Shown: positions 1 through 64,000 of the stretch, one piece after another
How positions within the stretch are numbered: the first letter of the stretch is position 1
Layout: each line of letters starts with the position of its first letter
DNA from: Polaromonas sp.
GTDB lineage: Bacteria > Pseudomonadota > Gammaproteobacteria > Burkholderiales > Burkholderiaceae_C
DNA: 64,000 nt
Direction of reading: 5' to 3'
Assembly: GCA_025352405.1 (NCBI GenBank)
Contig: JANXTM010000187.1
Location: 632-64,631, forward strand
Translations under genes and position numbers: made by a program
The notes under the pieces: model-generated
The model's database searches: none
Told to the model about the DNA's origin: nothing
What the model saw: the letters and a program-made list of their open reading frames with translations, nothing else

Positions 1-2
1 CT

Positions 3-1535
3 GATTACCTGAAAAAAATCCTGACAGCGCGGGTGTACGACGTCGCCGTTGAGTCTGCGCTGGAGCCTGCCAAAAACCTCAGCCTGCGCCTGAAAAACAC
101 GGTTCTTTTAAAGCGTGAAGACCAGCAGCCGGTGTTCAGCTTCAAGCTGCGAGGCGCATATAACAAGATGGCACATTTAAGCGCGGCACAGCTTAAAAAA
201 GGCGTGATTTGCGCATCCGCTGGCAACCACGCACAAGGCGTTGCCATGAGTGCGCAAAAGCTCGGCACCCGCGCCGTGGTGGTCATGCCAGTGACCACGC
301 CACAAGTCAAGGTGGATGCTGTTAAAGGCTGGGGCGGCGAAGTGGTGCTGCACGGCGACAGCTACTCTGACGCCTACACCCATGCGGTGGTGCTCGAAAA
401 AAAACGCGGCCTGACGTTTGTGCATCCGTTTGATGACCCGGATGTGATTGCCGGCCAGGGCACGATTGCAATGGAAATGCTGATGCAGCTGCAGACCCTG
501 GGCTCGAACCGGCTGGATGCCGTGTTTGTGGCCATTGGCGGCGGTGGGCTGATCTCAGGCGTGGCGAACTACATCAAGGCGGTTCGGCCCGAGATCAAAA
601 TTATCGGTGTGCAAATGAATGATTCTGACGCAATGATGCAGTCCGTCAGCGCCAAAAAACGCGTGGCCTTGGGGGATGTGGGCCTTTTTTCAGACGGTAC
701 GGCCGTCAAGCTGGTGGGCGAAGAAACCTTTCGCATCAGCAGTGCGCTGGTCGATGCATTCATCACGGTTGACACCGACTCGGTTTGCGCGGCTATCAAA
801 GACGTCTTCATCGACACCCGCAGCATCGTCGAACCGGCGGGTGCTCTGGCAGTAGCTGCCATCAAGAAATATGTCGCGCTGCACAAAAAACAGGGCGAGA
901 CCTACGCCGCCATTTTGTGCGGCGCCAACATGAACTTTGACCGCCTGCGTTTTGTCGCCGAGCGCGCTGAGGTTGGCGAAGAACGAGAAGCCCTGTTTGC
1001 CGTGACGATTCCTGAAGAGCGCGGCAGCTTCCGGCGCTTTTGCGAGCTGATTGGCGCGTTGCCGGGCGGTCCACGCAGCGTGACCGAGTTCAACTACCGC
1101 ATCAACGACGCAGCCCAGGCCCATGTGTTCGTCGGCCTGACGACGTCTGCCAAAGGCGAAAGCACCAAAATTGCGGCCAATTTTTCACGCCATGGTTTCA
1201 AGGCGCTGGACCTGACGCATGACGAGCTGGCCAAAGAACACATTCGCCACATGGTCGGCGGGCACAGCGCGCTGTCCAAAGATGAGCGCTTGCTGCGCTT
1301 TGTGTTCCCGGAGCGGCCAGGCGCATTGATGAAATTTTTGTCCAGCATGCAGCCGGGGTGGAACATCTCGCTATTCCATTACCGTAACCAGGGCGCCGAC
1401 TACGGACGCATTTTGGTAGGTTTGCAGGTACCCAAGCTGGACAACAAGGCCTTCAAGACGTTTTTAGACACCATCGGCTACCCCCACGTCGAAGAGACTG
1501 ACAACCCTGTTTACCGGCTGTTTTTGCAGAGCTGA
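3..1535 (+). CDS. ilvA: Threonine ammonia-lyase, biosynthetic (5' end lies outside the window)
   Basis: PLP-Lys motif FSFKLRGAYN, SAGNHAQG, GGGGL loop and two C-terminal ACT-like regulatory domains; frame is open from position 3 (DYLKKILTARVYDVA). Confidence 0.97.
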   Translation, partial: DYLKKILTARVYDVAVESALEPAKNLSLRLKNTVLLKREDQQPVFSFKLRGAYNKMAHLSAAQLKKGVICASAGNHAQGVAMSAQKLGTRAVVVMPVTTPQVKVDAVKGWGGEVVLHGDSYSDAYTHAVVLEKKRGLTFVHPFDDPDVIAGQGTIAMEMLMQLQTLGSNRLDAVFVAIGGGGLISGVANYIKAVRPEIKIIGVQMNDSDAMMQSVSAKKRVALGDVGLFSDGTAVKLVGEETFRISSALVDAFITVDTDSVCAAIKDVFIDTRSIVEPAGALAVAAIKKYVALHKKQGETYAAILCGANMNFDRLRFVAERAEVGEEREALFAVTIPEERGSFRRFCELIGALPGGPRSVTEFNYRINDAAQAHVFVGLTTSAKGESTKIAANFSRHGFKALDLTHDELAKEHIRHMVGGHSALSKDERLLRFVFPERPGALMKFLSSMQPGWNISLFHYRNQGADYGRILVGLQVPKLDNKAFKTFLDTIGYPHVEETDNPVYRLFLQS

Positions 1536-1543
1536 CAACCAGC

Positions 1544-1774
1544 ATGGCCAGCACCAGCATCGCCAATTCATCGCGCTGCCCCAGTTGCGGGTTGGGCTTG
1601 CGTTGCGGTATGGTTGCGGGGGATGCCACTTGCTGGTGTTTCAACATGCCGCGGGTTATTCCTGTACCCCCGGCAGACAACACCCAACAAGCCAGTTGCC
1701 TGTGCCCGGCCTGCCTTCAACAATTGATACAACGCAACGCTGCCAGCCATGACCTTCATCCTGCCACTGATTGA
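1544..1774 (+). CDS. Small cysteine-rich CWC family protein
   Basis: CPSCG...C...CWC...CLCPAC pattern; overlaps the cobT start by 26 nt. Confidence 0.8.
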   Translation: MASTSIANSSRCPSCGLGLRCGMVAGDATCWCFNMPRVIPVPPADNTQQASCLCPACLQQLIQRNAASHDLHPATD

Positions 1775-2792
1775 GCCCACCCTTGATGCCGGCCTTGAGG
1801 CCCGCTTGCGGCACAAGATTGACCACAAGACCAAACCGTTGGGTGCACTTGGCCAGCTGGAAGACCTTGCGCTGCAGCTGGGCCTGATCCAGCGCAGTGA
1901 AGTCCTCGCGTTTGAAAACCCGCAAATGGTGGTGTTTGCCGCCGACCACGGTATCGCCGCTGAAGGCGTCTCTGCCTTTCCTCAGGCGGTGACCGTCCAG
2001 ATGGTGGCCAACATGCTGGCCGGTGGTGCCGCCATCAACGTGCTGGCCAGGCAACACGGCTTTGCGCTGCAGGTGGTGGACGCCGGCGTTGCCAGCGACC
2101 TGGCGGACCACCCTGGCCTTGTCAAACGCAAAATGGCCCCAGGTACTCAGAACATCTGCCTGGGCCCGGCCATGCAAGAAGCGCAGTGTCACGCGGCGCT
2201 GCAGGCCGGCAACGATGTGGTTACGAACCTGCCGGGCAATGTCGTGGCGTTTGGCGAAATGGGCATTGCCAACACATCTTCTGCGGCGCTGTTGCTGCAT
2301 CGCCTGGCCGGTGTTGCCCTGCTAGATGCCACTGGCCGGGGAACCGGCTTGAGCGACCCCCAGCTGCTGCACAAGCAGCAGGTCTTGGGGCGCGCTGCAG
2401 CTCAGCACCCGAACGCTATTGCGCCGCTGCAGGCGCTGGCTGCGCTGGGCGGTTTTGAGATCGCCATGATGACTGGCGCCATGCTGCAAGCCGCCAGCCA
2501 GCGCCGGGTCATTCTGGTCGACGGCTTTATTGCGGGCAGCGCCGCGCTCGTGGCCCGGGCACTGGCACCCCAGGTTATAGACTATATGGTGTTTTGCCAC
2601 TGCACTGCCGAGCGCGGCCACCGCTTGCTGCTGGACCGCCTCAACGCACGACCCCTGCTCGATCTTGGCCTGCGTCTGGGCGAAGGCACGGGCGCGCTGC
2701 TGGCCTGGCCGCTGGTGCAATCGGCTGCGCTTTTGATGCGCGAGATGGCCAGTTTTGAGTCAGCAGGTGTCAGCGGAAAAGACCCGGCATAA
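1749..2792 (+). CDS. cobT: Nicotinate-nucleotide--dimethylbenzimidazole phosphoribosyltransferase
   Basis: KTKPLGALGQLE, FAADHG, GEMGIANT, LRLGEGTGA motifs. Confidence 0.96.
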   Translation: MTFILPLIEPTLDAGLEARLRHKIDHKTKPLGALGQLEDLALQLGLIQRSEVLAFENPQMVVFAADHGIAAEGVSAFPQAVTVQMVANMLAGGAAINVLARQHGFALQVVDAGVASDLADHPGLVKRKMAPGTQNICLGPAMQEAQCHAALQAGNDVVTNLPGNVVAFGEMGIANTSSAALLLHRLAGVALLDATGRGTGLSDPQLLHKQQVLGRAAAQHPNAIAPLQALAALGGFEIAMMTGAMLQAASQRRVILVDGFIAGSAALVARALAPQVIDYMVFCHCTAERGHRLLLDRLNARPLLDLGLRLGEGTGALLAWPLVQSAALLMREMASFESAGVSGKDPA

Positions 2793-2801
2793 AACCATGA
2801 G

Positions 2802-3656
2802 TTGCGCGCCATGAAAGCAGTGTTCCAGTTGCTACGCGAATACCTGCTCGCCGTGCAGTTTTTTACCCGCATCCCAGTCACCGGCTGTTTGGCGCAATGG
2901 GTCGGGTTCAGCCCAGAATTGCTACGCGCCAGCGCAGGGCACTTTCCAGGTGTTGGGCTGGTGGTTGGTGCGATAGCAGCCGCTGCGTACGGCATTACAA
3001 ACGCCCTGCTGCCCGACACCCACTTCACGCCGCTGGTGGCGGCGGTGCTGTCCACCATCGCCTCGGTGCTGCTGACGGGTGGCTTTCATGAAGACGGCCT
3101 GGCCGATGTAGCCGATGGCCTGGGCGGCAGTTACGACCGGGCGCGCGCCCTTGACATCATGAAAGACTCGCGTGTGGGCGCTTTTGGCGCTATGGCGCTG
3201 GTGTTGGCGCTGCTCGCAAAAGTCGCGTTGCTGGCCCTGCTGGGCTCGGTAGAAGGCACGCCGACCGGCTGGGACGAGGCACCGTTCAGCACCTGGTATG
3301 TCTGCGCCGCCCTGGTCGCCGGGCATGTGCTGTCGCGCGCCCTGCCGCTGCTGCTGATTGCCTGGCTGCCGCATGTCGGCGACACTGCAGCGTCCAAATC
3401 AAAACCATTGGCTGACGACCTCACCGCACGCAGCTTGTGGATTGCATTTATATGGTCGTTAATGGCCTTAGCCCTTGTTTTAACTGCGCTAGATGCTATG
3501 AATTTAATAGTAGGCTGCAGCTTTTCAATGCTGGCGCTGCTGTGGATGGGCCGCTGGCTCAAACGCCGCCTACAAGGCTTCACAGGCGATTGCCTGGGTG
3601 CGACGCAGCAAGTGTGCGAGATAGCGTTTTATCTCGGGCTGGCGATTTCCCTATGA
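2802..3656 (+). CDS. cobS: Adenosylcobinamide-GDP ribazoletransferase (cobalamin synthase)
   Basis: FFTRIP, TGGFHEDGLADVADG, IMKDSRVGAFG, GFTGDCLGA motifs; multi-pass membrane protein. Confidence 0.95.
   Translation: MRAMKAVFQLLREYLLAVQFFTRIPVTGCLAQWVGFSPELLRASAGHFPGVGLVVGAIAAAAYGITNALLPDTHFTPLVAAVLSTIASVLLTGGFHEDGLADVADGLGGSYDRARALDIMKDSRVGAFGAMALVLALLAKVALLALLGSVEGTPTGWDEAPFSTWYVCAALVAGHVLSRALPLLLIAWLPHVGDTAASKSKPLADDLTARSLWIAFIWSLMALALVLTALDAMNLIVGCSFSMLALLWMGRWLKRRLQGFTGDCLGATQQVCEIAFYLGLAISL
3447..3511 (+). repeat. Dispersed ~63-bp repeat, copy 1, in frame inside cobS
   Basis: TTTATATGGTCGTTAATGGCC-TTAGCCCTTGTTTTAACTGCGCTAGAT-GCTAT-GAATTTA-ATAGT; AT-rich patch within a GC-rich gene. 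Confidence 0.75.
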
Positions 3657-3671
3657 CGCGAAGTAAAAAGC

Positions 3672-4223
3672 GTGGGGGCTAATCTTTTTATGGTCAGGCA
3701 CGCCCAACCGCTGGTCGATGCAGGTATTTGCTACGGTCAACTGGACATGGGTGCTGACGCAAACGCCACGCTGAGCTGCGCACAAGCCCTTGCCAAAGTG
3801 CTGCCACCCAGCATCATCGTTGTCACCTCTCCGCTACAAAGATGTGAGCAGCTGGCCCGCGCATTGCTTGGCGAAAAGCCAGATTTGACCATTAAAGTGG
3901 ATACTCGCCTGCAGGAAATGAACTTCGGCACCTGGGAAGGCCAGGCCTGGGCCGACATTGCCCGCGCCGAGCTGGCGGCCTGGACCACCGATTTCGCCGA
4001 TTACCAGCCCGGCGGCAACGGTGAAAGCGTCGCCCAATTCATGGCCCGGGTCGCCTCGGCCTTCGACGAGTTGCCCAGCGCCGCAGACACCTTGTGGATT
4101 ACCCATGCCGGGGTCATGCGGGCGGTGGAACTGATCGCCGCCGGGCAACGCCAACTGCAGCGCGCAGACCAGTGGCCGATAGTTGCGCCAGCTTATGGAC
4201 AATGGTGCAAACTAGTGCTTTAG
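3672..4223 (+). CDS. cobC: Histidine phosphatase family, probable alpha-ribazole-5'-phosphate phosphatase
   Basis: RHA, SPLQRC, EMNFGTWEG, THAG motifs; directly follows cobT-cobS. Confidence 0.85.
   Translation: MGANLFMVRHAQPLVDAGICYGQLDMGADANATLSCAQALAKVLPPSIIVVTSPLQRCEQLARALLGEKPDLTIKVDTRLQEMNFGTWEGQAWADIARAELAAWTTDFADYQPGGNGESVAQFMARVASAFDELPSAADTLWITHAGVMRAVELIAAGQRQLQRADQWPIVAPAYGQWCKLVL
3833..3896 (-). repeat. Dispersed ~63-bp repeat, copy 2, inside cobC
   Basis: Reverse strand reads TTTAATGGTCAAATCTGGCT-N27-GCTCA-CATCTTT-GTAGC. Confidence 0.55.
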
Positions 4224-4261
4224 CGCCTACTGCAACCAGCACTCAAAAAAAACAACAACTC

Positions 4262-5158
4262 ATGGCAACCAACCTGGACGGACAACTCGTTGTAGCGATT
4301 TCTTCGCGTGCGCTGTTTGATCTCGAAGAAGAAAACCGCGTTTTCGAGCAGTCGGACGACCGCGAGTACATGAAGCTGCAACTTGACCGGCTGGAGCTTC
4401 CGGCCAAACCCGGCGTGGCTTTCTCGCTGGTCAAAAAACTGCTGGCCTTCAACAGCCCGGACAGCCAGCGGGTAGAGGTGGTGATCCTCTCGCGCAACGA
4501 CCCGGTGTCTGGCTTGCGGGTGTTTCGCTCGGTGCAAACCCATGCGTTAAGCGTGGCGCGCGGCGTATTTACACGTGGCCGCGAGCCTTGGCGCTACCTG
4601 TCGCCGCTGCAGGCCAACCTGTTTTTGTCAGCCAACCCTGACGACGTGAAAGCCGCACTGCTGATGGGCTTTCCAGCCGCTACCGTGGCCACGCACTCAG
4701 TACGCGCCAGAGACAACTACCCCAATGAAGTACGCATTGCTTTTGACGGCGATGCCGTGCTGTTTTCCGACGAGGCCGAACAGGTCTTTCAACGCGATGG
4801 TTTGCCGGCCTTTCAGCAGCATGAGCGCGACAAGGCTGTGCTGCCGCTGCCCGATGGCCCCTTCAAGCCCCTGCTGATCGCCCTGCAACGCCTGCAGCAG
4901 GCTGGCACACCATCAATGCGGCTGCGCACCGCACTGGTCACTGCGAGAAGCGCCCCAGCTCACGAGCGCGCCATTCGCACGCTCATGAACTGGAACATCG
5001 AGGTCGATGAAGCGATGTTTTTGGGTGGCCTGGCCAAGGGCGAGTTTTTGCGCGAATTCGAGCCTGACTTTTTCTTTGACGACCAGACTGGCCACGTCAA
5101 CTCAGCCGCCGAGCATGTGCCCGCAGGTCATGTTGCCAGCGGCGTGTCCAATGGCTGA
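4262..5158 (+). CDS. 5'-nucleotidase (5-nucleotidase family, HAD-like)
   Basis: AISSRALFD, AFDGDAVLFSDEAE, TARSAP, FFDDQ motifs; ATG at 4262 preferred over the ORF-track start at 4094, which overlaps cobC. Confidence 0.88.
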   Translation: MATNLDGQLVVAISSRALFDLEEENRVFEQSDDREYMKLQLDRLELPAKPGVAFSLVKKLLAFNSPDSQRVEVVILSRNDPVSGLRVFRSVQTHALSVARGVFTRGREPWRYLSPLQANLFLSANPDDVKAALLMGFPAATVATHSVRARDNYPNEVRIAFDGDAVLFSDEAEQVFQRDGLPAFQQHERDKAVLPLPDGPFKPLLIALQRLQQAGTPSMRLRTALVTARSAPAHERAIRTLMNWNIEVDEAMFLGGLAKGEFLREFEPDFFFDDQTGHVNSAAEHVPAGHVASGVSNG

Positions 5159-5326
5159 TGCAGACGGCTGCGGAGTCTCATGCAGGCAAAGAAGGCCCTG
5201 TCCGGCATTGGTTTACAGTAACTTCAACATCCGTTCACGCCGCTATGATTTGCTGCTGACGTCAGGTCTGACGACATCCCTTTCCAACCGGGCGCGAACT
5301 AGCGCCGTCCAACCGAAAAGCACACC

Positions 5327-5911
5327 ATGAAAACTTCACGAACAACCTCATTTCTCTCAGCCAGCTTGTTAAGCCTTAGCCTGGCGGCCTGCGGCGGTGG
5401 CAGTGCCGGATCAGACGGGACAGTGAGCGGCACGGTCACAGGGCTGGGCAGTGGCCTGAATTTAATGTTGCAAAACAATGGTGTCGACACCATTGCGGTG
5501 GCCAGCAACGGGACCTTCGCCTTCCCCACAAAACTTTCATCTCTCGGGCCCTTCAGCGTGACGGTATCGACGCAGCCCATTGGGCAATTTTGTACCCTGG
5601 CACGCGCCACAGGTGTCATTCCCACAGATGGCAACCAGGCCAACGCAACCGTCGTGGCGTGTGCGGCAAACTCTTTGGGTGCAACGGTGTCAGGCCTGAA
5701 CGCCGGCAGCACGGTGACTTTGAACAATGCGGCTGTGCAGATGGTGGTGAATGCAAACGGCGTGTCAACTTTCCCCGGAATCTTGGCTGGTGGCACAACC
5801 TTCACTTTGGCTGTTGCTGCACAGCCCGCAACGCAGGTCTGCACCCTGTCCAACGCCAGCGGAACCATCACGGCCGGCGTCCAGTCGCTTGCTACATTGA
5901 ACTGCATTTAA
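5327..5911 (+). CDS. Lipoprotein made of two tandem ~80-aa beta-rich repeats
   Basis: Lipobox LAAC-GGG; two repeats of TVSGL..G..L.L.NN....V.ANG..F..QP..Q.C...C type. Confidence 0.75.
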   Translation: MKTSRTTSFLSASLLSLSLAACGGGSAGSDGTVSGTVTGLGSGLNLMLQNNGVDTIAVASNGTFAFPTKLSSLGPFSVTVSTQPIGQFCTLARATGVIPTDGNQANATVVACAANSLGATVSGLNAGSTVTLNNAAVQMVVNANGVSTFPGILAGGTTFTLAVAAQPATQVCTLSNASGTITAGVQSLATLNCI

Positions 5912-5957
5912 CGGATCAGCCGTCGAAATTTCGGGTCTGAGTTTCATAACAGGGTGC

Positions 5958-7769
5958 ATGCAAATGCTTTTGGCCAAAAAACTTTCTGCATTCAAAACCT
6001 TCAGCGGCCGCGTCTGGGCTTTGTCGGCACCCTATTTCAGATCTGAAGACAAGTGGAAGGCACGCGGGCTGCTGGCGGCCATTGTGGTGCTGAATTTGGC
6101 GGCGGTGTACATGCTGGTGCTGCTCAATGAGTGGAACCGGGTGTTTTATGACGCACTGCAAAACAAGGACCAACCAGTTTTCTGGACGCAGCTGGGGCGC
6201 TTCACCTATCTGGCCTTTGCCTTCATCATCATTGCGGTGTACCGCTTCTACCTGACGCAACTGCTCGAAGTGCGCTGGCGTGCCTGGATGACGGCGCACT
6301 ACCTCCAGCGCTGGCTGGCCGACCATGCGTTTTACACCCTGGAGCTGGCGCGCTTCTCAGGCGAAAAAAACACCGCCGACAACCCCGACCAGCGGATTCA
6401 GGAAGACATCAACCTGTTCACCACCTACAGCATTTCGCTGAGCATGGGCTTGCTCAATGCCGTGGTGACCTTACTGAGTTTTGTCGGCATTTTGTGGTCG
6501 CTTTCGGGCGCTTTTTCTTTCACGCTGGGCGGCAGCAGTTACAACATACCGGGTTTCATGGTCTGGATGGCTGTGCTGTATTGCGCTGTAGGCAGCGTCA
6601 TCACACATTACATTGGCCGGCCGCAGATCAAGCTCAACTACCAGCAGCAGCGCTATGAGGCTGACTTTCGGCACCACATGGTGCGGGTACGCGAATACAG
6701 CGAATCAATCGCGCTGGACAAAGGTGAAGCGGTCGAGCGCGCGCAACTGGACCTGCGTTTTTCCAGCGTTCTTGCGAACTACCTGCAGCTGATCAAGAAG
6801 CAGAAAAACCTGGTCTGGTTTACCAACTTTTTTGGCCAGGCCGCCGTGGTGTTTCCGTTCATTGTGGCGGCGCCGCGTTTTTTCAGCGGTGCCATCCAGC
6901 TCGGTGAGCTGATGCAGATATCCTCTGCCTTTGGGCGGGTGCAAGACTCGCTCAGCTGGCTGGTTGACAACTACAGCAACCTCGCCGCCTGGCGCGCCAC
7001 GACCGACCGTCTGACCAGTTTTGAGGACAACATAACGGCTGCGGGGCAGAAAACACGGGCGCATTCCGCTATCAATTCAGAAGCAGACAACGCACAGGTT
7101 GCAACAGCCTCAAATGCACTTTCTGCCAGTGATCTGACTTTGAGCCTACCCGCTGGTCAGGTACTGCTGAGTGATATGTCTTTGAGCGCCAACCCCGGGG
7201 ATAGCGTGCTGTTCAAGGGGCCATCGGGCAGTGGGAAATCGACCCTGTTTCGGGCGTTTGCGGGTATCTGGCCGTTCACAAAAGGCCACACCCACCTGCC
7301 GCAGGGCGCGATGTTTATTCCCCAGCGTCCCTACTTCCCCGATGGGCTGTTGCGCGATGCGCTGGCCTACCCGCAACCCACCGCGCGGTACAGCGACGAG
7401 GCGCTCAAGCAGGCCCTGCAGGACGCCATGCTGCCGCAACTCATCAGCCGTCTGGACGACCAGGACGCGTGGAGCCAAAAGCTGTCTGGCGGCGAACAAC
7501 AGCGGCTGGCCATTGCACGCGTGCTGCTCAAAAAACCGCAATGGATTTTTGCCGATGAAGCCACCAGTGCCCTCGATGAGCCCGCTGAAAAAGCACTTTA
7601 CGAAAAACTGCAGACGCATGTGGCTACCGTGCATGGCGGCATGGTGTCAATTGCCCACCGCCCCAGCGTGGCGGCTTTTCACAACCGGCAATGGACGCTT
7701 GAAAAACTGCCCACGGATGCGCCATCCCTGTACGGCCTGACTGACAGTCCGCTGAAAAATTCGCCCTGA
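5958..7769 (+). CDS. ABC transporter fused permease/ATPase, YddA/BacA(Rv1819c)-like (ABCD/SbmA-type TMD)
   Basis: DNPDQRIQED, EADFR TMD motifs; Walker A GPSGSGKS, LSGGEQQR, DEATSALD. Confidence 0.9.
   Translation: MQMLLAKKLSAFKTFSGRVWALSAPYFRSEDKWKARGLLAAIVVLNLAAVYMLVLLNEWNRVFYDALQNKDQPVFWTQLGRFTYLAFAFIIIAVYRFYLTQLLEVRWRAWMTAHYLQRWLADHAFYTLELARFSGEKNTADNPDQRIQEDINLFTTYSISLSMGLLNAVVTLLSFVGILWSLSGAFSFTLGGSSYNIPGFMVWMAVLYCAVGSVITHYIGRPQIKLNYQQQRYEADFRHHMVRVREYSESIALDKGEAVERAQLDLRFSSVLANYLQLIKKQKNLVWFTNFFGQAAVVFPFIVAAPRFFSGAIQLGELMQISSAFGRVQDSLSWLVDNYSNLAAWRATTDRLTSFEDNITAAGQKTRAHSAINSEADNAQVATASNALSASDLTLSLPAGQVLLSDMSLSANPGDSVLFKGPSGSGKSTLFRAFAGIWPFTKGHTHLPQGAMFIPQRPYFPDGLLRDALAYPQPTARYSDEALKQALQDAMLPQLISRLDDQDAWSQKLSGGEQQRLAIARVLLKKPQWIFADEATSALDEPAEKALYEKLQTHVATVHGGMVSIAHRPSVAAFHNRQWTLEKLPTDAPSLYGLTDSPLKNSP
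7037..7085 (+). repeat. Dispersed ~63-bp repeat, copy 3, in the TMD-NBD linker of the ABC transporter
   Basis: GGCTGCGGGGCAGAAAACACGGGCGCATTCC-GCTAT-CAATTCA-GAAGC; closely matches the copy at 39562-39608. Confidence 0.65.
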
Positions 7770-7794
7770 GTCAGCTCTGTAAATACGCCAGCGA

Positions 7795-9420
7795 ATGCCT
7801 GAAGAAATAAAACCCGGCCGCTCATCCGATCAGCTGTCCGCTTGGGCCCCTATCAGGCAACCAGTATTCCGCATGCTGTGGGGCACCTGGCTGGCGGCCA
7901 ACATCTGCATGTGGATGAGCGACGTCGCAGCAGCCTGGATGATGACCTCCATGACCACCACGCCGCTGTGGGTGGCGCTGGTGCAAACGTCGGCCACCTT
8001 GCCGGTGTTTTTACTCGGCTTGCCAAGCGGCGCCCTGGCCGACATCCTGGACCGCAGGCGCTACTTCATCCTGACGCAGTTCTGGATTGCGACGGTGGCC
8101 ACGCTGCTGTGCCTCACGGTGATTTCAGGCGTCATGACGCCGCCGTTGCTGCTGGCCCTGACCTTTGCCAACGGCGTAGGCCTGGCGATGCGCTGGCCGG
8201 TGTTTGCAGCCATCGTGCCCGAGCTGGTGCCGCGGGCGCAGTTGCCGGCAGCGCTGGCGCTTAACGGCATCGCCATGAATGCGTCACGCATCGTCGGCCC
8301 GCTCGTGGCCGGTGCGCTAATTGCCAGTGCCGGCACCGAATATGTGTTTGTGCTCAACGCCGTGTTGTCGGTTATTTCGGGCTTTGTCATCATGCGCTGG
8401 CGGCGCGTGCATGTGCCCAGCCCGCTGGGCCGCGAGCGGTTGCTCAGTGCAATGCGCGTGGGACTGCAGTTTGTACGCCAGTCCAGTCGGCTGCGTGCTG
8501 TGCTGCTGCGGGTGTCGCTGTTTTTTCTGCATTCCACCGCGTTACTGGCCCTGCTGCCCCTGGTGGCACGCAACCTGCACACCGGTGATGCAGGCACCTT
8601 CACGCTGCTGCTCGCCGCCATGGGGGTGGGTGCGATTGGCGCGGCCCTGTACCTGCCGCGCCTCAGGCAACTGATGCCGCGTGACACGCTGGTGCTGCGC
8701 TCAACCATACTTCAGTCCGTGTCTACCGCCGTCATGGCGCTGGCGCCCAACGCCTGGGTGGCGGTGCCCGCCATGCTGCTCAATGGCATGGCCTGGATTT
8801 GCTGCGCCAACTCGCTCAGCGTGTCGGCGCAACTTTCTTTGCCCGACTGGGTGCGCGCGCGCGGTATGTCGATGTACCAGATGGCCATCATGGGGGCCAG
8901 TGCGCTGGGCGCGGCGCTATGGGGTCAGATCGCCACGCTGACCAGCGTCTCCACGGGCCTGCTGGTAGCCGCTGCGAGCGGCACGGTCTGCATGCTGCTC
9001 GCACAAAGGCAGGTGGTGGACCTGAGCATTGAGGAAGACCTGACGCCCTCACGCGAGTTCAAGGCACCGGTGGCAGACGCCCCGCCCGGCGCAGGCCATG
9101 TGGTGGTGACTATTGACTACCTGATCGATCCGCTGCGCAGCCATGATTTTCACGCCGTGATGCAAGAAAGTCGCCGCAGCCGCCTGCGTCAGGGTGCGCT
9201 TGAATGGGCGCTGCTGCGCGACATCGGCACGCCGGGGCGGTATGTCGAGCAGATCATTGACGAGTCTTGGACCGAACATCTGCGCCGGTTTGACCGGGTG
9301 ACGGCCAGCGACGTGGCGCTGCGCGAACGCAAACTGGCCTTTCACATTGGAGACGTACCGCCGCAGGTGCAGCGCTGTGTGGTGGAAGGCGCTTTACGCC
9401 TTCAGGTTTTTTCGGCGTAG
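7795..9420 (+). CDS. MFS transporter (MFS_3/DUF894 type) with C-terminal soluble domain
   Basis: 12-TM hydrophobic pattern, [11 protein letters not shown] motif; 3' end overlaps the queC 3' end by 19 nt. Confidence 0.88.
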
Positions 9421-10100
9421 CGCTGATAACCCCGGGCGCGCAGCTCGCAGGCCGGGCAGGTGCCGCAGCCATAGCCCCACGCATGGCGGTGCAGTCGGTC
9501 GCCCAGGTAACAGGTGTGGGTGTGCTCCACAATTAGATCGACCAGCGGCTGACCCCCGAGCTGGTGCGCCATGCGCCAGGTGTCGGCCTTGTCGATCCAC
9601 ATCAGCGGGGTGTCGATTAAAAAGCGCTTGTCCATGCCGAGCGACAGCGCCAGTTGCATAGCCTTCATCGTGTCGTCGCGGCAATCAGGGTAGCCTGAAA
9701 AATCAGTCTCGCACACCCCCGTGACCAGCACTTGCAGATCGCGCCGGTAAGCCAGCGCCGCACTGAGGGTCAAGAACAGCAGGTTGCGGCCCGGCACAAA
9801 AGTGTTTGGCAGGCCCGAGCTTTCCATCTTGAAGGCCACGTCACGCGTGAGGGAGGTGTCGCTGACCTGGCCCAGTACGGCCAGGTCCAGCAAGTGGTCT
9901 TCACCAAGCTTGCTGGCCCACTGTGGAAACTTTTCTTTGATTTCGCGCAACACGTTGAGCCGAGCTTCAAGCTCCACGATGTGGCGCTGGCCGTAGTCAA
10001 AGGCGACGGTTTCGACGCGCTCATATTTGAAGAGCGCTTGGGCCAGACAAGTTGTGGAGTCCTGACCACCGGAAAATAAAACGAGGGCTGAGGTGTGCAT
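9402..10100 (-). CDS. queC: 7-cyano-7-deazaguanine synthase
   Basis: [19 protein letters not shown] and Zn site TCY...GCGTCPAC. Confidence 0.96.
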
Positions 10101-10119
10101 GCTTAAAAAGCTTGGGGGT

Positions 10120-11304
10120 TTACAACAGGCGACGCTTCGCCAGGCTCTTCATCAGCGCTGAAATACCAAACGTCCACGGTGCGGCCTTGTCAGACGTGGT
10201 GACGCGGTTAACCAGCGTGCCCAGCTGCGACGTCGACACGGCCACCACATCACCCACCACATGCGTGAAGCCCTGGCCGGGGCCGTGGCGGTCTTGCGTG
10301 GGCGCAAACATGGTGCCCAGAAACAGCATGAAACCATCGGGGTACTGGTGGTTGGCACCACACGCCTGCGCCACCAGGTCCAGCGGGTCGCGGCTGATTT
10401 TCTTCAATGATGAGCCGCCCGTCATGGTGAAGGGTGCGGGGGTTTCGGGCCCGGTCACGGTCATCGTCAAGTCGCTCTGGCGCACATCGTCGATGTTGAA
10501 GTGGTCGTCAAACAGGCGAATGAACGGCCCGATCGCGCACGATGCATTGTTGTCCTTAGCCTTACCCAACAGCAGCGCGCTGCGGCCTTCAAAGTCGCGC
10601 AGATTCACGTCGTTGCCCAGCGCAGCACCCACGGTTTCGCCGCGTGAATTAACCGCCAGCACGATCTCGGGCTCGGGGTTGTTCCAGACGCTTTGCGGGT
10701 GAATGCCGACCTCGGCACCGGTGCCCACCGCACTGAGGGGCTGGCTTTTTGTAAAAATTTCTGCGTCGGGGCCAATGCCGACTTCCAGGTACTGCGACCA
10801 CACGCCCTGTGCAATCAGCACCTCCTTGAGCCTGGCCGCCTCGGCCGAACCGGGCTGGATGCTGCTCAGGTTGTCGCCAATCACCTTGACCACCGCAGCC
10901 CGCACCGCTTCGGCCTTACTGGCATCACCGCGCGCCTGCTCCTCAATCACCCGCTCCAGCATCGAGGCCACAAAGGTCACCCCGGCGGCTTTGATGGCCT
11001 GCAAATCGCAGGGTGCCAACAGCCATGGCAGTTGCGGGTCACGCGCGTTTGAATTGGCCAGCACCTCTGCAGTACCCGCCAGGCGGGGCAGCGATGGTGC
11101 GGCCTGGCGTACCCGCTGGGCGACGTCGGGCAACTCTAGCAACTGGCTGCTGGTGGGTGCCACACCGGATAGATCAAACACACTGGTGGCGTCTATAAGC
11201 GCCAGGATAGGCCCGGTGCCGTCAACCCACACACGGCCGATCAGCAGAGCGTCGGGAGCATCAAGCGGCAAGGCGGTGGAAAGGCGCAGGTAATTTTTCA
11301 TCAT
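10120..11304 (-). CDS. xylX: Fumarylacetoacetate hydrolase family protein, XylX-like (2-keto-3-deoxy-pentonate dehydratase type)
   Basis: [65 protein letters not shown] match my recollection of Caulobacter XylX. Confidence 0.7.
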
Positions 11305-11423
11305 TCAGGGCTGGTGCCATAGGTGCAAAGCGCACCATATTACAGTGCCCTCATGCTTCTTCCGCGGTGTCTGCCGATCTGCCAGCAAGCTCGCGCTGCC
11401 AAACAGTACAGGCGGCCCCGGCT

Positions 11424-12380
11424 TCATGGGGCGCCATCAACCGCCAGCGCCGCATCCGGGAAGCGCTGCTCCCAGGCTTCTACCTCAGGCAGCCCCAGGC
11501 AGTCGCTGTATTCCTGGTTGCTCAACATGCGCGGGCGCATGGTGGCCGTGCTGCCGTCCTGCTTTAGGTGCTGCAGTGCCTCGCGCATGGCAAAGCCGAG
11601 CGCATTGCGCAAAAGTGCGGGGTAAATGGCCAGTGCAATCCCGTGAGTATGCAGATGGTCGGTGTGCAGCGCGGCCAGTGGACCACCGGCGTCGATGTTG
11701 ACCATGCACGGAATGCGCACGGCATCGGCAACGCGGCGTATGTCATCAAGGATGCCGGGGTGGCCCTTCAGCTCTACAAAAACCGCACCCGCACCGACGC
11801 GCTCAAAAGCCTGTGCGCGGCGTATCGCCTCGGCCACACCGCACGACGCAGCGCTGTCAGTACGCGCAATGACGAGAAAATCCGGGTCGTTGCGGGCCGC
11901 CACGGCGGCTGCAATTTTTGCAACTGCTGCATCAAACGCCAGCACTTCACGGGCACCTGGCAACTGCGCGCAGCGCTTGGGTGACAGCTGGTCTTCGATA
12001 TGAACGGCTGCAACGCCTGCTGCTTCAAACTCCTGCACCGTGCGCCGCACCGCCACGATGCCGCCGTAGCCGGTGTCAGCATCGCAAATCAGGGGAATGT
12101 CGATGCACGCGGCCACGTTGCGGGCGTGGTTGGCCATCAGTGACAAATCAATCAGGCCCACATCAGGCCGGCCCAGCAGACAGGCCGACACGCCGTTGCC
12201 CGTCATGTAAGCGGCTTCAAAGCCGGACTGTGCCACCATGCGCGCACCGTAACCGTCGTAAATGCCAGGTGCTATCAAGGCAGCGCGGCTACGCTGCGCC
12301 AGACGCTGGTGCAATGCCTGTCGCAGGCGGCTCGCGCGGTTGACGGCCATGGGCTGGTGGGGGATGTCTTGGACACTCAT
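11424..12380 (-). CDS. Isocitrate lyase/PEP mutase superfamily C-C lyase (dimethylmalate/methylisocitrate lyase-like)
   Basis: YMTG, DADTGYG, HIEDQ, KRC catalytic loop, ARTD; ATGA overlap with the upstream gene. Confidence 0.88.
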   Translation of the reverse strand: MSVQDIPHQPMAVNRASRLRQALHQRLAQRSRAALIAPGIYDGYGARMVAQSGFEAAYMTGNGVSACLLGRPDVGLIDLSLMANHARNVAACIDIPLICDADTGYGGIVAVRRTVQEFEAAGVAAVHIEDQLSPKRCAQLPGAREVLAFDAAVAKIAAAVAARNDPDFLVIARTDSAASCGVAEAIRRAQAFERVGAGAVFVELKGHPGILDDIRRVADAVRIPCMVNIDAGGPLAALHTDHLHTHGIALAIYPALLRNALGFAMREALQHLKQDGSTATMRPRMLSNQEYSDCLGLPEVEAWEQRFPDAALAVDGAP

Positions 12381-12898
12381 GCGGACAATTCCCAAGTGGG
12401 GTGTTTGGCTAAAAAGGGGATCAGGCCGCCCTCACGCAGAATGGCGCGTATGGCGGCTGGCATGGCAGGCAAAGGGCGCGAAATGGCACGTCCGGCCACC
12501 GTCAACGCCTGGCCACCCAGGTCCAGCAACACCGCGTCGCCGTCGGCGATGCCGCTGGTGTCGCACTCCAGCGCCGGCAAGCCGTTGTTGATGGCGTTGC
12601 GAAAAAACTGCCGCCCAAAAGACGGTGCCACAACCGCCGCCACGCCCATGCGGCGAAGGATATGCACGGCCTGTTCGCGGGACGAGTTGATGCCGAAGTG
12701 CTTGCCCGCCACAATCACACCGCCGGTCGCAAAGCGCGTCGCAAAACCGGGTGAAACGGCTTCAAAGGCCTGCGCTGCGATGTAGCTTTCGTCCTTGCCG
12801 GGCAGATACTTGCCGGAGCAGCACAGGTCGGTGTTGACGTCGTCGCCGAGCAGGTACACCCGGCCTTTGATGCTGTCGTTTGAAGAAGAATCAAACAT
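12377..12898 (-). CDS. Aconitase-family hydratase small subunit (LeuD/HacB/DmdB-like)
   Basis: DDVNTD, NFG-like HFGINSSREQA, FGRQFFRNAINNGLP. Confidence 0.9.
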   Translation of the reverse strand: MFDSSSNDSIKGRVYLLGDDVNTDLCCSGKYLPGKDESYIAAQAFEAVSPGFATRFATGGVIVAGKHFGINSSREQAVHILRRMGVAAVVAPSFGRQFFRNAINNGLPALECDTSGIADGDAVLLDLGGQALTVAGRAISRPLPAMPAAIRAILREGGLIPFLAKHPTWELSA

Positions 12899-14177
12899 GT
12901 GAGGCCTCCCATTGCCCACCCGCCACGGTGCGCGGGTCGGTGACAAAGCCTGTCAGGGCCGATGCCGCCACCGTGGCGGCAGAGCCCAGCCATATCTCGG
13001 CATCGTGGTTGCCGAGCCGGCCCTTGAAGTTGCGGTTCGCGCTGGAGATCACGACTTCACGGTCACCCGGAATCAGGTGGTTGGTGATACCCACACAGGT
13101 ACCGCAGCCTGCCGCTTCAACCGATGCGCCGGCTTCGATCAGTATTTCGAACAGGCCTTCACGCAGGGCCGCCAGGTAAATCTGGCGTGAGGCCGGGGTG
13201 ACGATCATGCGCACGCCCTTTGCCAGGCGCCGCCCCTTCAAAATCGCAGCCGCCTGGCGGATGTCATCAAGCCGCCCGTTGGTACAAGTGCCAATCAATG
13301 CAAAGTTGATCTTTTGCCCAACCACTTCCGAGGCGGCCACGATGTCGTCAACGGCATGGCGGCGCGCCACCTGGGGCGTGAGCGCCGAGGCGTCGATTTC
13401 AACGCGGTCGGCATACACGGCGTCCGCATCGGCCTTTACCGGCTGCGGCGCTTTGGCACCGTGCGCGGCCAGCCAGGCAAAGGTTTTGTCGTCGGCCTCC
13501 AGCAGCGCAGCCTTGGCACCGAGTTCAGCAGCATGGTTGGCCAGCGTCATACGGTCGTCGATTTCCATCGCGCTGACGGCCGGGCCAACATATTCAATCG
13601 CCCGGTAGTTCAGGCCTTCGGCGCCAAAACGGCCCAGCATGTAAAGCGTGAGGTCCTTGGCCCATACGCCGGGTTGCAGGCGGCCATTGAGCTGCACCCG
13701 TACCGATTCGGGCACGCGCAACCAGACCTTGCCGGTGGACATGACTGCTGTCACATCAGTTCCCTCAATGCCGGTGCCAAAAGCGTTGAACGCGCCGTAG
13801 GTGGTGGAATGGGTGTCGGTGCCAACAATCAGGTCGCCACAAGTCAGGTGGCCACCCTCCGGCAGTACTTGATGGCAAATCCCGTCACCAATGTCGTAAA
13901 GCACGCTGCCGTGCTCGTCGGCAAAACGCCGCATGGCGCTGTGTGTTTGCGCGGCCTCGACATTGGGCGGGGGCGAGTAGTGGTCAAGTACCCAGGCGGT
14001 CTTGCTGGCAAAGGGCAGGCGTGGCACGCCCATCTTGTCGACCATGCGTATGGTGTTGGGCGCTCTGGCGTCATGCACCATGGCGAAGTCGACCTTTGCA
14101 ATGACGATGTCCCCGGCCTTGACGTGGTCCAGACCGGCATGCTTGGCCAGGATTTTTTCTGCAATCGTTGCGTTCAT
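12891..14177 (-). CDS. Aconitase-family hydratase large subunit (LeuC/HacA/DmdA-like, short type)
   Basis: LDH, GICHQ, DTH, 4Fe-4S ligands GTCTNGR and GCGTC, SSANRNFKGR; GGAG RBS upstream of ATG 14177. Confidence 0.92.
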   Translation of the reverse strand: MNATIAEKILAKHAGLDHVKAGDIVIAKVDFAMVHDARAPNTIRMVDKMGVPRLPFASKTAWVLDHYSPPPNVEAAQTHSAMRRFADEHGSVLYDIGDGICHQVLPEGGHLTCGDLIVGTDTHSTTYGAFNAFGTGIEGTDVTAVMSTGKVWLRVPESVRVQLNGRLQPGVWAKDLTLYMLGRFGAEGLNYRAIEYVGPAVSAMEIDDRMTLANHAAELGAKAALLEADDKTFAWLAAHGAKAPQPVKADADAVYADRVEIDASALTPQVARRHAVDDIVAASEVVGQKINFALIGTCTNGRLDDIRQAAAILKGRRLAKGVRMIVTPASRQIYLAALREGLFEILIEAGASVEAAGCGTCVGITNHLIPGDREVVISSANRNFKGRLGNHDAEIWLGSAATVAASALTGFVTDPRTVAGGQWEASHV

Positions 14178-14192
14178 GCTTGACTCCATGGC

Positions 14193-15185
14193 TTACTCGC
14201 CCTTGATACCGGCTTTGCGCACCAGCACACCCCATTTGTCGCTCTCCTTGCGCATGAAGCGAATGGTTTCATCAGGCGTTGAGGGTGTCGGGTCCAGACC
14301 CAGCTTGCGCAGCTGCGCCACCACACCAGGGTCATTGAGGGTTGTCACGATGGCGTTGTTAAGCCGTTGCACCATCTCCGGCGGCGTGCGCTGGGGTGCG
14401 GTAAAGGCATACCAGTTGCTTGCCTCAAAACCGGGGTAACCCGACTCTGCGATGGTGGGCACTTGCGGCAGGGCCTCAAGCCGCTTGCTGCCTGTAGTGG
14501 CAATGGCCCGCAACTTTCCGGCCTGGATAAACTGCAGTGCATCGGTCGGGCTCGAAAAAATAGACTGTAGTACGCCGCCGAGCAGGTCATTCATGGCGGG
14601 CGCACCGCCGCGGTAAGCCACATGCTGGTTGTTCAGGCCTGCAGCTGACTTTAAAAGTTCGCCCGCCAGGTGGCCGCTGCTGCCAATACCCGATGACCCG
14701 AAGGACAGGCTCGAATTCGCCGCCCTGCCCTGGCGAATGTAATCGTCCAGCGTGCGGATACTGCTCGCGGTGTTAACGACCAGCACGTTGGTGAACACCA
14801 CCGCCATCGACAAGCCGGCCATGTCCGTCACGGGGTTGTAGCTGAGTTTATTGAGGTGCTGGTTGACCGCCAGCGAACCAATGGTGCCCAGCATGATAGT
14901 GTAGCCGTCGGCTGGTGCCTTGACCAAAAAATCCGACGCAATATTGCCGCCCGCACCAGGCTTGTTGTCAATCACCACGCTCTGCTTCAGCGCATCGGCC
15001 ATGCGGGGAGCCAGAATGCGCGCCACCGTATCAGAGCTGCCGCCGGCGGCAAAACCGACGACGAGTTTGACTGGGCGATTGGGATAAGGGTCAGTGTCTG
15101 CGGCGTATGCAGATACCGACGCGGCCATCACCGCCAAAGAAAATGCGGCGCATACCGCTGCTGCCATTCGGCTTGATCTGATCAT
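14193..15185 (-). CDS. Tripartite tricarboxylate transporter substrate-binding protein (Bug/TctC)
   Basis: YPNRPVKLVVGFAAGG, NKPGAGG, HVAYRGGAPA, PTIAESG motifs; signal peptide; AGGAGA RBS. Confidence 0.93.
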   Translation of the reverse strand: MIRSSRMAAAVCAAFSLAVMAASVSAYAADTDPYPNRPVKLVVGFAAGGSSDTVARILAPRMADALKQSVVIDNKPGAGGNIASDFLVKAPADGYTIMLGTIGSLAVNQHLNKLSYNPVTDMAGLSMAVVFTNVLVVNTASSIRTLDDYIRQGRAANSSLSFGSSGIGSSGHLAGELLKSAAGLNNQHVAYRGGAPAMNDLLGGVLQSIFSSPTDALQFIQAGKLRAIATTGSKRLEALPQVPTIAESGYPGFEASNWYAFTAPQRTPPEMVQRLNNAIVTTLNDPGVVAQLRKLGLDPTPSTPDETIRFMRKESDKWGVLVRKAGIKGE

Positions 15186-15242
15186 GTCTTTGTCTCCTGC
15201 TGTTTTAAGGGCCGCATGCGTGCGCGCGCCGTCACAACTTCC

Positions 15243-15258
15243 TGCAATGCACGTGCCA
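15243..15258 (-). promoter_or_regulatory. Sigma54 -24/-12 promoter for the Bug-LeuC-LeuD-lyase operon
   Basis: Minus strand TGGCAC-GTGCA-TTGCA, an exact match to TGGCAC-N5-TTGCW, 58 nt upstream of the Bug start and facing away from a sigma54 activator gene. Confidence 0.9.
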
Positions 15259-15342
15259 AGCGAACCATCAAAACACGCCTGCGTTTGGAGTGTTGATTTA
15301 ATTAGCTATTTTTGTGTATAGCTCAACTGTAGTGGAGCTATA

Positions 15343-15365
15343 GTTCATCAAACATTTCACAAACG
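15343..15365. promoter_or_regulatory. Candidate PrpR upstream activating sequence
   Basis: GTTCATCAAAC and CATTTCACAAACG resemble the Salmonella PrpR site CGTTTCATGAAACG; 85-107 bp upstream of the -24 element. Confidence 0.4.
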
Positions 15366-15383
15366 AAATAACCTGTTTCAATA

Positions 15384-17357
15384 GTGAACCATATGGTTAC
15401 ACCATTTCATTCCTCGGACATGGCTAAAGTCGCTTCTACCTTCCCTGACTCACCGGCTGGCCCCATCATCTGGGCCGTGAGCGGACACCGACTGATCGAC
15501 ACCTTTCGCGCGGTCAGCCCGGAGTTTGCCGCACGCGCGCGCATCAGGGTCGCCCATCTGGCGTTTGACGACGCGGTGGCCCACCTGCTCGACCAGTCGG
15601 CACAGCAAACCTGTGACGTGGTGTTGGCCTCGGGCTCCAACGGTGCCTATCTGCGTAGCCATCTGGCGGTTCCTGTCGTGATGGTCAAGGTCGGGGGCTA
15701 CGACCTGATGGCTGCGTTGTGCAATGCCAAAACCATCTCCAGCCGCATAGCCGTGGTGCTGCACCGCGCCGTGTCCCCTGAATTACGCCGATTCGCGGGG
15801 CTTTTTGGCATCGGGTTGGCGCTTCGCTCCTACGAAACCACCGACGATGTCGCTTACCGTATTCAGGAACTCGCCGATTCGGGCATTGAGGTGGTGGTGG
15901 GTGCGGGCCTGGTGGTGAGCATGGCGCAACAGGCGGGACTGGCAGGCGTTTTTCTTTATTCCACCGACTCGGTACGCGACGCCATTGAAGATGCCATCAC
16001 CATTGCTGTGGCCCAACGAAACGAAAAATCCCGACATGCACAACTCGATTCCGTGGTGCGGCACCTTAGCGACGGGGTGGTGGCCATCGACATGGCCGGG
16101 CACATCACCACCATCAATCCAGCGGCTGCCCGCATGGTGGGGCGCTCGGGCGAAGGCGCACTGGGCGCGTCGCTACAACGGGTATTTGTAGGGCTGCAGC
16201 CAGGTGCCGTACTGACCCAGGGCACAACAGAGCTGGGTCGCGTCGATGAGCTGCTGGGTCGCTCGCTGGTGGTGGATTGTGTACCACTGCACAACGCAGG
16301 CCAACAAACAGGTGCTGTCTTCACACTCCACGCGCCTGGTCCGATGGAAAACGCTGTCAGCCGACTGCGCGCGCACAGCCACCGGCGTTCACGCTCGGCC
16401 CGCTACACACTGGACCAGCTCGTCGCGATATCGCCGTCAATGCGTGAGCTGGTCAGGCGCTGCGAGATATTGGCCAAAAACAGCGATGCCACGGTGCTGA
16501 TCCAGGGGGAAAGCGGCTCGGGCAAGGAAGTTGTGGCACAGGGTATTCACGAGGCAAGCCGAAGGCGGCAGCATCCGTTCGTTGCGACCAATTGCGGCGC
16601 GTTTCCACAAAACCTGCTGGAGACCGAGCTTTTTGGCTACGAAGAAGGTGCATTTACCGGCGCACGGCGGCACGGCAAGGCGGGCTTGTTTGAGGCGGCA
16701 AATGGCGGCACACTGTTTCTGGACGAAGTGGGCGAAATGCCCCTGCTGCTGCAAACCCGCTTGCTGCGCGTGCTGCAAGAAAAAGAAATCACCCGCGTGG
16801 GCGGCATAGACACCATCCCCGTCGATGTGCGCATCGTGGCAGCCACCAACCGCAACTTGTCTGCCATGGTGGGGCTGGGCAGTTTTCGGGAAGATCTTTT
16901 CTACCGCATTCACATTTTGCAGGTAGTCGTCCCACCGCTGCGGGACCGGCCGCAGGATGTGGAGGCACTGGCAGCCAAACTCATACCGGCAGCACTTGAG
17001 CGCGCCGGCGTATCTCATCTCGCCGTGCAGGTCCTGCGCAATGCCATGCCGGCGTTGCTGGGCCACGCCTGGCCAGGCAACGTACGCGAGCTTGAAAGCG
17101 TGGCGGAGCGTATCGCCATGGCCTGCCTGATGGCCGCTGGTACACCTTCCAGCCATGACATGATTGCCCTGCTCGGCCATGGGGTGGTGAAGAGTGAGAC
17201 CAATGAAACATCCCAAGCCGATTCACTGCCGGAAATGCGCCGTCAGCACGAGGCGCAACGTGTGCAGGCGGCTTTGCGCGCTGCAGGCGGCGACCGTGAC
17301 CTTGCAGCGCGCACGCTGGGCATCAGCCGCACCACGCTGTGGCGCAAGTTACGCTGA
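15384..17357 (+). CDS. prpR: PrpR-like sigma54-dependent activator (PrpR_N-PAS-AAA+-HTH)
   Basis: PrpR N-terminal region (SGSNGAYLR), GESGSGKE, GAFTGA, LFLDEVGE, C-terminal LGISRTTLWRKL. Confidence 0.85.
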   Translation: MNHMVTPFHSSDMAKVASTFPDSPAGPIIWAVSGHRLIDTFRAVSPEFAARARIRVAHLAFDDAVAHLLDQSAQQTCDVVLASGSNGAYLRSHLAVPVVMVKVGGYDLMAALCNAKTISSRIAVVLHRAVSPELRRFAGLFGIGLALRSYETTDDVAYRIQELADSGIEVVVGAGLVVSMAQQAGLAGVFLYSTDSVRDAIEDAITIAVAQRNEKSRHAQLDSVVRHLSDGVVAIDMAGHITTINPAAARMVGRSGEGALGASLQRVFVGLQPGAVLTQGTTELGRVDELLGRSLVVDCVPLHNAGQQTGAVFTLHAPGPMENAVSRLRAHSHRRSRSARYTLDQLVAISPSMRELVRRCEILAKNSDATVLIQGESGSGKEVVAQGIHEASRRRQHPFVATNCGAFPQNLLETELFGYEEGAFTGARRHGKAGLFEAANGGTLFLDEVGEMPLLLQTRLLRVLQEKEITRVGGIDTIPVDVRIVAATNRNLSAMVGLGSFREDLFYRIHILQVVVPPLRDRPQDVEALAAKLIPAALERAGVSHLAVQVLRNAMPALLGHAWPGNVRELESVAERIAMACLMAAGTPSSHDMIALLGHGVVKSETNETSQADSLPEMRRQHEAQRVQAALRAAGGDRDLAARTLGISRTTLWRKLR

Positions 17358-17509
17358 AGCGCGTCGAGGCACAGATGTTGAACGCGGTGCGTCTGTGGGT
17401 GTATAAACTATTTCCCTTCAGTCATGCTTAACGTCTTTTCAAACAGCGCGCATGCCTCAACAATCAAGCCAGGCGCATTTGGACGCTACAACACCAAGGA
17501 AACTTCAAC

Positions 17510-18223
17510 ATGGGCGCGCAGTGGAAAGCAAAAGGCAAGGATCTGGCCGCGAATGCCAAGGGCAGGGTATTCGGAAAATTAGCCAAAGACATCATGATCG
17601 CGGCGCGCAGCGGGGCCGACCCGGCGTCAAACGCGCGCCTGCGTCTGGTGGTAGAGCAGGCACGCAAGGTCTCGATGCCCAAAGAAACCCTGGATCGCGC
17701 CATCAAAAAAGGGGCTGGCCTGACCGGCGAAGCCGTGCATTTTGAGCACGTGATTTACGAAGGTTTTGCGCCGCACCGCGTCCCGCTCATGGTCGAGTGC
17801 CTGACCGACAACCTGAACCGCGCCGCCTCTGAAATACGCGTGCTGTTTCGAAAGGGGCAGTTGGGCACCTCTGGTTCGGTGGCCTGGGATTTTGACCATG
17901 TGGGCATGATCGAAGCCGAGCCTGCGGCCCCGGGTACAGATGCGGAACTGGCCGCCATTGAAGCAGGTGCACAGGACTTTGAGCCTGGCGAGGAAGACGG
18001 TACAACGATGTTCCTGACCGACCCTGCCGACCTGGACCTGGTCAGCCGCGCGCTGCCCACCCACGGCTTCAGCGTGTTGTCTGCCAAGCTGGGCTACAAG
18101 GCCAAAAATCCGGTCGATCCTGCGTCGCTAAGCGCCAAAGATCTCGAAGAAGTGGAAGCCTTCCTGGCGGCTATCGACGCCAACGACGACGTGCAGAATA
18201 TTTTCGCGGGCCTGGGGGGTTAA
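17510..18223 (+). CDS. YebC/PmpR family protein (second-paralog type, MGAQWK N-terminus)
   Basis: [31 protein letters not shown] motifs. Confidence 0.92.
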
Positions 18224-18235
18224 GGAGTCACAAGG

Positions 18236-18976
18236 TTATTCATTCTGGCACCATCGACCTGAATCCGGGCATACGCTGGCTCTTGTGCCGTCCCGCCAGA
18301 CCTGCTCATCATCCAGTAATAACGCGGTTGTGGGGTCGATGTCAAAGGCTATCCCGAGTACATGCCCAACATGGGCATTCTCGATAGGAAGCTCCCAGGT
18401 CAGGAATACCTGGGAGCAATCCCGGTCGGGTGGAAAGTCAGCCACGTTAAAGCCGCTGCTGCTCCTGTCAATGACGGCATGCGGCTGTCCGGTATCGAAC
18501 ATCACAGCCGTACCCGTGGTCAAGGGGATTCGATGGCCGGTAGATGGGAAGTGCAAGTCCAAACCCCGGTCTTCACTTAAAAAAAGATTGCAAAAAGACA
18601 TACCGCCATACTGCGCGCCATCGTGGTGGTATTTGGCGCCACGGCAGGCCATCAGGGCTACATCGCAGGCGGTCAGCGAAGCCGGCAGGCCCAGCGTACC
18701 CGTCCAGTCAGACATGGCCTGCACGCATTGCCGGTACTCTGGCCAGCGCATGCGCGCACGTGCCAAAGGCAAAGCCTCGACCTCACCAGGTGCCAGTCTC
18801 AGGCGCTGCACTATGTCCCGCTCCCAATCAGCCGACAGCCTTGCTGGGGGTGCAGGAACATTGACCGTGCCCACCAGCACAACGCTGCTTACACTTCGGC
18901 TGCGAATGGCCTCGCCACTCCAGAAATAGGAGACAAGGGGGTCTTGCACAGGATGCGCTGGCGGGGGGATGATCAT
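18236..18976 (-). CDS. Hypothetical protein with HxD...H metal triad (2OG-Fe(II) oxygenase/cupin-like)
   Basis: YHHDG ... FCNLFL ... GTAVMFDTGQPHAV pattern; 246-aa ORF that fills the gap. Confidence 0.6.
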   Translation of the reverse strand: MIIPPPAHPVQDPLVSYFWSGEAIRSRSVSSVVLVGTVNVPAPPARLSADWERDIVQRLRLAPGEVEALPLARARMRWPEYRQCVQAMSDWTGTLGLPASLTACDVALMACRGAKYHHDGAQYGGMSFCNLFLSEDRGLDLHFPSTGHRIPLTTGTAVMFDTGQPHAVIDRSSSGFNVADFPPDRDCSQVFLTWELPIENAHVGHVLGIAFDIDPTTALLLDDEQVWRDGTRASVCPDSGRWCQNE

Positions 18977-19053
18977 CTGGCTGTCATGCGCGAAGTTTTG
19001 AGAGATTTATATTTAATCAGACAAACTTCAATCTTGATGTTTTGTCTGCCCTA

Positions 19054-19899
19054 TTAAATCCAGGTCTCAATCACACGGCTGTCGTCGCGCAAGCCCAGAC
19101 CGGCGTCTGCCGCCCGGCAAAAACGCTCGTGCGCAATAGCCAGCAGAGGAAGTTGGGCGCTACAGCCAGCGCCTGCCGCCGCTACCAACCCGCTGTCTTT
19201 CACGAAGATGTTGATGGCGCTGGTGACTTCGACATCGCTGCCTGCAAGCATGCGGGGACCGCGGTCAGTAAGCATCCAGGAACCGGCTGCGCCTTTTTCT
19301 ACAAGGTCCAAAACAACAGACGGATTGAGGCCAAGCAAGCGCGCCAAATTGAGGGCTTCGGCCGCTGCAGCGATATGCACGGCGCAAAGGTGTTGGTTCA
19401 CTACTTTGATACTTTGTCCATCGCCGAGTCGTTCGCCCGTTGTTTTGACGTTACCCATGGTCTGCAGCAACGGTGTAGCCAAAGCCACATCCGCCGCAGC
19501 GCCCGCTGCAAAAATCACCAATGCGCCTGTCTTCGCACGGGCTACGCCACCTGTGACAGGCGCGTCTACGACACGAGCGCCAGCCCGCTGCAAGGCTTCC
19601 CCTTGCGCCCGTATGGACTGCGGACCAACTGTGGACATGATGATCCACAGTTGGCCCGCAGCGGCCCTGCCTACCTGGCTGACGAGCCCGGCCAATTGAT
19701 CTGGCGTGGCGACCATAACCACCACCACTTCTGCACGTGGCGCGGCAGCAAAATCATTGCAAGCTTCCAGTCCCTTCGACTTTGCATTGGCAATGATCGC
19801 GTCCGACACATCGACACCCGTGACTGCGTGATGAGCCGCTTGAATCCGCAAAGCCATCGGCAACCCAATAGCCCCAATGCCGATAAATGTAATGTTCAT
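19054..19899 (-). CDS. NAD(P)-dependent beta-hydroxyacid dehydrogenase, LtnD/YgbJ-like
   Basis: GIGAIG Rossmann motif, DAPVTGG, KVVNQ (catalytic Lys), SAINIFVKD. Confidence 0.85.
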   Translation of the reverse strand: MNITFIGIGAIGLPMALRIQAAHHAVTGVDVSDAIIANAKSKGLEACNDFAAAPRAEVVVVMVATPDQLAGLVSQVGRAAAGQLWIIMSTVGPQSIRAQGEALQRAGARVVDAPVTGGVARAKTGALVIFAAGAAADVALATPLLQTMGNVKTTGERLGDGQSIKVVNQHLCAVHIAAAAEALNLARLLGLNPSVVLDLVEKGAAGSWMLTDRGPRMLAGSDVEVTSAINIFVKDSGLVAAAGAGCSAQLPLLAIAHERFCRAADAGLGLRDDSRVIETWI

Positions 19900-20088
19900 G
19901 ATTTTCTTTTATAAAAAAATTTGGACCGATGAAAGAGTGATTGACTGTGCGTATCCGGACCACAAAATAGGCAGCGAACCCTTCGGTTAATTTGGAGATG
20001 CGTCACCTTGTAAGTGCATCGGGTGGTTGGTTGAAATTGAATGCGTCACTACCGGTCAATTCAGTTGTTTTGCGTCGCCGCCACAGAC

Positions 20089-21093
20089 TCACACTGCGAC
20101 CCAGGTTTTAATTTTTTGAGCCATCATTTCTGTTGAAATGCCGTAGCGGTCGTGCAGCGTCGGCAGCGCACCCGCGTCGAGAAAAGCGTCTGGCAAGCCA
20201 ATCTGACGAAATGCTGTAGCGACGCCTGAACGCATCAACAAACCGGCTATAGCCTCACCCAAACCGCCGATTACCGAATGATTCTCTGCCACCACGACCA
20301 GTCTTCCCAGCCGCCGGACCTCGGCCAAGATGGTCGCTTCATCAAGCGGCTTGATCGTGGGGACGTGCAGCACTGCGACATCGATGCCATCGGCCTTCAG
20401 TTGCTCGGCAACTTCCAGCGCACGCATGGTCATGAAGCCACTGGCAATCACCAGAACCTCATTGCCGTCGCGTATCAGCTTGGCTTTGCCGAGCTCGAAC
20501 TTGTAGTTGTACTCGTCCAGCACCAGTGGCACGTTGCCGCGCGGCAGTCGCATGTAGACAGGGCCAACATGGTCAGCCATTTGCGGCACAGCTTGCTCAA
20601 TCTCGAGCGCGTCGCATGGGTCAATGATGGTCATGCCAGGAATGCAGCGCATCATGGCCAGGTCCTCCGTCGCCTGGTGACTCGGCCCATAGCCTGTCGT
20701 CAATCCAGGCAGCGCGCAACAGATCTTGACGTTCAGGTTCTCTTCAGCAATGACCTGGTGCACAAAGTCGTAGGCGCGGCGGGTACCAAACACGGCGTAG
20801 GTCGTTGCGAACGGAATAAAGCCTTCCTTGGCCATGCCACCGGCTGCCGCCATCAGCAGCTGCTCGGCCATACCCATCTGAAAGAAGCGCTCCGGGTATT
20901 CCTTGCCGAACAGGTGCAAGTCGGTGTATTTGGCAAGGTCAGCCGTCATGCCGACAATCTCCGGACGATTGCGCGCCAGCTCAACCAGGGCTTTGCCAAA
21001 CGGCGCCGCCGTGAAGCGCTGGCCCTCGCTGGCGATCGAGGCGATCATGGCTGAGGTGGTCAGCCGTGGTTTCTTTTCGGTAGTGGCGTTCAT
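20089..21093 (-). CDS. Split transketolase, C-terminal (pyrimidine-binding) subunit
   Basis: MGMAEQ, FGTRRAYD, GPSHQATED, PVYMRLPRG, HVPTIKPLD; TAATG coupling with the upstream gene. Confidence 0.92.
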   Translation of the reverse strand: MNATTEKKPRLTTSAMIASIASEGQRFTAAPFGKALVELARNRPEIVGMTADLAKYTDLHLFGKEYPERFFQMGMAEQLLMAAAGGMAKEGFIPFATTYAVFGTRRAYDFVHQVIAEENLNVKICCALPGLTTGYGPSHQATEDLAMMRCIPGMTIIDPCDALEIEQAVPQMADHVGPVYMRLPRGNVPLVLDEYNYKFELGKAKLIRDGNEVLVIASGFMTMRALEVAEQLKADGIDVAVLHVPTIKPLDEATILAEVRRLGRLVVVAENHSVIGGLGEAIAGLLMRSGVATAFRQIGLPDAFLDAGALPTLHDRYGISTEMMAQKIKTWVAV

Positions 21094-21932
21094 TAAACGA
21101 CTCCTTCGGTTTGCATGCTGTCGATATGGGCGATGGCTTGCTGCCATTCCGGCGGATCGACACGGATAAAGTGGTTCTTGTCGCGGGTTTCGAGGAACGG
21201 GACGCCCCGACCCATCAAAGTGTCAAAGAGGATTACCCGCGGCTTGTCTTCGGTCAACGCCCGTGCTGCATCGAAGGCAGCAATGACGGCTGGCAGGTCA
21301 TTGCCGTCGACGCGCTGTACATGCCAGCCGAACGCCGCCCATTTATCGGCCAGTGGCTCAAAGCCCATGATTTTCCCGGACGGGCCGTCGGCCTGCTGGT
21401 TGTTGATGTCAATCAGGCAGATCAGGTTAGCTAGCCGGTGGTGGGCGGCACCCATAGCGGCCTCCCAGGTCGAGCCTTCATCCAGCTCACCGTCGGACAT
21501 TGAGTTGTAAACAAAGGCCGAATTCTTCTTCAGCCGCAGACCCAGCGCGACCCCAACCGCGATAGACAAGCCTTGTCCCAACGACCCCCCCGACATTTCC
21601 ATGCCGGGCGTGTAGGTCGCCATTCCTGACATCGGCAAGCGGCTGTCGTCGCTGCCGTAGGTTTCGAGTTCTTCCTCCGGCAAGATCTTGGCTTCTATCA
21701 ACGCTGCGTACAAAGCGATTGCGTAGTGACCGTGCGACAGCAGGAAACGGTCGCGCCCCTCCCACTTGGGATCTTCGGGCCGGTAATTTAACGCATGCCG
21801 GTAAGCCACCGCCAGCACGTCAGCCCATCCGAGTGCCTGCCCAATGTAGCCCTGCCCTTGAACTTCCCCCATACGCAGGGCGTAGCGGCGAATGCGATAA
21901 GCGCTTTCTTGAAGCGTCGATAAATCAGACAT
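21093..21932 (-). CDS. Split transketolase, N-terminal (ThDP-binding) subunit
   Basis: RDRFLLSHGHYA, GGSLGQG, SDGELDEG...DINN ThDP motif; GGAG RBS before ATG 21932. Confidence 0.92.
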   Translation of the reverse strand: MSDLSTLQESAYRIRRYALRMGEVQGQGYIGQALGWADVLAVAYRHALNYRPEDPKWEGRDRFLLSHGHYAIALYAALIEAKILPEEELETYGSDDSRLPMSGMATYTPGMEMSGGSLGQGLSIAVGVALGLRLKKNSAFVYNSMSDGELDEGSTWEAAMGAAHHRLANLICLIDINNQQADGPSGKIMGFEPLADKWAAFGWHVQRVDGNDLPAVIAAFDAARALTEDKPRVILFDTLMGRGVPFLETRDKNHFIRVDPPEWQQAIAHIDSMQTEGVV

Positions 21933-22086
21933 ATATCTCCTTGGAAGATCGAATAAGGCAGGTAATAAGGCAGGTAACAGTGCAAGGCATCCTGAGAGGT
22001 GACGTGGCAATTCCACACATCGCATTGTCAAAGGGCTGCCCTGCAATTTCGGGTCGATTTAGCGCTCGGTGGATGGGGTGCATTTG

Positions 22087-23967
22087 TCAGAGGAACCCGA
22101 TGGATATCCATGGGACCGCGGCGACGATAACGGTTCCGATGAACAGCGCGATCATGTAGCCCACAATGGGCTTCATGCCCTCATTCGGGTGGATACGGCT
22201 GATGGCGCAGGCCGCGTAGTAGCCCACCCCAAATGGCGGCGCAAACAGGCCAATACCCATCGACAGAGTGACGACCATGGCGTAATGCACTTCATGAATC
22301 CCAACCTGGCGGGCAATCGGAAACAGGAGAGGGCCCAGCAGCACGATGGCAGGAATACCCTCCAGTACGGAGCCCAGAATGATGAAAGCCACGACCGACA
22401 CGGCCATGAAGGTGACTGCACCACCTGGCAACGCCTTCATCGCATCGGCCAGCGCGGTCGAGAAGCCGGACTGCGTCAGCGCCCAAGCCATGGCGGTGGC
22501 TGCACCGATGATGAACAAAATGGCACCTGAAAGTGACGCGGTACTAACCAGCATCGGATAGACCCGCTTCCAGTCAAATTGCCGGTACACGAGCAGTCCA
22601 GCAATCACGGCGTAAACGATGCCGATGGTGGACACCTCGGTCGCCGTGGCAACACCTTCGACCACCGCTGCGCGAATGACAACGGGAAGCGCTAGTGCCG
22701 GAATTGAGATCAGAAGCGACTTGCCGATCTCGCGGCCCGTGGCGCGTCTTACGCCCGTGAGGTCCTCACCCCGGTAGCGCCACCACACAAGCGCGGCCAG
22801 AGTGAGCCCCACCACAACGCCAGGCAACAAACCGCCGGTGAACAAAGCTGCAATCGACACGCCAGTGGCGGACCCAATCGTGATCAGTACAAGTGACGGT
22901 GGAATCGTCTCGGTCTGCGCACCAGTAGCGGACAGCAAAGCCACCAGATCGCCTGGCTTGGCACCTCGCTCGCGCATTTCCGGGAACAGTGCCGGTGCCA
23001 CCGCCGCCATATCGGCTGCTTTTGAGCCTGAGATGCCCGACACCAAGTACATCGCACCAATCAGCACATACGACAGTCCGCCGCGCACGTGCCCCAAGAG
23101 GTTCGCCAGGAAATTAACCATGGCGCGCGCAATGCCGGTCATTTCAATCAACAGGCCGAGCAAGACAAACAGGGGAACCGCGAGCAAGATGAGATGGCTC
23201 ATGCCTTCGTCCATCCGGCCGACGATGACCATTGTTGGCGTGCTGGTCGTCAGTGCAATGTAACCAAAGGTCGCGAGTCCGAACGAGAACGCAATGGGCA
23301 AACCCAGCAGCACCATGACGCCAACGCCGAGCACAAAAAAGACGAACAGGTTCCAGTTGCCAAGCGGCTTCAGTAGCGGGCCGACCAGCGCCATCGCCCC
23401 AACGACAAGGGCAACCAGGCCCACGGCCAAGACGACATCCTTCAGTCGCCCGATGCGAAAGATCTGGATGATGCCCACGAGCAACATCAGCCCAAGGCCG
23501 ATGGGAAGTGCGGCGGCACGCCAGGCGTTGGGTATACCCATCGCCGGTGTCGTGACAAACACTTCGTCTGCCGCAAACTCGTAGGCAGGGTGTACGACAA
23601 ACGCCAGGAAGGCAACGCCAGCTGCGATCGCAACCAGATCGAGCAAGGCCCGCTGCCTCGGTTCGAGATTGCCAACCATCGCCGTCATGCGCATATGCTC
23701 GCCGCGCTGGAAAGCAACGATCGACCCCAACATCGCCAGCCAAAGGAACAGGATCGACGCCAGCTCGTCAGACCATCCGAGGGGTTGGTGAAAGACGTAA
23801 CGGCTTATCACGCCCATCAGCAGTACAACGACCTCAGCCAGCACCAGCAGCGCGGCCGGTATTTCAACCAGCGTCGCAAGCGCCTTGTTCAGCGTCTCAA
23901 GCCAGGCGATCGGCTCGCGCCGGCCCGTCTGAACTGCATTTTCATGCTCATCGATAGGGAAATTCAT
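22087..23967 (-). CDS. dctM: TRAP transporter fused DctQ-DctM permease
   Basis: N-terminal 4-TM DctQ (WSDELAS, GEHMR) fused to DctM (AVPLF, SGSKAAD, IPPS, APPFG). Confidence 0.92.
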   Translation of the reverse strand: MNFPIDEHENAVQTGRREPIAWLETLNKALATLVEIPAALLVLAEVVVLLMGVISRYVFHQPLGWSDELASILFLWLAMLGSIVAFQRGEHMRMTAMVGNLEPRQRALLDLVAIAAGVAFLAFVVHPAYEFAADEVFVTTPAMGIPNAWRAAALPIGLGLMLLVGIIQIFRIGRLKDVVLAVGLVALVVGAMALVGPLLKPLGNWNLFVFFVLGVGVMVLLGLPIAFSFGLATFGYIALTTSTPTMVIVGRMDEGMSHLILLAVPLFVLLGLLIEMTGIARAMVNFLANLLGHVRGGLSYVLIGAMYLVSGISGSKAADMAAVAPALFPEMRERGAKPGDLVALLSATGAQTETIPPSLVLITIGSATGVSIAALFTGGLLPGVVVGLTLAALVWWRYRGEDLTGVRRATGREIGKSLLISIPALALPVVIRAAVVEGVATATEVSTIGIVYAVIAGLLVYRQFDWKRVYPMLVSTASLSGAILFIIGAATAMAWALTQSGFSTALADAMKALPGGAVTFMAVSVVAFIILGSVLEGIPAIVLLGPLLFPIARQVGIHEVHYAMVVTLSMGIGLFAPPFGVGYYAACAISRIHPNEGMKPIVGYMIALFIGTVIVAAVPWISIGFL

Positions 23968-24046
23968 AATTTATTTTCGCCAAAGAGCCACGTACAGCCG
24001 CCACAAGAGTCCGCGCGGCTGCTCACCATCACGTTCACTCAAAGGT

Positions 24047-24079
24047 TCACCTCGCGGACCGGCACGCAGAGCGAGGTGA
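24047..24079. terminator. Hairpin between dctP and dctQM (attenuator/stability element)
   Basis: TCACCTCGC-N15-GCGAGGTGA perfect 9-bp stem just after the dctP stop. Confidence 0.4.
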
Positions 24080-24087
24080 CTTTGCAG

Positions 24088-25098
24088 TTAGCCGAGCTTG
24101 CCGGAGACTTTTTCCAGAAGATCCCAGGGCATTGCGCCGTACTTGGTCTTCCACTCGCCATAAAAGCCTGTGCTTATCAACTTTTTGCGGAAATCTTCTT
24201 GCTGAACATCGACGAAATTGATGCCCTTGGCTTTGAGGTCTGCAACCAGGCTGGTATTGAGCCGGGCCACATCGGCGCGCTGATCGGTGGCAGACTTGTC
24301 AAGCTCTCGCTTGATAATCTGTTGGACGTCCGCAGGCAGCTTTTCAAATGCGCGTTTGTTTCCAAGCACCCAGTACCCATCCCAGACATGACCAGTAAGG
24401 CTACAGCTTTTTTGAACCTCATAGAGCCGGGCGGTTGCGATGATGGCCAGGGGGTTTTCCTGGCCCTCCACCACCTTCGTCTGCAAAGCTGTGTACACCT
24501 CATTAAAGTTGATGGTAGCCGGAGCCGCCTCAAGCGCCTTGAACATCGATGTCAGCGATGGCGCAGGCGGCACTCGCAGCTTGAAGCCCTTGAGGTCGGC
24601 TGCAGTTTTGATGTCGCGTGAAGACGACGTGATGTGGCGAAAACCGTTGTCCCAGATCTTGGAGACGGTAAAGATAGATGTTTTTGCGATTTCGGCACGG
24701 ATGTGGTTGCCCAGATCACCGTCCATCGCTTTCCACACGTCGTCGTAGTTCTTGAAGGCAAAACCAACGCTGGTGATGCCCGAGATCGGCACGAAGGTCG
24801 ACAAGATCAGCGAGGACAGGTTGAAAAAATCGACCGAACCATTGCGCACCTGCGACAACAGGTCTGTGTCGTTACCGAGTTGGTTGGCCGGAAAGAGCTT
24901 GATGTTGACCCGGCCTGAGCTGGCCTCACGGATGCGGTCGTGTGCTTCCTTGGCGCGCAGATTAACCGGATGCGTCGGGTCTTGTCCGGTGGCGTACTTG
25001 AGTTCAAACTCGGCGGCGTCGGCGCGGTGCGAGATGATCGAGAAAAGCGGCAGCGTTGCGGATTGCGCCAGCAAGGCCCGACGAGTCAATTTTGTCAT
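24088..25098 (-). CDS. dctP: TRAP solute-binding protein with Tat-type leader
   Basis: TRRALL leader, FPANQLG, NGFRH, LRVP, EVYTALQTKVVEGQENP. Confidence 0.93.
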   Translation of the reverse strand: MTKLTRRALLAQSATLPLFSIISHRADAAEFELKYATGQDPTHPVNLRAKEAHDRIREASSGRVNIKLFPANQLGNDTDLLSQVRNGSVDFFNLSSLILSTFVPISGITSVGFAFKNYDDVWKAMDGDLGNHIRAEIAKTSIFTVSKIWDNGFRHITSSSRDIKTAADLKGFKLRVPPAPSLTSMFKALEAAPATINFNEVYTALQTKVVEGQENPLAIIATARLYEVQKSCSLTGHVWDGYWVLGNKRAFEKLPADVQQIIKRELDKSATDQRADVARLNTSLVADLKAKGINFVDVQQEDFRKKLISTGFYGEWKTKYGAMPWDLLEKVSGKLG

Positions 25099-25268
25099 GA
25101 TGTGTTTGTCTCCGGTGGTTCGGCATGGTCAATTGGCCGTGATTTCGCGGTACTTGCCAATCTTTTCAGCGAGCCACCGGGCATGAGGCGCTTCTGTGCC
25201 CTGTGGCGCTTCGATTTCAAAAACTCGTAAAAGTAATGTAAAAGTGATGGAGAAGAATTCCCGCTTTG

Positions 25269-26018
25269 TCAGTGAATCAACATGCCGCCATTGACATCGA
25301 GCGTGATGCCGGTGCAGTACGCCGACAAATCGCTGCCAAGGAAAACGCAGGCACCCGCGATGTCATTGGCCCGGCCCAGACGCCCCAACGGAATCGTTTC
25401 GGCGATCTCGGTTTTTTTCTCCTCGGTCAATTTGCCCTTGATGATGTCGGTGCTGATCAGGCCTGGGGCAATGCAGTTAACGCGGATTCCGGCAGCGCCC
25501 AGTTCACGCGCCATCGCACGGGCCAGCCCAAGCACGCCGGCTTTGGCTGCTGAGTAGTGCGGCCCCCCAACGATTCCGCCGCCGCGCTGCGCAGAAACAG
25601 ACGAGATACAAATGATGGAGCCGCTTTGCTGACGCTCCATCACTGGAATCACCGCCTGCGAGCACAGGAGCGTGCCACGAAGACTCACGTCCAATACAGC
25701 GTCATAGTCCGCAGCCGAGATGTCCACCGTCTTGCGTGGCTGCGTGATGCCCGCATTGTTTACCAAAATATCAATGCGGCCAAATTTGGCCAGCACTTGT
25801 TCCACTGCGCGGTCCACGGCGGTCTTGTCGGTGACATTTCCGACAACACCAAAATGCGCATCGCCCAGCTGCGCTGCGGCTTCAACCGGCCTGGCGTCTG
25901 CCAAATCCAGAATGGCAACGCGGGCACCGTGTCTGGCCATTTGCAGCGCAGTAGCAAAGCCTAGCCCGTTGGGACCAGCACCGCCGGTAATGAGAACCAC
26001 CTTGTCTTCAAGCAACAT
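25269..26018 (-). CDS. Short-chain dehydrogenase/reductase
   Basis: ITGGAG..GLG, NNAG, YSAAK catalytic motif, DVNGG. Confidence 0.93.
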   Translation of the reverse strand: MLLEDKVVLITGGAGPNGLGFATALQMARHGARVAILDLADARPVEAAAQLGDAHFGVVGNVTDKTAVDRAVEQVLAKFGRIDILVNNAGITQPRKTVDISAADYDAVLDVSLRGTLLCSQAVIPVMERQQSGSIICISSVSAQRGGGIVGGPHYSAAKAGVLGLARAMARELGAAGIRVNCIAPGLISTDIIKGKLTEEKKTEIAETIPLGRLGRANDIAGACVFLGSDLSAYCTGITLDVNGGMLIH

Positions 26019-26138
26019 GTTTTGTCTCTGGTTAATTTGAGTAAAGTGATTGTCAGAATTCTCATTGTTGAATGCAAACGATATATTTTCACTTTATAGT
26101 GACGTATTGTCATTATTGGGTTTTCCCTGATTTACATC

Positions 26139-27095
26139 ATGCGTTCATCTTTTCCCCCTTTTGCATGCCTCGCAGCCTTTGAAGCCGTAGCACGCCGAAG
26201 AAATTTTTCTCGCGCGGCAAAAGAACTGCATCTCACCCCCTCGGCCGTCAGCCACCAGGTGGCCAAACTTGAACAGTTCTTGAATATCCGCCTGTTTGAT
26301 CGCACGGCACATAACGTCGACCTCACCGTTGCGGGCGACGATTACCTCAAGCGGGTAAGCGGCGCCATGGCTGCAATCAGTGCAGCCACTGACAATGCGA
26401 GAAAAGGTGTACGGAATTCGCTGCATGTACACGCGACGCCGAGCTTTGCGGCGCTTTGGCTCATGCCACGCCTGAAGGACTTCGCGAAAATTCATCCCGA
26501 TATTTCGCTTTCCATGTCGTCATCGGTGGTGCATTCAGACTTCGCTGCTGGGCATACGGACATTGACATCCGTTATGGCGCCCCGCATTGGCCGCAGCTG
26601 GCGGTGCGGCCAATCTTTGAAGAGCAGGTCATGCCGCTGGCCAGCCCGGCCTTCATCAAACGCCATCGGATTGCATCTGCCGAAGACCTGATGCACGTTC
26701 CGCTCATTCAGTCCACCGTCGGCGTGGTTCAATGGCCGGACTGGTTTGCTGCCCAGGACATCGCGCACACGCCGGGGAACTATGCCTATCGTTTTGATCG
26801 CGCATTCATGGCGCTGGATGCCGCCGTTCAGGGCTTGGGTGTAACGTTTGAAAGTACTTCCATTGCTGCGCTGCACCTGAACAAGCGCAGGCTCACACCC
26901 GTATTTGCGTCAGGCGAGTACCTGCCAGTAAAGGCGCACTTTCTGGTGTACCCCGAGCGCCACGCACAACGACCTGAGGTCATGCGCTTTGTTGACTGGC
27001 TTCTGGAGCGGGCAATTGCTACCCCGGACCTGCAGATGCAACCGGCCGGAATGCTGTCTTCGCCAGCTGAGTCGCCTAAGGCAAACAAAGCGTGA
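26139..27095 (+). CDS. LysR-family regulator (GcvA-like), divergent from the SDR-TRAP-transketolase operon
   Basis: NFSRAAKEL.LTPSAVSHQ HTH; WLMPRL; DIDIRYG. Confidence 0.92.
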   Translation: MRSSFPPFACLAAFEAVARRRNFSRAAKELHLTPSAVSHQVAKLEQFLNIRLFDRTAHNVDLTVAGDDYLKRVSGAMAAISAATDNARKGVRNSLHVHATPSFAALWLMPRLKDFAKIHPDISLSMSSSVVHSDFAAGHTDIDIRYGAPHWPQLAVRPIFEEQVMPLASPAFIKRHRIASAEDLMHVPLIQSTVGVVQWPDWFAAQDIAHTPGNYAYRFDRAFMALDAAVQGLGVTFESTSIAALHLNKRRLTPVFASGEYLPVKAHFLVYPERHAQRPEVMRFVDWLLERAIATPDLQMQPAGMLSSPAESPKANKA

Positions 27096-27450
27096 AATTC
27101 TGATCAGGAAACGGGTCCCAGTAAGGCATTCGCCCAATTTTGGCTGGTCACGCGGTCATCATTCCGCGCAATTGAAGGCGTAAAAAAAGTCGCACCACCT
27201 CACATCGTTTTGGTTTTGTGAAACTCCAATGGCAACCAAGAACAGGCGGCTATATTTAATTTATGGTCAGACACTGGTTGATTTCGAGTCCATTGTGATC
27301 TTTGAAACGGGTGCAATTACTACTCCAAAGCGTCGATTTTGTCGGTGAAGCTTGAAGGTCAACTTTTCACAGCAAAAATAGCGGGAAAAGACTGATGGCC
27401 AGTCTTTAGGGCGGCCAACATAATGGCGACCCAAATCAAAACAGGCGACA

Positions 27451-28068
27451 TTGATGAAACGTTCCACTTTCATTTGCGCGGAACTGCTGGGCTCGCTCTT
27501 CGTCCTGCAAGGTTGCGGCTCCATGCCCCGTACGGGCGACGGCTGGAGCACCCTGATTGAGGGCAGTTCCGGACTGGACAACTTCAACCGCGTCGGCGAC
27601 GCGAACTGGCGCGCAGAGGACGGCACCATCGTGGCTGACCGCGGCGCAGGCGGCTTCCTGGTGACGAAGAAGAGTTATCGAGATTTTCAGATTCGCGCAG
27701 AGTTCTGGTCCGACCACACCACCAACAGCGGCATTTTCATGCGCCCACAGGACCCGGCCAAGATCAATGCGGTTAATTCTTATGAAGTAAACATCTTCTA
27801 CCAACGACCTGAACCGGTCTACGGCACTGGCGCGATCGTCAATGTCTCCAAGGTGGTTCCCATGCCCAAGGCCGGCGGTAAGTGGAACGTCTATTAAGTG
27901 ACGGTGAAAGGCTCGCAGCTGACAGTGGTCCTGAACGACGTGCAGACGGTCAACGTACGGGACGAAAAGTTCGCGCAGGGACCAATCGCACTGCAATACG
28001 CGCTAGGCGCAAACAACATTCCAGGTGGGCCGATCAAGTGGCGAAAGGTGCAGGTCCGCGAGATTTGA
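27451..28068 (+). pseudogene. DUF1080 (3-keto-disaccharide hydrolase-like) lipoprotein with an in-frame nonsense codon
   Basis: NSGIFMR, YEVNI, GKWN motifs; TAA at 27895-27897 is followed in frame by VTVKGSQLTVVLN...GPIALQ...IKWRKVQVREI* ending at 28068. Confidence 0.85.
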
Positions 28069-28576
28069 GCGTTGTCCTAAACCGAGTCGTATGCGACCTT
28101 GCTGGCCCGATCTCGCAGGCGCGCGCGGCCAAAGGCCGCTTCCTCGTTACTGAACCGCTGACTTTCCGAAAACATTTGAAACCGCAACGGCATTTGTAGC
28201 CAGGACCGCAATTAATTTCGGGTTACCGATCGATCCCGTGTGGCGGCTCCAGGCCCATAGCGCATACCAGTTTTAGGTCCGATCGCAGATCTCTGAATTG
28301 CAGGCTTCTGGCGACAGCAACCAACACACAAGTGAACGACTTTAAAAGGCACACCTAAAACTCAATTGCTTTTAAACCTGCATGAATGCCTGAGCTTTGT
28401 TGGCGCCATTCATTGGTTGGAATAGTTGCTATGCTGGGCAATTAAGATCGCAAACAGGTACCGAGCAGTCATGCCGGTTAGCGGCGTTGACTCCTGGGTC
28501 CACTAAGCGGTCCTTTGAACGCACCGCAACCGGTCGTTGCCCGCCCGAGTGAAGGTCCCCGCGCATCGCTGCCAGA

Positions 28577-29050
28577 CTACCCGGCCATAACCGGTTTCAA
28601 GTACTTGGAAGGGTGCTCGGGTTCCCCCTCTTGAGTCAGCCTTGCCCTTTCGAAGCAATCAACGTCAGCGGGCAAGGCGACGCCCGACTGTGCTGACTGG
28701 GTCCATATGTTCGAAGTTATGTCCACCGCCTTGGGGTTGTCGTAGCAGCCTCGCGAGACTGCTCGAAAATCAGGCCAGCGCTCATAGGTAAGGCCGATAG
28801 TGGTTCCACAAACTGGGCAAAACTCAACGTACACCTTCTTGCCGCTCACATCTGAGGTGTGCTCGTACTTGCGCACCTCGCCAGCATTGAACTCGACTGC
28901 CTGAACTGGGAACACGGAGTTGGCATAGAACGCGGAACCGGTCATACGCTGACAGAAAGTGCAGTGGCAAACAAATGTTCGAACTGGCGCCTGATTGACG
29001 TGGAATCTGACAGCTCCGCAGAGACAGCCACCTTCAAGAACAAGCGACAT
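28577..29050 (-). CDS. GFA/CENP-V family Zn protein
   Basis: GGCLCGAVR, CHCTFCQR, FCPVCGT; starts at MSLVLEGG (29050), not at the ORF-track start 29434. Confidence 0.9.
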   Translation of the reverse strand: MSLVLEGGCLCGAVRFHVNQAPVRTFVCHCTFCQRMTGSAFYANSVFPVQAVEFNAGEVRKYEHTSDVSGKKVYVEFCPVCGTTIGLTYERWPDFRAVSRGCYDNPKAVDITSNIWTQSAQSGVALPADVDCFERARLTQEGEPEHPSKYLKPVMAG

Positions 29051-29147
29051 GGTGAAACTCCGGGTTAGACCCTGATGGTGTGATGCGAGGCATGTCCTCA
29101 AATGAAACTGTACCACCCCTGTGTCTGCTTTTGGTCGCAACTCGCCG

Positions 29148-29554
29148 GTATTGCCACTGACCGAAAATTGACGGCTGGGAGTGCGGCGCATAAAGCTGCG
29201 CGACCAACTCTCTGACGGAGAGACACGTAGGCGAACTGGACTGGCCAGACATACGGTCAAGGAGTGGCTCAAGGCGCCAGGCGACATTAAACCGGAGTAC
29301 CAACGCAGTAAGGCTGATGGCAAGCTCACGCCGTTTATGGCCGTGTGCCTGAGCAAGCGTTGCGCACGGACGCGCACAGAGCCGAACAGGCAGGCTGCGA
29401 CTGCAGGGCTCTGTTCTCGCGGATCCAGGCCCAAGAATGCGGGGATGGCTAGAGCGCCGTTGCAGACTTCATTCGCGCATGACGAATGGAAAGCATCGAG
29501 GACCCCAGCAAAGTGGCGTTCGGTGCTCTCGCGCTATTCCTGGAGGCATATTGA
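29148..29554 (+). mobile_element. istA: Decayed IS21-family istA 5' remnant with degenerate left end
   Basis: VRRIKLRDQLS..E..RRTGLARHTVKEWLKAP..KPEY...GKLTPF, then a +1 frameshift to EQALRTDAHR..RALFSRIQAQ..G*SAVADFIRA*; stops at 29450 and 29480; TTGCCACTGA/CCGAAAATTGAC end-like motif. Confidence 0.8.
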
Positions 29555-29647
29555 TGACTTTAATTGCTTGGAGTTTAGATTTTTCTAAACAAATAATTGA
29601 CACATTAACTTAGCCGTACAGACTATGAAATTTTTCTCATCTTTTGG

Positions 29648-29693
29648 GATTACTGGATTAATTCTCCGATTACCGTTTTAATTATTACGATCA
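29648..29693. repeat. Two GATTAC-N4-TTAATT direct repeats with 20-bp period next to the glmS 3' end
   Basis: 29648-29663 and 29668-29683; abrupt GC-to-AT shift about 22 nt past the glmS stop. Confidence 0.7.
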
Positions 29694-29715
29694 TTCACGC
29701 CAGAGACCCCCGCCT

Positions 29716-31566
<1,851 letters not shown>

Positions 31567-31642
31567 AGGAGCACTCCTGAAAAAATGGATGTACCGATGC
31601 TACGCTTTGCTTATTTTTTTGTATGTCTAATTTTTATTAAAA

Positions 31643-31661
31643 AATGAAATTAAATTTCATT
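31643..31661. promoter_or_regulatory. Perfect palindrome AATGAAATT-A-AATTTCATT in the glmS/Lrp divergent promoter
   Basis: 9-bp arms with a 1-nt spacer; core TGAAA-N5-TTTCA. Confidence 0.6.
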
Positions 31662-31702
31662 ACTTTGTATAATTTTATTTATATTCCATTTATATTATAA
31701 AA

Positions 31703-32209
31703 ATGGAACAAATCGACAAAAAAGGAGGTCTGGAAGGCTTGGATCTGACAGACCTCAAACTACTTGAAGCATTGCAAACCGATGCATCGCTGAGCAACCA
31801 GGCCCTGGCAGAGCGCGTACACATCTCGCCGCCCACCTGCCTGCGCCGTGTCAAGCGGCTGCGCGATATGGGACTGGTTGAGCGTCAAATCGCCCTGCTG
31901 AGCCCCGACAAGCTGTCTGCGCTGCTCGGGCACGGCTTAACGGCGATCATTGAAATCACGCTGGACCGACAGGCTGTCGGGCAGCTGGAGGCATTTGAGG
32001 AAAAGGTCGCACTGGAGCGTGCTGTGCAGCAGTGCTACCGGGTGTCACCTGGCCCGGATTTCATACTGCTGGTGCATGTGCTGGACATGCCGCATTACCT
32101 AACCATGACGCAGCGGCTTTTCACCAATGACGCCAATGTACGCAATGTAAAGGCTTTCTTCAGCACCAAGCGCTCAAAGTTTGAGCCAAAAGTGCTTCTT
32201 GATCAATAA
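31703..32209 (+). CDS. Lrp/AsnC family regulator divergent from glmS
   Basis: LDLTDLKLLEALQ, HTH SPPTCLRRVKRL, C-terminal RAM domain. Confidence 0.92.
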   Translation: MEQIDKKGGLEGLDLTDLKLLEALQTDASLSNQALAERVHISPPTCLRRVKRLRDMGLVERQIALLSPDKLSALLGHGLTAIIEITLDRQAVGQLEAFEEKVALERAVQQCYRVSPGPDFILLVHVLDMPHYLTMTQRLFTNDANVRNVKAFFSTKRSKFEPKVLLDQ

Positions 32210-32242
32210 AAACGGGGGCTACGCGCTATAAAAACCGCAGCA
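32180..32242 (+). repeat. Dispersed ~63-bp repeat, copy 4, straddling the Lrp stop codon
   Basis: TTTGAGCCAAAAGTGCT-N28-GCTAT-AAAAACC-GCAGC; supplies the last codons (FEPKVLLDQ*). Confidence 0.65.
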
Positions 32243-32246
32243 CATC

Positions 32247-33230
<984 letters not shown>

Positions 33231-33252
33231 TCAATCTATCGGTCAAGGTAAT

Positions 33253-33606
33253 TTATGCGCCTATGGTGAACTCTTCTTTGATACGCCCCTGGGCAATCAG
33301 CGCAGCCATCCAGCGCGGTGTCAAGCCCCGGCCGCTCCAGGATTGGCCCTCAGGTCCACGGTACTTGGCAGCGACTGGCACACCGGCAGCTTTTTTAACG
33401 CCCGCCGCTGCACGTTTTTTATCAGGCACGCGCGCCGCTGTCTTTTTGGAACCTTTGCCTGCCTGCAGATCTTTGACGGTAATGCCGAAAGCCTGCATTT
33501 TCTCGCGAATTTCCTGGACTGTTTTATGAAATTCCCTGGCCTTGATTTCAGAGGCCTGTTTTTGCAGCTTTTCGATCTGGCTCTGGATATTAACTAAATT
33601 ATTCAT
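33253..33606 (-). CDS. hns: H-NS/BpH3-like nucleoid protein
   Basis: Coiled-coil N-terminus and KYRGPEGQSWSGRGLTPRW DNA-binding motif. Confidence 0.9.
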   Translation of the reverse strand: MNNLVNIQSQIEKLQKQASEIKAREFHKTVQEIREKMQAFGITVKDLQAGKGSKKTAARVPDKKRAAAGVKKAAGVPVAAKYRGPEGQSWSGRGLTPRWMAALIAQGRIKEEFTIGA

Positions 33607-33685
33607 GCTGAAAACCTTAAAAAGAATATTTAATTGTTTGGCTTATAAAGCAGTTCTGGTAAATCGACTTGTGCAGCCAGCTTAT

Positions 33686-34789
33686 TTACCGACGCAACCA
33701 TTTCGGGATTTTAAATCGAACGATAGCGACATAAGCAGCGATATAGCTTAATGCGAATAAAATACAAAATGCAATCAATATTGGTGTGTTTGTCCAGAAC
33801 ATGACTGCAGGTAGCACCGTCAGCAGGGTAAAACTCCACAAATAGGGTGACGTGCGGTTGTTGCGCATCAGCATGCGACGCGACACATCGTCATGAAATA
33901 CACCACGCACCATGCGCCGGTAAATCAGTTGATGAAAGTGCAGCGCATCAGCCACCCCGGGCGAGCCGCCGCGCATCAGCTTGCGATAAATTGAAAATAC
34001 CGTCTCCCACACCGGGTAAATCAAAAGCAACATGGGAAACCAAGGCGAGACCTGATCGTGGCGCTGCACCAGAACAACGCTGGCCACCGCAATTACCAAG
34101 CCCCATAAATATGCGCCGCCGTCCCCGGCAAAAATAAGCCCACGCGGATAATTCAACAGCAAAAACCCCGCAGTAGCGCCCGCCATACAGATCACCATGG
34201 CGGCCAGTTGCCGGTCTCCCAACTGCAGCGCAACATGTGCAATGGCCAGACACACCAGCAGGGCAACCGTTGCAGCCAAGCCGTTGTAACCGTCAATAAT
34301 ATTAAACGCGTGCGGCAAGCCGCTGATGGCGATAAATGCCAGAACAATACCAGCCCAGGGCATGGCAAGCAGCATGCTGTCAATACCGGGCAGGCCCAGC
34401 CGATTCACCGAGAGTCCCATCAATCCACACGCGAGTGCAGCAGAAATGGCCGTCAGGGTAAGCCGGTAGCGCACCGAAAGGCGCTGGGTAACGTCTTCAT
34501 AAGCTCCGCCAAAAACAGCTGGTATCAGCACCGCAATCCAGGGCACGATAAATACCCACTCAATATCTGTATTCAAGCGGTCACCCAGAGCCCCCGCCGC
34601 AACAGCCAGCAGCCAACCACACACCATGCCTGCGAAGACGCAAACACCGCCTACACGCGGCACATCTCCAACATGAAAACGCTGGGGTTTGGATTCGTCA
34701 TATTGTCCGGCATGACGCAGCGGCATGCGAATAACCAGAACAGCGGCTGCTAGGGCCACAAAAAAACTGCACAACAAAAGAATCAGCAT
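33686..34789 (-). CDS. MraY/WecA-like polyprenyl-phosphate sugar-1-phosphate transferase (glycosyl transferase family 4)
   Basis: HVGDVPRVGG, NIIDGYNGL, FAGDGGAY, LHFHQ. Confidence 0.9.
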   Translation of the reverse strand: MLILLLCSFFVALAAAVLVIRMPLRHAGQYDESKPQRFHVGDVPRVGGVCVFAGMVCGWLLAVAAGALGDRLNTDIEWVFIVPWIAVLIPAVFGGAYEDVTQRLSVRYRLTLTAISAALACGLMGLSVNRLGLPGIDSMLLAMPWAGIVLAFIAISGLPHAFNIIDGYNGLAATVALLVCLAIAHVALQLGDRQLAAMVICMAGATAGFLLLNYPRGLIFAGDGGAYLWGLVIAVASVVLVQRHDQVSPWFPMLLLIYPVWETVFSIYRKLMRGGSPGVADALHFHQLIYRRMVRGVFHDDVSRRMLMRNNRTSPYLWSFTLLTVLPAVMFWTNTPILIAFCILFALSYIAAYVAIVRFKIPKWLRR

Positions 34790-34866
34790 ATTTCCCCGCC
34801 CCCTCAATTATTAGTATCTCTGCATTATCTGCGCTTCACCGATGTATATAGGCAGACCGACGGACT

Positions 34867-35679
34867 TTACCGTTTTTGTTTGATACGGGAGAAGTTTCGA
34901 TAGGAGGCGCTGGTCCACAAACGCATCAGGCTGACCACATGCCACGCCAGATGCGTGAGATTGACCCGGCTGCTGCGATGCGCTGCGTGCGTAACCTTCA
35001 GGCCAGACAGCGACAAACCATAGCCCGCAAGCTGCAGGCGAAGACAAATATCCACATCTTCGCAATACATGAAGTAACGCTCGTCAAAACCGCCCAGCTG
35101 CTTGAACACGCGCCCGCGGAACAACATGAATGCGCCATTGACCCAGTCTGGCTTGGACTGGTGCTGCGTATGACGGGAAACGCCAAACGGGCTGTAGCGC
35201 TCGAGCAGAGCCGCAGGCGACGGCACGCTGCGGGCGTGGTCCTGCAGTTGTCCGGCCACATCGACCTGAACCGGGAAACTGCATCCCACCCTTGGGTCGA
35301 CCAGCTTGCTTATCAGGTCTGCAAACGGATCCACATCAAAATCAATATCGGGATTGAGGACGCAAAAATAGTCAAGCTTGCTGTGCCGGAATGCCGCGTT
35401 GTGGTTAGCCCCAAAACCTTTGGGCTGCGGGTTTTGTAATACGGTTAGCTCAAAAGCCCAGTGCCGGGCTTTTGCCTGCGCGACCAGTGCGGGCTCCGGC
35501 ACATTGATGGTCAACACCACATGCCCCACATGCAAAAGGCAAAGCGCATGGAGTCTACAGAGCAGCTGCACGACCTGATCGCCATGCCCGTGGCTCACGA
35601 CCGATACCGTGACGGTTGGCGTAACTGTAGGCATCAAAGTTGAAGTGACGCCGGGCGGTGTCGTTTCCTGCAAATCCAC
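34867..35679 (-). CDS. GT2 family glycosyltransferase (rhamnosyltransferase-like)
   Basis: GFGANHN, LNPD, WVNGAFML, GFDERYFMYCEDVD. Confidence 0.9.
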   Translation of the reverse strand: MDLQETTPPGVTSTLMPTVTPTVTVSVVSHGHGDQVVQLLCRLHALCLLHVGHVVLTINVPEPALVAQAKARHWAFELTVLQNPQPKGFGANHNAAFRHSKLDYFCVLNPDIDFDVDPFADLISKLVDPRVGCSFPVQVDVAGQLQDHARSVPSPAALLERYSPFGVSRHTQHQSKPDWVNGAFMLFRGRVFKQLGGFDERYFMYCEDVDICLRLQLAGYGLSLSGLKVTHAAHRSSRVNLTHLAWHVVSLMRLWTSASYRNFSRIKQKR

Positions 35680-35684
35680 GCCCT

Positions 35685-36641
35685 TTAAAACCGGCCAGCC
35701 GTTTTGCGTTTGGCCATCAAGCCGCTGCGCAGGCCCTGAGCGCCCAGATAAAACGGCGCCACCGCCCCCAGTGCTGTCGGCACAATGCCCAGCGCATCGA
35801 GTCCTGGCAACTGGCCACTGGCCACGTTGTCGGTCTTCATGGAGTCCAGGTTGTCGCGGCTCATCAGCGGCTGCCCGGGGGCCATCTCCATCATCCAGGC
35901 CTGCAGACGGGCCAAGGCATCAGGCAGACCAATGACGGGGCGCCCAGCACCCTGGTTGATGCCGCTGTAGCGTCCTGCAAGCTGTACCAGTTGCTTCAGG
36001 GTGAACACTTCAGGCCCACAGACTTCGTAGATTTTTCCGGCAGTGGTCTTGTCCTCAAGACAGCGCACCAGGGCCGTCGCCACGTCTTCAACCCACACTG
36101 GCTGAAAGCGGGCCTGGCTTCCAGCCAGAGGAATCACGGGAAAAAACTGCTGCAGGCTGGCGAAGGTGTTGAGAAACTTGTCTTCGGCCCCAAAGATCAC
36201 GCTGGGCCGCAACACACTTACATCCAGCGCCGCGTCCAGCAGCACGGCCTCGCCGCGCGCCTTGCTGCGCAGGTACATGGAGGGCGCGTTGGCGCTGGCA
36301 CCGAGTGCGCTGACATGTACGATGCGCCGCTGGCCCACGGCCGCGCAAGCCTTGGCCAGCTCCAGCGGCAGTTGCACATGGGCTTTTTCAAAGGCCGCTT
36401 CGGTGCCGTGCAGGATGGCGACCAGGTTGACCACTGCATCGTGGTCTTGCAGCAAGGGGATCAGCGACGTGCTGTCATGCTGCGCGACCTCAACAATATC
36501 CACCATGGGCAGCATTTGCAGGTGCTGGGCATTGCGCCGCCTGCGCGTGATGATGGTCACGCGGCAAGGCAGTGCAGCGAGCTTTTCGCAAAGATGGCGG
36601 CCCACAAAGCCGGTACCACCAAGGATAAGGATTTTTTTCAT
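35685..36641 (-). CDS. Complex I NDUFA9-like NAD(P)-binding protein
   Basis: GGTGFVG, HVSALGA, YLRSKARGE, RPSVIFG, QPVWVEDVA. Confidence 0.92.
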   Translation of the reverse strand: MKKILILGGTGFVGRHLCEKLAALPCRVTIITRRRRNAQHLQMLPMVDIVEVAQHDSTSLIPLLQDHDAVVNLVAILHGTEAAFEKAHVQLPLELAKACAAVGQRRIVHVSALGASANAPSMYLRSKARGEAVLLDAALDVSVLRPSVIFGAEDKFLNTFASLQQFFPVIPLAGSQARFQPVWVEDVATALVRCLEDKTTAGKIYEVCGPEVFTLKQLVQLAGRYSGINQGAGRPVIGLPDALARLQAWMMEMAPGQPLMSRDNLDSMKTDNVASGQLPGLDALGIVPTALGAVAPFYLGAQGLRSGLMAKRKTAGRF

Positions 36642-36701
36642 AGTCTCTAATTTAGCGTGTTTGGATAACGTCAGACCTACCGACCCGGCAGAAACCCATT
36701 T

Positions 36702-36765
36702 TTTAGGTCAATTTAGCCCTTATCGGTAGCGAATACGGAGGCAATTCGCTATGAATTAGGTAGCA
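36702..36765 (+). repeat. Dispersed ~63-bp repeat, copy 5, intergenic
   Basis: TTTAGGTCAATTTAGCC-N29-GCTAT-GAATTAG-GTAGC. Confidence 0.75.
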
Positions 36766-36822
36766 AATAAAAAATCAGGCCCTGTTGCCTTGCATACCCC
36801 AGTGGAGTGGCGGCATGCCAAA

Positions 36823-37156
36823 TCAGACCGGCTCGCTAAACTTCAGCAAGTTGCCGTGCGGATTGCTCACGTAAAACGCATTCATGCCCCCAGGCCTGTC
36901 TTCGGGGGGGGGTGACATCGGCACCGCGGGGTTTGAACTCCCGATGCAACGCCTGGGTGCCGGACATTTGCTCATTGCAGGATGTGTTTTGCGCAATCAG
37001 CGGGTTATCGCAAGCGTGAAAATGCCGCTCTCAGCCATCTCACCCCATGACGTCGTCGGTGATCCGGGTCATCACTACAAAGCCCAGGCGTCCGGTATAA
37101 AACGCAAGGCTCTCGTCGAAATTTAACGGTGCCAGAACCGGTACCGTGCCCTGCAC
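36823..37156 (-). pseudogene. VOC/glyoxalase (bleomycin-resistance-like) pseudogene
   Basis: VPVLAPLNFDESLAFYTGRLGF...HFHACDNPLIAQNTSC...; TGA stops at 37040 and 37031; +1 slip in the C9 run (36904-36912) restores VTPPEDRPGGMNAFYVSNPHGNLLKFSEPV*. Confidence 0.8.
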
Positions 37157-37191
37157 CCGCCCACTGTCGTTTGCAGGAACTGGTGCGGTAG

Positions 37192-39300
37192 TTATGGCAG
37201 CGTCCTGTCCGGCTCTGGCTGGGTAACATCGCGTGGGCCAACCATGCCCAAACGGGCTTTGAGTGACTGCGGCTGGCCAGTCAAAATCGCTGCGTAGCTG
37301 GTGGTGTTGGACAACACTTTTTTAACGTAGTCGCGCGTCTCGCTGAAGGGCACGTTCTCGGCCCAGATCGCGGCTTCCAGCACCGGGCTGCCCACCTGCC
37401 CGCGCCAGGTACGGGGACGACCCGGCCCGGCGTTGTAGGCCGCAGCGGCCAGCGGCAGAGAGCCCGACAAATCATCGAGCACCAGCTTCAGGTAGCCCGT
37501 GCCGATGGCGATGTTGGTGTCACGGTCGGTGATCTGGTCAGCCGTGAAGCCGACCATGCCAATGCGGCGTGCGGTCTCGCGTGCGGTGGCGGGCATCACC
37601 TGCATCAGGCCGGAGGCACCGACACCCGAGCGGGCATCCATGACGAAGCGGCTTTCCTGGCGGATCAGCCCGTACACATAAGCCGGGTCAAGGCTGATGG
37701 CTTGGGCGCGCTTGACCACGGCCTCACGAAAAGGCATGGGGAAGCGCTGCTCAAGATCGACCACCGTTTTGGTCCGTTCGCTGGTGTTGATGCAGCGGTC
37801 CCATATTTGGCGGTCACAGGCGAGCTGGGCGGCGGCCAGCAGTTCACGGTCTGACATACCGCCGGGTTTGGCCAAATTGGTGCTGTAGTTCCATTCACGC
37901 ACCCCCTCGGCTCGCAAACCGATGGCGATAGCGTAGCTGGCGCGGCTCAAGCCGGGGTTCTGGCGCGCAGCTTCCTTTTCTTCGGCGCTGGGCACGGCTG
38001 GCTTGGGCGGCACCGTGATTTTCTGGCCTAGCTCCTCAAGGGCCAGTTGCTCGTAAAAACCGCGCACCGAAGCGATGGATTGCAGCAACGCCAGAGCTTC
38101 GGCGCGCTGGGAGCCAATGGCAGGCTGCACCGTCGACACAAGCGCAGGGCTGGCGGGTGCCGCAACGGCAGGCAGGGTTGCCAGCAGCGCACGCGCCTTC
38201 CAGTAGCTCCAGGTAGGGTCGTTGCGCGCATCAACGCTCATGGCGTTGATGGCTGACAGCACCATTGGCCAGCTCGGTTTACGCCCGGCGCGCAAAGCCG
38301 CCCGTACTTTCCAGCCCAACATTTCATCGGTCAGGTCAGCGTCTTTGTCGACCCGGGAAAAGTATTTCACCGCCTCGCTGCCCGGAACGGTGCCCATGCG
38401 GGTGGCGGTTTGCTTGCCGATCACGCCCCAAACCCAGTTGCGCTCTTCGCTGGTGAGCTGGTTGCCCCACTTGGTGTCCATCATGTTGGCCGCAGCTTCA
38501 GCGTCGGTACTGGCCATTTTGACCAGCGCCAGCGCGATCAACTCTTTGCGGGTTTTACGAATCGCCAGCGATTTGTCTGTTAAAAACTTTGCCGGGCTGT
38601 TGAACAGGTCGGTCACCATGCCCACGGACTCCGGCGAAATGATGGCCACCGCATCACGTGCGGCGCGTGGCCGGTTGGCCTCCGCTGCCAGACGGGCCTT
38701 TTGCCACACGTCGTCCACGGTGAGCTGTTTGGTGCCCACCAGGCGCGCGGCTGCGGTGGTGCACCCGTCGTCACCATCGCGCTGAGACATCCAGTTCTTT
38801 TTGACCTCGGTTGCAATGGCAGCTGCACCTGGCGCCGTGGGGCCGCTTTTGAGGTAATCGACCAGCAGCGCGTAGCAGCGTACTTCCTTGTCATCGCCCA
38901 TGCGGTATTGGGGGTGCTCAACTTCAAATGTGGTCCAGTCGCGCCGCTGGCCCAGCAGCAGCAGCCAGTCGTTGCGCAACCGGTCTTCCTGATAGCTGCC
39001 AGCATAACGCGCAAGGAAATCCTGTACCTCCAAGGTCGTCACCTCGGCAAGGCGGCTCTTGATTTCCCAGTATGCCGCCCAGGGCTCCAGTGGATGACCT
39101 TTCGCTTGTGGCAACAGCTGCGCCAGTTTTTTGCGGTCACCGCGCCTGTAAGCCTGGTTCATGTCCAGCAGCGCGCTGTCGCCCGCTGCGTTGGCACCAG
39201 GGGCGGCGCTTTGGGCAAAGGCTGGCGACAGCAACGCCAGCGAGATTGCCGGAGCGACAACAGTCGCCAAAACAGTACTGAAAAGAAATTTGGATAGCAT
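37192..39300 (-). CDS. slt: Soluble lytic murein transglycosylase
   Basis: Superhelical N-terminal domain; catalytic RQES, GLMQ, AAYNAG, ETRDYV. Confidence 0.93.
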   Translation of the reverse strand: MLSKFLFSTVLATVVAPAISLALLSPAFAQSAAPGANAAGDSALLDMNQAYRRGDRKKLAQLLPQAKGHPLEPWAAYWEIKSRLAEVTTLEVQDFLARYAGSYQEDRLRNDWLLLLGQRRDWTTFEVEHPQYRMGDDKEVRCYALLVDYLKSGPTAPGAAAIATEVKKNWMSQRDGDDGCTTAAARLVGTKQLTVDDVWQKARLAAEANRPRAARDAVAIISPESVGMVTDLFNSPAKFLTDKSLAIRKTRKELIALALVKMASTDAEAAANMMDTKWGNQLTSEERNWVWGVIGKQTATRMGTVPGSEAVKYFSRVDKDADLTDEMLGWKVRAALRAGRKPSWPMVLSAINAMSVDARNDPTWSYWKARALLATLPAVAAPASPALVSTVQPAIGSQRAEALALLQSIASVRGFYEQLALEELGQKITVPPKPAVPSAEEKEAARQNPGLSRASYAIAIGLRAEGVREWNYSTNLAKPGGMSDRELLAAAQLACDRQIWDRCINTSERTKTVVDLEQRFPMPFREAVVKRAQAISLDPAYVYGLIRQESRFVMDARSGVGASGLMQVMPATARETARRIGMVGFTADQITDRDTNIAIGTGYLKLVLDDLSGSLPLAAAAYNAGPGRPRTWRGQVGSPVLEAAIWAENVPFSETRDYVKKVLSNTTSYAAILTGQPQSLKARLGMVGPRDVTQPEPDRTLP

Positions 39301-39309
39301 CAGGGCATT

Positions 39310-39972
39310 ATGGACAAATTATTAGACCGTTCAAACGACAAATCCGGCAGGCGCAAAGCACTCATTGAGGAACGCCTCAATCTGCCAGACCGACTGCAGC
39401 GTGCTGACCTGCTGCAGCGCGTGATGCGCATCTGGCTGTTTGGCCGTACCGACGAAGTGATAGGTGCCTACTGGCCCATCAAGGGCGAATTTGACCCCTT
39501 ACCCGCGCTTTACCGCTGGCAGGAAGATGCCATTTTGAATGAGTTTTCACAATCAGAAGGTGGCCTGCGGCAGGAACCACGGGCACAACTAGCTACAGAA
39601 AGCATAGCAGGCCGCTCTCCCCGCAAGATTGGACTGCCGGTGGTCGACAAGGTTCATAAAACCTTGACATTTCATGCCTGGTACCCCGGTTGCCCCATGG
39701 AAGAAGACGCCTACGGCATTCCAAAACCCAAAAACACGGAAGTCATCGTGCCCACGCTGCTGTTTGTGCCCTGCGTGGGCTATGGGCCGGGGGGCTACCG
39801 GCTCGGTTATGGCGGTGGTTTTTATGACCGCACACTGGCCACCTTGCAGCCGCGCCCCGTGACCGTCGGGCTGGGCTACACAAACGGCTGGCTGCCAGAT
39901 TTAGAGCCAGAAGCCCACGACATACCGCTGGACGCGCTGCTCAATGACAACGGAGTGGTCTGGCCGGTTTAA
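39310..39972 (+). CDS. 5-formyltetrahydrofolate cyclo-ligase with an internal insertion
   Basis: GEFDP, IPKP, VPCVG, RLGYGGGFYDRTL, HDIPLD. Confidence 0.92.
   Translation: MDKLLDRSNDKSGRRKALIEERLNLPDRLQRADLLQRVMRIWLFGRTDEVIGAYWPIKGEFDPLPALYRWQEDAILNEFSQSEGGLRQEPRAQLATESIAGRSPRKIGLPVVDKVHKTLTFHAWYPGCPMEEDAYGIPKPKNTEVIVPTLLFVPCVGYGPGGYRLGYGGGFYDRTLATLQPRPVTVGLGYTNGWLPDLEPEAHDIPLDALLNDNGVVWPV
39544..39609 (+). repeat. Dispersed ~63-bp repeat, copy 6, in-frame insertion in the cyclo-ligase
   Basis: TTTTCACAATCAGAAGGTGGCC-TGCGGCAGGAACCACGGGCACAACTA-GCTAC-AGAAAGC-ATAGC. Confidence 0.75.
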
Positions 39973-39974
39973 TG

Positions 39975-40144
39975 CCCCCACGCTTGCCCACTGCGTGTGG
40001 CTACCTGCACCTTGCAGGCCGCCGCTCGCCAGAGGCTTCGCTTCTGTCACCTGTCCAAACCTGCTTAAGCAGGTTTGGAGCCGCAGGCTCCAGCCCCGAG
40101 GGGGCCGCTGCGCCTGTGGACCGGCGAAGCCGCTTCCAGGGCCC
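39975..40144 (+). repeat. Second repeat family (CCCCCACGCT...GCCCCGAGGGG...), copy A, with an ~88-bp nested insert
   Basis: Aligns with 42414-42492; the insert contains the perfect 26-bp palindrome TCCAAACCTGCTTAAGCAGGTTTGGA (40054-40079). Confidence 0.8.
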
Positions 40145-40245
40145 TCGTTTGAAAAGAAAGGTGTCCGCCCATCCGCATACCATCGTGTTTGCCAACCGTT
40201 CATAATCAGGGCTCACTTCATCGCTGGCTCTGGTAGTTCGGGACT

Positions 40246-40635
40246 TCAACGGGGCTTGTAAGCCACCACGTCAATTTCTACCCGCGCATCGACCATCAGC
40301 CGCGCCTCTGTTGTAGAGCGCGCCGGTTTTTTGTCGCCAAAGTAGCCCATATACACCCGGTTAAAACTGCCAAAGTCGCGTGCATCCTGCAGCCAGACGG
40401 TGGTTTTGCACACATCCTCAAGCGTGCAGCCCGCCAGCGCCAGGGCGGTTGACAGGTTTTTCATGACCTGGCGGGTTTGCACCTCAATGCCGCCCTGCAC
40501 GATTTCGCCTTTTTCATCGCCTGGCACCTGGCCCGACACATAAACAAAATCACCCGCGCGCACAGCGGGCGAAAACGGGCGGGGCTGCTGGTCAGAAGCC
40601 ACCGGCGGGTTACCAAAATATTCGAGTGCAGACAT
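40246..40635 (-). CDS. RidA/YjgF family enamine-imine deaminase
   Basis: PFSPA, YVSGQ, Q.RQ.M.N, PARST (conserved Arg), VEIDVVA. Confidence 0.93.
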   Translation of the reverse strand: MSALEYFGNPPVASDQQPRPFSPAVRAGDFVYVSGQVPGDEKGEIVQGGIEVQTRQVMKNLSTALALAGCTLEDVCKTTVWLQDARDFGSFNRVYMGYFGDKKPARSTTEARLMVDARVEIDVVAYKPR

Positions 40636-40737
40636 GTGACAAAGCTCCTGAAGGGTTAAAAAGCACGCAACAACAAAACCACCAGACTGGTGTGCAAGAC
40701 CGGACGCGACACGCCAAAGTCGTGCATCTTCAAATTA

Positions 40738-40752
40738 TGAAATATATTTTCA
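40738..40752. promoter_or_regulatory. Candidate operator TGAAA-TATAT-TTTCA (site 1) in the ridA/ABC divergent promoter
   Basis: Perfect 5-bp inverted repeat with 5-bp spacer; repeated at 40822. Confidence 0.55.
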
Positions 40753-40821
40753 CGTTTCTATTTTAATTCTAGGGTTTTTACGCATTTTCGCCAAAGAAAA
40801 CGTCACATATTCTCTAAGAAT

Positions 40822-40836
40822 TGAAATTAACTTTCA
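40822..40836. promoter_or_regulatory. Candidate operator TGAAA-TTAAC-TTTCA (site 2)
   Basis: Second copy of the same 15-bp motif, just upstream of the RBS of the binding-protein gene. Confidence 0.55.
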
Positions 40837-40853
40837 CTCTTAAGGACATCAGC

Positions 40854-42413
40854 ATGCTGCAAAAATTCTCGTTAAGCCGTCGCCATGCAGTCGCTTTGGC
40901 ACTGGTCATAGGAGGTTCAGTGGCGCTTCCCATGGCCGCCCAAGGGCAGGCGCTGTCCAAGTCAGCGCTCAATCTGGCCATGATTGCCGAGCCCTCGACG
41001 CTGGACCCCATGGCCTCAACGGCTGACCTGGTGGGGACCATCATGCAGCACGTGTATGAGCCGCTCTATACCTTTGACGCCAACTGGAAGATGATCCCCA
41101 TGCTGGCCGAAAGCCTGCCCAAAGTGTCGGCTGACGGCAAAAAATACAGCATTACCCTGCGCAAGGGCGTGATGCTGCACAACGGCCGCGAACTCAACGC
41201 TGACGACGTGGTTGCCAGCCTCAAGCGCTGGATGGAGGTGTCACCGCGCGGCAAGGCGCTGTCCAAAGAGGTAGTTGATCTATCAGCCAGTGGTGCCAGC
41301 GGCATTGAAATCACGCTCAAAGCACCGTACGCACCTTTGCTGCCGCAACTGGCGCTGCCTTCGGGCATGGCCGCCATCATGGCCAAGGAGTCGATTGCCA
41401 CACCGCTCAAGGAGTTTGTCGGCACCGGCCCCTACAAATTTAAGGAGCGCCGCCCTGACCAGTATGTGCTGTTAACCCGCTTTGACCAATATTCGGCCCG
41501 CAAAGAAGCGGCCAGCGGTTATGGCGGCAAAAAGGTGGCTATTGCTGATGAGCTGCGTTTTATTCCGGTGCCCAACGCCAACACGCGTGTTGAAGGCTCG
41601 CTGGCTGGCCAGTACCACTTTGCCGACTTGCTGCCCACCGAGGCCTTGAACCGGCTAGAAAAAGCGACAGGCAAGACCGTGCCCATCCTCACGCCTTCGT
41701 TTGGTTTTCCGTACTTTGTGTTCAATACCAAAGAAGGTGTGATGGCTTCGCTGCCTGTTCGCAAGGCGGTGCAGACCAGTTTTGGTGAGGGTGAAATGAT
41801 GGCCGCCGGCTTTGGCGACACGCGCTTTTTTACCGCCGAGGCGAATCATTTCCCCAAAGGCACACCGTTTTATTCAGCCGCAGGTTCGGCTTTTTACAAC
41901 GAGCGTGATGCCAACAAGGCCAAGGGGCAATCGGCAACGGCTGGCTACAAAGGTGAAACCATACGCATCCTGACCAGCCGCCAGTACGACTTTCACTACA
42001 ACATGGCGCTGATCATGGCCGAGCAGCTCAAACGCGCCGGCTTCAAGGCGGAGCTCAATGTAGTGGACTGGGCCACGCTGGTACAGCGCCGCAATGACTC
42101 TAAATTGTGGGACATCTACATCACGCATTCAGGCCAGTTCCCTGAACCCATGCTGTCGCCGCCACAACTGGGCGAGGGCGCTCCGGGCTGGTGGTCGTCA
42201 CCCGCCAAACAGGCCACATTGGCTGCACTGAACCAGGAAACCAACCCGGTCAAACGCGGCGCGCTGTGGGGTGCAGTACAGCAGGTGGTGTACGACGAAG
42301 TGCCCTACATCAATGTTGGAAAGTTCAACAGTCTGTCGGCCAAATCACCAGCGCTGCAGGGCTACACGCCGTCCACCTGGCCTTTCTTCTGGAACACAGG
42401 CCTCAAGAATTGA
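40854..42413 (+). CDS. ABC transporter solute-binding protein, family 5 (peptide/nickel type)
   Basis: TLDP, YEPLY, LRKGV..HNG, GTGPYK; signal peptide; AAGGA RBS. Confidence 0.92.
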   Translation: MLQKFSLSRRHAVALALVIGGSVALPMAAQGQALSKSALNLAMIAEPSTLDPMASTADLVGTIMQHVYEPLYTFDANWKMIPMLAESLPKVSADGKKYSITLRKGVMLHNGRELNADDVVASLKRWMEVSPRGKALSKEVVDLSASGASGIEITLKAPYAPLLPQLALPSGMAAIMAKESIATPLKEFVGTGPYKFKERRPDQYVLLTRFDQYSARKEAASGYGGKKVAIADELRFIPVPNANTRVEGSLAGQYHFADLLPTEALNRLEKATGKTVPILTPSFGFPYFVFNTKEGVMASLPVRKAVQTSFGEGEMMAAGFGDTRFFTAEANHFPKGTPFYSAAGSAFYNERDANKAKGQSATAGYKGETIRILTSRQYDFHYNMALIMAEQLKRAGFKAELNVVDWATLVQRRNDSKLWDIYITHSGQFPEPMLSPPQLGEGAPGWWSSPAKQATLAALNQETNPVKRGALWGAVQQVVYDEVPYINVGKFNSLSAKSPALQGYTPSTWPFFWNTGLKN

Positions 42414-42492
42414 CCCCCACGCTCCCCGCTTCGCGTGGTTCGCTGCGCCCCGAGGGGACCGCCCGCCTGCGGCCTGGCAAAACCGGTTCCGC
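42414..42492 (+). repeat. Second repeat family, copy B (uninterrupted), between binding protein and permease genes
   Basis: CCCCCACGCTCCCCGCTTCGCGTGGTTCGCTGCGCCCCGAGGGGACC...GCCTGCGGCCTGGCAAAACCGGTTCCGCG, immediately after the TGA. Confidence 0.8.
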
Positions 42493-42589
42493 GATTTGAC
42501 TGGGTTTTGCTTCGCTTCGCGTCAGACGCAGTAACGGTGGACTCTCAAATGAACAAGAAAAATTTTCAGCCAGTGAATAGATCAATGTC

Positions 42590-43531
42590 ATGACCCGCTT
42601 CCTGTTGTCACGCCTCATGGGCATGCTTGTTGTCATGGCGCTGGTGGCAGTGATTGTGTTTGTGCTGACGCGCGCCGCCTCGGGCGACCCGGTCACGGTG
42701 CTGCTGGGCGATCAGGCCACGGCAGAAGACATCGCCAGCGCACAAAAAATCTATGGCCTGGACAAACCGCTGCCAGTGCAGTTTGGCTATTGGCTCAAGG
42801 AGTTGTCGCAGGGCAACCTGGGCCAGTCCATCTTCTTGCAGCGGCCAGTCACCCAGGCATTGTGGGAGCGGGCTGAGCCCACAACTTTGCTGGCGCTGAT
42901 GGCAGTGTTTATTGCCGCCGCCATCGGTGTGCCTTGCGGCATTGTGTCGGCAGTGTTTCGCGGCAAGCTGATTGACCAGTTGCTGACGGGCTTTGCCATG
43001 CTGGGCGCGAGCATTCCAAGCTTCTGGTTCGGGCTGGTACTGATGCAGATTTTTGCAGTGTCGCTGGGCTGGTTTCCGGTGTCGGGTTATGGCGACCCAG
43101 GCGCGACATTGTCAGAACGCTTTCACTACCTGGTGTTGCCGTCTGTGGTGCTGGGCGTGCTCAATTCAGCGCTGATCATTCGCTTCACGCGCGCATCCAT
43201 GCTCGATGTGTTGGGCGAAGACTATGTACGCACCGCGCGTGCCAAGGGCTTAAGCGAACAAGTGGTGGTGCTCAAGCACGCGCTGCGCAATGCGCTGGTA
43301 CCCATCGTCACCGTGCTGGGCCTGACAGTCGCGCTGATGATTGGCGGTGCGGTGGTGACAGAAACCGTTTTTGGCCTGCCTGGCGTTGGCAATCTGGTGG
43401 TCAGCGCCGTGCTGCGGCGTGACTATCCGGTGATTCAGGGCGCGTTACTGGTGATCGCCATGATTTATGTCGTCATCAATTTTTTGACCGATCTGCTGTA
43501 CATGCTGGTTGACCCGCGAGTGAAATATTAA
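42590..43531 (+). CDS. ABC permease, DppB/OppB type
   Basis: GDP, YGLDKP, EDYVRTARAKG, RDYPVIQG. Confidence 0.95.
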   Translation: MTRFLLSRLMGMLVVMALVAVIVFVLTRAASGDPVTVLLGDQATAEDIASAQKIYGLDKPLPVQFGYWLKELSQGNLGQSIFLQRPVTQALWERAEPTTLLALMAVFIAAAIGVPCGIVSAVFRGKLIDQLLTGFAMLGASIPSFWFGLVLMQIFAVSLGWFPVSGYGDPGATLSERFHYLVLPSVVLGVLNSALIIRFTRASMLDVLGEDYVRTARAKGLSEQVVVLKHALRNALVPIVTVLGLTVALMIGGAVVTETVFGLPGVGNLVVSAVLRRDYPVIQGALLVIAMIYVVINFLTDLLYMLVDPRVKY

Positions 43532-43547
43532 TGGCAACAACCAGACC

Positions 43548-44387
43548 ATGAAAATCCCGCTTGTAATAAAAAAACTTTTTCGCCGCCGAATCGTGCTGGC
43601 TGCAGCTGTCTGCCTGCTGGCCGTGCTGGTTATGGCGCTGCTGGCTAACATCATCACCGGTTATGACCCCAATGAAACCGCCGTCAGCCAGCGCTTGGCT
43701 GTGCCCAGTGCCAGCCACCTGATGGGCACGGACGAGCTGGGCCGCGACCTGTTTGCGCGCATTGCCTTTGGCGGGCGCTACTCGCTCACGATTGCTGCAC
43801 TGACCGCCGTGGGAGCGATTGTGCTGGGCATGCTGTTCGGCCTGGTAGCCGGCTTTTTCAGGCGCCTGGATGCACCCATCAGCCGGCTGGTCGATGCCAT
43901 GATGTCGTTCCCCGACATTCTGCTGGCGATAGCGCTGGTGGCAATTCTCGGGCCGTCGATGCTCAACGTGGTGTTTGCGCTGGTGCTGGTGTACACGCCG
44001 CGCGTGGCGCGTGTGGTGCGCGCCTCGACCCTGGTGGTACGTGAGCTGCTGTTTGTGGAAGCGGCGCGTGCCGTCGGTGTATCAACTTCGCGCATTTTGT
44101 GGCGGCACATTCTGCCCAACCTGATGTCACCCATTCTGGTGCAGGCCTCGTTTATTTTTGCCTATGCGATTCTGGCCGAAGCTGCGCTGTCTTTTCTTGG
44201 TGTGGGGGTGCCGCCTGAAATTCCGACCTGGGGCACTATGGTCGCTGGCAGCCAGCAGTACGCGCATGACGCGCTGTGGATTGTGCTGTTCCCCGGCCTG
44301 GCCATTATCGTGACGGCGCTGTCTCTGCAACTGCTGGGCGACGGTGTGCGTGACCTGCTCGACCCACGGCTTAAAAAATCGATGTGA
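43548..44387 (+). CDS. ABC permease, DppC/OppC type
   Basis: GTDELGRD, EAARAVG, EAALSFLG, GDGVRD. Confidence 0.95.
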   Translation: MKIPLVIKKLFRRRIVLAAAVCLLAVLVMALLANIITGYDPNETAVSQRLAVPSASHLMGTDELGRDLFARIAFGGRYSLTIAALTAVGAIVLGMLFGLVAGFFRRLDAPISRLVDAMMSFPDILLAIALVAILGPSMLNVVFALVLVYTPRVARVVRASTLVVRELLFVEAARAVGVSTSRILWRHILPNLMSPILVQASFIFAYAILAEAALSFLGVGVPPEIPTWGTMVAGSQQYAHDALWIVLFPGLAIIVTALSLQLLGDGVRDLLDPRLKKSM

Positions 44388-45466
44388 ATGAAAGTCAGTT
44401 CATGAGTTCACCCCAAATAGCTGCGCGGCTTGACGTGCGCCACCTCAGTACTTTTTTCAATACCGACGATGGGTTGATCCGCTCTGTCGCCGATGTCAGC
44501 TTCAGCATCCAGCCCGGCAAAACGACCGCACTGGTGGGTGAGTCTGGCTCCGGCAAATCAGTCACCAGCCTCACCCTGATGCGTTTGCTGGCGCGTACCG
44601 ATTCAACTCAGGTCAGCGGCCAGGCCCTGTTTACCAACCGTGCCGGTCAAACGCTGGACTTGCTGGCGCTGCCCGAGCCCGACATGCGGCGCATTCGCGG
44701 CAATGAAATCGCCATGATTTTTCAGGAACCCATGACTAGCCTGAACCCGGTGTTTACTGTTGGTGAGCAGATTGCCGAGTCGGTACGCCTGCATAGGGGG
44801 CTGGACCGAACGGCCGCGCTGGCCCACGCCCAGCGCATGCTAGAACTGGTCGAGATTCCGGCGGCTGCACAGCGCCTGCACGAGTACCCGCACCAGCTGT
44901 CAGGCGGCATGCGTCAGCGCGTGATGATCGCGCTGGCCATGGCCTGCAACCCCACACTGCTGATTGCCGACGAGCCCACCACCGCGCTGGACGTGACGAT
45001 TCAAGCGCAGATTCTTGAGCTCATGCGCCGTTTGCAAACAGAGACCGGCATGAGCATTCTGTTTATCACCCACAACCTCGGTGTGGTGGCGCATCACGCA
45101 GACGATGTGGCTGTGATGTATGCCGGACGCATTGTTGAATCAGCCCCGGTGCGCGAGCTGTTTGCGACCCCGCGCCATCCCTATACCCAGGGCCTGCTGG
45201 CCTGCCTGCCCGCGCAGCAGCGCAAGCGCGAACTTGCCAGCGGCCAGACCGGTGCCAAACGCAGGCTTTATGCGATTCGCGGCCAGGTGTCGAGCCCGCT
45301 GTCGCCACCGCCGGGCTGCGCCTTCGAGCCGCGCTGCGACCTCGCCATACCGGCCTGTCGCGACGCGATACCGGAATTGCTGCCTGCTGGACCCACACGC
45401 TCGGCGCGCTGCATCCGAGTGGCGGATACAGCCGTGACCAGCGTTGAAATGGCGGAGGCCGCATGA
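44384..45466 (+). CDS. ABC ATPase, DppD/OppD type
   Basis: [32 protein letters not shown]-terminal C.F.PRC. Confidence 0.95.
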
Positions 45467-46434
45467 GCGCACCCCTGATTGAGGTTAAAAACCTCAAACG
45501 TTATTTCGGCGATGGCGCCAAACCTGTCCGCGCAGTGGACGACGTGTCCTTCAGTATCCAGCCCGGCGAGACACTGGGCCTGGTGGGGGAATCCGGTTCG
45601 GGCAAAAGCACCATTGGTCGCACCTTGCTGCGCCTGGTTGAGGCGACCGATGGTCAGGTGTTGTACCGCGGGGAGGACCTGGGAACGGCATCCAGCAGCC
45701 GCATGCGTTCATTGCGCAGCAAGCTGCAGATGATCTTTCAGGACCCGTACGCCAGCTTGAACCCCAAGATGCGTGTGCGTGACACCCTCGGCGAGGCGCT
45801 GGAAGTGCATGGGCTACATAAAGGCAAGGCCGCACGCGACGAACGCATTACCGAACTGCTGGCGCTGGTCGGCCTGCGCGCCGAACACGCCAGCCGCTAC
45901 CCGCATGAATTTTCGGGTGGTCAGCGCCAGCGCATCGGTGTGGCGCGTGCGCTCGCCGTCGAGCCTGAATTTATCGTCGCCGACGAGCCGCTATCGGCAC
46001 TGGATGTGTCGATTCAGGCACAGGTCGTCAACCTGCTGTGCGACCTGCGCGACCAGTTGTCACTGACCATGCTGTTTATCTCGCATGACCTCGACGTGGT
46101 TGAATATTTATGCGACCGCGTGGTGGTGCTTTACCTCGGCCGCGTGATGGAGGTAGCGCCCACTGCGCTGTTGTTTGAAGCGCCCCTGCATCCCTACACC
46201 CAGGCCTTGCTGGCGGCCTCACCCAAACCGGACCCGGAGAACAAGCGGGAATATATCGCACTGAAAGGCGACATTCCCAGCCCGGTCAACCCGCCGTCGG
46301 GTTGTGTCTTTCGTACCCGTTGCCCGTATGCGATCGAGGCTTGTTCGACCCGGCGGCCAGAATTGCGCGACATGGGCCAGGGCCGTTTCAAGGCCTGCAT
46401 CCGCGACGACATTGCATCGGCAGAAGCCGTCTGA
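45463..46434 (+). CDS. ABC ATPase, DppF/OppF type
   Basis: [36 protein letters not shown]. Confidence 0.95.
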
Positions 46435-46467
46435 AACCCATCTGAAAACCGAAAACAATTGCCCTCC

Positions 46468-47760
46468 ATGACTACCTTGAAAGACCTCCTCGATCCCCAG
46501 CTTGACCGCAGCTATAAGGGCTTTCCGCACACCAGCGGGCCGCTGCGCCGCTCGGAGATCGCGGCGCAACACTGGAACGTTCTCAAGGGGGATATGCCGC
46601 TGCCGCTGGCTGTCGTCAAGCAAAACGCGCTGCAACACAACCTGGGCTGGATGCAACGCTTTGCCACCAGCCAGAACATCGACATGGCACCGCATGGCAA
46701 GACCACCATGTCGCCGCAACTCCTTAAACGCCAGCTCGATGAAGGTGCGTGGGGCCTGACCTTTGCCAATGTGGCGCAAATGCGTGCGGGCATTACCGCC
46801 GGTGCCCAGCGCCTAATGATCGCCAACCAGGTTGTCAATGCCATCGACCTAGCAGGCATAAAGGGCATGCTGCGCGAGTATCCCGGTTTGCGGATTGTTT
46901 TTCTGGTGGACTCACTGGCGCAATTGGCGCTAATCGAGGCCTGGATGCTGGGCCACACCGCCGCCATCATGTCGCCCTTTGAGGTGTTGATGGAGATCGG
47001 CGTCATGGGCGCGCGCACAGGTGTGCGCAACGACGCCGACGCGTTGGCACTGGCCGCAGCCCTGCATGCCAGTCCAGCCTGTCAGCTGGTGGGAATCGAA
47101 ACCTATGAAGGTCAAGGCGCCACCGGCGACTCCGCAGCCGACAAGGCCTATGCCGACACCCTGATGCAGCGCGTTTGCGGCATCGCATTGGCGTGTGACC
47201 AGCAAGGCCTGTTTGATGGCGATGAAATCCTCATGACGGCTGGTGGCTCGGGCATCTTCGACCTGGTCAGCGGCTGGCTGAAGCCCAAACTGTCCCGCCC
47301 GGTGCGTGGCCTGCTTCGCTCAGGCTGCTACGTCACGCACGACCACGGCAACTACAAGCGACTGGTCGGCTCTGTCAATGCGCGCCTGCATGACAGCGAT
47401 GGCCTGAAACCTGCCATTGAGGTCTGGGCCACGGTGCAATCCTGCCCCGAACCAGGTCTGGCCATCCTCGCTGTCGGACGGCGTGACCTCTCCTATGACC
47501 TGGAGCTGCCGATCCCGTTGTCGTCAGTCACTGCGCCCGGTGCCGCGCCGGTGGCCGCGCCTGCTGACTGGAAAATCAGCGCCCTCAACGACCAGCACGC
47601 CTATCTGCGCGGCACAGGCCCTGAACATGCCGCACTGGCTGTAGGCGACCTGGTGGCTCTCGGCATTTCGCACCCTTGTACTACTTTTGACAAATGGCGC
47701 TGGATGCCGGTTGTGGACGACAACTACACCGTGTGCGATGCCCTTGTGACCTGTTTTTAA
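46468..47760 (+). CDS. Fold-type III PLP enzyme, D-serine dehydratase/amino(sugar)-acid deaminase-like
   Basis: PLP-Lys in APHGKTTMSPQL, RSGCYV.HD, C-terminal Zn-site-like SHPCTTFDKW. Confidence 0.85.
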   Translation: MTTLKDLLDPQLDRSYKGFPHTSGPLRRSEIAAQHWNVLKGDMPLPLAVVKQNALQHNLGWMQRFATSQNIDMAPHGKTTMSPQLLKRQLDEGAWGLTFANVAQMRAGITAGAQRLMIANQVVNAIDLAGIKGMLREYPGLRIVFLVDSLAQLALIEAWMLGHTAAIMSPFEVLMEIGVMGARTGVRNDADALALAAALHASPACQLVGIETYEGQGATGDSAADKAYADTLMQRVCGIALACDQQGLFDGDEILMTAGGSGIFDLVSGWLKPKLSRPVRGLLRSGCYVTHDHGNYKRLVGSVNARLHDSDGLKPAIEVWATVQSCPEPGLAILAVGRRDLSYDLELPIPLSSVTAPGAAPVAAPADWKISALNDQHAYLRGTGPEHAALAVGDLVALGISHPCTTFDKWRWMPVVDDNYTVCDALVTCF

Positions 47761-47767
47761 TCGTCTC

Positions 47768-48679
47768 ATGACCTCAAAAGTTCTTGCCAAAATTTCCGAC
47801 GCCATTACCAGCGCGCCGACTTCCAGGCGTGGCGTGCTGGCGCTTATCCTGCAAGACCCGCAGCGGGTGCTTGACGAAAGTTTTGAACAACTCGCGCAGC
47901 GCGCAGGCAGCTCGGTGCCCACGGTTATGCGTACCTGCCGTGACCTAGGTTACTCTGGTCTGCGTGAATTCAAGATGGCGCTGGCGCAGGAAATGGCTAT
48001 CAGCGGCTCACCCCTGCATCGCCGGGTACAGCTGCATGACAGCACTGAAGATGTGATCGCCAAAGTGATACGGGGTGCTGCCACTGCCGTCAATGGCGTG
48101 CAGGGCCAGCTGGGTGTTTCGGCGGTAGAAGCCGCAGCTGATGCCATCGTGCGCGCCAGCCGTGTGGACTGCTACAGCGTGGGCGTGACGTCCAGCTTTA
48201 TGGCGTCTGACATGCAGGCCAGGCTGTTTCGACTCGGGCTGGTGTCCAACGCTTATCTTGACATTCATTTGCAACTGGTATCGGCCGCAACCATAGGCAA
48301 CAGTGGTGTGGTGTTTGCCATCTCGCACGTGGGCGGCATGCCTTCGCTTATTGAAGCGGTAGACGTGGCGCGCTCGCAAGGGGCCACTGTGATTGCGCTG
48401 ACCCAGCAGGGCACTGCACTAGCCGACCACGCAGACATCGTGCTGGGTATTCATGTGCCCGAAGACCCGGTCATGCACGTTGGCACCGAGGCTTATCTGG
48501 TGCACCTGACCGTGATTGAAATCGTCACCGTGCTGGTGGCGCAGCGCCTCGGTGATCTGGCTGTCAAGCGCTTGGGCGGCGTGCGCGAGGTGCTCAGCAC
48601 CCGTGGTGTGGACATGCGGCACTACCCCAAGCTTGATTGGGATACGGCGCAGGCCATCAATGAAAGTAAACTCAAATGA
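47768..48679 (+). CDS. MurR/RpiR family regulator (HTH + SIS)
   Basis: LAQRAGSSVPTVMRTCRDLGYSG..EFK HTH; SIS domain. Confidence 0.9.
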   Translation: MTSKVLAKISDAITSAPTSRRGVLALILQDPQRVLDESFEQLAQRAGSSVPTVMRTCRDLGYSGLREFKMALAQEMAISGSPLHRRVQLHDSTEDVIAKVIRGAATAVNGVQGQLGVSAVEAAADAIVRASRVDCYSVGVTSSFMASDMQARLFRLGLVSNAYLDIHLQLVSAATIGNSGVVFAISHVGGMPSLIEAVDVARSQGATVIALTQQGTALADHADIVLGIHVPEDPVMHVGTEAYLVHLTVIEIVTVLVAQRLGDLAVKRLGGVREVLSTRGVDMRHYPKLDWDTAQAINESKLK

Positions 48680-50139
48680 CGCGTGCGACGCTGCTTGAAA
48701 ACGGGCTGGTGATTGATGGCACAGGCGCAGACGGCTGGCTCGGCGATGTACTGCTGGCCGATGGCCTGATTGCTGCGATTGGTCAAAACCTGCGCAACCA
48801 GCTACCAGCCAGCATTGGGCCGGACGACATCACCGTTGTGGACTGTACCGGCCTGGCCATCACGCCGGGCTTTATTGATGTGCATACCCATGACGACGCA
48901 ATCGTGCTCAGACACCCCGACATGCTGCCCAAAGTGTCGCAGGGCATTACCACCGTTATTGCCGGCAACTGCGGCATATCGCTGCTGCCATTGGTAGTTG
49001 AAAAGCCCGAACCACCGCTTAATTTGCTGGGCAACGATTCATTCCAGTTTGACACTGTTGAGGGATATGAAACCGCACTTGCCGAAGCCCGACCCGCCGT
49101 GAATGTGGCGGTACTGATTGGCCACACCACCTTGCGTTTTGCCTGCATGGGCGATTTGAGCCGTGCGGCCAGCGCAGACGAACTCGATGCTATGTGCGCG
49201 CTGCTTGCGCAGTGTATGCAGGGCGGTGCTGCGGGCATGTCGTCAGGTCTTTTTTACGAACCTGCGTTTGCAGCTCCGGCTGAAGAAGTTGTTCGCCTGG
49301 CAAAAGTTGTAGCCCGCTATGGCGGCGTCTACAGCACCCATTTGCGCGACGAAATGGCCAGCATTATTGAGGCGCTGCATGAAGCCGGTGAGACCGCTTT
49401 CAGCGCAGGCGTACCGCTGATCGTGTCGCATCACAAATGCGCCGGGACGGCCAATTGGGGCCGCACACTTGAAACCCTGCCGGTGATCGAGGCAATGGCG
49501 CGTCGCCAGCCCGTGGCGATGGATGTTTACCCCTACGTAGCGGGCTCGACCGTGCTCCGTGAAGACCTGGTTGACGGCGTGATTGACGTGCTGGTCAGCT
49601 GGTCTACCCCGCACCCAGAAATGACGGGCCGTACTCTGGTGTCGATTGCCGCTGAATGGGGCATTGACCAAAAGGCCGCGTGCCGCCGCCTGCAACCCGG
49701 CGGCGCGTGCTACTTCCAGATGCACGAGGATGACGTCAAACGTGTCATCGCGCACCCTCTGAGCATGATTGGCTCTGACGGCCTGCCGCACGACCAGCAC
49801 CCGCACCCCCGGTTGTGGGGGGCTTTTCCGCGAGTTCTGGCGCGCTACTGGCGCGAGCAAAAACTTTTTTCACTTGAAACGGCCGTCTACAAGATGACGG
49901 GCTTGTCGGCACGCAATTTCCGGCTGCACCAGCGCGGTCAACTGCAGGTAGGCTGGCATGCCGATGTGGTGGTGCTGGACCCGGCCCGGGTACGTGATGT
50001 CGCGAGTTATGAAAACCCGATTGCACTGTCGGTTGGTATTGAGAAAGTTTTTGTTAACGGTGCGCTTGCCTATGTGGGCGACGGCCTGATCACCGCACGT
50101 GCGGGGCGGCTGCTCAAGCGACACGCGCCGCAGCCCTGA
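48676..50139 (+). CDS. N-acyl-D-amino-acid deacylase (D-aminoacylase family)
   Basis: PGFIDVHTHDD, GNCG, YSTHLRDE, SHHK, GSDG, HPR..GAFPR. Confidence 0.92.
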   Translation: MTRATLLENGLVIDGTGADGWLGDVLLADGLIAAIGQNLRNQLPASIGPDDITVVDCTGLAITPGFIDVHTHDDAIVLRHPDMLPKVSQGITTVIAGNCGISLLPLVVEKPEPPLNLLGNDSFQFDTVEGYETALAEARPAVNVAVLIGHTTLRFACMGDLSRAASADELDAMCALLAQCMQGGAAGMSSGLFYEPAFAAPAEEVVRLAKVVARYGGVYSTHLRDEMASIIEALHEAGETAFSAGVPLIVSHHKCAGTANWGRTLETLPVIEAMARRQPVAMDVYPYVAGSTVLREDLVDGVIDVLVSWSTPHPEMTGRTLVSIAAEWGIDQKAACRRLQPGGACYFQMHEDDVKRVIAHPLSMIGSDGLPHDQHPHPRLWGAFPRVLARYWREQKLFSLETAVYKMTGLSARNFRLHQRGQLQVGWHADVVVLDPARVRDVASYENPIALSVGIEKVFVNGALAYVGDGLITARAGRLLKRHAPQP

Positions 50140-50289
50140 CATGGCCTTTTCGAGAGGGGCTTAATCTTGAATAAATTTCACACACGCACTATTGATGAGT
50201 GGATATAAATAAGCAGATGGACACATGGGCAGATAAGCGCTTGCCTCATCGCCCCATTCCCTGATTTTCTTTACTAAAACGCGGCGGCT

Positions 50290-51717
50290 TCAGTCAGCGA
50301 CGCGTTCACACTTGCTTTTACTGCCCAGAATATTGCAGCGCAAAACAGCCCCGCCTGCAATGTTGTACTCCGTCAACAGCCATCGGGCCGACGCCTCCGG
50401 ACCAATCCTGTCAAGTGTCGCAAAGCCATAGTCAGACCTCGCGGCGTAGTCTTCGACGACTGCACCCGGATAGGGCTGCATATCTGGCGGCAGACTCAAA
50501 GGAATTTTCCCCTCATTCGCTGATCCGGAATTACCCAAAACCAGTGTGGCCGGATGGGCTGTTTTAAAACTAATGGCCTCGAAAAAATGGATGTGACCGT
50601 GCAGCGTGACATTTACATTGTCAGGAAAGAGTCGTTTGGGATGCAGGGTTTCGAACACCGACTGCAAACCCGCGTTACCGCCTGGTCTAGCCGGCTTCGA
50701 CTTGGCCGCTGGGGCGAAGGCCAGCAGCGGGTGGTGGCTCATGAAAAAGCTGTGCGGTTTGAGGGCTGTCAACTGGTCTACTGCCAGCATTTGCGTCTTG
50801 TATTTGCCGTACGCGTGGTCTTTGAAAGAAAACGGCTTGCCACTGGTTTTTGACGAATCAAAAACAACGAACTGGGTATCCGGGCCAATCGCAACAGAAT
50901 ACGGGTCAGAGTAATCTGCATCTTGATCGAATTTGGGGTCGTTGCACGAACGGGCTTCACTCCAGGGCTGCCGGTCCATGAAGCGGAACCAGCCTTGTCC
51001 GGCGCGAGCGCAAGATTCGTGATTGCCACGCACAAATACCCAGGGGGCGGCCGTAAGCAAAGGCCGAGCCGGATTGAAAAAGTCAGCCTTCCAAGCATCG
51101 TAACCATAGCCCCACGGGCTGCCAACGCAGCCGGCCTCCCCTTGAGGGCATGGGCTTTCCCGGTAATGCATGTCGCCGATATGAATCACCAAATCCGGCT
51201 TCAGAGCGGCGGCACTCTGCGCGATTTTGGCAAATGGCCACTGCTCCACATCGTTGCAGAGTTGAAACGCATTTTCTGAAGCTTTCATGCGGCACCCGGT
51301 ATCCGCAATGATGACGATGCGGCGTATGTCAGCCTTGGGTGCCGGTACTTCGCGACCTGCAACACGTGCCTTGAGCACACCAGCGGGCCACGTGGCCTCA
51401 CAGGTCAACACATCAAACAGTGCCTCTTTTTTGTCCACCTGAGCACCAACGGATCTCACCGCCATCGCGCCTGGTGCAGCCCGAACAGACATGGCTTGAG
51501 CGGGGTGGGCGTCCCACGCAATATCCGGACAGCTTGCCGAACGGGTTAATGCCCTGACGATAGCGCGTTGACCTTCAGCCTGTACTGTGTAGACACTTTC
51601 AATCTCGCCTGCAGGAGCGGCGGCGACAAACAAAGCCGGTACGCTGGAACAGGCGGCCAGGGCCAACGTTGTCAGCAGGGCAGTCGTTGAAAACCAAAGA
51701 CGTGGACTTTTAAACAT
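50290..51717 (-). CDS. Calcineurin-like metallophosphoesterase lipoprotein
   Basis: Lipobox LAAC; DTG, GDMHY, GNHE, HHP, GHIH motifs. Confidence 0.85.
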   Translation of the reverse strand: MFKSPRLWFSTTALLTTLALAACSSVPALFVAAAPAGEIESVYTVQAEGQRAIVRALTRSASCPDIAWDAHPAQAMSVRAAPGAMAVRSVGAQVDKKEALFDVLTCEATWPAGVLKARVAGREVPAPKADIRRIVIIADTGCRMKASENAFQLCNDVEQWPFAKIAQSAAALKPDLVIHIGDMHYRESPCPQGEAGCVGSPWGYGYDAWKADFFNPARPLLTAAPWVFVRGNHESCARAGQGWFRFMDRQPWSEARSCNDPKFDQDADYSDPYSVAIGPDTQFVVFDSSKTSGKPFSFKDHAYGKYKTQMLAVDQLTALKPHSFFMSHHPLLAFAPAAKSKPARPGGNAGLQSVFETLHPKRLFPDNVNVTLHGHIHFFEAISFKTAHPATLVLGNSGSANEGKIPLSLPPDMQPYPGAVVEDYAARSDYGFATLDRIGPEASARWLLTEYNIAGGAVLRCNILGSKSKCERVAD

Positions 51718-51764
51718 GAGATTGTTTGTGCTTGATAGCGTTATTGATAATGATTCTAGAGCGC

Positions 51765-52487
51765 TCAAAAGCAGGCAACCCAGATTTGGTAGCCGCCTTC
51801 TTTCCCCTGTAATGCGGCTGGCGGGGAGGGGAATACCGCAGCCTGAACGGCTTTGACGGCTGCCCTGTCCACTGCACCTAATCCGCTGCTCACGATAACG
51901 CGTATCGTGCTTGCAAGGCCATCATGCAAGGCGAACTCGATGCGTGTTCGCCCTTTAAAGTTCAGCGCTGAAGCCACAGCCGGTAACTCAAACGCTGCTT
52001 GTACGGCAGCCGCGAGCTTGGCGTTGTAAGCCGGAGCAGGATCAACGATTGCCAGCGGGGGTGTGGCAGCAGAAACCGGTTGATTTGCCAACACCGCCGA
52101 TGAAGACGGGTTTGACTGGCTTGCAACTGCAGCCACCACGACAGTTTCGGACGGTGCAACGACAGCAGGTGCTTGTGGTGACGCCATGGCCGGTTGAACT
52201 ACCCGCGGAACAGGCAAAACAGCTTGCAAGGCAGGCAAATGCGGCTCGGGCTTTGGGGGTGCCGCTTGCTGGCGTATTTCGGGTTCTGGCGGTGCGTCGG
52301 GTTTCAGCAAATCAATGCTGATTGGCACCACGGGCTGGACAACTGGGGCGGTGGCTTTGGTCATCCATATCAGGGCACAGAGCAACGCCACCAGTTCTAT
52401 TAAAAGTGCCAGACCAAAGGCTTGCCAGAGACGCGAGCTGTGCACCCTGAGCCTGGGTGCAGGCAAGGCTTCCGAAGCGCTTCTCAC
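51765..52487 (-). CDS. tonB: TonB-family energy transducer
   Basis: Single N-terminal TM, Pro/Ala-rich linker, C-terminal SSG..AVDRAA..AV...FP.PP. Confidence 0.85.
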   Translation of the reverse strand: MRSASEALPAPRLRVHSSRLWQAFGLALLIELVALLCALIWMTKATAPVVQPVVPISIDLLKPDAPPEPEIRQQAAPPKPEPHLPALQAVLPVPRVVQPAMASPQAPAVVAPSETVVVAAVASQSNPSSSAVLANQPVSAATPPLAIVDPAPAYNAKLAAAVQAAFELPAVASALNFKGRTRIEFALHDGLASTIRVIVSSGLGAVDRAAVKAVQAAVFPSPPAALQGKEGGYQIWVACF

Positions 52488-52885
52488 CGCACAGCTTGAC
52501 GCGCAGCCAACCCAATTTGCGTCGCGCCGCCCTGGCGCACGGCATCTATCGCGGTCATGACTTGCTGCAACGAAGCATCATCACCGCCGGCTATGGTGAC
52601 AGCCAGCCGGGCCGGGTCGCTAGAACGCACGAGTGCCGTGATTTGATCGGTACCAGTTACCTTCCCTTCGACAAACAGCTCACCGCCAGATCTAATTTCA
52701 AGCAACAACTTTGGCGACGGAATAATTTGTGCAGTCGAGCTGACGGGCAGCTTGGACACATGGCCCGTGGTGGGGATCATGCGCAGCGTCAGCATGGCAA
52801 AGAAAACCAGCAGAAAGAGCATGATGTCGATCATGGGGATGATCTCTATGCGGGCCTTGCGCACTTCAAAATAACGCATGCTCAA
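52484..52885 (-). CDS. exbD: Biopolymer transport protein
   Basis: IIPMIDIMLFLLVFF. Confidence 0.92.
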   Translation of the reverse strand: MSMRYFEVRKARIEIIPMIDIMLFLLVFFAMLTLRMIPTTGHVSKLPVSSTAQIIPSPKLLLEIRSGGELFVEGKVTGTDQITALVRSSDPARLAVTIAGGDDASLQQVMTAIDAVRQGGATQIGLAARQAVR

Positions 52886-53562
52886 GCCGCCAATGCGCTG
52901 GTCACCAGACTCGTCGCGCGCTGCAACGGCATCGCAGCCATCGGAACGGCGGCAGACCGGCGGTTGAGCAGCATGACTTTCATGGTTTCCATTTGATGCA
53001 CGATCAAACGCACCTTGGTGCTCAAACCGTTGAAAAATACCAATCCAATCATGGCAATCAACAAGCCCGACGCGGTGGCTATCAGCGCCTCGGCTATTCC
53101 GCCGGTCACTTGACCGGCTCCATTTTGTACATCACCCAACACCGAAAACGCAGTAAACATACCCACAATAGTGCCGAATAAACCTAACAGCGGTGCCAGC
53201 GTAATTACCGTGTCGAGTACCCACAGTGACCGGTCAAGGCCAGGAACCTCACGCATGACGGCCTCTTCCAGATGCCCCGCGCAAACCTCGCGGGCTGAGT
53301 CGCCCGGCTCAATCAGCGCGGCATTAAGCAATTGAATATGCGGCAGCTTGCTGTATTTTCCCATGCTGGCCGACATGGCCTGGCTTCGCAATGCTGTGTT
53401 GGCCTGCAGCAGGCCCATCAGTTCTTCGCCGCCCTGCTGCATTTTTGACAAGTACACGGTACGTTCAATGATCACGGTCAACGCCACGAGCATCAGCAGA
53501 CACATCAGGTAAAGCGTACCGCCCGATGCGTTGGCCAACTCAATCAACTTGGAAATGCTCAT
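52882..53562 (-). CDS. exbB: MotA/TolQ/ExbB proton channel
   Basis: APLLGLFGTIVGM, GIAEALIATA.GL. Confidence 0.92.
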   Translation of the reverse strand: MSISKLIELANASGGTLYLMCLLMLVALTVIIERTVYLSKMQQGGEELMGLLQANTALRSQAMSASMGKYSKLPHIQLLNAALIEPGDSAREVCAGHLEEAVMREVPGLDRSLWVLDTVITLAPLLGLFGTIVGMFTAFSVLGDVQNGAGQVTGGIAEALIATASGLLIAMIGLVFFNGLSTKVRLIVHQMETMKVMLLNRRSAAVPMAAMPLQRATSLVTSALAA

Positions 53563-53564
53563 GA

Positions 53565-55904
53565 TCAAAAATCCGCCTTGAGGGATACCTGCAAGCTGCG
53601 GGGCGCCTGATAAATATAGGTATCCAGTGGCAAGGACGCGCCTGTGCTAATGGCCGTGACCTTCAGGCTGTTGGCCAGATTGAAGACGTTCAACTGTAGT
53701 TTGAGTGACTTTGAAAATGAGCTGACATTTTTAAACGTATACGCCACGCCCAGATCAAGGTTGCCGTACGCAGGGGTTTTGTAATAGTCATAAAAAGCCT
53801 GACCATTGATGGGTGCTTTGGTGGCGTCATAGTCTTTCTGGCGGACAGCACCTGTGCGCTTGTAGATCAATGATGCGGCCCAGGGCCCTTCGCTGAACAA
53901 GCCGCCCAATGCAGCCGTCATCTCAGGTGCGCTGGCAATTTGTTGCCCGGTGTCGGTGGCTTTGGCGCTGTTGAGTGAACCATTGACATAGGCCGAAAAC
54001 CCACCGCCAATCACGTAAGCGGCTTGCGCCTCAACGCCCTGGTAAGTCGCGCCACCGATATTGATGAATGCTGCTGCCGCACCCGGCAAGCCATTGGACA
54101 CCAGCTTGTTGGTGAAGTTGATGCGGTAAATATCTGCATCCCATGTCATGCGGTCGCTCTTGCCGACAATACCTGCCTGGTAGTTAGTCGATTTTTGCGG
54201 TACCGAGCTGTTTTGGGTCGGGTTGGCGATGTAGAAAGTGTTCAGGTCGGGTATCTGAAAGCCCTTGGCGTACTGCGCGTAAACAGCCAACTCGGAATTG
54301 ATCTGCTGGTTCACCGTCAAAAAGGGCAAGGTCGCCTTGTAGTCAACCGATGCCCTGGCGTTGAGCTGGCGAGTGGCTTGTTGAACCAGCGCATCCACCG
54401 AACGCGTGATGCTGACGTACTTCAGGCCAGGGGTGATCGTGGTGCCTACAAAAGGCGTCCATTCAAACTCGGCAAACGGTTGCACGGTTTTGACTTTCGA
54501 TTGCTGGTCAAACAACACGCTGTCTATTGGCCGGTTTCCGCCACTCAGAAAGCTGCTGTTGGCCGCTGTTCCTTCAACACGGTTGTAGGCGCGGGTTGTC
54601 AGGTCCAAGTCGTATTGGTGGCGGTCTGATGATGAGGTTTCGTACCAGACGCCTGCCCGGGCCAGGCCCGCGTCAAGCTGTTTTGTTGCCTTGAAGATAT
54701 TGCCGTAAACGCGGTATTTATTCTGCTTTTCAATGCCTGGAATATTGCCATTGAGCGGTGCCAGCGTAGCCCCCTTCAGAACCCATGTTCCCGCTGGTGC
54801 AGTGCGACGCGGGTCGGGCCCGGTGGGCAAGGTGCCGGTCCAGGTAGGGTCGGTTGAGGAGACGGTCTGGTTGTTGTAGGCGTAGGTGTACAACTGGTTG
54901 TCAATGTTCCAGCCGGCACCCAAGTCACTGCGCAGGCGGATGTAACTGAAGTCCGTGTCTTTCACCGTGCCGTTGTAGCCCTGGTAATTCATGCTCTTTG
55001 GGTCATTGTTGAGCTGAAAGTTTTTACCAAACGCGGCGATCTGCGTCAGCGTTGCGCCTTTGTTGCTGTCGGGCTGGGCGTAGGTGGTTTTGTTCACAGA
55101 CGTAAAAACAGTCAGCAGCGAAGCGTCGCCCACCGGTCGCTCAAACTTGAGCGTGTAATTGTTGCTTTTGATCGGGCTGTAGCTGAGGTAGCCGTCAGAC
55201 GTTTCACGCTGATAGTTGAGTTGCAGCGTGGCGTCACCAAAGTTGGGCAAGCGACCGCTCTCATAAGAAACCCCGTACAAACGGGTATTCCAGGTGCCCA
55301 GTGATGTGAATACGCTGGTGGTTTGTTCTTGCGACGGTTTTTTGGAAAACAGATTAATCGAGCCGCCAAACGTGGCATAACCGATATCGCTCGCCTTGCC
55401 CGGGCCGCGCTCGACCACCGCGCCACCAATGACAGAGGCGGGGAAAAACGAAGTTGAGTGATGCGACGGATTATTGGTATCGCCCCAAGGTATGCCGTCG
55501 AAGGTGATATTGTACTGGTCGTCCTTGAAGCCGCGCAGCGTGGTCTTGGTTTCGCTCAAGCCAGGGCCGTTGGCCGAGTCGCCAGACAAGCTCGGAGCGA
55601 TGTTCACGATGCGGCTGTATTCGGCGGTCGGTGCAACGGACAGATCAATAAATTCCCGCGTGATGATGGACTGCGGCTGCGTGGCCTGCAAGCTGGCCTG
55701 CGTAGGGGCTATGGCGGATGCCGTGCCCTTGGCGGCCTCGTCGGGTCGGTAGGCGCCTGCTGCAGTGCTGGCGCCTATGGTGCCTAGATCAACTGCGGCA
55801 TTGCCGGTCTGAGCCAGTGCAATAGGGCCGGCGGAAATAGACAGCATGGCCAACGACACCAGACGTGCAAGGGTTTTAGGCTGGAGGGCGCGCGAGTTTT
55901 TCAT
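53565..55904 (-). CDS. TonB-dependent outer-membrane receptor
   Basis: Signal peptide, plug-domain motifs (LRGF, DGIP, VVERGPG), beta-barrel pattern, terminal Phe (SLKADF). Confidence 0.93.
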   Translation of the reverse strand: MKNSRALQPKTLARLVSLAMLSISAGPIALAQTGNAAVDLGTIGASTAAGAYRPDEAAKGTASAIAPTQASLQATQPQSIITREFIDLSVAPTAEYSRIVNIAPSLSGDSANGPGLSETKTTLRGFKDDQYNITFDGIPWGDTNNPSHHSTSFFPASVIGGAVVERGPGKASDIGYATFGGSINLFSKKPSQEQTTSVFTSLGTWNTRLYGVSYESGRLPNFGDATLQLNYQRETSDGYLSYSPIKSNNYTLKFERPVGDASLLTVFTSVNKTTYAQPDSNKGATLTQIAAFGKNFQLNNDPKSMNYQGYNGTVKDTDFSYIRLRSDLGAGWNIDNQLYTYAYNNQTVSSTDPTWTGTLPTGPDPRRTAPAGTWVLKGATLAPLNGNIPGIEKQNKYRVYGNIFKATKQLDAGLARAGVWYETSSSDRHQYDLDLTTRAYNRVEGTAANSSFLSGGNRPIDSVLFDQQSKVKTVQPFAEFEWTPFVGTTITPGLKYVSITRSVDALVQQATRQLNARASVDYKATLPFLTVNQQINSELAVYAQYAKGFQIPDLNTFYIANPTQNSSVPQKSTNYQAGIVGKSDRMTWDADIYRINFTNKLVSNGLPGAAAAFINIGGATYQGVEAQAAYVIGGGFSAYVNGSLNSAKATDTGQQIASAPEMTAALGGLFSEGPWAASLIYKRTGAVRQKDYDATKAPINGQAFYDYYKTPAYGNLDLGVAYTFKNVSSFSKSLKLQLNVFNLANSLKVTAISTGASLPLDTYIYQAPRSLQVSLKADF

Positions 55905-55999
55905 GGTGCAAGTTTTTTTGGTTAAGAAAACGGTTGCCTTATCTTTCATCCCAAAAAGGCCATGAAACATTTGGCAAGGTTGTAGCGTAATTACTTTTA

Positions 56000-56017
56000 A
56001 TGACAATTTTGTGGCAT
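56000..56017 (-). promoter_or_regulatory. Pho-box-like direct repeat facing the TonB-dependent receptor
   Basis: Minus strand ATGCCAC-AAAA-TTGTCAT (7-4-7, 11-bp period) versus consensus CTGTCAT-AWAW-CTGTMAY. Confidence 0.5.
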
Positions 56018-56043
56018 GTCACAGGAACTATTTGAGGATTAAG

Positions 56044-56061
56044 TTTTCACGCGCCTGTCAC
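56044..56061 (+). promoter_or_regulatory. Pho-box-like direct repeat facing the alkaline-phosphatase-family gene
   Basis: TTTTCAC-GCGC-CTGTCAC, followed by a TATGGT -10-like hexamer. Confidence 0.4.
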
Positions 56062-56109
56062 ATACACGGGCTATGGTTTACGGCTTTACCTGAAAATCCA
56101 AGGACACAA

Positions 56110-57729
56110 ATGAAATTTGACTTTCTCCCATTGGCGCTTGCCATCGCTGCGGCCCTGACCGGATGTGCACTGCCTGCTCCTGCCATTGCGCCAGCGGCCG
56201 CGTCTCGCGTGCTGCTGCTCAGCGTGGACGGCCTGCACCAGCAGGACCTTGCAAACTGCATGGCAGCCAAGACCTGCCCCGCCATCAGCAGCCTGGCGCA
56301 AACCGGTGTCACCTACAGCAACGCACTGACGCCGGGCTTGTCCGACTCATTCCCAGGTCTTGCTGCGCTGCTGACAGGTGGCTCCGCCAAAAGTACCGGC
56401 CTTTTTTACGACGTGACGTATGACCGTACGCTTTATTCGCCTGCCGACAACACCTGCAGCGGTCCGCAGGGATGGAATATCGTTTTGGACGGCACCACCG
56501 GCTTTGACGGGATCAACGGTGGCGCACTCACCCATCTCGATGGCGGAGGCAAATTCAATCCGCAGTCAATACCGCACGCCAGGATCAATGGCAGTTGCAT
56601 TGCTGTCTACCCCCACAACTACCTGCAGACCAACACCATTTTTGAAGTCATCAAGGAGCGGATTTCTGGTGCTAGAACTGCTTGGGCCGACAAGCACGCA
56701 TGGGCATACGACTGGGTCAATGGCCCTTCAGGCAAGGGCGTGGATGACCTGTCCCGCACCGAGATTGATTCGATTGACGCAGTGACCGGCACCAGCTACG
56801 CCGACCGCCACACGCACACCCAGGTGTTCGATAACTTGCACGTCCAGACCGTTCTCCACCAGATCAATGGCAAGGACTCAACGGGCCTGCAGGCGGCGGC
56901 GGTACCAACTGTTTTTGGCACCAATTTTCAAACACTCAGTGTTGCCCAAAAAGCGCTTAACGCTAACGGCGGTGGCTACACAGGCGCCCACTTCACGCCA
57001 GGCCCGCAGGTAACCGAGGCGATCGCCTACGTCGATGCATCGGTCGCCAAAATAGTCGCTGAACTCAGGGCAAAAAACCTGCTGAACTCGACCTTGATCA
57101 TCATTACAGCCAAGCACGGACAGTCGCCGGGCGACTTCAGCAAGCTGGTAAAAGTTGGTGACACCCTCACGGCGCTAATGGAGGCCAATGGCTACGTCGA
57201 TGCCAAAGGCAAATGGGGTCAACATGCGACCACCAGCGGAAAGCTCAATGACGGCACGGGGCTGGCCGGGACGGGTGCCATCGAAACCGACACCATAGGG
57301 CTGATCTGGCTTAAAAACCAAAATCAACTCGCCGCCGCACTGACCACCTTGAACGCCAATCTGGGCTGCAAGCCACCGGGCATTTGTGCCGATGGACCGC
57401 AGGCGCTGATTCTTTCGGGCGCAGCGCTCGTGAGCCGCTTCGGTAACCCGGCGCTCGGTCGCACGCCCGACATCGTCGTGCAGCCCAATCCAGGCGTGAT
57501 CTATTCCGGCAGCAAAAAGAAAGACGCGGAGCATGGCGGCAATTCACCCGACGACACCCATGTGGCGCTGCTGGTTTCACTGCCTTCCATTTCAGCCAAA
57601 ACCATCACCAGTGAGGTTGTCACGACGCAGGTTGCGCCGACTATTTTGTCGGCACTTAAGCTTGACCCGGCGCTGTTGAACTCCGTAAAGGTAGAGGGCA
57701 CTCGCGTATTGCCCGGCCTGGGTTTTTAA
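56110..57729 (+). CDS. Alkaline phosphatase superfamily (nucleotide pyrophosphatase/phosphodiesterase-like) lipoprotein
   Basis: Lipobox LTGC; SVDGLH, SDSFPG nucleophile region, TAKHG, EHGG. Confidence 0.85.
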   Translation: MKFDFLPLALAIAAALTGCALPAPAIAPAAASRVLLLSVDGLHQQDLANCMAAKTCPAISSLAQTGVTYSNALTPGLSDSFPGLAALLTGGSAKSTGLFYDVTYDRTLYSPADNTCSGPQGWNIVLDGTTGFDGINGGALTHLDGGGKFNPQSIPHARINGSCIAVYPHNYLQTNTIFEVIKERISGARTAWADKHAWAYDWVNGPSGKGVDDLSRTEIDSIDAVTGTSYADRHTHTQVFDNLHVQTVLHQINGKDSTGLQAAAVPTVFGTNFQTLSVAQKALNANGGGYTGAHFTPGPQVTEAIAYVDASVAKIVAELRAKNLLNSTLIIITAKHGQSPGDFSKLVKVGDTLTALMEANGYVDAKGKWGQHATTSGKLNDGTGLAGTGAIETDTIGLIWLKNQNQLAAALTTLNANLGCKPPGICADGPQALILSGAALVSRFGNPALGRTPDIVVQPNPGVIYSGSKKKDAEHGGNSPDDTHVALLVSLPSISAKTITSEVVTTQVAPTILSALKLDPALLNSVKVEGTRVLPGLGF

Positions 57730-57757
57730 AGTTTGACTGACGCCGTTGCGTGGGTGA

Positions 57758-58741
57758 TCAATCCAGTCCGTCCAGCGTATCCGGGTCAGGCACATCACCC
57801 ACCGCGTGCCGGGTCAGTGCCGCCTGCGCCTCGAGCCACTTGCAAAAGGCCACCACTTCAGGTCGCGCCACATTGCGCGGGCTGACCACCAGCCAGTACG
57901 CCATAGGGGAGTCAAGCCGCAGCTTGGGCAGTGGTTCGACCAGATCGCCCTGGGCCAGGCTTTCGGCAATCAGCGGCAGGCGCGCCAGCACCACGCCCTG
58001 GCCCGTGAGCGCGGCCTGCACCATCTGGTAGGCGTAGTTGAAGTAGAGCCAGCGTTTGGCCTCCAGTTTGGGCGCCGCATGCAGGTCCAGCCAGCGCCGC
58101 CAGGTCAACCACTCCAGGTGCGTGTGGTGGGCATCCCCGGCTTCAATCAGGGTGAAATGCGCCAGGTCATCGGGCTTTTTAAGACGCGGCCCGCTTTTGA
58201 GTAACCACGGGCTGACGACAGCAGTGATTTGTTCGCCAAACAGGCGAATCGCGTGCGGTGGCACATGGCTGGCGGGGGCATAGCGCAGGGCCAGGTCGAT
58301 GTCTGAAATATCGAGGTCAACGGCAACGTCTGACGCATCAATGCGGATGTCGATGTCCGGGTGGTCCCGCTGAAATCCCTCCAGCCGGGGAATCAGCCAC
58401 ATCGAGGCAAGTGACGCAAAGGTGGTGAGTGCCACGCTTTTGCGACCGGCGCTCTGGCGAATCTGCCGCACCGCGCCGTCGATGCGCTCCAGCGATGGCG
58501 TGACGGCGCGCAAAAGTATGGCACCGGCCGTGGTGAGTTCCACCGCACGCGTGTGGCGATGAAACAGCGAAACGCCGACATCCTCTTCCAGGCCCTGGAT
58601 CTGGCGGCTTACAGCCGACTGCGTGAGGGCCAGTTCCTCCGATGCCGCCCGGAAGTTCAGGTGGCGCGCCACCGCTTCAAAAGCACGCAGTTGACCGGCC
58701 GAAATCGGCCTTGAACGCAGATGGGTTTGTGAATGCAGCAT
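57758..58741 (-). CDS. LysR-family regulator (GcvA-like)
   Basis: LNFRAASEELALTQSAVSRQI HTH; WLIPRL. Confidence 0.92.
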   Translation of the reverse strand: MLHSQTHLRSRPISAGQLRAFEAVARHLNFRAASEELALTQSAVSRQIQGLEEDVGVSLFHRHTRAVELTTAGAILLRAVTPSLERIDGAVRQIRQSAGRKSVALTTFASLASMWLIPRLEGFQRDHPDIDIRIDASDVAVDLDISDIDLALRYAPASHVPPHAIRLFGEQITAVVSPWLLKSGPRLKKPDDLAHFTLIEAGDAHHTHLEWLTWRRWLDLHAAPKLEAKRWLYFNYAYQMVQAALTGQGVVLARLPLIAESLAQGDLVEPLPKLRLDSPMAYWLVVSPRNVARPEVVAFCKWLEAQAALTRHAVGDVPDPDTLDGLD

Positions 58742-58881
58742 GACAGAAGTGGATGAGTCAGTTGATTGATTAATGCGTTTATAGAATGAATAGCGTACCG
58801 CGAATTCATTGGACCGGAAAGCCCCCCTGACGGATCATTGCATCTCTTTCCACGAATTTCGGTCTTTTTTTGGAGAACACC

Positions 58882-59511
58882 ATGGACCACCACCTCACTA
58901 CGCACCGCACGGCCATTGCCACCACCCTGCCCGCACAACATACGGCCGATACCGACCCGGCCTCAAGCTACCGCAAACTGGACGCCGGCAAGGCTGTCAC
59001 ATTGCGTGCCACGCAGCTCAGTGTGTTGCGTATTGCGCATGGCCGTGTGTGGGCCACCCTGAGCGACGACGGCCCCTACAGCCGGGTGCTGGCTGGTGAC
59101 CACTTTTTAAGCCGGGGTCAAAGCCTGACCCTGCTGCCCGGCCAGGAACTGGTGATGGAATCCTTCGAATCATCGGCCAGCAGCCGCACCGCAACGGCGC
59201 ACTTCAGCTGGGAAACCCCCGGTGTGGCAGCCAGCGCATTGCAAGATGCCCAGCCTGTGCACCAGGCTGTCGGTTTGGGTGTGCTCCAGCCACTGCGTGA
59301 TTTACGTCACGCACTGGGCCTGGTGGCGGGCGCTTCCGGTCGGCTGGTGCAGAGGCTCGTCCATGGCGCAGCGGCTGCCTCTGTCATGCTGCTTAATCGG
59401 GTTGCTATGCCTTTTGTAGCAGCACGCCCCGGTACTTTGTGCCCAGACGGGTCTTTTGGCATCACAAAAAAGCATGGTGCAACGCGAGCAGCCCGCTGCA
59501 GCGCACGCTAA
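58882..59511 (+). CDS. DUF2917 (cupin-like) domain protein
   Basis: LRIAHGRVWAT...DHFL..GQSLTL..GQELVME; GGAG RBS. Confidence 0.8.
   Translation: MDHHLTTHRTAIATTLPAQHTADTDPASSYRKLDAGKAVTLRATQLSVLRIAHGRVWATLSDDGPYSRVLAGDHFLSRGQSLTLLPGQELVMESFESSASSRTATAHFSWETPGVAASALQDAQPVHQAVGLGVLQPLRDLRHALGLVAGASGRLVQRLVHGAAAASVMLLNRVAMPFVAARPGTLCPDGSFGITKKHGATRAARCSAR
59403..59470 (-). repeat. Dispersed ~63-bp repeat, copy 7, in the DUF2917 C-terminal tail
   Basis: Plus strand GCTAT-GCCTTTT-GTAGC followed by AGCACGCCCC...GGTCTTTTGGCATCACAAAA. Confidence 0.7.
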
Positions 59512-59571
59512 CTCAACACACCCAAAAGCGGCTGCAATCGCGAGTCCGGCGCGCATGGTCATAATTCGGCC

Positions 59572-60144
59572 ATGCCTACTCCTTGCGCAACCCCCGCCCC
59601 AGCAGCTTCTGCGGCCGCCTTGCATGGCAGGGGGCCAGGCATTCAGGTGGTGGTGATGGGCGTTTCAGGTTGCGGAAAGTCCGCTGTCGCCCAGCGGATA
59701 GCGCTGCAACTGGCTCTGCCTCTGATCGAGGGCGATGACTTTCACCCGGCCAGCAACATCGCCAAAATGCAGCAAGGCAACGCCCTGACAGACGATGACC
59801 GCGCCCAATGGCTGCGCACCCTGGGCACCGAATTGACGCGTCACCCCGACGGCGCGGTGCTGACCTGCTCGGCCCTGAAAACCACCTACAGAAGCACCTT
59901 GCGCGCCGCTGCACCCCGGCTGCGTTTTGTGCATCTGGCCATTACGCAGGCCGAGTCCCTGCGGCGTGTGGGCAGCAGGCCCAGTCACTTTTACCCACCC
60001 AGTCTGGTGGCAAGCCAGTTTGAGGCTCTGCAGGACCCTGCGGGTGAATACGGCGTCTTGAGCCTGGCAGCCGATGCGCCACTCGATGAACTGGCGCAAA
60101 AGGCTGTGGCCTGGTTGATTGCTTTTAAATTCAACAATGCGTAA
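59572..60144 (+). CDS. gntK: Gluconokinase
   Basis: MGVSGCGKS, EGDDFHP, LTDDDR, CSALK, SQFEALQ. Confidence 0.92.
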   Translation: MPTPCATPAPAASAAALHGRGPGIQVVVMGVSGCGKSAVAQRIALQLALPLIEGDDFHPASNIAKMQQGNALTDDDRAQWLRTLGTELTRHPDGAVLTCSALKTTYRSTLRAAAPRLRFVHLAITQAESLRRVGSRPSHFYPPSLVASQFEALQDPAGEYGVLSLAADAPLDELAQKAVAWLIAFKFNNA

Positions 60145-60201
60145 TCAATTACGAATAGGTAAAATTTAGTCTTTTCGCCAAGCATTTCACAGGAATCCTC
60201 C

Positions 60202-61221
60202 ATGTCCAAGGCATTCGCCAGTCAGTCCGATCTCACCGACAAAACCATTACCTTTGAGCAGCTCAGTGCCCACTGCTGGGCCTACACCGCCGAGGGCGAC
60301 CCCAACTCCGGCGTGATCATCGGCGACAAGTTCATCATGGTCAGCGACGCCACCGCGACCCCGGCCATGGCGCAAGACCTGATTGCCCGAATTCGCGCCG
60401 TCAGCGACAATCCCATCAAATATGTTCTGCTGACCCACTACCACGCCGTCAGGGTGCTGGGCGCCAGCGCCTACATTGCAGAGGGTGCCACCGAAATCAT
60501 CGCCAGCCAGGGCACCTATGAGCTGATCGTGGAGCGCGGTGCGCAGGACATGCAAAGCGAGATGGAGCGCTTTCCAAGGCTGTTTCGCAACGCAGACAGC
60601 GTGCCTGGCCTGACCTGGCCCACGATGGTGATTGGCGGCGGCAACCCCGCAAGCCTGGTAACTGACGCGGATGGCCGCGTCAGGGGCGAAGTCCCCGGCA
60701 AGCTGCTGCTGGATCTGGGGGGCGTCAAGGTGCAGATCTGGCACCCGGGGCCTGGTCATACACGCGGCGACACGATTGCCTGGGTTGAAGAAGAAAAAGT
60801 ACTGTTTTCAGGCGACCTGGTCGAGTACGAAGCAGGCGTGTACACCGGCGATGCACAGCTCGCGGAATGGCCCGCCACGCTGGAAGCCCTGCGCGCCCTG
60901 AACGCCGAAGCCATCGTGCCCGGCCGGGGCGAAGCCATGAAAGGCGCTGCCAATGTCCATAAAGCGCTTGATTACACCAAGCGCTGGGTCGAAACGCTGT
61001 TTCAGGCGGGCAAGGAAGCGGCGCATGTTGGCATGGACCTGAAGGCCGCCATGGCCCACACGCGCAAGGCCATGGACCCCATTTTCGGCCATGTCTTTAT
61101 TTACGAGCACTGCCTGCCATTTGACGTGAGCCGCGCGTTTGACGAAGCCAGCGGCATCAAAAACCCGCGCATCTGGACCGCCGAGCGGGACAAGGCCATG
61201 TGGGACGCGCTTCAAGCCTGA
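60202..61221 (+). CDS. MBL-fold metallo-hydrolase
   Basis: THYHAVR, GHTRGD, SGDL, PGRG. Confidence 0.88.
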   Translation: MSKAFASQSDLTDKTITFEQLSAHCWAYTAEGDPNSGVIIGDKFIMVSDATATPAMAQDLIARIRAVSDNPIKYVLLTHYHAVRVLGASAYIAEGATEIIASQGTYELIVERGAQDMQSEMERFPRLFRNADSVPGLTWPTMVIGGGNPASLVTDADGRVRGEVPGKLLLDLGGVKVQIWHPGPGHTRGDTIAWVEEEKVLFSGDLVEYEAGVYTGDAQLAEWPATLEALRALNAEAIVPGRGEAMKGAANVHKALDYTKRWVETLFQAGKEAAHVGMDLKAAMAHTRKAMDPIFGHVFIYEHCLPFDVSRAFDEASGIKNPRIWTAERDKAMWDALQA

Positions 61222-61239
61222 AGTGGGGTGCCCGGAACG

Positions 61240-61307
61240 GGCTTCAGGCTTCAGGCTTCAGGCTTCAGGCTTCAGGCTTCAGGCTTCAGGCTTCAGGCTT
61301 CAGGCTT
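61240..61307. repeat. Heptamer VNTR (GGCTTCA)9 plus partial GGCTT
   Basis: Nine perfect copies at 61240-61302; the last one contains the BLUF stop codon. Confidence 0.97.
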
Positions 61308-61707
61308 GCAGGTTCAGGGTGGCGATCAAGGCCATGAACACGTCAACCCCCTGTTGCCCGTTGAGTTGCTCCAGCCGCTCCAGCACACCGATTTCTTCTA
61401 TGTTCGAGAAAGCCATTGAGAAATGGTTGAACCGGCGCCCGGGCAGCGGGCCGTGGTGAAACATTTCAATGTTGAAATGACGCGCGTCCTGGTAGATACG
61501 CTCCATCAGTGCCAGCACGTCCTTTTGTCTGCCTTCAATTTGCTGGCAAAAGCGTACGCCATCAAAAATCAGTACCCCTGTGATGTCGCAAGCCGCATTG
61601 GCAATGCGCGCATGCGCGGCCACGGCCCCCACAATAGCAAGCGGCGCGTCAGCCGCCATGGTGCTCACGTAAAGAATTTCATACGTTTTTGAGGCTGTTT
61701 TCATCAC
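61300..61707 (-). CDS. Stand-alone BLUF blue-light photoreceptor
   Basis: Conserved Tyr (ILYVS), N...ITGVL, F.Q.IEG (Gln), D.RH, RRF..FSM. Confidence 0.9.
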   Translation of the reverse strand: MMKTASKTYEILYVSTMAADAPLAIVGAVAAHARIANAACDITGVLIFDGVRFCQQIEGRQKDVLALMERIYQDARHFNIEMFHHGPLPGRRFNHFSMAFSNIEEIGVLERLEQLNGQQGVDVFMALIATLNLQA

Positions 61708-61832
61708 GGCTGGTCAATTGAGTGGGCTGGTGTCACGTGGCCATGTTAGGCGACGCGGCACTTTTACATTCAGACCGATGGCTGGAGCGCCCCAACTTCT
61801 GGTGGCACAGTTTCTGGTAACACGACGCCCCG

Positions 61833-62009
61833 CGGCACACCGCCGACGCGCTGGGCAGCCCACCGCTGCACACCAGAAAAACAGTGCGCAAGCAACACCG
61901 CGAGGGCCTGCACGGGATGAGAAACGGGCGGCTGCCCTTGCTCAATATCAACGCACTCAAACGCATTGCCAACCATGCCGACAGGTCGCCCAAAAAAGTG
62001 CCTTTGCTG
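61833..62009 (+). pseudogene. Crp/Fnr-family regulator remnant (C-terminal HTH only)
   Basis: RHTADALGSPPLHTRKTVRKQHREGLHGMRNGRLPLLNINALKRIA...VPLL resembles the Crp HTH (QHIADALGLSLVHTNKTLR..GL...GRL.LLN..AL); upstream in-frame TAA, no cNMP domain, no stop at the expected end. Confidence 0.6.
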
Positions 62010-62024
62010 TCGCGTCAACCGGTG

Positions 62025-62963
62025 TTAGCCGTCGATTTGGTTCGCCAGCGCGCGGAAGTCCTGCTCATAGCCTTTGAGTACACCCAGCGCTTTTCTGCGC
62101 TGCGATGCAGTGGTGCTGTTGTGCAGTTCAGCCATGGCCCGGCAGCCTTCCTGGGTGATCTTTTCAAGGTAGTCGCGGTAGGCTGCGTCAGGCGAGTCCA
62201 GCGTTCGCTCCAACAGTGCCCGCACATCTGTCCGGGCTGCGGCCAGATTGCCCGGCGTCAATGCGCGCAGGGTTTGCAGCGCGTCTTGCTGGCGGCGCAC
62301 CCTCTCGGCGTAGGCCAGCGCGGCATTGAAACCCGTCTGGTCTATCAACTGGCCAATGCGCTTGAGCTGCTGATTGTCCAATGGGCCGTACAGCATGTCA
62401 GCGCGGCTGACGGCCTGCTCGTAGCGCCTGGTGCGTACGGCGTCTGGCGTCGCGTCTATAAAGTCTTTGCGGTAGTCAGCATTGCCGCGGGAAAACTTGC
62501 GTTGCATGTGCTGCAGCTGTTCCGCTTGAAGGCTGATGGCCAGTGCCGCCACGGCGGGCTCGGCCCGGCTGGACACCACCTGCAACTTGCGGCGCACGTC
62601 CAGCACCACCGTACAGGCCTGGGCGGGGGTGATGTTTACCTGCATGAGGGGCTGCAGCTTGTACAGCAGATCGGCATATGCGGGAAGCTGGGTCTGACGG
62701 TGCCAGCCTTGCAAGCGGTTCAGGTCAGCCTTGACCTGCAGGCTTTGGGCGTCCGTGAAGTCTGCATACCCGTCGAGGTACCAATAGGCGAGCGACGGTG
62801 CCTGGCTGTAGCCAATTTTCACGGCGCTGCAAGCTGACACCAGAGCGGCCAGCGCCAGCACAGAGATAATCCCGAACCGACAGCAGATGGCTGGCAGAAT
62901 CTGCCCTGCAAGCCGGGTTTTTAGACCCGAACCCAACCTCGAAAAATTCACAGGAAACAGCAT
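62025..62963 (-). CDS. DUF6279-type lipoprotein (start uncertain)
   Basis: Lipobox VSAC-SAVKIGY, YWYLDGY, WHR..QLP; helical body; conserved neighbour type of glmU (recollection). Confidence 0.75.
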   Translation of the reverse strand: MLFPVNFSRLGSGLKTRLAGQILPAICCRFGIISVLALAALVSACSAVKIGYSQAPSLAYWYLDGYADFTDAQSLQVKADLNRLQGWHRQTQLPAYADLLYKLQPLMQVNITPAQACTVVLDVRRKLQVVSSRAEPAVAALAISLQAEQLQHMQRKFSRGNADYRKDFIDATPDAVRTRRYEQAVSRADMLYGPLDNQQLKRIGQLIDQTGFNAALAYAERVRRQQDALQTLRALTPGNLAAARTDVRALLERTLDSPDAAYRDYLEKITQEGCRAMAELHNSTTASQRRKALGVLKGYEQDFRALANQIDG

Positions 62964-64000
62964 GGCAATCCAGATTGATGTCGTCATCATGGCCGCAGGC
63001 AAGGGCACGCGGATGAAAAGCACGTTGCCCAAAGTGTTACACCGATTGGGCGGCCGCGCTTTGCTGGGCCATGTGCTGGACTGCGCTGCACAGTTATCGG
63101 CGCGGCAAGCGGTCGTTGTCACGGGCCACGGCGCTATCGAAGTTGAAGCAGCCTGCGCAGCCATGGCAAGCCGTAGCGGCTATTTTGACTTAAATTTTGC
63201 GCGCCAGGACCCGCAGCTGGGAACCGGCCACGCCGTGCAACAGGCTGTGCCCCTGCTTCTCGACGACGGCGTGACGCTGGTGCTGTCAGGCGACGTGCCC
63301 TTGACCCAGGCTGCTACCCTGACGTCCCTGCTGGACCAGTGCGACGGCCAGCGGCTGGCACTGCTGACCTTGAGCATGCTCGACCCCGCAGGCTACGGCC
63401 GCATCGTGCGCGCGCAAGCGCACGTTTCCGATCCTTTGCGCAGCGGCAGCGAAGCCTCAGCCCAGGTGCGCGCCATCGTCGAGCACAAGGACGCCACGCC
63501 AGCGCAGCGCCAGATCACCGAGATCTACAGCGGCATCATGGCCGTGCCCACGCGCCTGCTGCGCAGTTGGTTGGCCCGACTTGACAACAAAAATGCACAA
63601 AGCGAGTACTACCTGACCGACATCGTGAAATTTGCGGTGGCCGATGGTGTGGCCGTGGTGGCGCACCAGATTCTTGATGCCGCACAGGTCGCAGGCGTCA
63701 ACAGCCCGGTGCAACTGGCCGAACTGGAGCGCGTCTACCAGGGCCGGCTGGCCACCGCCTTTATGGAGCAAGGCGTGCGCCTGGCCGACCCGGCGCGGTT
63801 TGATGTGCGCGGCACACTGAGCTGTGGGCGCGATGTCGAGATCGACGTGAACTGCGTATTTGAAGGTACTGTTACTTTGGGCGATGGCGTACGCATCAGC
63901 GCCAACTGCGTGATCGCCAATTGCACCATTGCAGCTGGCGCCATGATTCACCCCTTCACCCACATTGACGGCGAAAAGCTCGGCGTGCAGGTGGGTGAAG
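62962..64000 (+). CDS. glmU: Bifunctional GlcNAc-1-P uridyltransferase/acetyltransferase (3' end outside the window; absent from the ORF track)
   Basis: VIMAAGKGTRMKS, QLGTGHAV, GDVP, GYGRI, EYYLTD, GVN, start of hexapeptide repeats. Confidence 0.96.
   Translation, partial: MAIQIDVVIMAAGKGTRMKSTLPKVLHRLGGRALLGHVLDCAAQLSARQAVVVTGHGAIEVEAACAAMASRSGYFDLNFARQDPQLGTGHAVQQAVPLLLDDGVTLVLSGDVPLTQAATLTSLLDQCDGQRLALLTLSMLDPAGYGRIVRAQAHVSDPLRSGSEASAQVRAIVEHKDATPAQRQITEIYSGIMAVPTRLLRSWLARLDNKNAQSEYYLTDIVKFAVADGVAVVAHQILDAAQVAGVNSPVQLAELERVYQGRLATAFMEQGVRLADPARFDVRGTLSCGRDVEIDVNCVFEGTVTLGDGVRISANCVIANCTIAAGAMIHPFTHIDGEKLGVQVGE
63132..63194 (-). repeat. Dispersed ~63-bp repeat, copy 8, in frame inside glmU
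   Basis: Reverse strand TTTAAGTCAAAATAGCC-N28-GCTTC-AACTTCG-ATAGC; encodes AIEVEAACAAMASRSGYFDLN. Confidence 0.75.

Follow-up and report, generated by a model that had tools for sequence, protein, structure and literature searches.

The window analysed here is a 64,000-nt stretch of Polaromonas sp. DNA in which a first-pass annotation had placed eight copies of a short dispersed repeat. All eight were found at these positions or within a few bases of them. The genes had been assigned correctly, and seven of the eight copies lie in frame within coding sequence, that of glmU included. The copies are given below with their match to a profile built from other genomes.

c1, 3447..3514, plus strand: in cobS (2802-3656), frame A; profile match 3450-3514, E=3e-7
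c2, 3833..3900, minus strand: in cobC (3672-4223), element on the opposite strand, frame R1; profile match 3900-3833, E=0.23
c3, 7020..7086, plus strand: in an ABC_membrane_2/SbmA-type transporter gene (5958-7769), frame A; profile match 7038-7086, E=9e-4
c4, 32172..32242, plus strand: 3' end of an Lrp/AsnC regulator gene (31703-32209); E=0.71
c5, 36695..36767, plus strand: intergenic; E=2e-4
c6, 39544..39610, plus strand: in the 5-formyltetrahydrofolate cyclo-ligase gene (39310-39972), frame A; profile match 39576-39610, E=6e-3, a score that rests on the 3' half of the copy
c7, 59401..59468, minus strand: in the gene of a DUF2917 protein (58870-59511), element on the opposite strand, frame R3; profile match 59439-59401, E=0.21
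c8, 63131..63202, minus strand: in glmU (62962 to beyond the window end), element on the opposite strand, frame R3; E=5e-5

The ABC copy c3 falls in the linker that joins the transporter's membrane domain to its ATPase domain, with domain limits taken from Pfam. c4 spans the last ~10 codons of the Lrp/AsnC gene, its stop codon and 33 nt downstream, and c5 lies ~54 nt upstream of an epimerase-family gene (35685-36641, minus strand). c7 lies in the C-terminal tail of its protein, in which the DUF2917 domain was confirmed by Pfam, and encodes VAMPFVAARPGT...

We examined whether the eight sites could be chance resemblances that a reader had picked from 128 kb of two-strand sequence. A repeat search of the window reported no family at these sites, and pairwise similarity among the eight was only modestly greater than in random sets. 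The exact core GCTAY-N7-RTAGC occurs three times against 0.09 expected, but it is only the third most enriched among all comparable palindromes. The best pattern was equally extreme in 5 of 40 random sequences, and the core alone is not significant after allowing for the number of possible patterns. Against this stands a profile that was iterated on other genomes only, with the window left out of training, and that converged on 55 sequences, all from those genomes. Across 1.92 Mb of related DNA it gave 119 matches with E<=0.01, whereas triplet-shuffled DNA gave none. When the window alone was scanned with it, the claimed eight were the eight best distinct places, with E between 3e-7 and 6e-3 for five copies and 0.2-0.7 for the other three; the first unrelated match appeared only at E=2. 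The three weak copies (c2, c4 and c7) have scoring counterparts in the same gene and position in relatives, such as a DUF2917-like ORF of related locus L008 (12353-12424) for c7, which itself scored 21.7 bits in the leave-one-out test. In that test, an HMM of seven copies returned the eighth as its top new match for six of the eight. An HMM of all eight copies matched independent Comamonadaceae DNA (best E=1.6e-5), and a second, independent locus set gave very strong matches (best E=3e-13). Chance resemblance, to which we give virtually no weight, was thus ruled out by the independent-DNA matches, the second locus set and the shuffled-DNA control. These results confirm that the eight sites are worn copies of a genuine repeated DNA element of ~66-72 bp in Polaromonas-like bacteria, in agreement with the dispersed repeat that the first-pass annotation had proposed. 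The window copies score 6-26 bits, compared to 30-48 bits in other genomes.

The consensus reads TT....GTCAAAT..GGCTCTAGCCCTTGT(N7)GCGC.AGCAGCTATT.A.TT.ATAGCA. An A- or T-tract is followed by GGCYCTAGC, an imperfect GC-rich hairpin (H1) and AGCAGCTAT-N7-ATAGCA, which forms a second hairpin (H2) with a highly variable spacer. Three TAGC/GCTA half-sites are the most conserved alignment columns. By our own reading of the alignment, AT-rich segments return every ~21-23 nt, and GC-rich blocks alternate with A/T tracts. The family resembles REPs and MITEs and is non-coding in origin. Neither a target-site duplication nor clear terminal inverted repeats were found, and searches for a transposase, a RAYT gene (linkage to which had been suggested in the first-pass annotation) or a recombinase found none.

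We also considered that the element might act through RNA, either as a hairpin that stabilises mRNA or directs its processing, or by long-range pairing; the inverted copies in cobS and cobC, separated by ~390 nt of a shared transcript, might pair in this way. The mean hairpin-potential z was -2.35 for H2, -0.97 for the H1 region and -0.06 for random 27-mers. In addition, 19 of 107 copies touch or extend over the 3' end of a gene of like orientation, cobS and cobC keep their inverted pair of copies in >15 lineages with a gap of 306-418 nt, and a related motif has been reported near gene ends, often between convergent genes (Tong et al. 2017, PMC5217627). However, RNAalifold predicted no consensus structure, pairing was no better than in column shuffles (65.0% vs 64.2%) with no covariation, and pair 27-41 was mismatched in 64 of 99 copies. 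The copies also occur in both orientations relative to transcription, and Rfam, another check raised by the first-pass annotation, held no matches to the element. We consider an RNA-level role improbable.

The family is present in Polaromonas, Rhodoferax and some Acidovorax and Comamonas, is abundant in the first two genera, and is absent altogether from many related genera. Its density is about one element per 5-8 kb. About half of the matches fall in coding sequence, in >10 gene families; this intragenic share is an overestimate, since cobS and the cyclo-ligase gene had served as anchors for the choice of loci. Of the six consensus reading frames, just two are free of stop codons, and nearly all intragenic copies use these two. 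Same-strand intragenic copies are in frame A in 27 of 30 cases; opposite-strand copies are in R3 in 18 cases and in R1 in all 11 cobC copies, where the consensus TAG has become GAG. Copies at gene ends provide the last codons and the stop.

The first-pass annotation had likened the repeat to the Rickettsia palindromic elements (RPE), which add peptide segments to proteins, and for some copies this held. As shown by protein and DNA alignments, c6 is a clean in-frame insertion of 66 bp, or 22 codons, in the cyclo-ligase gene, encoding FSQSEGGLRQEPRAQLATESIA. The site is filled in the window and in eight related loci (L001-L008), empty in ~70 other Comamonadaceae examined, and of extra length compared to solved homologs. 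The copies in L002, L003, L004, L006 and L007 are clear family members. The element can thus insert into a gene as a single unit, exactly 66 bp long. In the ABC transporter, GlmU and Cca, the copies fill variable loops. In the ABC linker, c3 lies on an 11-residue indel; two orthologs (L082 and L084) do not have these residues, and the copy in a third (L088) retains a perfect GCTATAAATTTAATAGC. In GlmU, c8 encodes GAIEVEAACAAMASRSGYFDLNF; its H2 end overlaps the conserved GHGAxxVEAA, and the remainder fills a loop whose length varies among the 27 Comamonadaceae orthologs recovered. The window GlmU is only 7 residues longer at c8 than solved GlmU structures, and the Rhodoferax glmU copies (L054 7626-7697 and L046 14158-14229) are strong members of the family. 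One end of the Cca element overlaps the conserved motif TINAIA, and the spelling ACT ATC AAT TCA ATA GCT for TINSIA is confined to lineages with a scoring element.

In contrast to these fillings, the cobS, cobC and Lrp copies overlie ancestral protein segments of unchanged length, add no segment, and recode these segments with rare AT-ending codons. In cobS, c1 encodes FIWSLMALALVLTALDAMNLIV within two ancestral membrane helices; the CobS alignment had no length difference there, and the position scores down to E=3e-13 in ~20 lineages. In cobC, c2 encodes SPLQRCEQLARALLGEKPDLT, a core histidine-phosphatase segment, with no indel compared to solved homologs. At the c2 position, scores of 16-30 bits were obtained for >20 cobC orthologs, CTA CAA AGA TGT is conserved in 28 of 61 orthologs, and GC3 (the G/C share at third codon positions) is 0.41-0.49 at codons 55-58 vs 0.77 elsewhere in the gene. 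The Lrp C-terminus KFEPxxxLxx is of equal length in four orthologs, and the copies orthologous to c4, at 16833-16904 in L008 and 10681-10752 in L004, are strong family members. Orthologs without the element have these same peptide segments, which refutes insertion at cobS, cobC and Lrp but not the existence of the element. Since these three copies add no length and those in cca and glmU overlap conserved motifs, simple insertion is not the explanation for most copies. The RPE comparison is drawn from summaries of Ogata et al. 2000, 2002 (PMC10969869, PMC3733652), in which the first-described RPE is ~150 bp. As summarised there, RPEs share with the element a dispersed palindromic repeat, an in-frame position in functional, often housekeeping, protein genes, stop-free peptide-encoding frames, and old copies common to several species. 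They differ from it in sequence and host and in being longer than ~66-72 bp; unlike the RPEs of these summaries, most intragenic copies of the element add little or no length, overlying ancestral segments and conserved motifs, and copies border gene cassettes.

Such overlay could also arise in place by molecular drive, in the manner of DNA uptake sequences (USS, DUS), with point mutations toward a preferred sequence being favoured by biased uptake or recombination. This would account for copies in conserved coding segments without length change, and it agrees with the indel-free overlay in cobS, cobC and Lrp, the restricted frames and, as we read the alignment, the alternating GC-rich blocks and A/T tracts. 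USS and DUS likewise lie in coding regions without changing length, use restricted frames and dictate protein residues. However, they have short near-invariant cores, occur about once per kb and arise in place, whereas the motif here is ~56 nt, degenerate, sparser and without a short invariant core. The clean cyclo-ligase insertion, which makes at least one copy an insertion, and the duplicated copies bordering cassettes also argue against molecular drive, and these bacteria are not known to us to take up DNA in a sequence-specific manner. We consider molecular drive very unlikely.

The c5 site is a hot spot, defined by synteny gaps and arrays in L004, L008, L009 and L010, where relatives have variable cassettes and between one and four copies; there are four in L008, one in L010 and none in L011 or L012. 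A HicAB toxin-antitoxin cassette and a restriction-modification cassette in L009 are bordered by direct repeats of 62 nt with 90% identity, and H2 is identical in the two copies on either side of the restriction-modification cassette. A second hot spot was found in L002. Variable gene cassettes at hot spots are thus bordered by same-orientation copies. Integron attC sites and integrase-less attC clusters similarly form same-orientation arrays between promoterless variable cassettes, and the cassettes between element copies include toxin-antitoxin, restriction-modification and membrane-protein genes. Unlike attC, the element has no RYYYAAC/GTTRRRY boxes, no intI gene was seen, and the copies are scattered through housekeeping genes rather than forming one array.

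Another reading is that the element is a functional site on the DNA, such as one recognised by a tyrosine-type recombinase or a nucleoid-associated protein; the first-pass annotation had offered an array of intragenic DNA-binding sites as its alternative, and this is possible. H2, with 5-bp inverted arms and a 7-bp spacer, would be the core, with the A/T tracts and the TAGC half-site upstream as accessory parts. Nucleotide-level selection would keep the element anywhere, genes included, and the element would serve as an attachment point for cassettes. The conserved half-sites, the conservation of sequence and not of base-pairing, the attachment-site-like arrangement and identical H2 pair in L009, and the ~21-23-nt return of AT-rich segments (our own reading) fit this proposal, and rare-codon versions persist across genera at orthologous positions in cobC and cca. 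On the other hand, the window copies are badly degenerate, which is unexpected under selection, the family is missing from many related genera, the H2 spacer varies, and no candidate protein was found. Moreover, hundreds of active recombination sites in both orientations would make the chromosome unstable. We regard a functional site as possible but rather unlikely.

We lean, with some reserve, towards a REP/MITE-like, recombinogenic element; in this genome it would be in decay and would persist mainly where selection on protein has kept copies. Recombination or gene conversion, possibly aided by a putative recombinase or transposase, would let the copies of one genome swap sequence. Such exchange would account for overlay on coding segments that already resembled the element (cobC, cobS, cca, glmU and lrp), which may thereby be recoded with rare codons and changed in some residues. 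It would also account for the sharing of a subtype among the copies of one genome, even between orthologous cobS and cobC copies, a concordance that covers only ~12 independent lineages and is confounded with phylogeny. The family seems inactive and, in line with the lower bit scores of the window copies, decaying in the genome of the window; intergenic copies would have been lost and genic copies held by selection on the protein, which would account for seven of the eight window copies being intragenic and degenerate. Repeats of 60 nt with 70-80% identity are poor substrates for gene conversion, which counts against a recombinogenic, decaying element. The initial resemblance of ancestral cobC to the element was only ~60% in our hand comparison, and this seems too low for seeding recombination. 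In addition, flanking synonymous sites vary in the 28 cobC lineages that share the identical rare codons, so that the codons look like the product of nucleotide-level selection, which would not be expected of an element that is only selfish or decaying.

Among known small repeats, REP and REPIN sequences (Di Nocera et al. 2013, PMC3733652; Bertels and Rainey 2011, PMC3116915) are likewise hairpin-forming chromosomal repeats with genome-specific populations, mostly near gene ends and some intragenic, whose ends can provide a stop codon. Unlike these, the element has no GTAG/CGTC tag beside a single 20-40-nt palindrome and is longer, with two hairpins, and its copies are mostly single and not inverted doublets. 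The element also differs from them in that no associated RAYT gene was found and in its much higher intragenic share. The ERIC/RU repeats of enterobacteria (Delihas 2007, PMC2759123) are also small, mobile and intergenic, with open frames and occasional intragenic copies, but are unrelated in sequence and have terminal inverted repeats, and overlay of conserved motifs is not reported for them. We found only a glancing notice of the element in the earlier literature. Tong et al. reported GCTTAT(N)5AAGCG in Acidovorax ebreus TPSY and ATAGCT(N)22CAAAAG in Polaromonas naphthalenivorans CJ2, with 114 and 125 genomic copies near gene ends, 4% and 14% of them in genes, and gave no known function (PMC5217627). 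The first motif is the H1 hairpin of the 'GCGC' subtype of the element, and five of its six occurrences in the loci examined fall inside element matches. Since the CJ2 spacing is 22 nt vs 31 nt in the element, membership of the second motif in the family is unproven. Both appear in that report only as unexplained pairs of short words; the 66-72-bp element, its in-frame copies, the insertion, the recoding and the cassettes are not described there. Polaromonas sp. JS666, which belongs to the same bacteria, has 29 copies of another repeat, BRE (Hot et al. 2011, PMC3110155). BRE differs in sequence, is GC-rich and often tandem (TTTTTTTGGCCGCGGGCCGCCCAAGGCAAAAAAGCCCCC...), and its core occurs at other places than the element in the loci examined; it is a separate family.

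The first-pass annotation had proposed that eight degenerate copies of a short repeat are dispersed over the window. A profile built from other genomes and run against a shuffled control showed that this repeat, about 66-72 bp long, is real and well above chance. The genes named for the copies were also correct. One copy is intergenic; the other seven lie in the following genes.

Genes of the window that carry a copy of the element
2802-3656, cobS
3672-4223, cobC
5958-7769, ABC_membrane_2/SbmA-type transporter gene
31703-32209, Lrp/AsnC regulator gene
39310-39972, 5-formyltetrahydrofolate cyclo-ligase gene
58870-59511, gene for a DUF2917-domain protein
62962 to beyond the window end, plus strand, glmU

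In the transporter, the copy falls in the linker that joins the membrane domain (residues 24-359) to the ATPase domain (404-537). The G+C content of the window is 59%, and the closest genome by cyclo-ligase protein is Polaromonas jejuensis (88%); an exact-protein lookup found no identical cyclo-ligase on record. DNA nearly identical to the window occurs in rock, sediment and ice metagenomes, and the sole RNA data are low-coverage metatranscriptome contigs.

A search of the window for exact and near-exact repeat families returned nothing at the eight sites, because the copies are too diverged. The palindromic core GCTAY-N7-RTAGC was found three times against 0.09 expected, and ten times against 3.8 expected when one mismatch was allowed. 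Among all palindromes of this design (spacer 0-15 nt) it ranked third in the window, and an equally extreme pattern was present in 5 of 40 composition-matched random sequences. The enrichment is thus nominal and not significant across all comparable patterns, and the core was rejected as stand-alone evidence. Pairwise local alignment of the eight segments gave a mean score of 15.6, compared with 13.7 +/- 0.8 in random sets; a small excess of this kind is expected and uninformative, since the set was picked by hand. When an HMM was built from seven copies, the eighth was the best new match in the window for six of the eight (12.8-21.7 bits).

Since hand selection could make the leave-one-out result circular, independent DNA was searched. 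The eight-copy HMM was run against 1.28 Mb around the cyclo-ligase gene from 80 Comamonadaceae genomes. It gave about 15 matches at E<0.05, most of them from Polaromonas loci and not at orthologous positions, with a consensus much sharper than the window copies. The profile was then iterated on these loci alone and converged at 55 sequences. This profile gave 119 matches at E<=0.01 in 1.92 Mb of real DNA; a control made by shuffling triplets inside 300-nt blocks yielded none, its best E being 2. Applied to the window alone, the iterated profile returned as its top eight distinct places exactly the eight copies of the first-pass annotation. Five were significant, namely those in cobS (E = 3e-7), glmU (5e-5), the intergenic spacer (2e-4), the transporter gene (9e-4) and the cyclo-ligase gene (6e-3). 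The copies in the DUF2917 gene (0.21), cobC (0.23) and lrp (0.71) were weak, and unrelated matches began at E=2. Each weak copy has a scoring counterpart at the corresponding gene position elsewhere: in more than 20 lineages for cobC, in L008 and L004 for the end of lrp (loci of related Comamonadaceae genomes, chosen, like all L-numbered loci here, around the cyclo-ligase gene or cobS), and in L008 for the DUF2917 gene, within a DUF2917-like ORF. Profile scores were 6-26 bits for the window copies versus 30-48 bits in other genomes.

The element was characterized from a gap-free, 72-column alignment of 99 non-redundant copies, with the consensus nnTTnnnnGTCAAATnnGGCTCTAGCCCTTGTnnnnnnnGCGCnAGCAGCTATTnAnTTnATAGCA. 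Mean column identity was 60%, and 2 of the 72 columns were invariant. The most conserved columns, AGC at 24-26, GCT at 49-51 and AG at 63-64, correspond to three TAGC/GCTA half-sites, and columns 11-15 exist in two forms, CAAAT and (G/C)TTTT. Columns 22-46 can fold into an imperfect, GC-rich hairpin (H1) in a register that depends on the subtype, AGCGCTT...AAGCGC versus AGCCC...GGGC; columns 49-65 can form a second hairpin (H2) with a 5-bp stem and a 7-nt loop. Mean z-scores for hairpin potential were -2.35 for H2 and -0.97 for the H1 region, compared with -0.06 for random 27-mers. The alignment showed no covariation (65.0% paired cells versus 64.2% in column shuffles), and RNAalifold predicted no structure from it. 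A fixed two-hairpin RNA or DNA structure is therefore left without covariation support, with generic hairpin potential alone remaining, and the conservation of the element is one of sequence rather than base-pairing. Neither the window nor seven copy-rich loci matched Rfam 15 at the gathering threshold, and tRNA and tmRNA scans found nothing. The element occurs about once per 5-8 kb. Polaromonas and Rhodoferax loci carry 3-7 copies per 20 kb, and single Acidovorax and Comamonas loci carry it as well; it was undetected in the Variovorax, Hydrogenophaga, Ramlibacter, Limnohabitans and Rubrivivax-group loci examined. A plasmid collection yielded one weak match, so the element is essentially chromosomal.

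Only two frames of the consensus are free of stops, while the other four meet TAG or TGA. The open forward frame A reads TCA AAT.GG CCT CTA GCC ... GCA GCT ATT GAA TT. ATA GCA, and the open reverse frame R3 reads GCT ATC AAT TCA ATA GCT GCT TGC GC. Frame A is used by 27 of 30 same-strand intragenic copies. Among opposite-strand copies, 18 are in R3, and all 11 cobC copies are in another reverse frame, R1, with TAG changed to GAG. The same usage is seen in the window, where the copies in cobS, the transporter gene, lrp and the cyclo-ligase gene use A, those in the DUF2917 gene and glmU use R3, and that in cobC uses R1. With crude gene calls, 107 matches at E<=1e-3 comprised 50 inside coding sequence, 19 over a gene 3' end in the orientation of the gene, and about 23 intergenic, a split that is biased by the choice of loci. 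This bias notwithstanding, copies were found in more than 10 gene families. Host genes confirmed by Pfam or alignment are cobS, cobC, cca and lrp, and the genes for the cyclo-ligase, GlmU, the ABC transporter and the DUF2917 protein; lnt, a short-chain dehydrogenase gene, a ROK-family gene and possibly ispE were recognized by eye only.

The copies had further been interpreted either as generating new protein segments or as an array of intragenic DNA-binding sites. Copy-by-copy ortholog alignments bear out the first reading in part: insertion explains one copy fully and three partly, and does not explain three others. The full case is the cyclo-ligase gene. Here 22 codons are added in the window and in L001-L008 (L004 has 21 and L001 more than 22), and the difference between filled and empty site is exactly 66 bp. 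In roughly 70 other Comamonadaceae the empty site reads ...GAG CCC CAG|CCC CGC CGC... without interruption. In L002-L007 the insert clearly belongs to the element family, and solved homologs do not contain the stretch. The cyclo-ligase copy is thus a clean in-frame insertion. The same loop of the cyclo-ligase in L042 (Brachymonas) has an independent extra segment of similar length (VLGSTVRAEDLERSKTKGDLNMLGG), which is not element-like by score.

In the transporter linker, orthologs in L082 and L084 are shorter by 11 residues, and L088 retains a perfect H2. GlmU of the window has only seven additional residues at the place of the element compared with solved GlmU proteins. GHGAxxVEAA is present in nearly all of the 27 Comamonadaceae GlmU orthologs recovered, which places the H2 end of the element on ancestral sequence; the loop that follows this motif is the only part that varies, by roughly 6-18 residues. 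A second lineage-specific insertion of 14 residues, HVSDPLRSGSEASA, distinguishes GlmU residues 153-166 (window 63418-63459) from all solved GlmU structures and is not element-like. In cca, a gene outside the window, the opposite strand carries the element, with H2 falling on the conserved motif RRDLTINAIA, which the six element-scoring lineages encode with AT-ending codons. Five of these six read TINSIA (ACT ATC AAT TCA/TCC ATA GCT), as does L001 in spite of having no scoring match at that spot; the sixth, L044, keeps TINAIA. The other 39 cca orthologs use ACC ATC AAC GCC ATG/ATC GCx. The remainder of the element occupies a Cca loop of about 4 to 31 residues. The Cca of L001 has an unusually long loop in the region of the TINSIA motif, and an element copy (QSAINLIAPQAIITPAIGQKDL) lies near its C-terminus at 5470-5541.

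CobS, CobC and Lrp showed no added length. The CobS segment is equally long in 80 orthologs, contributes to two membrane helices and is written in rare AT-ending codons. In CobC it is the core SPLQRCxQLA...LRPDL helix of histidine phosphatases, with no insertion relative to solved homologs. The sequence CTA CAA AGA TGT is found exactly in 28 of 61 cobC orthologs, and the rest encode the same residues as CTG CAG CGC TGC. The G or C content at third codon positions was 0.41-0.49 at these four codons, compared with 0.77 elsewhere in the gene. On a neighbour-joining tree this codon state changes about 11 times, which fits either several gains or a single large clade in which the state was lost several times. 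The C-terminus of Lrp, KFEPxxxLxx, is equal in length across four orthologs; the element begins at TTT GAG CCA AA and includes the stop codon.

Copies within one locus have a common H1 subtype. The AGCGCTT type was seen in L099-L102, L112, L123, L128 and L151, and the AGCCC type in L081, L085, L087, L090, L098, L107, L117 and L120 as well as in Polaromonas loci. The sharing extends to the copies in cobS and in cobC, each orthologous across these lineages, so the peptide encoded in cobC tracks the subtype (LALATQALQ versus LTQFLRGLR). These results suggest concerted evolution of the copies; since the independent lineages are few and phylogeny is a confounder, it is suggested and not proven. In the window the cobS copy (plus) and the cobC copy (minus) form an inverted pair at 3447-3900, about 320-390 nt apart, which spans the cobS stop and the cobC start. 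This arrangement is shared by more than 15 lineages, and many carry an additional, third copy immediately upstream of cobS. Neighbouring copies otherwise mostly share orientation or lie 0.3-3 kb apart, and the cobS/cobC pair is the sole recurrent inverted one.

The element also marks sites at which gene content differs between genomes. One hot spot is the spacer between an epimerase-family gene and slt, at 36642-37191 of the window. This spacer measures 60-73 nt without a copy in L011 and L012 and is filled by one copy in L010; two copies are present in L004, three in L009 and four in L008, all in the same orientation and 1-2 kb apart. The three copies in L009 (4748-7896) enclose a HicA/HicB toxin-antitoxin cassette and a restriction-modification cassette with a BsuBI/PstI-type restriction enzyme and a C-5 cytosine methyltransferase; the two copies around the latter are 90% identical. 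In L008, direct repeats of at least 255 nt, each consisting of the element and the slt 3' end, lie at 4125-4379, 5920-6174 and 7846-8100 and are 63-83% identical. They bound three cassettes, the first with hemerythrin-like and MgtC-like ORFs, another with a PEP-CTERM-like ORF and the last with a VanZ-family protein; of these, Pfam confirms VanZ only. It looks as if islands had integrated repeatedly at the slt end. In the window the intergenic copy is followed by what appear by eye to be broken remnants of a glyoxalase/VOC-like gene (36790-37160, minus), for example MQGTVPVLAPLNFDESLAFYTGRLGFVVMTRITDDVMG at 37040-37156, a fragment in which Pfam found no domain. They are found within roughly 500 nt of spacer that is absent from relatives or taken up there by other cassettes. 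Downstream of the cyclo-ligase gene is another hot spot, with two same-orientation copies about 1 kb apart in L002 and none in the window. This pattern is what recombination at the element, homologous or site-specific, would produce.

We favour a recombinogenic REP/MITE-like repeat. Such an element would insert as a 66-bp unit, and it survives in genes because two of its frames are open. Its copies may exchange sequence, and exchange would lay the element over coding segments that already resemble it. Since the window copies score far below those of other genomes, the family seems to be decaying here and to survive mainly under protein selection, which would explain why seven of eight window copies are in coding sequence. 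We keep alive the explanation that the element is a functional DNA site. Identical rare codons persist in cobC and cca across genera, and the initial similarity between ancestral cobC and the element was low, about 60% in a hand comparison; both points argue against a purely selfish or decaying element.

We also considered, as an improbable reading, that the element is the recombination module of an unrecognised Comamonadaceae system that works without an integron integrase. Cassettes would be captured between copies, and the same exchange would overwrite short stretches of housekeeping genes. The repeat would in this way set the codons, and in part the residues, of conserved protein motifs (TINAIA to TINSIA in Cca; SPLQRCE in CobC), with a co-evolving enzyme keeping the copies of a genome uniform.

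No integrase-like ORF was seen by eye among the array ORFs or by Pfam in five cassette ORFs, and no transposase or RAYT (the Y1 transposase associated with REPs) was found in either set or in the one ORF between an inverted pair, which by eye looks like a PlsC-type acyltransferase. Unlike integron attC sites, which have RYYYAAC ... GTTRRRY boxes and are linked to intI, the element consensus lacks such boxes; inspection by eye found neither an attC-box nor an IHF-site match in it. The cyclo-ligase junctions offer a possible 2-3-nt TC(G/T) on both sides, unconvincing as a target duplication, and the flanks have diverged.

The element was compared with known repeats. In-frame repeats in genes have been described as Rickettsia palindromic elements (RPEs) and as REPs in several species (PMC3733652), as enterobacterial ERIC/RU sequences (PMC2759123), and as the beta-proteobacterial repeat element (BRE) in these same bacteria (PMC3110155). 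Like RPEs, the element is a dispersed family with in-frame copies in genes that stay open, as in the 66-bp cyclo-ligase insertion and in more than 10 gene families. Its host is a Polaromonas-like betaproteobacterium and not Rickettsia, and it is treated as an analogue rather than a member. REP/REPIN sequences are 20-40-nt palindromes with a GTAG or CGTC tag at one end and form inverted doublets; the element has 66-72 nt, two hairpins and conserved ends GTCAAAT and (A/G)TAGCA without such a tag beside a single stem, and its copies are not so organised. Unlike MITEs, whose terminal inverted repeats match an IS, the element has ends (TT....GTCAAAT and ATAGCAAAC) that are not inverted copies of each other, and no IS element was found. 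The genome paper on Polaromonas JS666 by Mattes et al., from 2008, reportedly describes MITEs. Compared with a DNA uptake sequence, which has a short near-invariant core at high density, the element is degenerate and sparse.

BRE was rejected as the identity of the element, its sequences (Hot et al. 2011, PMC3110155) being unlike the element consensus. The BRE core AAGCCCCCTCGGGGGGCAG is present in many loci at places other than the element copies. At 40054-40079 the window has a perfect 26-nt palindrome, followed by a BRE-related stretch of roughly 70 nt (about 40087-40160). This stretch recurs non-orthologously in L003, L007 and L013 and contains GCCCCGAGGGGGCC, which matches part of the BRE core in reverse complement.

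The only earlier trace of the element that we found is in Tong et al. 2017 (PMC5217627), and it may be described elsewhere. That study reported GCTTAT(N)5AAGCG, without explanation, as a motif present 114 times in Acidovorax ebreus. Five of its six occurrences in the 1.92 Mb are inside matches of the GCGC subtype, and the motif is H1 of that subtype. A second motif of that study, ATAGCT(N)22CAAAAG (125 copies in P. naphthalenivorans, 18 in genes), resembles the element but has a spacing of 22 rather than 31. It did not occur in the loci, and the element form ATAGCT(N)31xAAAA(G/C) occurred 12 times, 11 of them in element matches. The element is thus a further case of intragenic repeats, with two unusual traits: the length-neutral overlay or recoding of conserved segments, and the cassette hot spots.

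Small intragenic repeats are usually regarded as a Rickettsia curiosity or as annotation errors. Here, one family recurs in several genera at the same sites of core enzymes, namely GlmU, the CCA-adding enzyme, CobS, CobC, folate cyclo-ligase and probably Lnt. It acts in two ways, adding a loop in some proteins and recoding a conserved segment with rare codons and altered residues in others. Should exchange between copies be what drives the recoding, the dynamics of the repeat would change proteins in a manner beyond ordinary substitution models and would give false signals in codon-usage and selection scans. The arrays of cassettes bounded by copies suggest a simple route by which defence and toxin-antitoxin genes could be gained at fixed chromosomal hot spots. 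The profile can serve as a marker for annotating these genomes and, where glacier and freshwater Comamonadaceae are assembled from metagenomes, for recognizing assembly breakpoints.

Two further features were observed towards the end of the window. A heptanucleotide tandem repeat, GGCTTCA x 11.3 with 95% matches, lies at 61240-61318, with a metallo-beta-lactamase-fold gene (60202-61221, plus) on one side and a gene for a BLUF blue-light sensor (61300-61707, minus) on the other. It overlaps the last BLUF codons, and with a unit of 7 nt a change in copy number shifts the reading frame. The mechanical 379-residue ORF at 62025-63164 (minus) is a chimera, its upstream part being the opposite-strand shadow of glmU; the downstream part alone, from about MLFPVNFSRLGS, looks real and is probably a lipoprotein gene.

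Follow-up and report, generated by a model that had tools for sequence, protein, structure and literature searches.

A compact, widely conserved and uncharacterised gene set for the predicted CoA-independent catabolism of a small organic acid in a Polaromonas-like bacterium

In the 64 kb stretch of DNA that was analysed (hereafter the window), a Polaromonas-like bacterium encoded a compact, widely conserved and uncharacterised gene set: a PrpR-family activator and, divergently, a Bug solute-binding protein, a two-subunit LeuCD-like hydro-lyase and a C–C lyase. Together these genes probably make up an inducible module, complete in itself, that breaks down a small branched di- or tricarboxylic acid, either hydroxylated or cis-unsaturated, without CoA esters. 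No published characterisation of any member of the gene set was found in the literature. All sequence features described in the original prediction were found in the window, confirming that observation. The gene content, promoter, boxes, translational coupling, conservation, regulator–promoter link and active-site inventory were observed directly. The features were as follows.

11424-12380, minus strand: C–C lyase of the ICL/PEP-mutase superfamily, distinct subfamily with SPKRCAQ and N67, D235 and R263 (PF13714, PF00463)
12377-12898, minus strand: small hydro-lyase subunit, LeuD/DmdB family, specificity loop YLPGK (TIGR02087)
12891-14189, minus strand: large subunit, aconitase-family [4Fe-4S] hydro-lyase of the archaeal IPMI/HacA type (NF001614)
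14193-15185, minus strand: Bug/TctC-family periplasmic solute-binding protein, first gene of the operon (PF03401, 239 bits)
15243-15258, minus strand: sigma54 -24/-12 promoter TGGCACGTGCATTGCA, unique in the window as an exact match, kept in all regulator-linked loci
15317-15342, no strand: inverted repeat with 12-nt arms TATAGCTCAACT/AGTGGAGCTATA, between boxes and promoter
15354-15369, minus strand: putative regulator box 2 (proximal) ATTTCGTTTGTGAAAT, palindrome match
15375-15389, minus strand: putative regulator box 1 (distal upstream activating site) GTTCACTATTGAAAC, palindrome match
15420-17357, plus strand: PrpR-family sigma54 enhancer-binding protein with PrpR_N, PAS, AAA+ (with GAFTGA) and HTH_8 domains

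The LeuC ATG followed the Bug TAA after 3 nt, the LeuD reading frame, with its ATG at 12898 behind GGGAGG, shared 8 nt with the 3′ end of LeuC, and the lyase ATG (12380) overlapped the LeuD stop codon as ATGA. These overlaps bore out the claimed translational coupling of the hydratase subunits and the lyase; two start positions given earlier were corrected (lyase, 12380 instead of 12395; LeuD, 12898 instead of 12946). Since neither a terminator nor a promoter was found between the lyase gene and a downstream FAH-family gene, the 3′ end of the operon was not defined. Homologues of prpC, prpD, acnD, prpF, leuA and leuB were not detected in the 64 kb window (tblastn, E ≤ 1e-3), in agreement with the earlier claim for all of these except leuA, on which it was silent. 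Neither these genes nor one for a CoA ligase or transferase adjoined the cassette, be it in the window or in any of the relatives.

The Bug-LeuC-LeuD-lyase cassette occurred with unrelated flanks in approximately 35 loci from three Burkholderiales families. Its hosts included Polaromonas, Limnohabitans, Polynucleobacter, Achromobacter and Bordetella, freshwater and glacier Burkholderiales among them. Because the cassette was strictly kept as a self-contained unit in unrelated genomic contexts, the predicted CoA-free route of uptake, hydration and cleavage is well supported at the sequence level, as is the original logic of combining uptake, a hydro-lyase and a C–C lyase. Two aspects of the distribution had been missed: the regulator was optional, approximately two thirds of the cassettes lacking it, and a second architecture (LeuC-LeuD-cycloisomerase-Bug-lyase) was also conserved. 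In Limnohabitans, the cassette was located between holA and proA and may therefore serve a housekeeping or constitutive function. An ice metatranscriptome contained contigs 90–99% identical to cassette genes, which represent related strains and may include DNA.

The promoter TGGCACGTGCATTGCA was the sole exact match to TGGCAC-N5-TTGCW in the window (0.34 expected per window). It was located on the correct strand in the 198-nt spacer between the divergent genes, at a distance of 57 nt from the downstream Bug ATG, which was served by the ribosome-binding site AGGAGA; the perfect sigma54 promoter predicted at this position was thus upheld. Boxes 1 and 2 each deviated by one mismatch from TTTCA-N4-TGAAA (box consensus TTTCR-N4-TGAAA), and their centres, 21 nt apart, preceded the -24 element by 124 and 103 nt. 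Matches of this type numbered five in the window (1.48 expected), two of them within the regulator–Bug spacer. The canonical Ralstonia prpR-prpB spacer contained the same palindrome motif at the same 21-nt spacing, consistent with the PrpR-like boxes proposed earlier, and the E. coli prp spacer contained GTTTCAT...ATGAAAC plus TGGCACACCCCTTGCT. Promoter and palindrome were both present in 12 of the 12 regulator-linked relatives examined, whereas the promoter was present in none of 25 regulator-less cassettes that started with a Bug gene. This distribution supported the claim that the regulator drives the sigma54 promoter. The inverted repeat at 15317-15342 (arms 92% complementary, 2-nt loop) was not conserved, being missing from the spacers of two relatives (L001 and L002).

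The regulator was recognised by PF06506 (149 bits) and PF00158 (227 bits), and alignment identified the AAA+ motifs GESGSGKE (Walker A) and GAFTGA. Its start is most likely the ATG at 15420 and not the GTG at 15384 of the mechanical ORF, because the latter falls inside box 1. The protein scored above the cut-off of the PrpR equivalog model TIGR02329 (597 vs 499 bits) and below that of the enterobacterial PrpR model PRK15424 (549 vs 703). The cassette-linked regulators formed their own clade with 60–78% mutual identity, whereas compared with the PrpRs of Ralstonia and E. coli they were 45–46% identical in total and 41% identical within the sensor domain, which speaks against orthology with characterised PrpRs. 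No 2-methylcitrate-cycle genes were located next to the regulator in the window or beside any cassette-linked orthologue; the canonical Ralstonia PrpR does adjoin such genes. The separate clade and the identity of approximately 45% favour a PrpR paralogue over a propionate regulator, as originally proposed. PrpR paralogues also control further Bug operons, a point missing from the original prediction. Overall, the predicted regulation is supported by the unique promoter, the boxes at enhancer distance, the regulator–promoter co-occurrence and the GAFTGA and Walker A motifs.

Both hydro-lyase subunits exceeded their model cut-offs (LeuC-like protein, NF001614, 505 vs 385 bits; LeuD-like protein, TIGR02087, 141 vs 109 bits). 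The large subunit contained the motifs GTCTNGR, GCGTC, GTDTHS and SANRNFKGR and all three of the three cluster cysteines, and the small subunit contained NSSRE with the catalytic Ser. The HMM matches, the three Cys ligands and the catalytic Ser placed the enzyme among the two-subunit hydro-lyases of the aconitase superfamily. An assignment as biosynthetic LeuCD was not supported, as the leuC and LEU2 equivalog models failed (TIGR00170, 216 vs 560; TIGR02083, 401 vs 611). The LeuC-like protein was 29% identical to E. coli LeuC, and leuA and leuB were absent from the window. Its closest solved relative was the M. jannaschii isopropylmalate/citramalate isomerase (4nqy, E = 5e-110). The YLPGK loop of the small subunit was kept in approximately 70 relatives.

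In the lyase, the metal ligands D78, D105, D107 and E134 and the catalytic K140-R141-C142 were invariant, R178 and E208 were kept, and the PrpB-type methyl pocket (F206, I257, P259) was retained. A polar set consisting of N67, Q144, D235 and R263 was also invariant in the lyase family and appears to fit neither a simple alkyl substituent nor a classical carboxylate site. The best PDB matches were methylisocitrate lyases (MICL, 3e-45; PA4872, 1.7e-25). Homologues were named '2,3-dimethylmalate lyase' in JGI (some) or 'oxaloacetate decarboxylase' in NCBI/UniRef (some). An assignment as PrpB was not supported: the protein missed the equivalog cut-offs (TIGR02317, 215 vs 354 bits; NF008455, 193 vs 353), and the succinate-carboxylate residues were replaced. 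T212, R241 and H125 of E. coli PrpB corresponded to D235, N264 (with R263 one residue earlier) and Q144, R270 was not conserved, and the Gly-His of the PrpB motif KRCGH corresponded to A143-Q144. We take T212, R241 and R270 to be the ligands of the distal (succinate) carboxylate in PrpB. An assignment to the A. niger DML type was likewise not supported, the lyase having TGN, KRCAQ, N-x-D and R263 instead of TGA, KRCGH, N-x-V and hydrophobic residues after Pro. In the A. niger enzyme (3fa3), which served as the dimethylmalate-lyase reference, Ala67, the Gly-His of KRCGH, Val235 and Leu263 stood against the invariant N67, A143-Q144, D235 and R263. Representatives of the DML pattern (TGA/KRCGH/NV) formed a separate group with approximately 40% identity.

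From these features we infer which way the chemistry runs, what it yields, and which co-inducer and substrate take part. The activator would bind the two predicted TTTCR-N4-TGAAA sites, sense an organic-acid co-inducer via PrpR_N/PAS and then remodel sigma54 RNA polymerase at 15243-15258, and the operon mRNA would be translated into four coupled proteins. Bug would capture the acid in the periplasm and deliver it to TctAB membrane components whose genes lie elsewhere. Next, the LeuCD-like [4Fe-4S] enzyme would hydrate a double bond, or shift a hydroxyl as an isomerase, and so produce a 2-hydroxy acid built on a malate backbone. Using Mg2+ and, as its general acid, Cys142, the lyase would then cleave C2–C3 to a 2-oxo acid and a short carboxylic acid, the former probably being pyruvate, since the PrpB methyl pocket was retained. 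A citraconate- or citramalate-like acid is the most likely substrate, although the lyase would receive its C3 substituent in a polar pocket, which sets it apart from methylisocitrate lyase and dimethylmalate lyase. Neither the substrates nor the specific chemistries proposed earlier were supported, the lyase active site matching neither PrpB nor dimethylmalate lyase.

Among specific pathways, conversion of maleate via D-malate to glyoxylate and acetate, or of citraconate via (R)-citramalate to pyruvate and acetate, is conceivable but doubtful. It would exploit compounds that ring cleavage or photo-oxidation releases from dissolved organic matter, in keeping with the freshwater and glacier hosts, and HbzIJ is reportedly a bacterial maleate hydratase. 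We know of no bacterial D-malate or citramalate lyase of the ICL family. The Pro-Gly in the specificity loop points to a small substituent, and the M. jannaschii isomerase, the closest solved relative, also has maleate hydratase activity according to a statement in PMC8307300, citing Drevland 2007. However, a small non-polar substituent leaves the invariant N67, Q144, D235 and R263 unexplained; possibly, a D235–R263 salt bridge closes the pocket. Of the two acids, the methyl pocket favours pyruvate and hence citraconate, whereas a glyoxylate product would not need it. Import of 2,3-dimethylmaleate, its hydration to (2R,3S)-2,3-dimethylmalate and cleavage to pyruvate and propionate, with dimethylmalate sensed by the regulator, would make the operon a true equivalent of Eubacterium barkeri DmdAB and Dml, which we considered unlikely. 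The enzyme families and their order match, the small subunit belongs to the 'LeuD/DmdB' family TIGR02087, the JGI labels on some lyase homologues and a dmdA label on one LeuC homologue agree, and the methyl pocket is kept. By our own chemical reasoning, dimethylmalate, being 2-methylcitrate minus one carboxyl, may resemble the PrpR ligand. However, the lyase differs from 3fa3 at the invariant positions, DML-pattern enzymes form another group, nicotinate-pathway genes are absent nearby, and we know of no dimethylmaleate source in glacial or freshwater habitats. The analogy drawn earlier to DmdAB/Dml therefore held for enzyme family and logic and failed at the lyase active site.

A branch or scavenging route of the 2-methylcitrate cycle seemed quite unlikely. 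Here, the LeuCD-like enzyme would isomerise imported 2-methylcitrate, 2-methyl-cis-aconitate or 2-methylisocitrate, and cleavage would then give pyruvate and succinate, with 2-methylcitrate as the signal. The regulator's TIGR02329 score and PrpR-type boxes and the methylisocitrate lyases as best PDB matches are consistent with this route; tricarboxylates are typical ligands of TctC-type proteins, and both products are central metabolites, fitting a module without further enzymes. Yet the lyase misses the PrpB cut-off and has lost the PrpB residues, the small-subunit loop has Pro-Gly in place of the Arg-Thr of the tricarboxylate-specific homoaconitase, and the sensor domain is merely 41% identical to that of canonical PrpRs. 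Moreover, it is established enzymology that the (2S,3S)-2-methylcitrate formed by PrpC resists dehydration by members of the aconitase family, hence the need for PrpD or for AcnD together with PrpF. The route from 2-methylcitrate to methylisocitrate that the original prediction offered as an alternative was disfavoured by the PrpB-model score of the lyase and its replaced carboxylate ligands. Least credible, and highly improbable, is a last enzyme acting as an oxaloacetate decarboxylase or hydrolase instead of a lyase, with the LeuCD-like enzyme dehydrating a tartrate-like dihydroxy acid to oxaloacetate. The polar pocket and the NCBI/UniRef names of some homologues would agree with it, but the Lys-Arg-Cys of the catalytic loop is invariant, whereas PA4872-type decarboxylases presumably lack this loop, and PA4872 itself was a weak match compared with MICL. 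Oxaloacetate hydrolases, we assume, have Ser at the position of P259.

The module resembled several known systems in part. M. jannaschii MJ0499/MJ1277 (4nqy, 4kp1, 3vba) is likewise an archaeal-type two-subunit [4Fe-4S] hydro-lyase, and the operon's enzyme shared all cluster ligands and catalytic motifs with this isomerase type. The specificity loop, preceded by the motif NTDxxCSGK, was YLPGK instead of YLVY (IPMI) or YLRT (homoaconitase), and the context was catabolic, not one of amino-acid biosynthesis. The operon's Bug, with an N-terminal signal peptide identified by inspection (MIRSSRMAAAVCAAFSLAVMAASVSAYA), shared the PF03401 fold family and signal peptide with AdpC, BugE, TphC, BugD and Bug27 (E approximately 1e-54 to 3e-59). 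Because it was roughly equidistant from these binders of adipate, glutamate, terephthalate, aspartate and quinolinate, no ligand could be transferred by similarity. None of the approximately 50 window ORFs scanned encoded TctA or TctB; orphan Bug genes without adjacent tctAB are usual in Burkholderiales, a layout shared by the operon.

Canonical prp loci (Salmonella/E. coli prpR-prpBCDE; Ralstonia prpR-prpB-prpC-acnD-prpF) also have a divergent sigma54 activator of the PrpR family with PrpR_N, AAA+ and HTH_8 domains (and PAS in betaproteobacterial PrpR), two TTTCA-N4-TGAAA boxes with a 21-nt spacing ahead of a -24/-12 promoter and an ICL/PEPM-family lyase gene. In contrast, the studied operon lacked prpC, prpD, acnD, prpF and prpE, its lyase failed the PrpB model, the Bug gene came first and a LeuCD-type hydro-lyase was included. 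The DmdAB and Dml enzymes of E. barkeri nicotinate fermentation follow the same two-step, CoA-independent logic of hydration and then cleavage, with a LeuCD/DmdAB-family hydro-lyase and an ICL/PEPM-family lyase. Unlike that system, the operon belongs to aerobic Burkholderiales, is without nicotinate genes and combines these enzymes with Bug uptake and sigma54/PrpR-type control.

Five genes were called at positions 11424–17357 from open reading frames and profile searches, four on the minus strand and one divergent on the plus strand:

14193–15185, minus strand: Bug/TctC solute-binding protein (PF03401, 239 bits) with a signal peptide
12891–14189, minus strand: large subunit of an aconitase-family hydro-lyase (LeuC; NF001614, 505 bits)
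12377–12898, minus strand: small subunit of the hydro-lyase (LeuD; TIGR02087, 'LeuD/DmdB family')
11424–12380, minus strand: ICL/PEP-mutase-family protein (PF13714, PF00463), referred to as the lyase
15420–17357, plus strand: regulator with a PrpR_N sensor, a PAS domain, a sigma54 AAA+ domain (GESGSGKE, GAFTGA) and HTH_8

The four minus-strand genes are called the cassette, and all five genes the module. The translational coupling claimed in the original prediction was visible at all three junctions: the LeuC ATG lies 3 nt after the Bug TAA, the LeuD ATG at 12898, with GGGAGG ahead of it, lies 8 nt within the 3' end of LeuC, and the LeuD stop and the lyase ATG at 12380 share the overlap ATGA. 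The mechanically called starts at 12946, 12395 and 15384 are therefore too long. The three cluster cysteines of the large subunit lie within GTCTNGR and GCGTC, and GTDTHS and SANRNFKGR were also present. As predicted for the window, prpC, prpD, acnD, prpF and leuB were absent from the 64 kb, and neither leuA nor tctAB was found there. An exact-sequence lookup of the LeuC protein returned no database record. The Bug protein was about equally distant from all of its solved relatives; its ligand is not inferable from similarity. No intrinsic terminator above chance was detected 3' of the lyase gene. Directly downstream, with no terminator in between, lies a gene whose 394-aa product shows a weak C-terminal FAA-hydrolase domain and no NCBIfam match (10120–11304, minus strand). 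This FAH-family gene was considered as a fifth operon member and rejected, since it does not adjoin the cassette in the closest relative (locus L001) or any other locus.

The divergent spacer between the regulator and Bug genes contained a sigma54 promoter and two PrpR-type palindromes (TTTCA-N4-TGAAA). The promoter, TGGCACGTGCATTGCA at 15243–15258 (minus strand), lies 57 nt upstream of the Bug ATG and was the sole exact TGGCAC-N5-TTGCW match in the 64-kb window (0.34 expected), so that the perfect sigma54 promoter first proposed stands. The palindromes, with 21 nt between their centres, were as follows:

15375–15389: box 1, distal, GTTCACTATTGAAAC, one mismatch to the consensus, centre 124 nt upstream of the −24 element
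15354–15369: box 2, proximal, ATTTCGTTTGTGAAAT, one mismatch to the consensus, centre 103 nt upstream of the −24 element

Five matches of this type were observed in the window (1.48 expected), two of them within this 200-nt spacer. The canonical prpR–prpB spacer of Ralstonia solanacearum, next to annotated prpB-prpC-acnD-prpF, contains TTTCCAATTTGAAA and TTTCAGACCTGAAA, 21 nt apart at −93 and −72, and that of E. coli contains GTTTCAT...ATGAAAC repeats and TGGCACACCCCTTGCT. These parallels show that the 'PrpR-like boxes' are genuine and belong to the family type. At 15387–15398, a perfect 12-bp palindrome, AACCATATGGTT, overlaps box 1; the probable start of the regulator gene, 15420, follows shortly after it. 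An inverted repeat with 12-nt arms and a 2-nt loop (TATAGCTCAACT/AGTGGAGCTATA, 15317–15342) was found between the boxes and the sigma54 promoter, where a site for IHF or a second regulator would be expected; the spacers of the closest relatives did not contain it. Nothing above chance was detected as a clear sigma70 promoter for the regulator. A sigma70-like site at 15356–15385 (plus strand) overlaps the boxes and would fit autoregulation of the regulator, which is only suggestive. Elsewhere, a second candidate sigma54 site between the lyase and FAH-family genes (TGGTGCGCTTTGCA) was rejected on inspection because of its GG-to-GC spacing of 8 nt rather than 10 nt. A perfect PrpR-box-type palindrome (TTTCAATGTTGAAA, 61464–61477) in a spacer that separates convergent or unrelated genes may be a chance match or a hairpin, because no sigma54 motif is nearby.

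The comparative test of regulator–promoter co-occurrence was decisive. Ten loci from a genome scan (one genome per species, 80 loci returned) and Bordetella bronchialis encoded an orthologous regulator. In all of these, a −24/−12 element lay 70–180 nt ahead of the Bug start codon, with one or more palindromes (often two, 21–22 nt apart) 71–126 nt upstream of it. Of the loci without a regulator, 25 had a Bug gene ahead of LeuC, and none of these contained the promoter motif. About two thirds of the cassettes lacked such a regulator. The cassette-linked regulators shared 60–78% identity with the window protein, whereas the PrpRs of Ralstonia and E. coli shared 45–46% (41% in PrpR_N), in agreement with the proposal of a PrpR paralogue. 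The window protein passed the TIGR02329 'equivalog' cut-off (597 vs. 499), and annotation pipelines will therefore call it PrpR. A word-index search for homologues of the sensor domain gave three matches, an uninformative number that reflects the limit of the index. Cupriavidus necator N-1 pBB1 encodes a further PrpR paralogue (L085, 6741–10914), 51% identical to the window regulator. It is divergent from a Bug gene and a zinc-type alcohol dehydrogenase or quinone oxidoreductase gene, with its own sigma54 promoter (TGGCATGGCCATTGCG) and a palindrome with a 3-nt instead of a 4-nt spacer (GTTTCAAAGTGAAAC). The use of PrpR-like sensors by Bug operons unrelated to propionate thus extends beyond this cassette.

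The Bug-LeuC-LeuD-lyase order was found in about 35 loci from Comamonadaceae (including Polaromonas and Limnohabitans), Alcaligenaceae and Polynucleobacter. A second architecture, LeuC-LeuD-cycloisomerase-Bug-lyase, occurred in at least 26 loci of uncultured Burkholderiales (L034–L078, e.g., L046 3846–8831). Its extra gene encodes a muconate-cycloisomerase-like protein of the enolase superfamily (mostly 71–92% identity), and its small-subunit loop and lyase signature were identical to those of the Bug-first cassette. This suggests that a preceding step (lactone, epimer or dehydration) supplies the same core chemistry. Locus L086 additionally has MmgE/PrpD-family genes and a carboxyltransferase. 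Conservation was 85–98% for the large subunit, compared with 66–85% for Bug, 46–83% for the small subunit and 57–83% for the lyase. The cassette lies between holA and proA in Limnohabitans sp. 15K and after cytochrome c genes in Polaromonas vacuolata, and the five-gene module is found amid unrelated genes in Bordetella bronchialis. Relative to the flanks shared by the window (7795–17357) and L001 (Polaromonas sp. RGN.1), namely an MFS_3 transporter gene and queC, the module has opposite orientations in the two, which suggests that it was inserted or inverted as a unit. The module behaves as a mobile, self-contained unit. The window matched rock, sediment and glacier metagenomes, and low-depth contigs 90–99% identical to cassette genes in an ice metatranscriptome are weak evidence of expression in situ.

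Mapped onto E. coli PrpB, the lyase retained the metal ligands D78, D105, D107 and E134, together with K140-R141-C142, R178, E208 and the methyl pocket F206, I257 and P259, residue roles being assigned after the published PrpB, ICL and DML structures. In contrast, the Gly-His of the PrpB KRCGH motif is replaced by A143-Q144, G47 by N67, T212 by D235 and R241 by N264, which directly follows an invariant Arg (R263), and PrpB R270 is not conserved. All retained and changed states were invariant in 14 diverse family members. In the dimethylmalate lyase of A. niger, the sites of N67, A143-Q144, D235 and R263 are occupied by Ala, Gly-His, Val and Leu. An exhaustive search of 1.8 billion representatives placed the lyase family in essentially one 50%-identity cluster, with the next relatives at ≤45% identity. 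The full set N67, Q144, D235 and R263 was confined to the family's own representative among 127 full-length neighbours; 12 carried the co-varying triad N67, D/N235 and R263, and 76 kept the classical His and lacked all three residues of the triad. By its active site, the protein is thus neither a methylisocitrate lyase (also PrpB model, 215 vs. 354) nor a dimethylmalate lyase. Judging from the residues, it probably still releases pyruvate, and the predicted pocket for the C3 substituent is polar.

We consider it likely that the module as a whole couples sensing and sigma54 transcription to uptake, hydration or isomerisation, and C2–C3 cleavage without a CoA ester. An organic-acid co-inducer would activate the PrpR-like protein at the two boxes, and sigma54 polymerase would transcribe the four coupled genes. 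The acid would be imported by Bug with a TctAB encoded far away and hydrated or isomerised by the Fe-S enzyme to a 2-hydroxy acid, which the lyase would split into a 2-oxo acid and a short carboxylic acid.

The candidate substrates can be read in rank order only. A substrate of the citraconate, citramalate or maleate type heads the named acids and is itself unlikely. Among solved structures, the large subunit is closest to the isopropylmalate/citramalate isomerase of M. jannaschii (4nqy, 5e-110), which, as PMC8307300 states with reference to Drevland 2007, also hydrates maleate. The small-subunit specificity loop, YLPGK within NTDxxCSGKYLPGKD, was essentially invariant in both architectures and differs from YLRT of homoaconitase, YLVY of IPMI and YNLT of P. 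horikoshii LeuD; it has neither an Arg for a distal carboxylate nor a bulky hydrophobic residue. Dimethylmaleate is less probable still, the lyase residues differing from those of the A. niger enzyme, and methylcitrate or methylisocitrate ranks slightly lower, given the departures from PrpB. Oxaloacetate-type chemistry, corresponding to one of the pipeline labels, is very improbable. Otherwise, the substrate would be an acid outside the usual lists.

Tentatively, the lyase and its LeuCD-like partner may represent a new substrate class in the ICL/PEP-mutase and aconitase superfamilies. Their substrate would be a branched acid whose polar C3 substituent is not a carboxylate or is placed differently, and the co-varying N67, Q144, D235 and R263 would recognise it. 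In that case the cassette would encode a new CoA-free catabolic route that is widespread among abundant Burkholderiales of fresh water and the cryosphere (Limnohabitans, Polynucleobacter, Polaromonas), and the regulator would be a PrpR paralogue responding to a new ligand, within a family of PrpR-like sensors that serve Bug-linked operons.

The window contained other clusters. A separate one (18236–27095) comprises genes for TRAP DctP (24088–25098), a fused DctQM (22087–23967), a LysR regulator (26139–27095), a split transketolase (21093–22046 and 20089–21147), a 3-hydroxyisobutyrate-dehydrogenase-like protein (19054–19899) and a 246-aa protein of no known function (18236–18976). A split transketolase is also encoded near the PrpR paralogue of C. 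necator pBB1 (L085, 13174–15065). A five-gene Dpp/Opp-type ABC transporter followed by genes for a D-serine-dehydratase-like protein, an RpiR/SIS regulator and an amidohydrolase (40821–50139) may serve D-amino-acid or peptide utilisation. Cobalamin lower-ligand assembly genes (CobT-like phosphoribosyltransferase, CobS and CobC-like histidine phosphatase; 1749–4223) lie downstream of a threonine dehydratase gene (33–1535).

Orphan Bug-linked clusters are numerous in Burkholderiales. We found no characterisation of this cassette in the literature; it is widespread, mis-annotated and readily testable. Pipelines label its genes and the regulator as leucine biosynthesis, methylisocitrate or dimethylmalate lyase, oxaloacetate decarboxylase and PrpR, all probably wrong in detail, so the case shows the PrpR equivalog model over-calling paralogues. 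Since the cassette is kept in dominant freshwater plankton and glacier bacteria, solving it would name a carbon source and a route missed by annotation. With one binding protein, a hydro-lyase, a lyase and a regulator with a defined promoter and operator, the small module is an unusually tractable deorphanisation target, and it might also serve as a ligand-inducible sigma54 switch or as a biosensor of a small organic acid. Each kind of part is already known; what is new is how they are combined, together with the regulator's ligand and the subfamilies to which the lyase and hydro-lyase belong. None of this implies an unexpected mechanism.

Follow-up and report, generated by a model that had tools for sequence, protein, structure and literature searches.

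A widespread operon pairing a non-canonical split transketolase with an SDR dehydrogenase and organic-anion importers, and a proposed kinase-free route for small hydroxy acids

What is a transketolase doing beside an organic-anion importer when no sugar kinase is near? The question is raised by a minus-strand operon of Polaromonas sp., located in a 64,000-nucleotide stretch of DNA which was analysed as a whole (the window). The operon encodes an SDR dehydrogenase, the TRAP proteins DctP and fused DctQM, the two halves of a split transketolase (TktN and TktC) and a HIBADH-family dehydrogenase, with a GcvA-like LysR gene diverging on the plus strand. Domain and NCBIfam profiles recovered all seven genes at the coordinates, strands and order given in the first-pass annotation, and agreed with its remark that kinase, isomerase, aldolase and decarboxylase genes are missing, since none lies within or adjoining the operon. 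One flank consists of a 246-aa ORF without a known family and a YebC regulator, while past the LysR gene an ORF with a GFA domain follows. The features are:

26139..27095, plus strand: GcvA-like LysR-family regulator (HTH_1 and LysR_substrate domains; NF008352 GcvA 260.6 bits, under the cut-off of 288)
26019..26138, no strand: divergent control region of 120 bp between the LysR and SDR genes, a candidate by position
25269..26018, minus strand: classical SDR dehydrogenase, 249 aa, operon gene 1 (adh_short_C2 224.8 bits)
24088..25098, minus strand: DctP, TRAP solute-binding protein, type a (PF03480 245.6 bits; TIGR00787 234 bits, cut-off 175)
22087..23967, minus strand: fused DctQ-DctM TRAP membrane subunits, 626 aa (TIGR00786 289.8 bits, cut-off 268)
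21093..21932, minus strand: TktN, ThDP diphosphate-binding subunit of the split transketolase, 279 aa (Transketolase_N 138.7 bits)
20089..21093, minus strand: TktC, pyrimidine-binding and C-terminal subunit, 334 aa (Transket_pyr and Transketolase_C)
19054..19899, minus strand: HIBADH-family (beta-hydroxyacid) dehydrogenase, LtnD-like (NAD_binding_2 and NAD_binding_11)

The start sites of TktN and TktC were corrected from homologue lengths and sequence; the corrected proteins begin MSDLSTLQ and MNATTEKK, respectively. The ATG of tktC overlaps the stop codon of tktN as TAATG, an overlap through which TktC is predicted to be translationally coupled to TktN. The control region contains promoter-like hexamers on both strands (26113-26085 minus, 26059-26087 plus), the number of which is not above that of shuffled sequence, and its putative regulatory role is assigned by position alone.

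The arrangement is not a product of chance, as the same set recurs in 80 related loci. These were found by a TktC search and drawn from at least 556 species-level matches, the operon type thus being present in at least 556 bacterial species; 46 of the loci have full flanks and serve as the basis for several presence counts. Their constant core comprises the LysR regulator, the SDR, TktN/TktC and an organic-anion importer, where TktN/TktC occur in all loci because of the way the loci were found. The SDR is present in 43 of the 46 full-flank loci (orthologue identity 61-88%) and a LysR homologue is divergent or adjoining in 42. Every full-flank locus has at least one dehydrogenase, and in the three without an SDR a HIBADH gene directly follows tktC. 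Accessory genes in some loci encode TSR-like and LtnD-like HIBADH enzymes, a glycerate 2-kinase, a 2-hydroxyacid dehydrogenase (matching generic NCBIfam models of that name, and a glyoxylate reductase model more weakly) and a second full-length transketolase (R358I, S385P, D469N), the latter beside the operon in 23 of the 80 loci; together they point to C2/C3 oxo-acid products. A glyoxalase-family gene lies after the cluster in one locus (L002). Beyond these parts, no gene family is found in more than four of the 80 loci, and no sugar kinase, aldolase or isomerase recurs. Homologous clusters therefore do not consistently carry a kinase, the point on which the first-pass annotation had staked its reading: the sole kinase among the 80 loci is the glycerate 2-kinase (DUF4147 and MOFRL), encoded directly after tktC in three (L020, L021 and L024), and it would act after cleavage. 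A search of the literature found no description of this operon, which is real, widespread and apparently undescribed.

The cargo of the importers is an organic anion, as had been claimed from the TRAP genes, since four unrelated types replace one another across the loci: TRAP type a (9 loci), TRAP type b (28 loci) and, in 9 TRAP-less loci, MFS carriers of the D-galactonate (ACS) or metabolite/H+ (MHS) subfamilies. The window system is a complete DctP-type TRAP transporter with receptor, DctQ (residues 46-171 of the fused protein, 100 bits) and DctM (residues 215-621), and both TIGR00787 and TIGR00786 score over their cut-offs. Its DctP has a sole close solved relative, R. palustris HaA2 RPB_2686 (PDB 4OAN, an Enzyme Function Initiative target), to which it is 58% identical over 308 residues; the AlphaFold model (pLDDT 89.5) fits 4OAN at Z 44.1 (308 residues, rmsd 1.6), and its Z scores against TRAP SBPs span 37-44. 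The bound density in 4OAN was presumably modelled as (S)-2-acetolactate. The same compound, 2-acetolactate, is among the new TRAP ligands of the EFI study (PMC5812351). Alphaproteobacterial DctP homologues of 48-63% identity do not adjoin transketolase genes, so the 4OAN ligand is not simply transferable and its link to the window DctP is weak. In the same Polaromonas genome, a DUF1537 acid-sugar kinase and a RuBisCO-like protein accompany a paralogous SDR-TRAP set; this SBP family therefore also serves tetronate- or apionate-type acid sugars. For TRAP type b, the sugar-acid binder DctPAm (7BBR, E 2.5e-58) is among the nearer relatives in the PDB.

The split transketolase keeps its cofactor site and has an altered substrate site. 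The best PDB matches are the 6YAK N chain for TktN (E 2e-63) and 6YAJ for TktC (E 9e-70). Aligned to E. coli TktA, TktN retains H66, G114, D155, N185 and H261 and TktC retains E411, H473 and R520; the canonical cofactor residues, namely the GDG...N motif (D155, N185), E411 and H66, are all conserved. Among the donor histidines, H261 and H473 are kept, while Tyr replaces H26 and Ser replaces H100 in two independent alignments (one with E. coli TktA, the other with the 6YAK N chain), a pair found in 67 of 69 family members. R520 is the only one kept of the phosphate-binding residues R358, S385, H461 and R520 (R358A, H461L, S385 to Y/T), and D469, which serves the acceptor C2-OH, is gone through a one-residue deletion. 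These TktC motifs are conserved across the 80 loci. With three of four phosphate-binding residues and D469 lost, TktN/TktC would not be a standard sugar-phosphate enzyme, and the earlier idea of a non-standard transketolase gains support from the residues themselves. Ordinary split transketolases, including a second one in the same genome, have GH.G, GHP, TR, THAG and GEDG intact. Representatives of TktC with the deletion group together in a clade of 27 tips (FastTree support 0.97), 25 of which carry it; in the sister groups, six of six informative contexts show an adjoining SDR and no kinase. The altered positions mark a single clade of split transketolases that are linked to SDRs.

In transketolase structures, H100 and H26 hold the C1-OH and C3-OH of the normal ketose donor. 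With both replaced, a plain hydroxymethyl ketone such as 3-oxo-tetronate is a less likely donor, and the suggestion of a keto-acid serving as two-carbon donor in the manner of hydroxypyruvate may therefore be wrong in detail; a methyl-ketone, tertiary-carbinol or 2-oxo-acid donor would be equally possible.

Two dehydrogenases could supply such a donor. The SDR, proposed as the entry oxidation step, reaches no NCBIfam equivalog; among families it best matches reductases like FabG and BudC, and its closest solved structure is 7KRK (E 2e-92), deposited as a 3-oxoacyl-ACP reductase. The published Ltn3D structure is not among the best 60 of 81 PDB sequences matched at E <= 1e-35. The HIBADH gene lies 189 bp beyond tktC, and its product best matches L-threonate dehydrogenase (NF043037, 194.8 bits, cut-off 350), ahead of tartronate semialdehyde reductase (TIGR01505, 134.9 bits). 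The proposed LtnD-like dehydrogenase is thus a near, sub-threshold relative of LtnD, but as a core component it does not hold: the gene occurs in 16 of the 46 full-flank loci and counts as accessory. In L018, L086, L092 and L002, tktC is followed by a close orthologue (63-79%), and other family members occupy the same slot in about 19 loci, among them LtnD-like (316.6 bits, L016) and TSR-like (255 bits, L031) enzymes. Because a HIBADH gene replaces the SDR in L069, L086 and L092, its product looks like a second, or alternative, enzyme for the entry oxidation.

The reading that best joins these parts, and that we regard as evenly poised between right and wrong, is that a small alpha,beta-dihydroxy acid is taken up by the cell and oxidised, and that the resulting hydroxy-keto acid undergoes ThDP-dependent cleavage or transfer without being phosphorylated. 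Gene content and its conservation, the anionic nature of the cargo, the lack of kinases and the changed substrate site are shown here; we infer the order of steps, the oxidised position, the cleaved bond, the acceptor and the substrate from gene context and residues. The LysR protein would control a catabolic operon for a small non-phosphorylated hydroxy-acid, imported by DctP-DctQM or, in other species, by a different TRAP or anion-type MFS carrier. The SDR would then oxidise a secondary alcohol, the product being an alpha-hydroxy-keto acid, and the LtnD-like HIBADH enzyme, where present, would do likewise, probably with a different stereoisomer or a near analogue as its substrate. TktN/TktC would attack the carbonyl and break the bond to the neighbouring carbinol carbon, releasing a small oxo-acid or aldehyde, for which glyoxylate, tartronate semialdehyde and pyruvate are candidates. 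Finally, the ThDP-bound fragment would pass to an acceptor aldehyde, so that no ATP-dependent kinase would be needed for carbon to enter central metabolism. As substrates, C4 acids of the tetronate type (L-threonate, D-erythronate) or 4-deoxy or 2-C-methyl relatives of these rank as most likely, with pentonates second. L-threonate 3-dehydrogenation by an SDR is known (PMC12994016), and in every described C4 acid-sugar route a kinase comes next (PMC13753588). Several points count against this reading: LtnD proper yields a 2-oxo acid, and 3-oxo acids decarboxylate spontaneously, which would compete with enzymatic cleavage (PMC13753588). Moreover, the window cluster has no OtnI-type isomerase, and its SDR is only 33% identical to that of the kinase-dependent paralogous cluster.

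Among the alternatives, an unlikely one is a decarboxylating carboligase similar to DXS: the 2-hydroxyl would be oxidised to a 2-oxo acid, which TktN/TktC would decarboxylate before joining the fragment to an aldehyde, with no ketol cleavage. After 6YAJ, the solved structures nearest to TktC are those of DXS (E about 1e-40), with human transketolase further off, and L086 and L092 have an LtnD-like enzyme as sole dehydrogenase and no isomerase. DXS structures, however, keep equivalents of H26 and D469, both of which TktN/TktC have lost. The TIGR00204 score (220.7 bits) is far under its cut-off of 465.95, and the ligation product would be a larger unphosphorylated ketose requiring further enzymes, none of which recur in the clusters. 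Two further points in favour are that H100 is replaced in DXS, too (PMC7661550), and that LtnD, the nearest named HIBADH relative, is a 2-dehydrogenase (PMC13753588).

It is rather improbable that TktN/TktC act as a lyase, cleaving an acyloin as the acetoin-cleaving E1 does, with the fragment freed as an aldehyde or passed to an oxidant from another locus, such as a lipoyl carrier, and no ketol transfer to a sugar. The heterotetrameric alpha/beta architecture recalls E1, the acceptor-side residues D469, R358 and H461 are gone, and TktN has a weak E1_dh match (23.5 bits, against 138.7 for Transketolase_N); (S)-2-acetolactate, if truly the 4OAN ligand, would be an acyloin of this type. Against this stand the sequences, which are much nearer to transketolase and DXS than to E1, the retained R520, and the 80 loci, in which no E2, E3 or lipoyl-domain gene recurs, whereas the dedicated second transketolase in 23 of them fits ketol shuffling better.

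An ordinary pentose-phosphate paralogue, handling standard sugar phosphates after phosphorylation of the import by a kinase elsewhere, is very improbable. The Pfam domains are those of transketolase, R520 is retained and a canonical kinase could sit anywhere in the genome, but six substrate-contact positions are unlike those of every canonical transketolase compared and are conserved in that state, no kinase recurs, the NCBIfam equivalog NF004559 is missed (TktC 248.6 and TktN 220 bits, cut-off 488), and the genome already has a canonical full-length transketolase (509.9 bits). Equally hard to credit is a biosynthetic or detoxifying module, for instance one for the synthesis or disposal of a reactive acyloin or dicarbonyl: the FabG/BudC-kind matches of the SDR and the glyoxalase-family gene of L002 would suit it, but inducible catabolic operons usually combine, as here, a high-affinity importer with a divergent LysR, four importer kinds are swapped while the enzymes stay constant, and some loci have downstream glycerate-pathway genes.

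Among known systems, the split transketolase of Carboxydothermus hydrogenoformans (6YAK/6YAJ) is the best solved relative of both subunits and shares the two-gene layout, with the PP domain on the N chain and the Pyr and TKC domains on the C chain, as well as the ThDP- and metal-binding residues; it was assayed with hydroxypyruvate and simple aldehydes only (PMC7661550). That enzyme keeps the His of SGHPG, the His of GHP, TR, THAG and GEDG, where the window enzyme has Y, S, A, L and a deletion. DXS, a member of the same superfamily, ranks second among solved groups in closeness to TktC and likewise lacks the His at H100 (PMC7661550), but it is single-chain and biosynthetic, in contrast to the two-chain window enzyme lacking H26 and D469 equivalents. 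The L-threonate/D-erythronate pathways (LtnD/DenD-OtnI-OtnK-OtnC and the Ltn3D bypass) likewise begin with an LtnD-like beta-hydroxyacid dehydrogenase and/or an SDR and handle a small acid sugar (PMC12994016, PMC13753588). The window cluster differs in having a ThDP enzyme in place of kinase and decarboxylase and no OtnI, OtnK or OtnC: its HIBADH misses the LtnD equivalog score, and no AP_endonuc_2 isomerase, DUF1537 kinase or class II aldolase-type decarboxylase is present in it or recurs in the 80 loci. D-apiose catabolism, as reported by Carter and co-workers in 2018, runs via an apulose 4-phosphate transketolase, a kinase phosphorylating the ketose before cleavage. This transketolase route is also mentioned in PMC13753588. 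By description, it resembles the present system in using a split transketolase as the C-C cleaving step within a dedicated cluster with its own importer and dehydrogenases; it differs in its neutral sugar, ABC uptake and kinase, whereas loci of the window type have anion importers and no recurrent kinase (none in the window cluster; only the glycerate 2-kinase, in three of 80). In the sulfo-transketolase pathway of sulfoquinovose, the substrate of the split transketolase is a sugar derivative that is anionic and not phosphorylated, and no kinase is involved; the sulfonate is carried on a C6 or C4 ketose, isomerases are needed and the hosts are anaerobic Firmicutes. Compared with this pathway, the window operon has no isomerase, an SDR entry step and carboxylate-type importers, and the SqwGH system (PMC11659671) is by description the nearest precedent for the proposed logic.

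In the window, a LysR-type regulator faces a minus-strand operon, and the arrangement of the seven genes matches that described in the first-pass annotation:

26139-27095, plus strand: GcvA-like LysR regulator, divergent from the operon
25269-26018, minus strand: short-chain dehydrogenase (SDR)
24088-25098, minus strand: DctP, the solute-binding protein (SBP) of the TRAP importer
22087-23967, minus strand: fused DctQ-DctM
21093-21932, minus strand: TktN (corrected start)
20089-21093, minus strand: TktC (corrected start)
19054-19899, minus strand: HIBADH-family dehydrogenase

The starts of TktN and TktC, the two subunits of a split ThDP transketolase relative, were revised from the longest ORFs on the basis of homologue lengths and sequence, and the ATG of TktC overlaps the stop codon of TktN in the motif TAATG. 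The importer classifies as a TRAP transporter, while the HIBADH-family enzyme falls outside LtnD, its nearest model being L-threonate dehydrogenase at a score far below the cut-off (194.8 vs. 350). Genes for a kinase, isomerase, aldolase or decarboxylase are missing both from the operon and from the positions next to it, and scans for promoters and terminators yielded counts not above those for shuffled sequence. Since another contig of the same genome carries a canonical full-length transketolase (509.9 bits), TktN/TktC represent an additional transketolase. The genome's other split transketolase (locus L098; G000:C141 47367-49039) exhibits the ordinary donor motifs GHIG and AGHP; it adjoins an epimerase/glycosyltransferase fusion and a WS/DGAT acyltransferase, and because of these neighbours its role is probably biosynthetic.

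The two subunits were aligned to E. coli TktA, whose numbering is used here, and to the solved split transketolase of Carboxydothermus. Both the cofactor-binding and the general catalytic residues are retained (H66, G114, D155, N185, H261, E411, H473, and R520). At the substrate site, H26 is replaced by Tyr, H100 by Ser, R358 by Ala, S385 by Tyr or Thr, and H461 by Leu, and D469 is missing from TktC via a one-residue deletion; all six changes are kept throughout the TktN/TktC family. In canonical transketolases, these six positions contact the donor ketose at its C1 and C3 hydroxyls, the phosphate, and the acceptor at its C2 hydroxyl. H66, H100, G114, and H473 have been named as donor contacts (PMC7661550). 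TktN/TktC form a distinct SDR-linked transketolase branch with a remodelled substrate site, predicted to be incapable of holding a sugar phosphate in the usual manner. With both H26 and H100 replaced, the donor may be something other than a plain hydroxymethyl ketone.

The enzyme might instead ligate a 2-oxo acid with decarboxylation, in the manner of DXS, which is a possible but less likely reading; a role as an acyloin lyase or E1-like component is possible too, at lower probability still. By membership criteria the subunits belong to neither DXS nor E1. It is very unlikely that the pair works as an ordinary sugar-phosphate transketolase: it also falls outside the canonical family, and positions contacting the phosphate are among those replaced.

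Close relatives of TktC were surveyed by a pattern search with one genome per species and are encoded in at least 556 species. The best 80 of these loci, at 74-92% identity to the window TktC, belong mostly to Burkholderiales and Rhodocyclales, and also cover Pseudomonas, Citrobacter sedlakii, Azospirillum, Skermanella, and one Acetobacteraceae MAG. Among the carriers are genera common in soil, the rhizosphere, and fresh water (Variovorax, Limnohabitans, Herbaspirillum, Acidovorax, Polaromonas, Thauera, and Azospirillum). Neighbouring ORFs were called and clustered, the clusters were named by Pfam and NCBIfam, and counts were taken on the 46 loci with full flanks. An SDR is present in 43 and a LysR regulator in 42 of these 46. 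A TRAP system like that of the window (type a) occurs in nine and another TRAP system (type b), with separate DctQ and DctM and a DctP just 30-38% identical, in 28; the remaining nine have no TRAP system, and the annotated TRAP-less loci have an MFS carrier in the operon, from either the D-galactonate (ACS) or the metabolite/H+ (MHS) subfamily. Extra genes at related loci encode LtnD-like and tartronate-semialdehyde-reductase-like HIBADH enzymes, a glycerate 2-kinase, and a 2-hydroxyacid dehydrogenase.

The survey bears on two points of the first-pass annotation. Its proposal of a kinase-free pathway would have been undermined by homologous clusters consistently carrying a kinase; this objection fails because no gene family beyond those named recurs in more than 4 of the 80 loci and glycerate 2-kinase is found in only three (one of the 46 with full flanks). 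The LtnD-like dehydrogenase, on the other hand, is no fixed part of the system, as a HIBADH-family enzyme occurs at only 16 of the 46 loci. At all three full-flank loci where the SDR is absent, an HIBADH gene comes immediately after TktC, and by this distribution the enzyme appears to be an accessory or alternative entry dehydrogenase.

Three further genes flank the operon in the window:

28577-29434, minus strand: ORF with a GFA (glutathione-dependent formaldehyde-activating) domain
18236-18976, minus strand: 246-aa ORF, 77 bp past the HIBADH gene, with no Pfam or NCBIfam match
17510-18223, plus strand: YebC/PmpR-family regulator

The 246-aa ORF has a coding-like codon-position GC pattern and Atlas feature matches (0.99) to clusters that carry the automatic name of 2OG-Fe(II)/prolyl 4-hydroxylase domain proteins. 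The idea that it supplies a missing step of the pathway was weighed and dropped; since none of the 80 related loci has it, it is not part of the system. In other genomes, the operon shows no linkage to either the YebC/PmpR regulator or the GFA-domain ORF.

A second full-length transketolase lies beside the operon at 17 of the 46 full-flank loci (23 of 80 overall), placed either on the far side of LysR in divergent orientation or immediately behind TktC, for example:

L025:2215-4242, minus strand: second full-length transketolase
L049:15639-17648, plus strand: second full-length transketolase

This is a dedicated copy, scoring 672-712 bits vs. 910-938 bits for the housekeeping transketolase, which is sited elsewhere in these genomes. 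S385P and D469N are found in 23 of 23 copies, together with R358I (V in one locus), while all donor histidines, H461, and R520 are retained.

Beyond the close relatives, R358, H461, and D469 are all kept in just 32 of 91 full-length TktC relatives (representatives P0123-P0272). Enzymes of the split type with a changed substrate site are common and have received little study. Monophyly of all TktC sequences lacking these three residues was rejected, since such sequences are spread over the tree; only the subset bearing the one-residue deletion forms a single clade (FastTree support 0.97). More distant groups (38-53% identical) have the same substrate-site changes and adjoin an SDR, never a kinase; their neighbours include lactonase and enolase-superfamily dehydratase genes as well as sugar ABC, TRAP, MFS, or NMT1-type importers. 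Sister groups of non-canonical transketolase, each with an SDR, are represented by loci L012, L013, L015, and L117, among which one context joins the lactonase and dehydratase genes to a sugar ABC system, another has three SDRs beside an NMT1-type ABC system, and another contains TRAP, MFS, a Zn-ADH, and a gene resembling an AP_endonuc_2 isomerase. Several routes for non-phosphorylated sugar acids may share the SDR-transketolase pair as a reusable unit for cleavage.

Organic anions are the cargo of all four importer types. The type-b DctP has its best PDB match in 4P47, and its nearer solved relatives include 7BBR (E 2.5e-58), a sugar-acid binder of Advenella. The window DctP (predicted structure with pLDDT 89.5) is 58% identical to 4OAN, the structure of R. 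palustris RPB_2686, whose ligand was reportedly modelled as (S)-2-acetolactate, itself an alpha-hydroxy-beta-keto acid. 2-Acetolactate is listed in a review among the new TRAP ligands of the 4OAN study (PMC5812351); literature searches on 4OAN or RPB_2686 themselves returned nothing. Type-a SBP homologues (48-63% identity) were found in 7 of 301 sampled Alphaproteobacteria, either standing alone or beside a RuBisCO-like protein and DUF1537 kinase, an AMP-ligase, or a DAO oxidoreductase, and in none of the seven beside a transketolase gene. Because SBPs at this distance in Alphaproteobacteria are unlinked to transketolases, the 4OAN ligand was rejected as firm evidence for the window system and is treated as no more than a hint.

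The same genome contains two further TRAP sets on other contigs. One (L096; G000:C324 21530-27332) is a third type-a system, its DctP 55% identical to that of the window, with an AMP-dependent ligase, a thiolase-like protein, and an IclR regulator nearby; its gene content suggests a CoA-dependent route for a different acid. The other (L097; G000:C325 546-8111) comprises an SDR, DctQM, a DctP 49% identical to that of the window, a DUF1537-type acid-sugar kinase, a RuBisCO-like protein, and a divergent LysR. Equivalence of its SDR with that of the window was rejected, the two being only 33% identical. This sister module has the kinase-dependent layout familiar from acid sugars of the tetronate and apionate types.

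In the scheme we favour, a small alpha,beta-dihydroxy acid would be imported and oxidised by the SDR, or by the HIBADH enzyme for another isomer, to a hydroxy-keto acid. The ThDP enzyme would then cut beside the carbonyl to release an oxo-acid of two or three carbons (glyoxylate, tartronate semialdehyde, or pyruvate), and the bound fragment would be passed to an acceptor with no ATP spent. As a whole, this scheme stands at about an even chance. Tetronates or their 4-deoxy or 2-C-methyl relatives rank first among candidate substrates, followed by pentonates, and none of them reaches that level. A broader proposal is more tentative: TktN/TktC might found a distinct family of "carboxy-ketol" transketolases acting on unphosphorylated alpha-hydroxy-keto acids, which with one dehydrogenase and one importer would bring tetronate-type, deoxy, or 2-C-methyl-branched acid sugars into central metabolism by means of two enzymes and without ATP, aided in roughly a quarter of species by the second full-length transketolase, also remodelled for non-phosphorylated substrates (R358I, S385P, D469N).

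If correct, this reading would define a natural function for a large unstudied branch of split transketolases and provide natural enzymes taking non-phosphorylated substrates, an acceptance which transketolase engineering has sought by mutating some of the same positions (R358, H461, D469, and R520). Proteins from strains that can be cultured would allow a direct test. Literature searches, which covered among other things split transketolases together with TRAP transporters, transketolases together with sugar acids, and the catabolic gap-filling paper of Price et al., returned neither a description of the SDR-importer-TktN/TktC cluster nor a named substrate for it. Among transketolase-dependent pathways, apiose catabolism uses a kinase, and sulfoquinovose catabolism is kinase-free and acts on a sulfonate. 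In the 2026 papers covered, the C4 acid-sugar routes described proceed via OtnK/OtnC or via RuBisCO-like enzymes after phosphorylation (PMC12994016, PMC13753588). Beside the kinase with a decarboxylase and the kinase with a RuBisCO-like enzyme, the window operon would, on the reading proposed here, represent a third and simpler way of breaking down small acid sugars.
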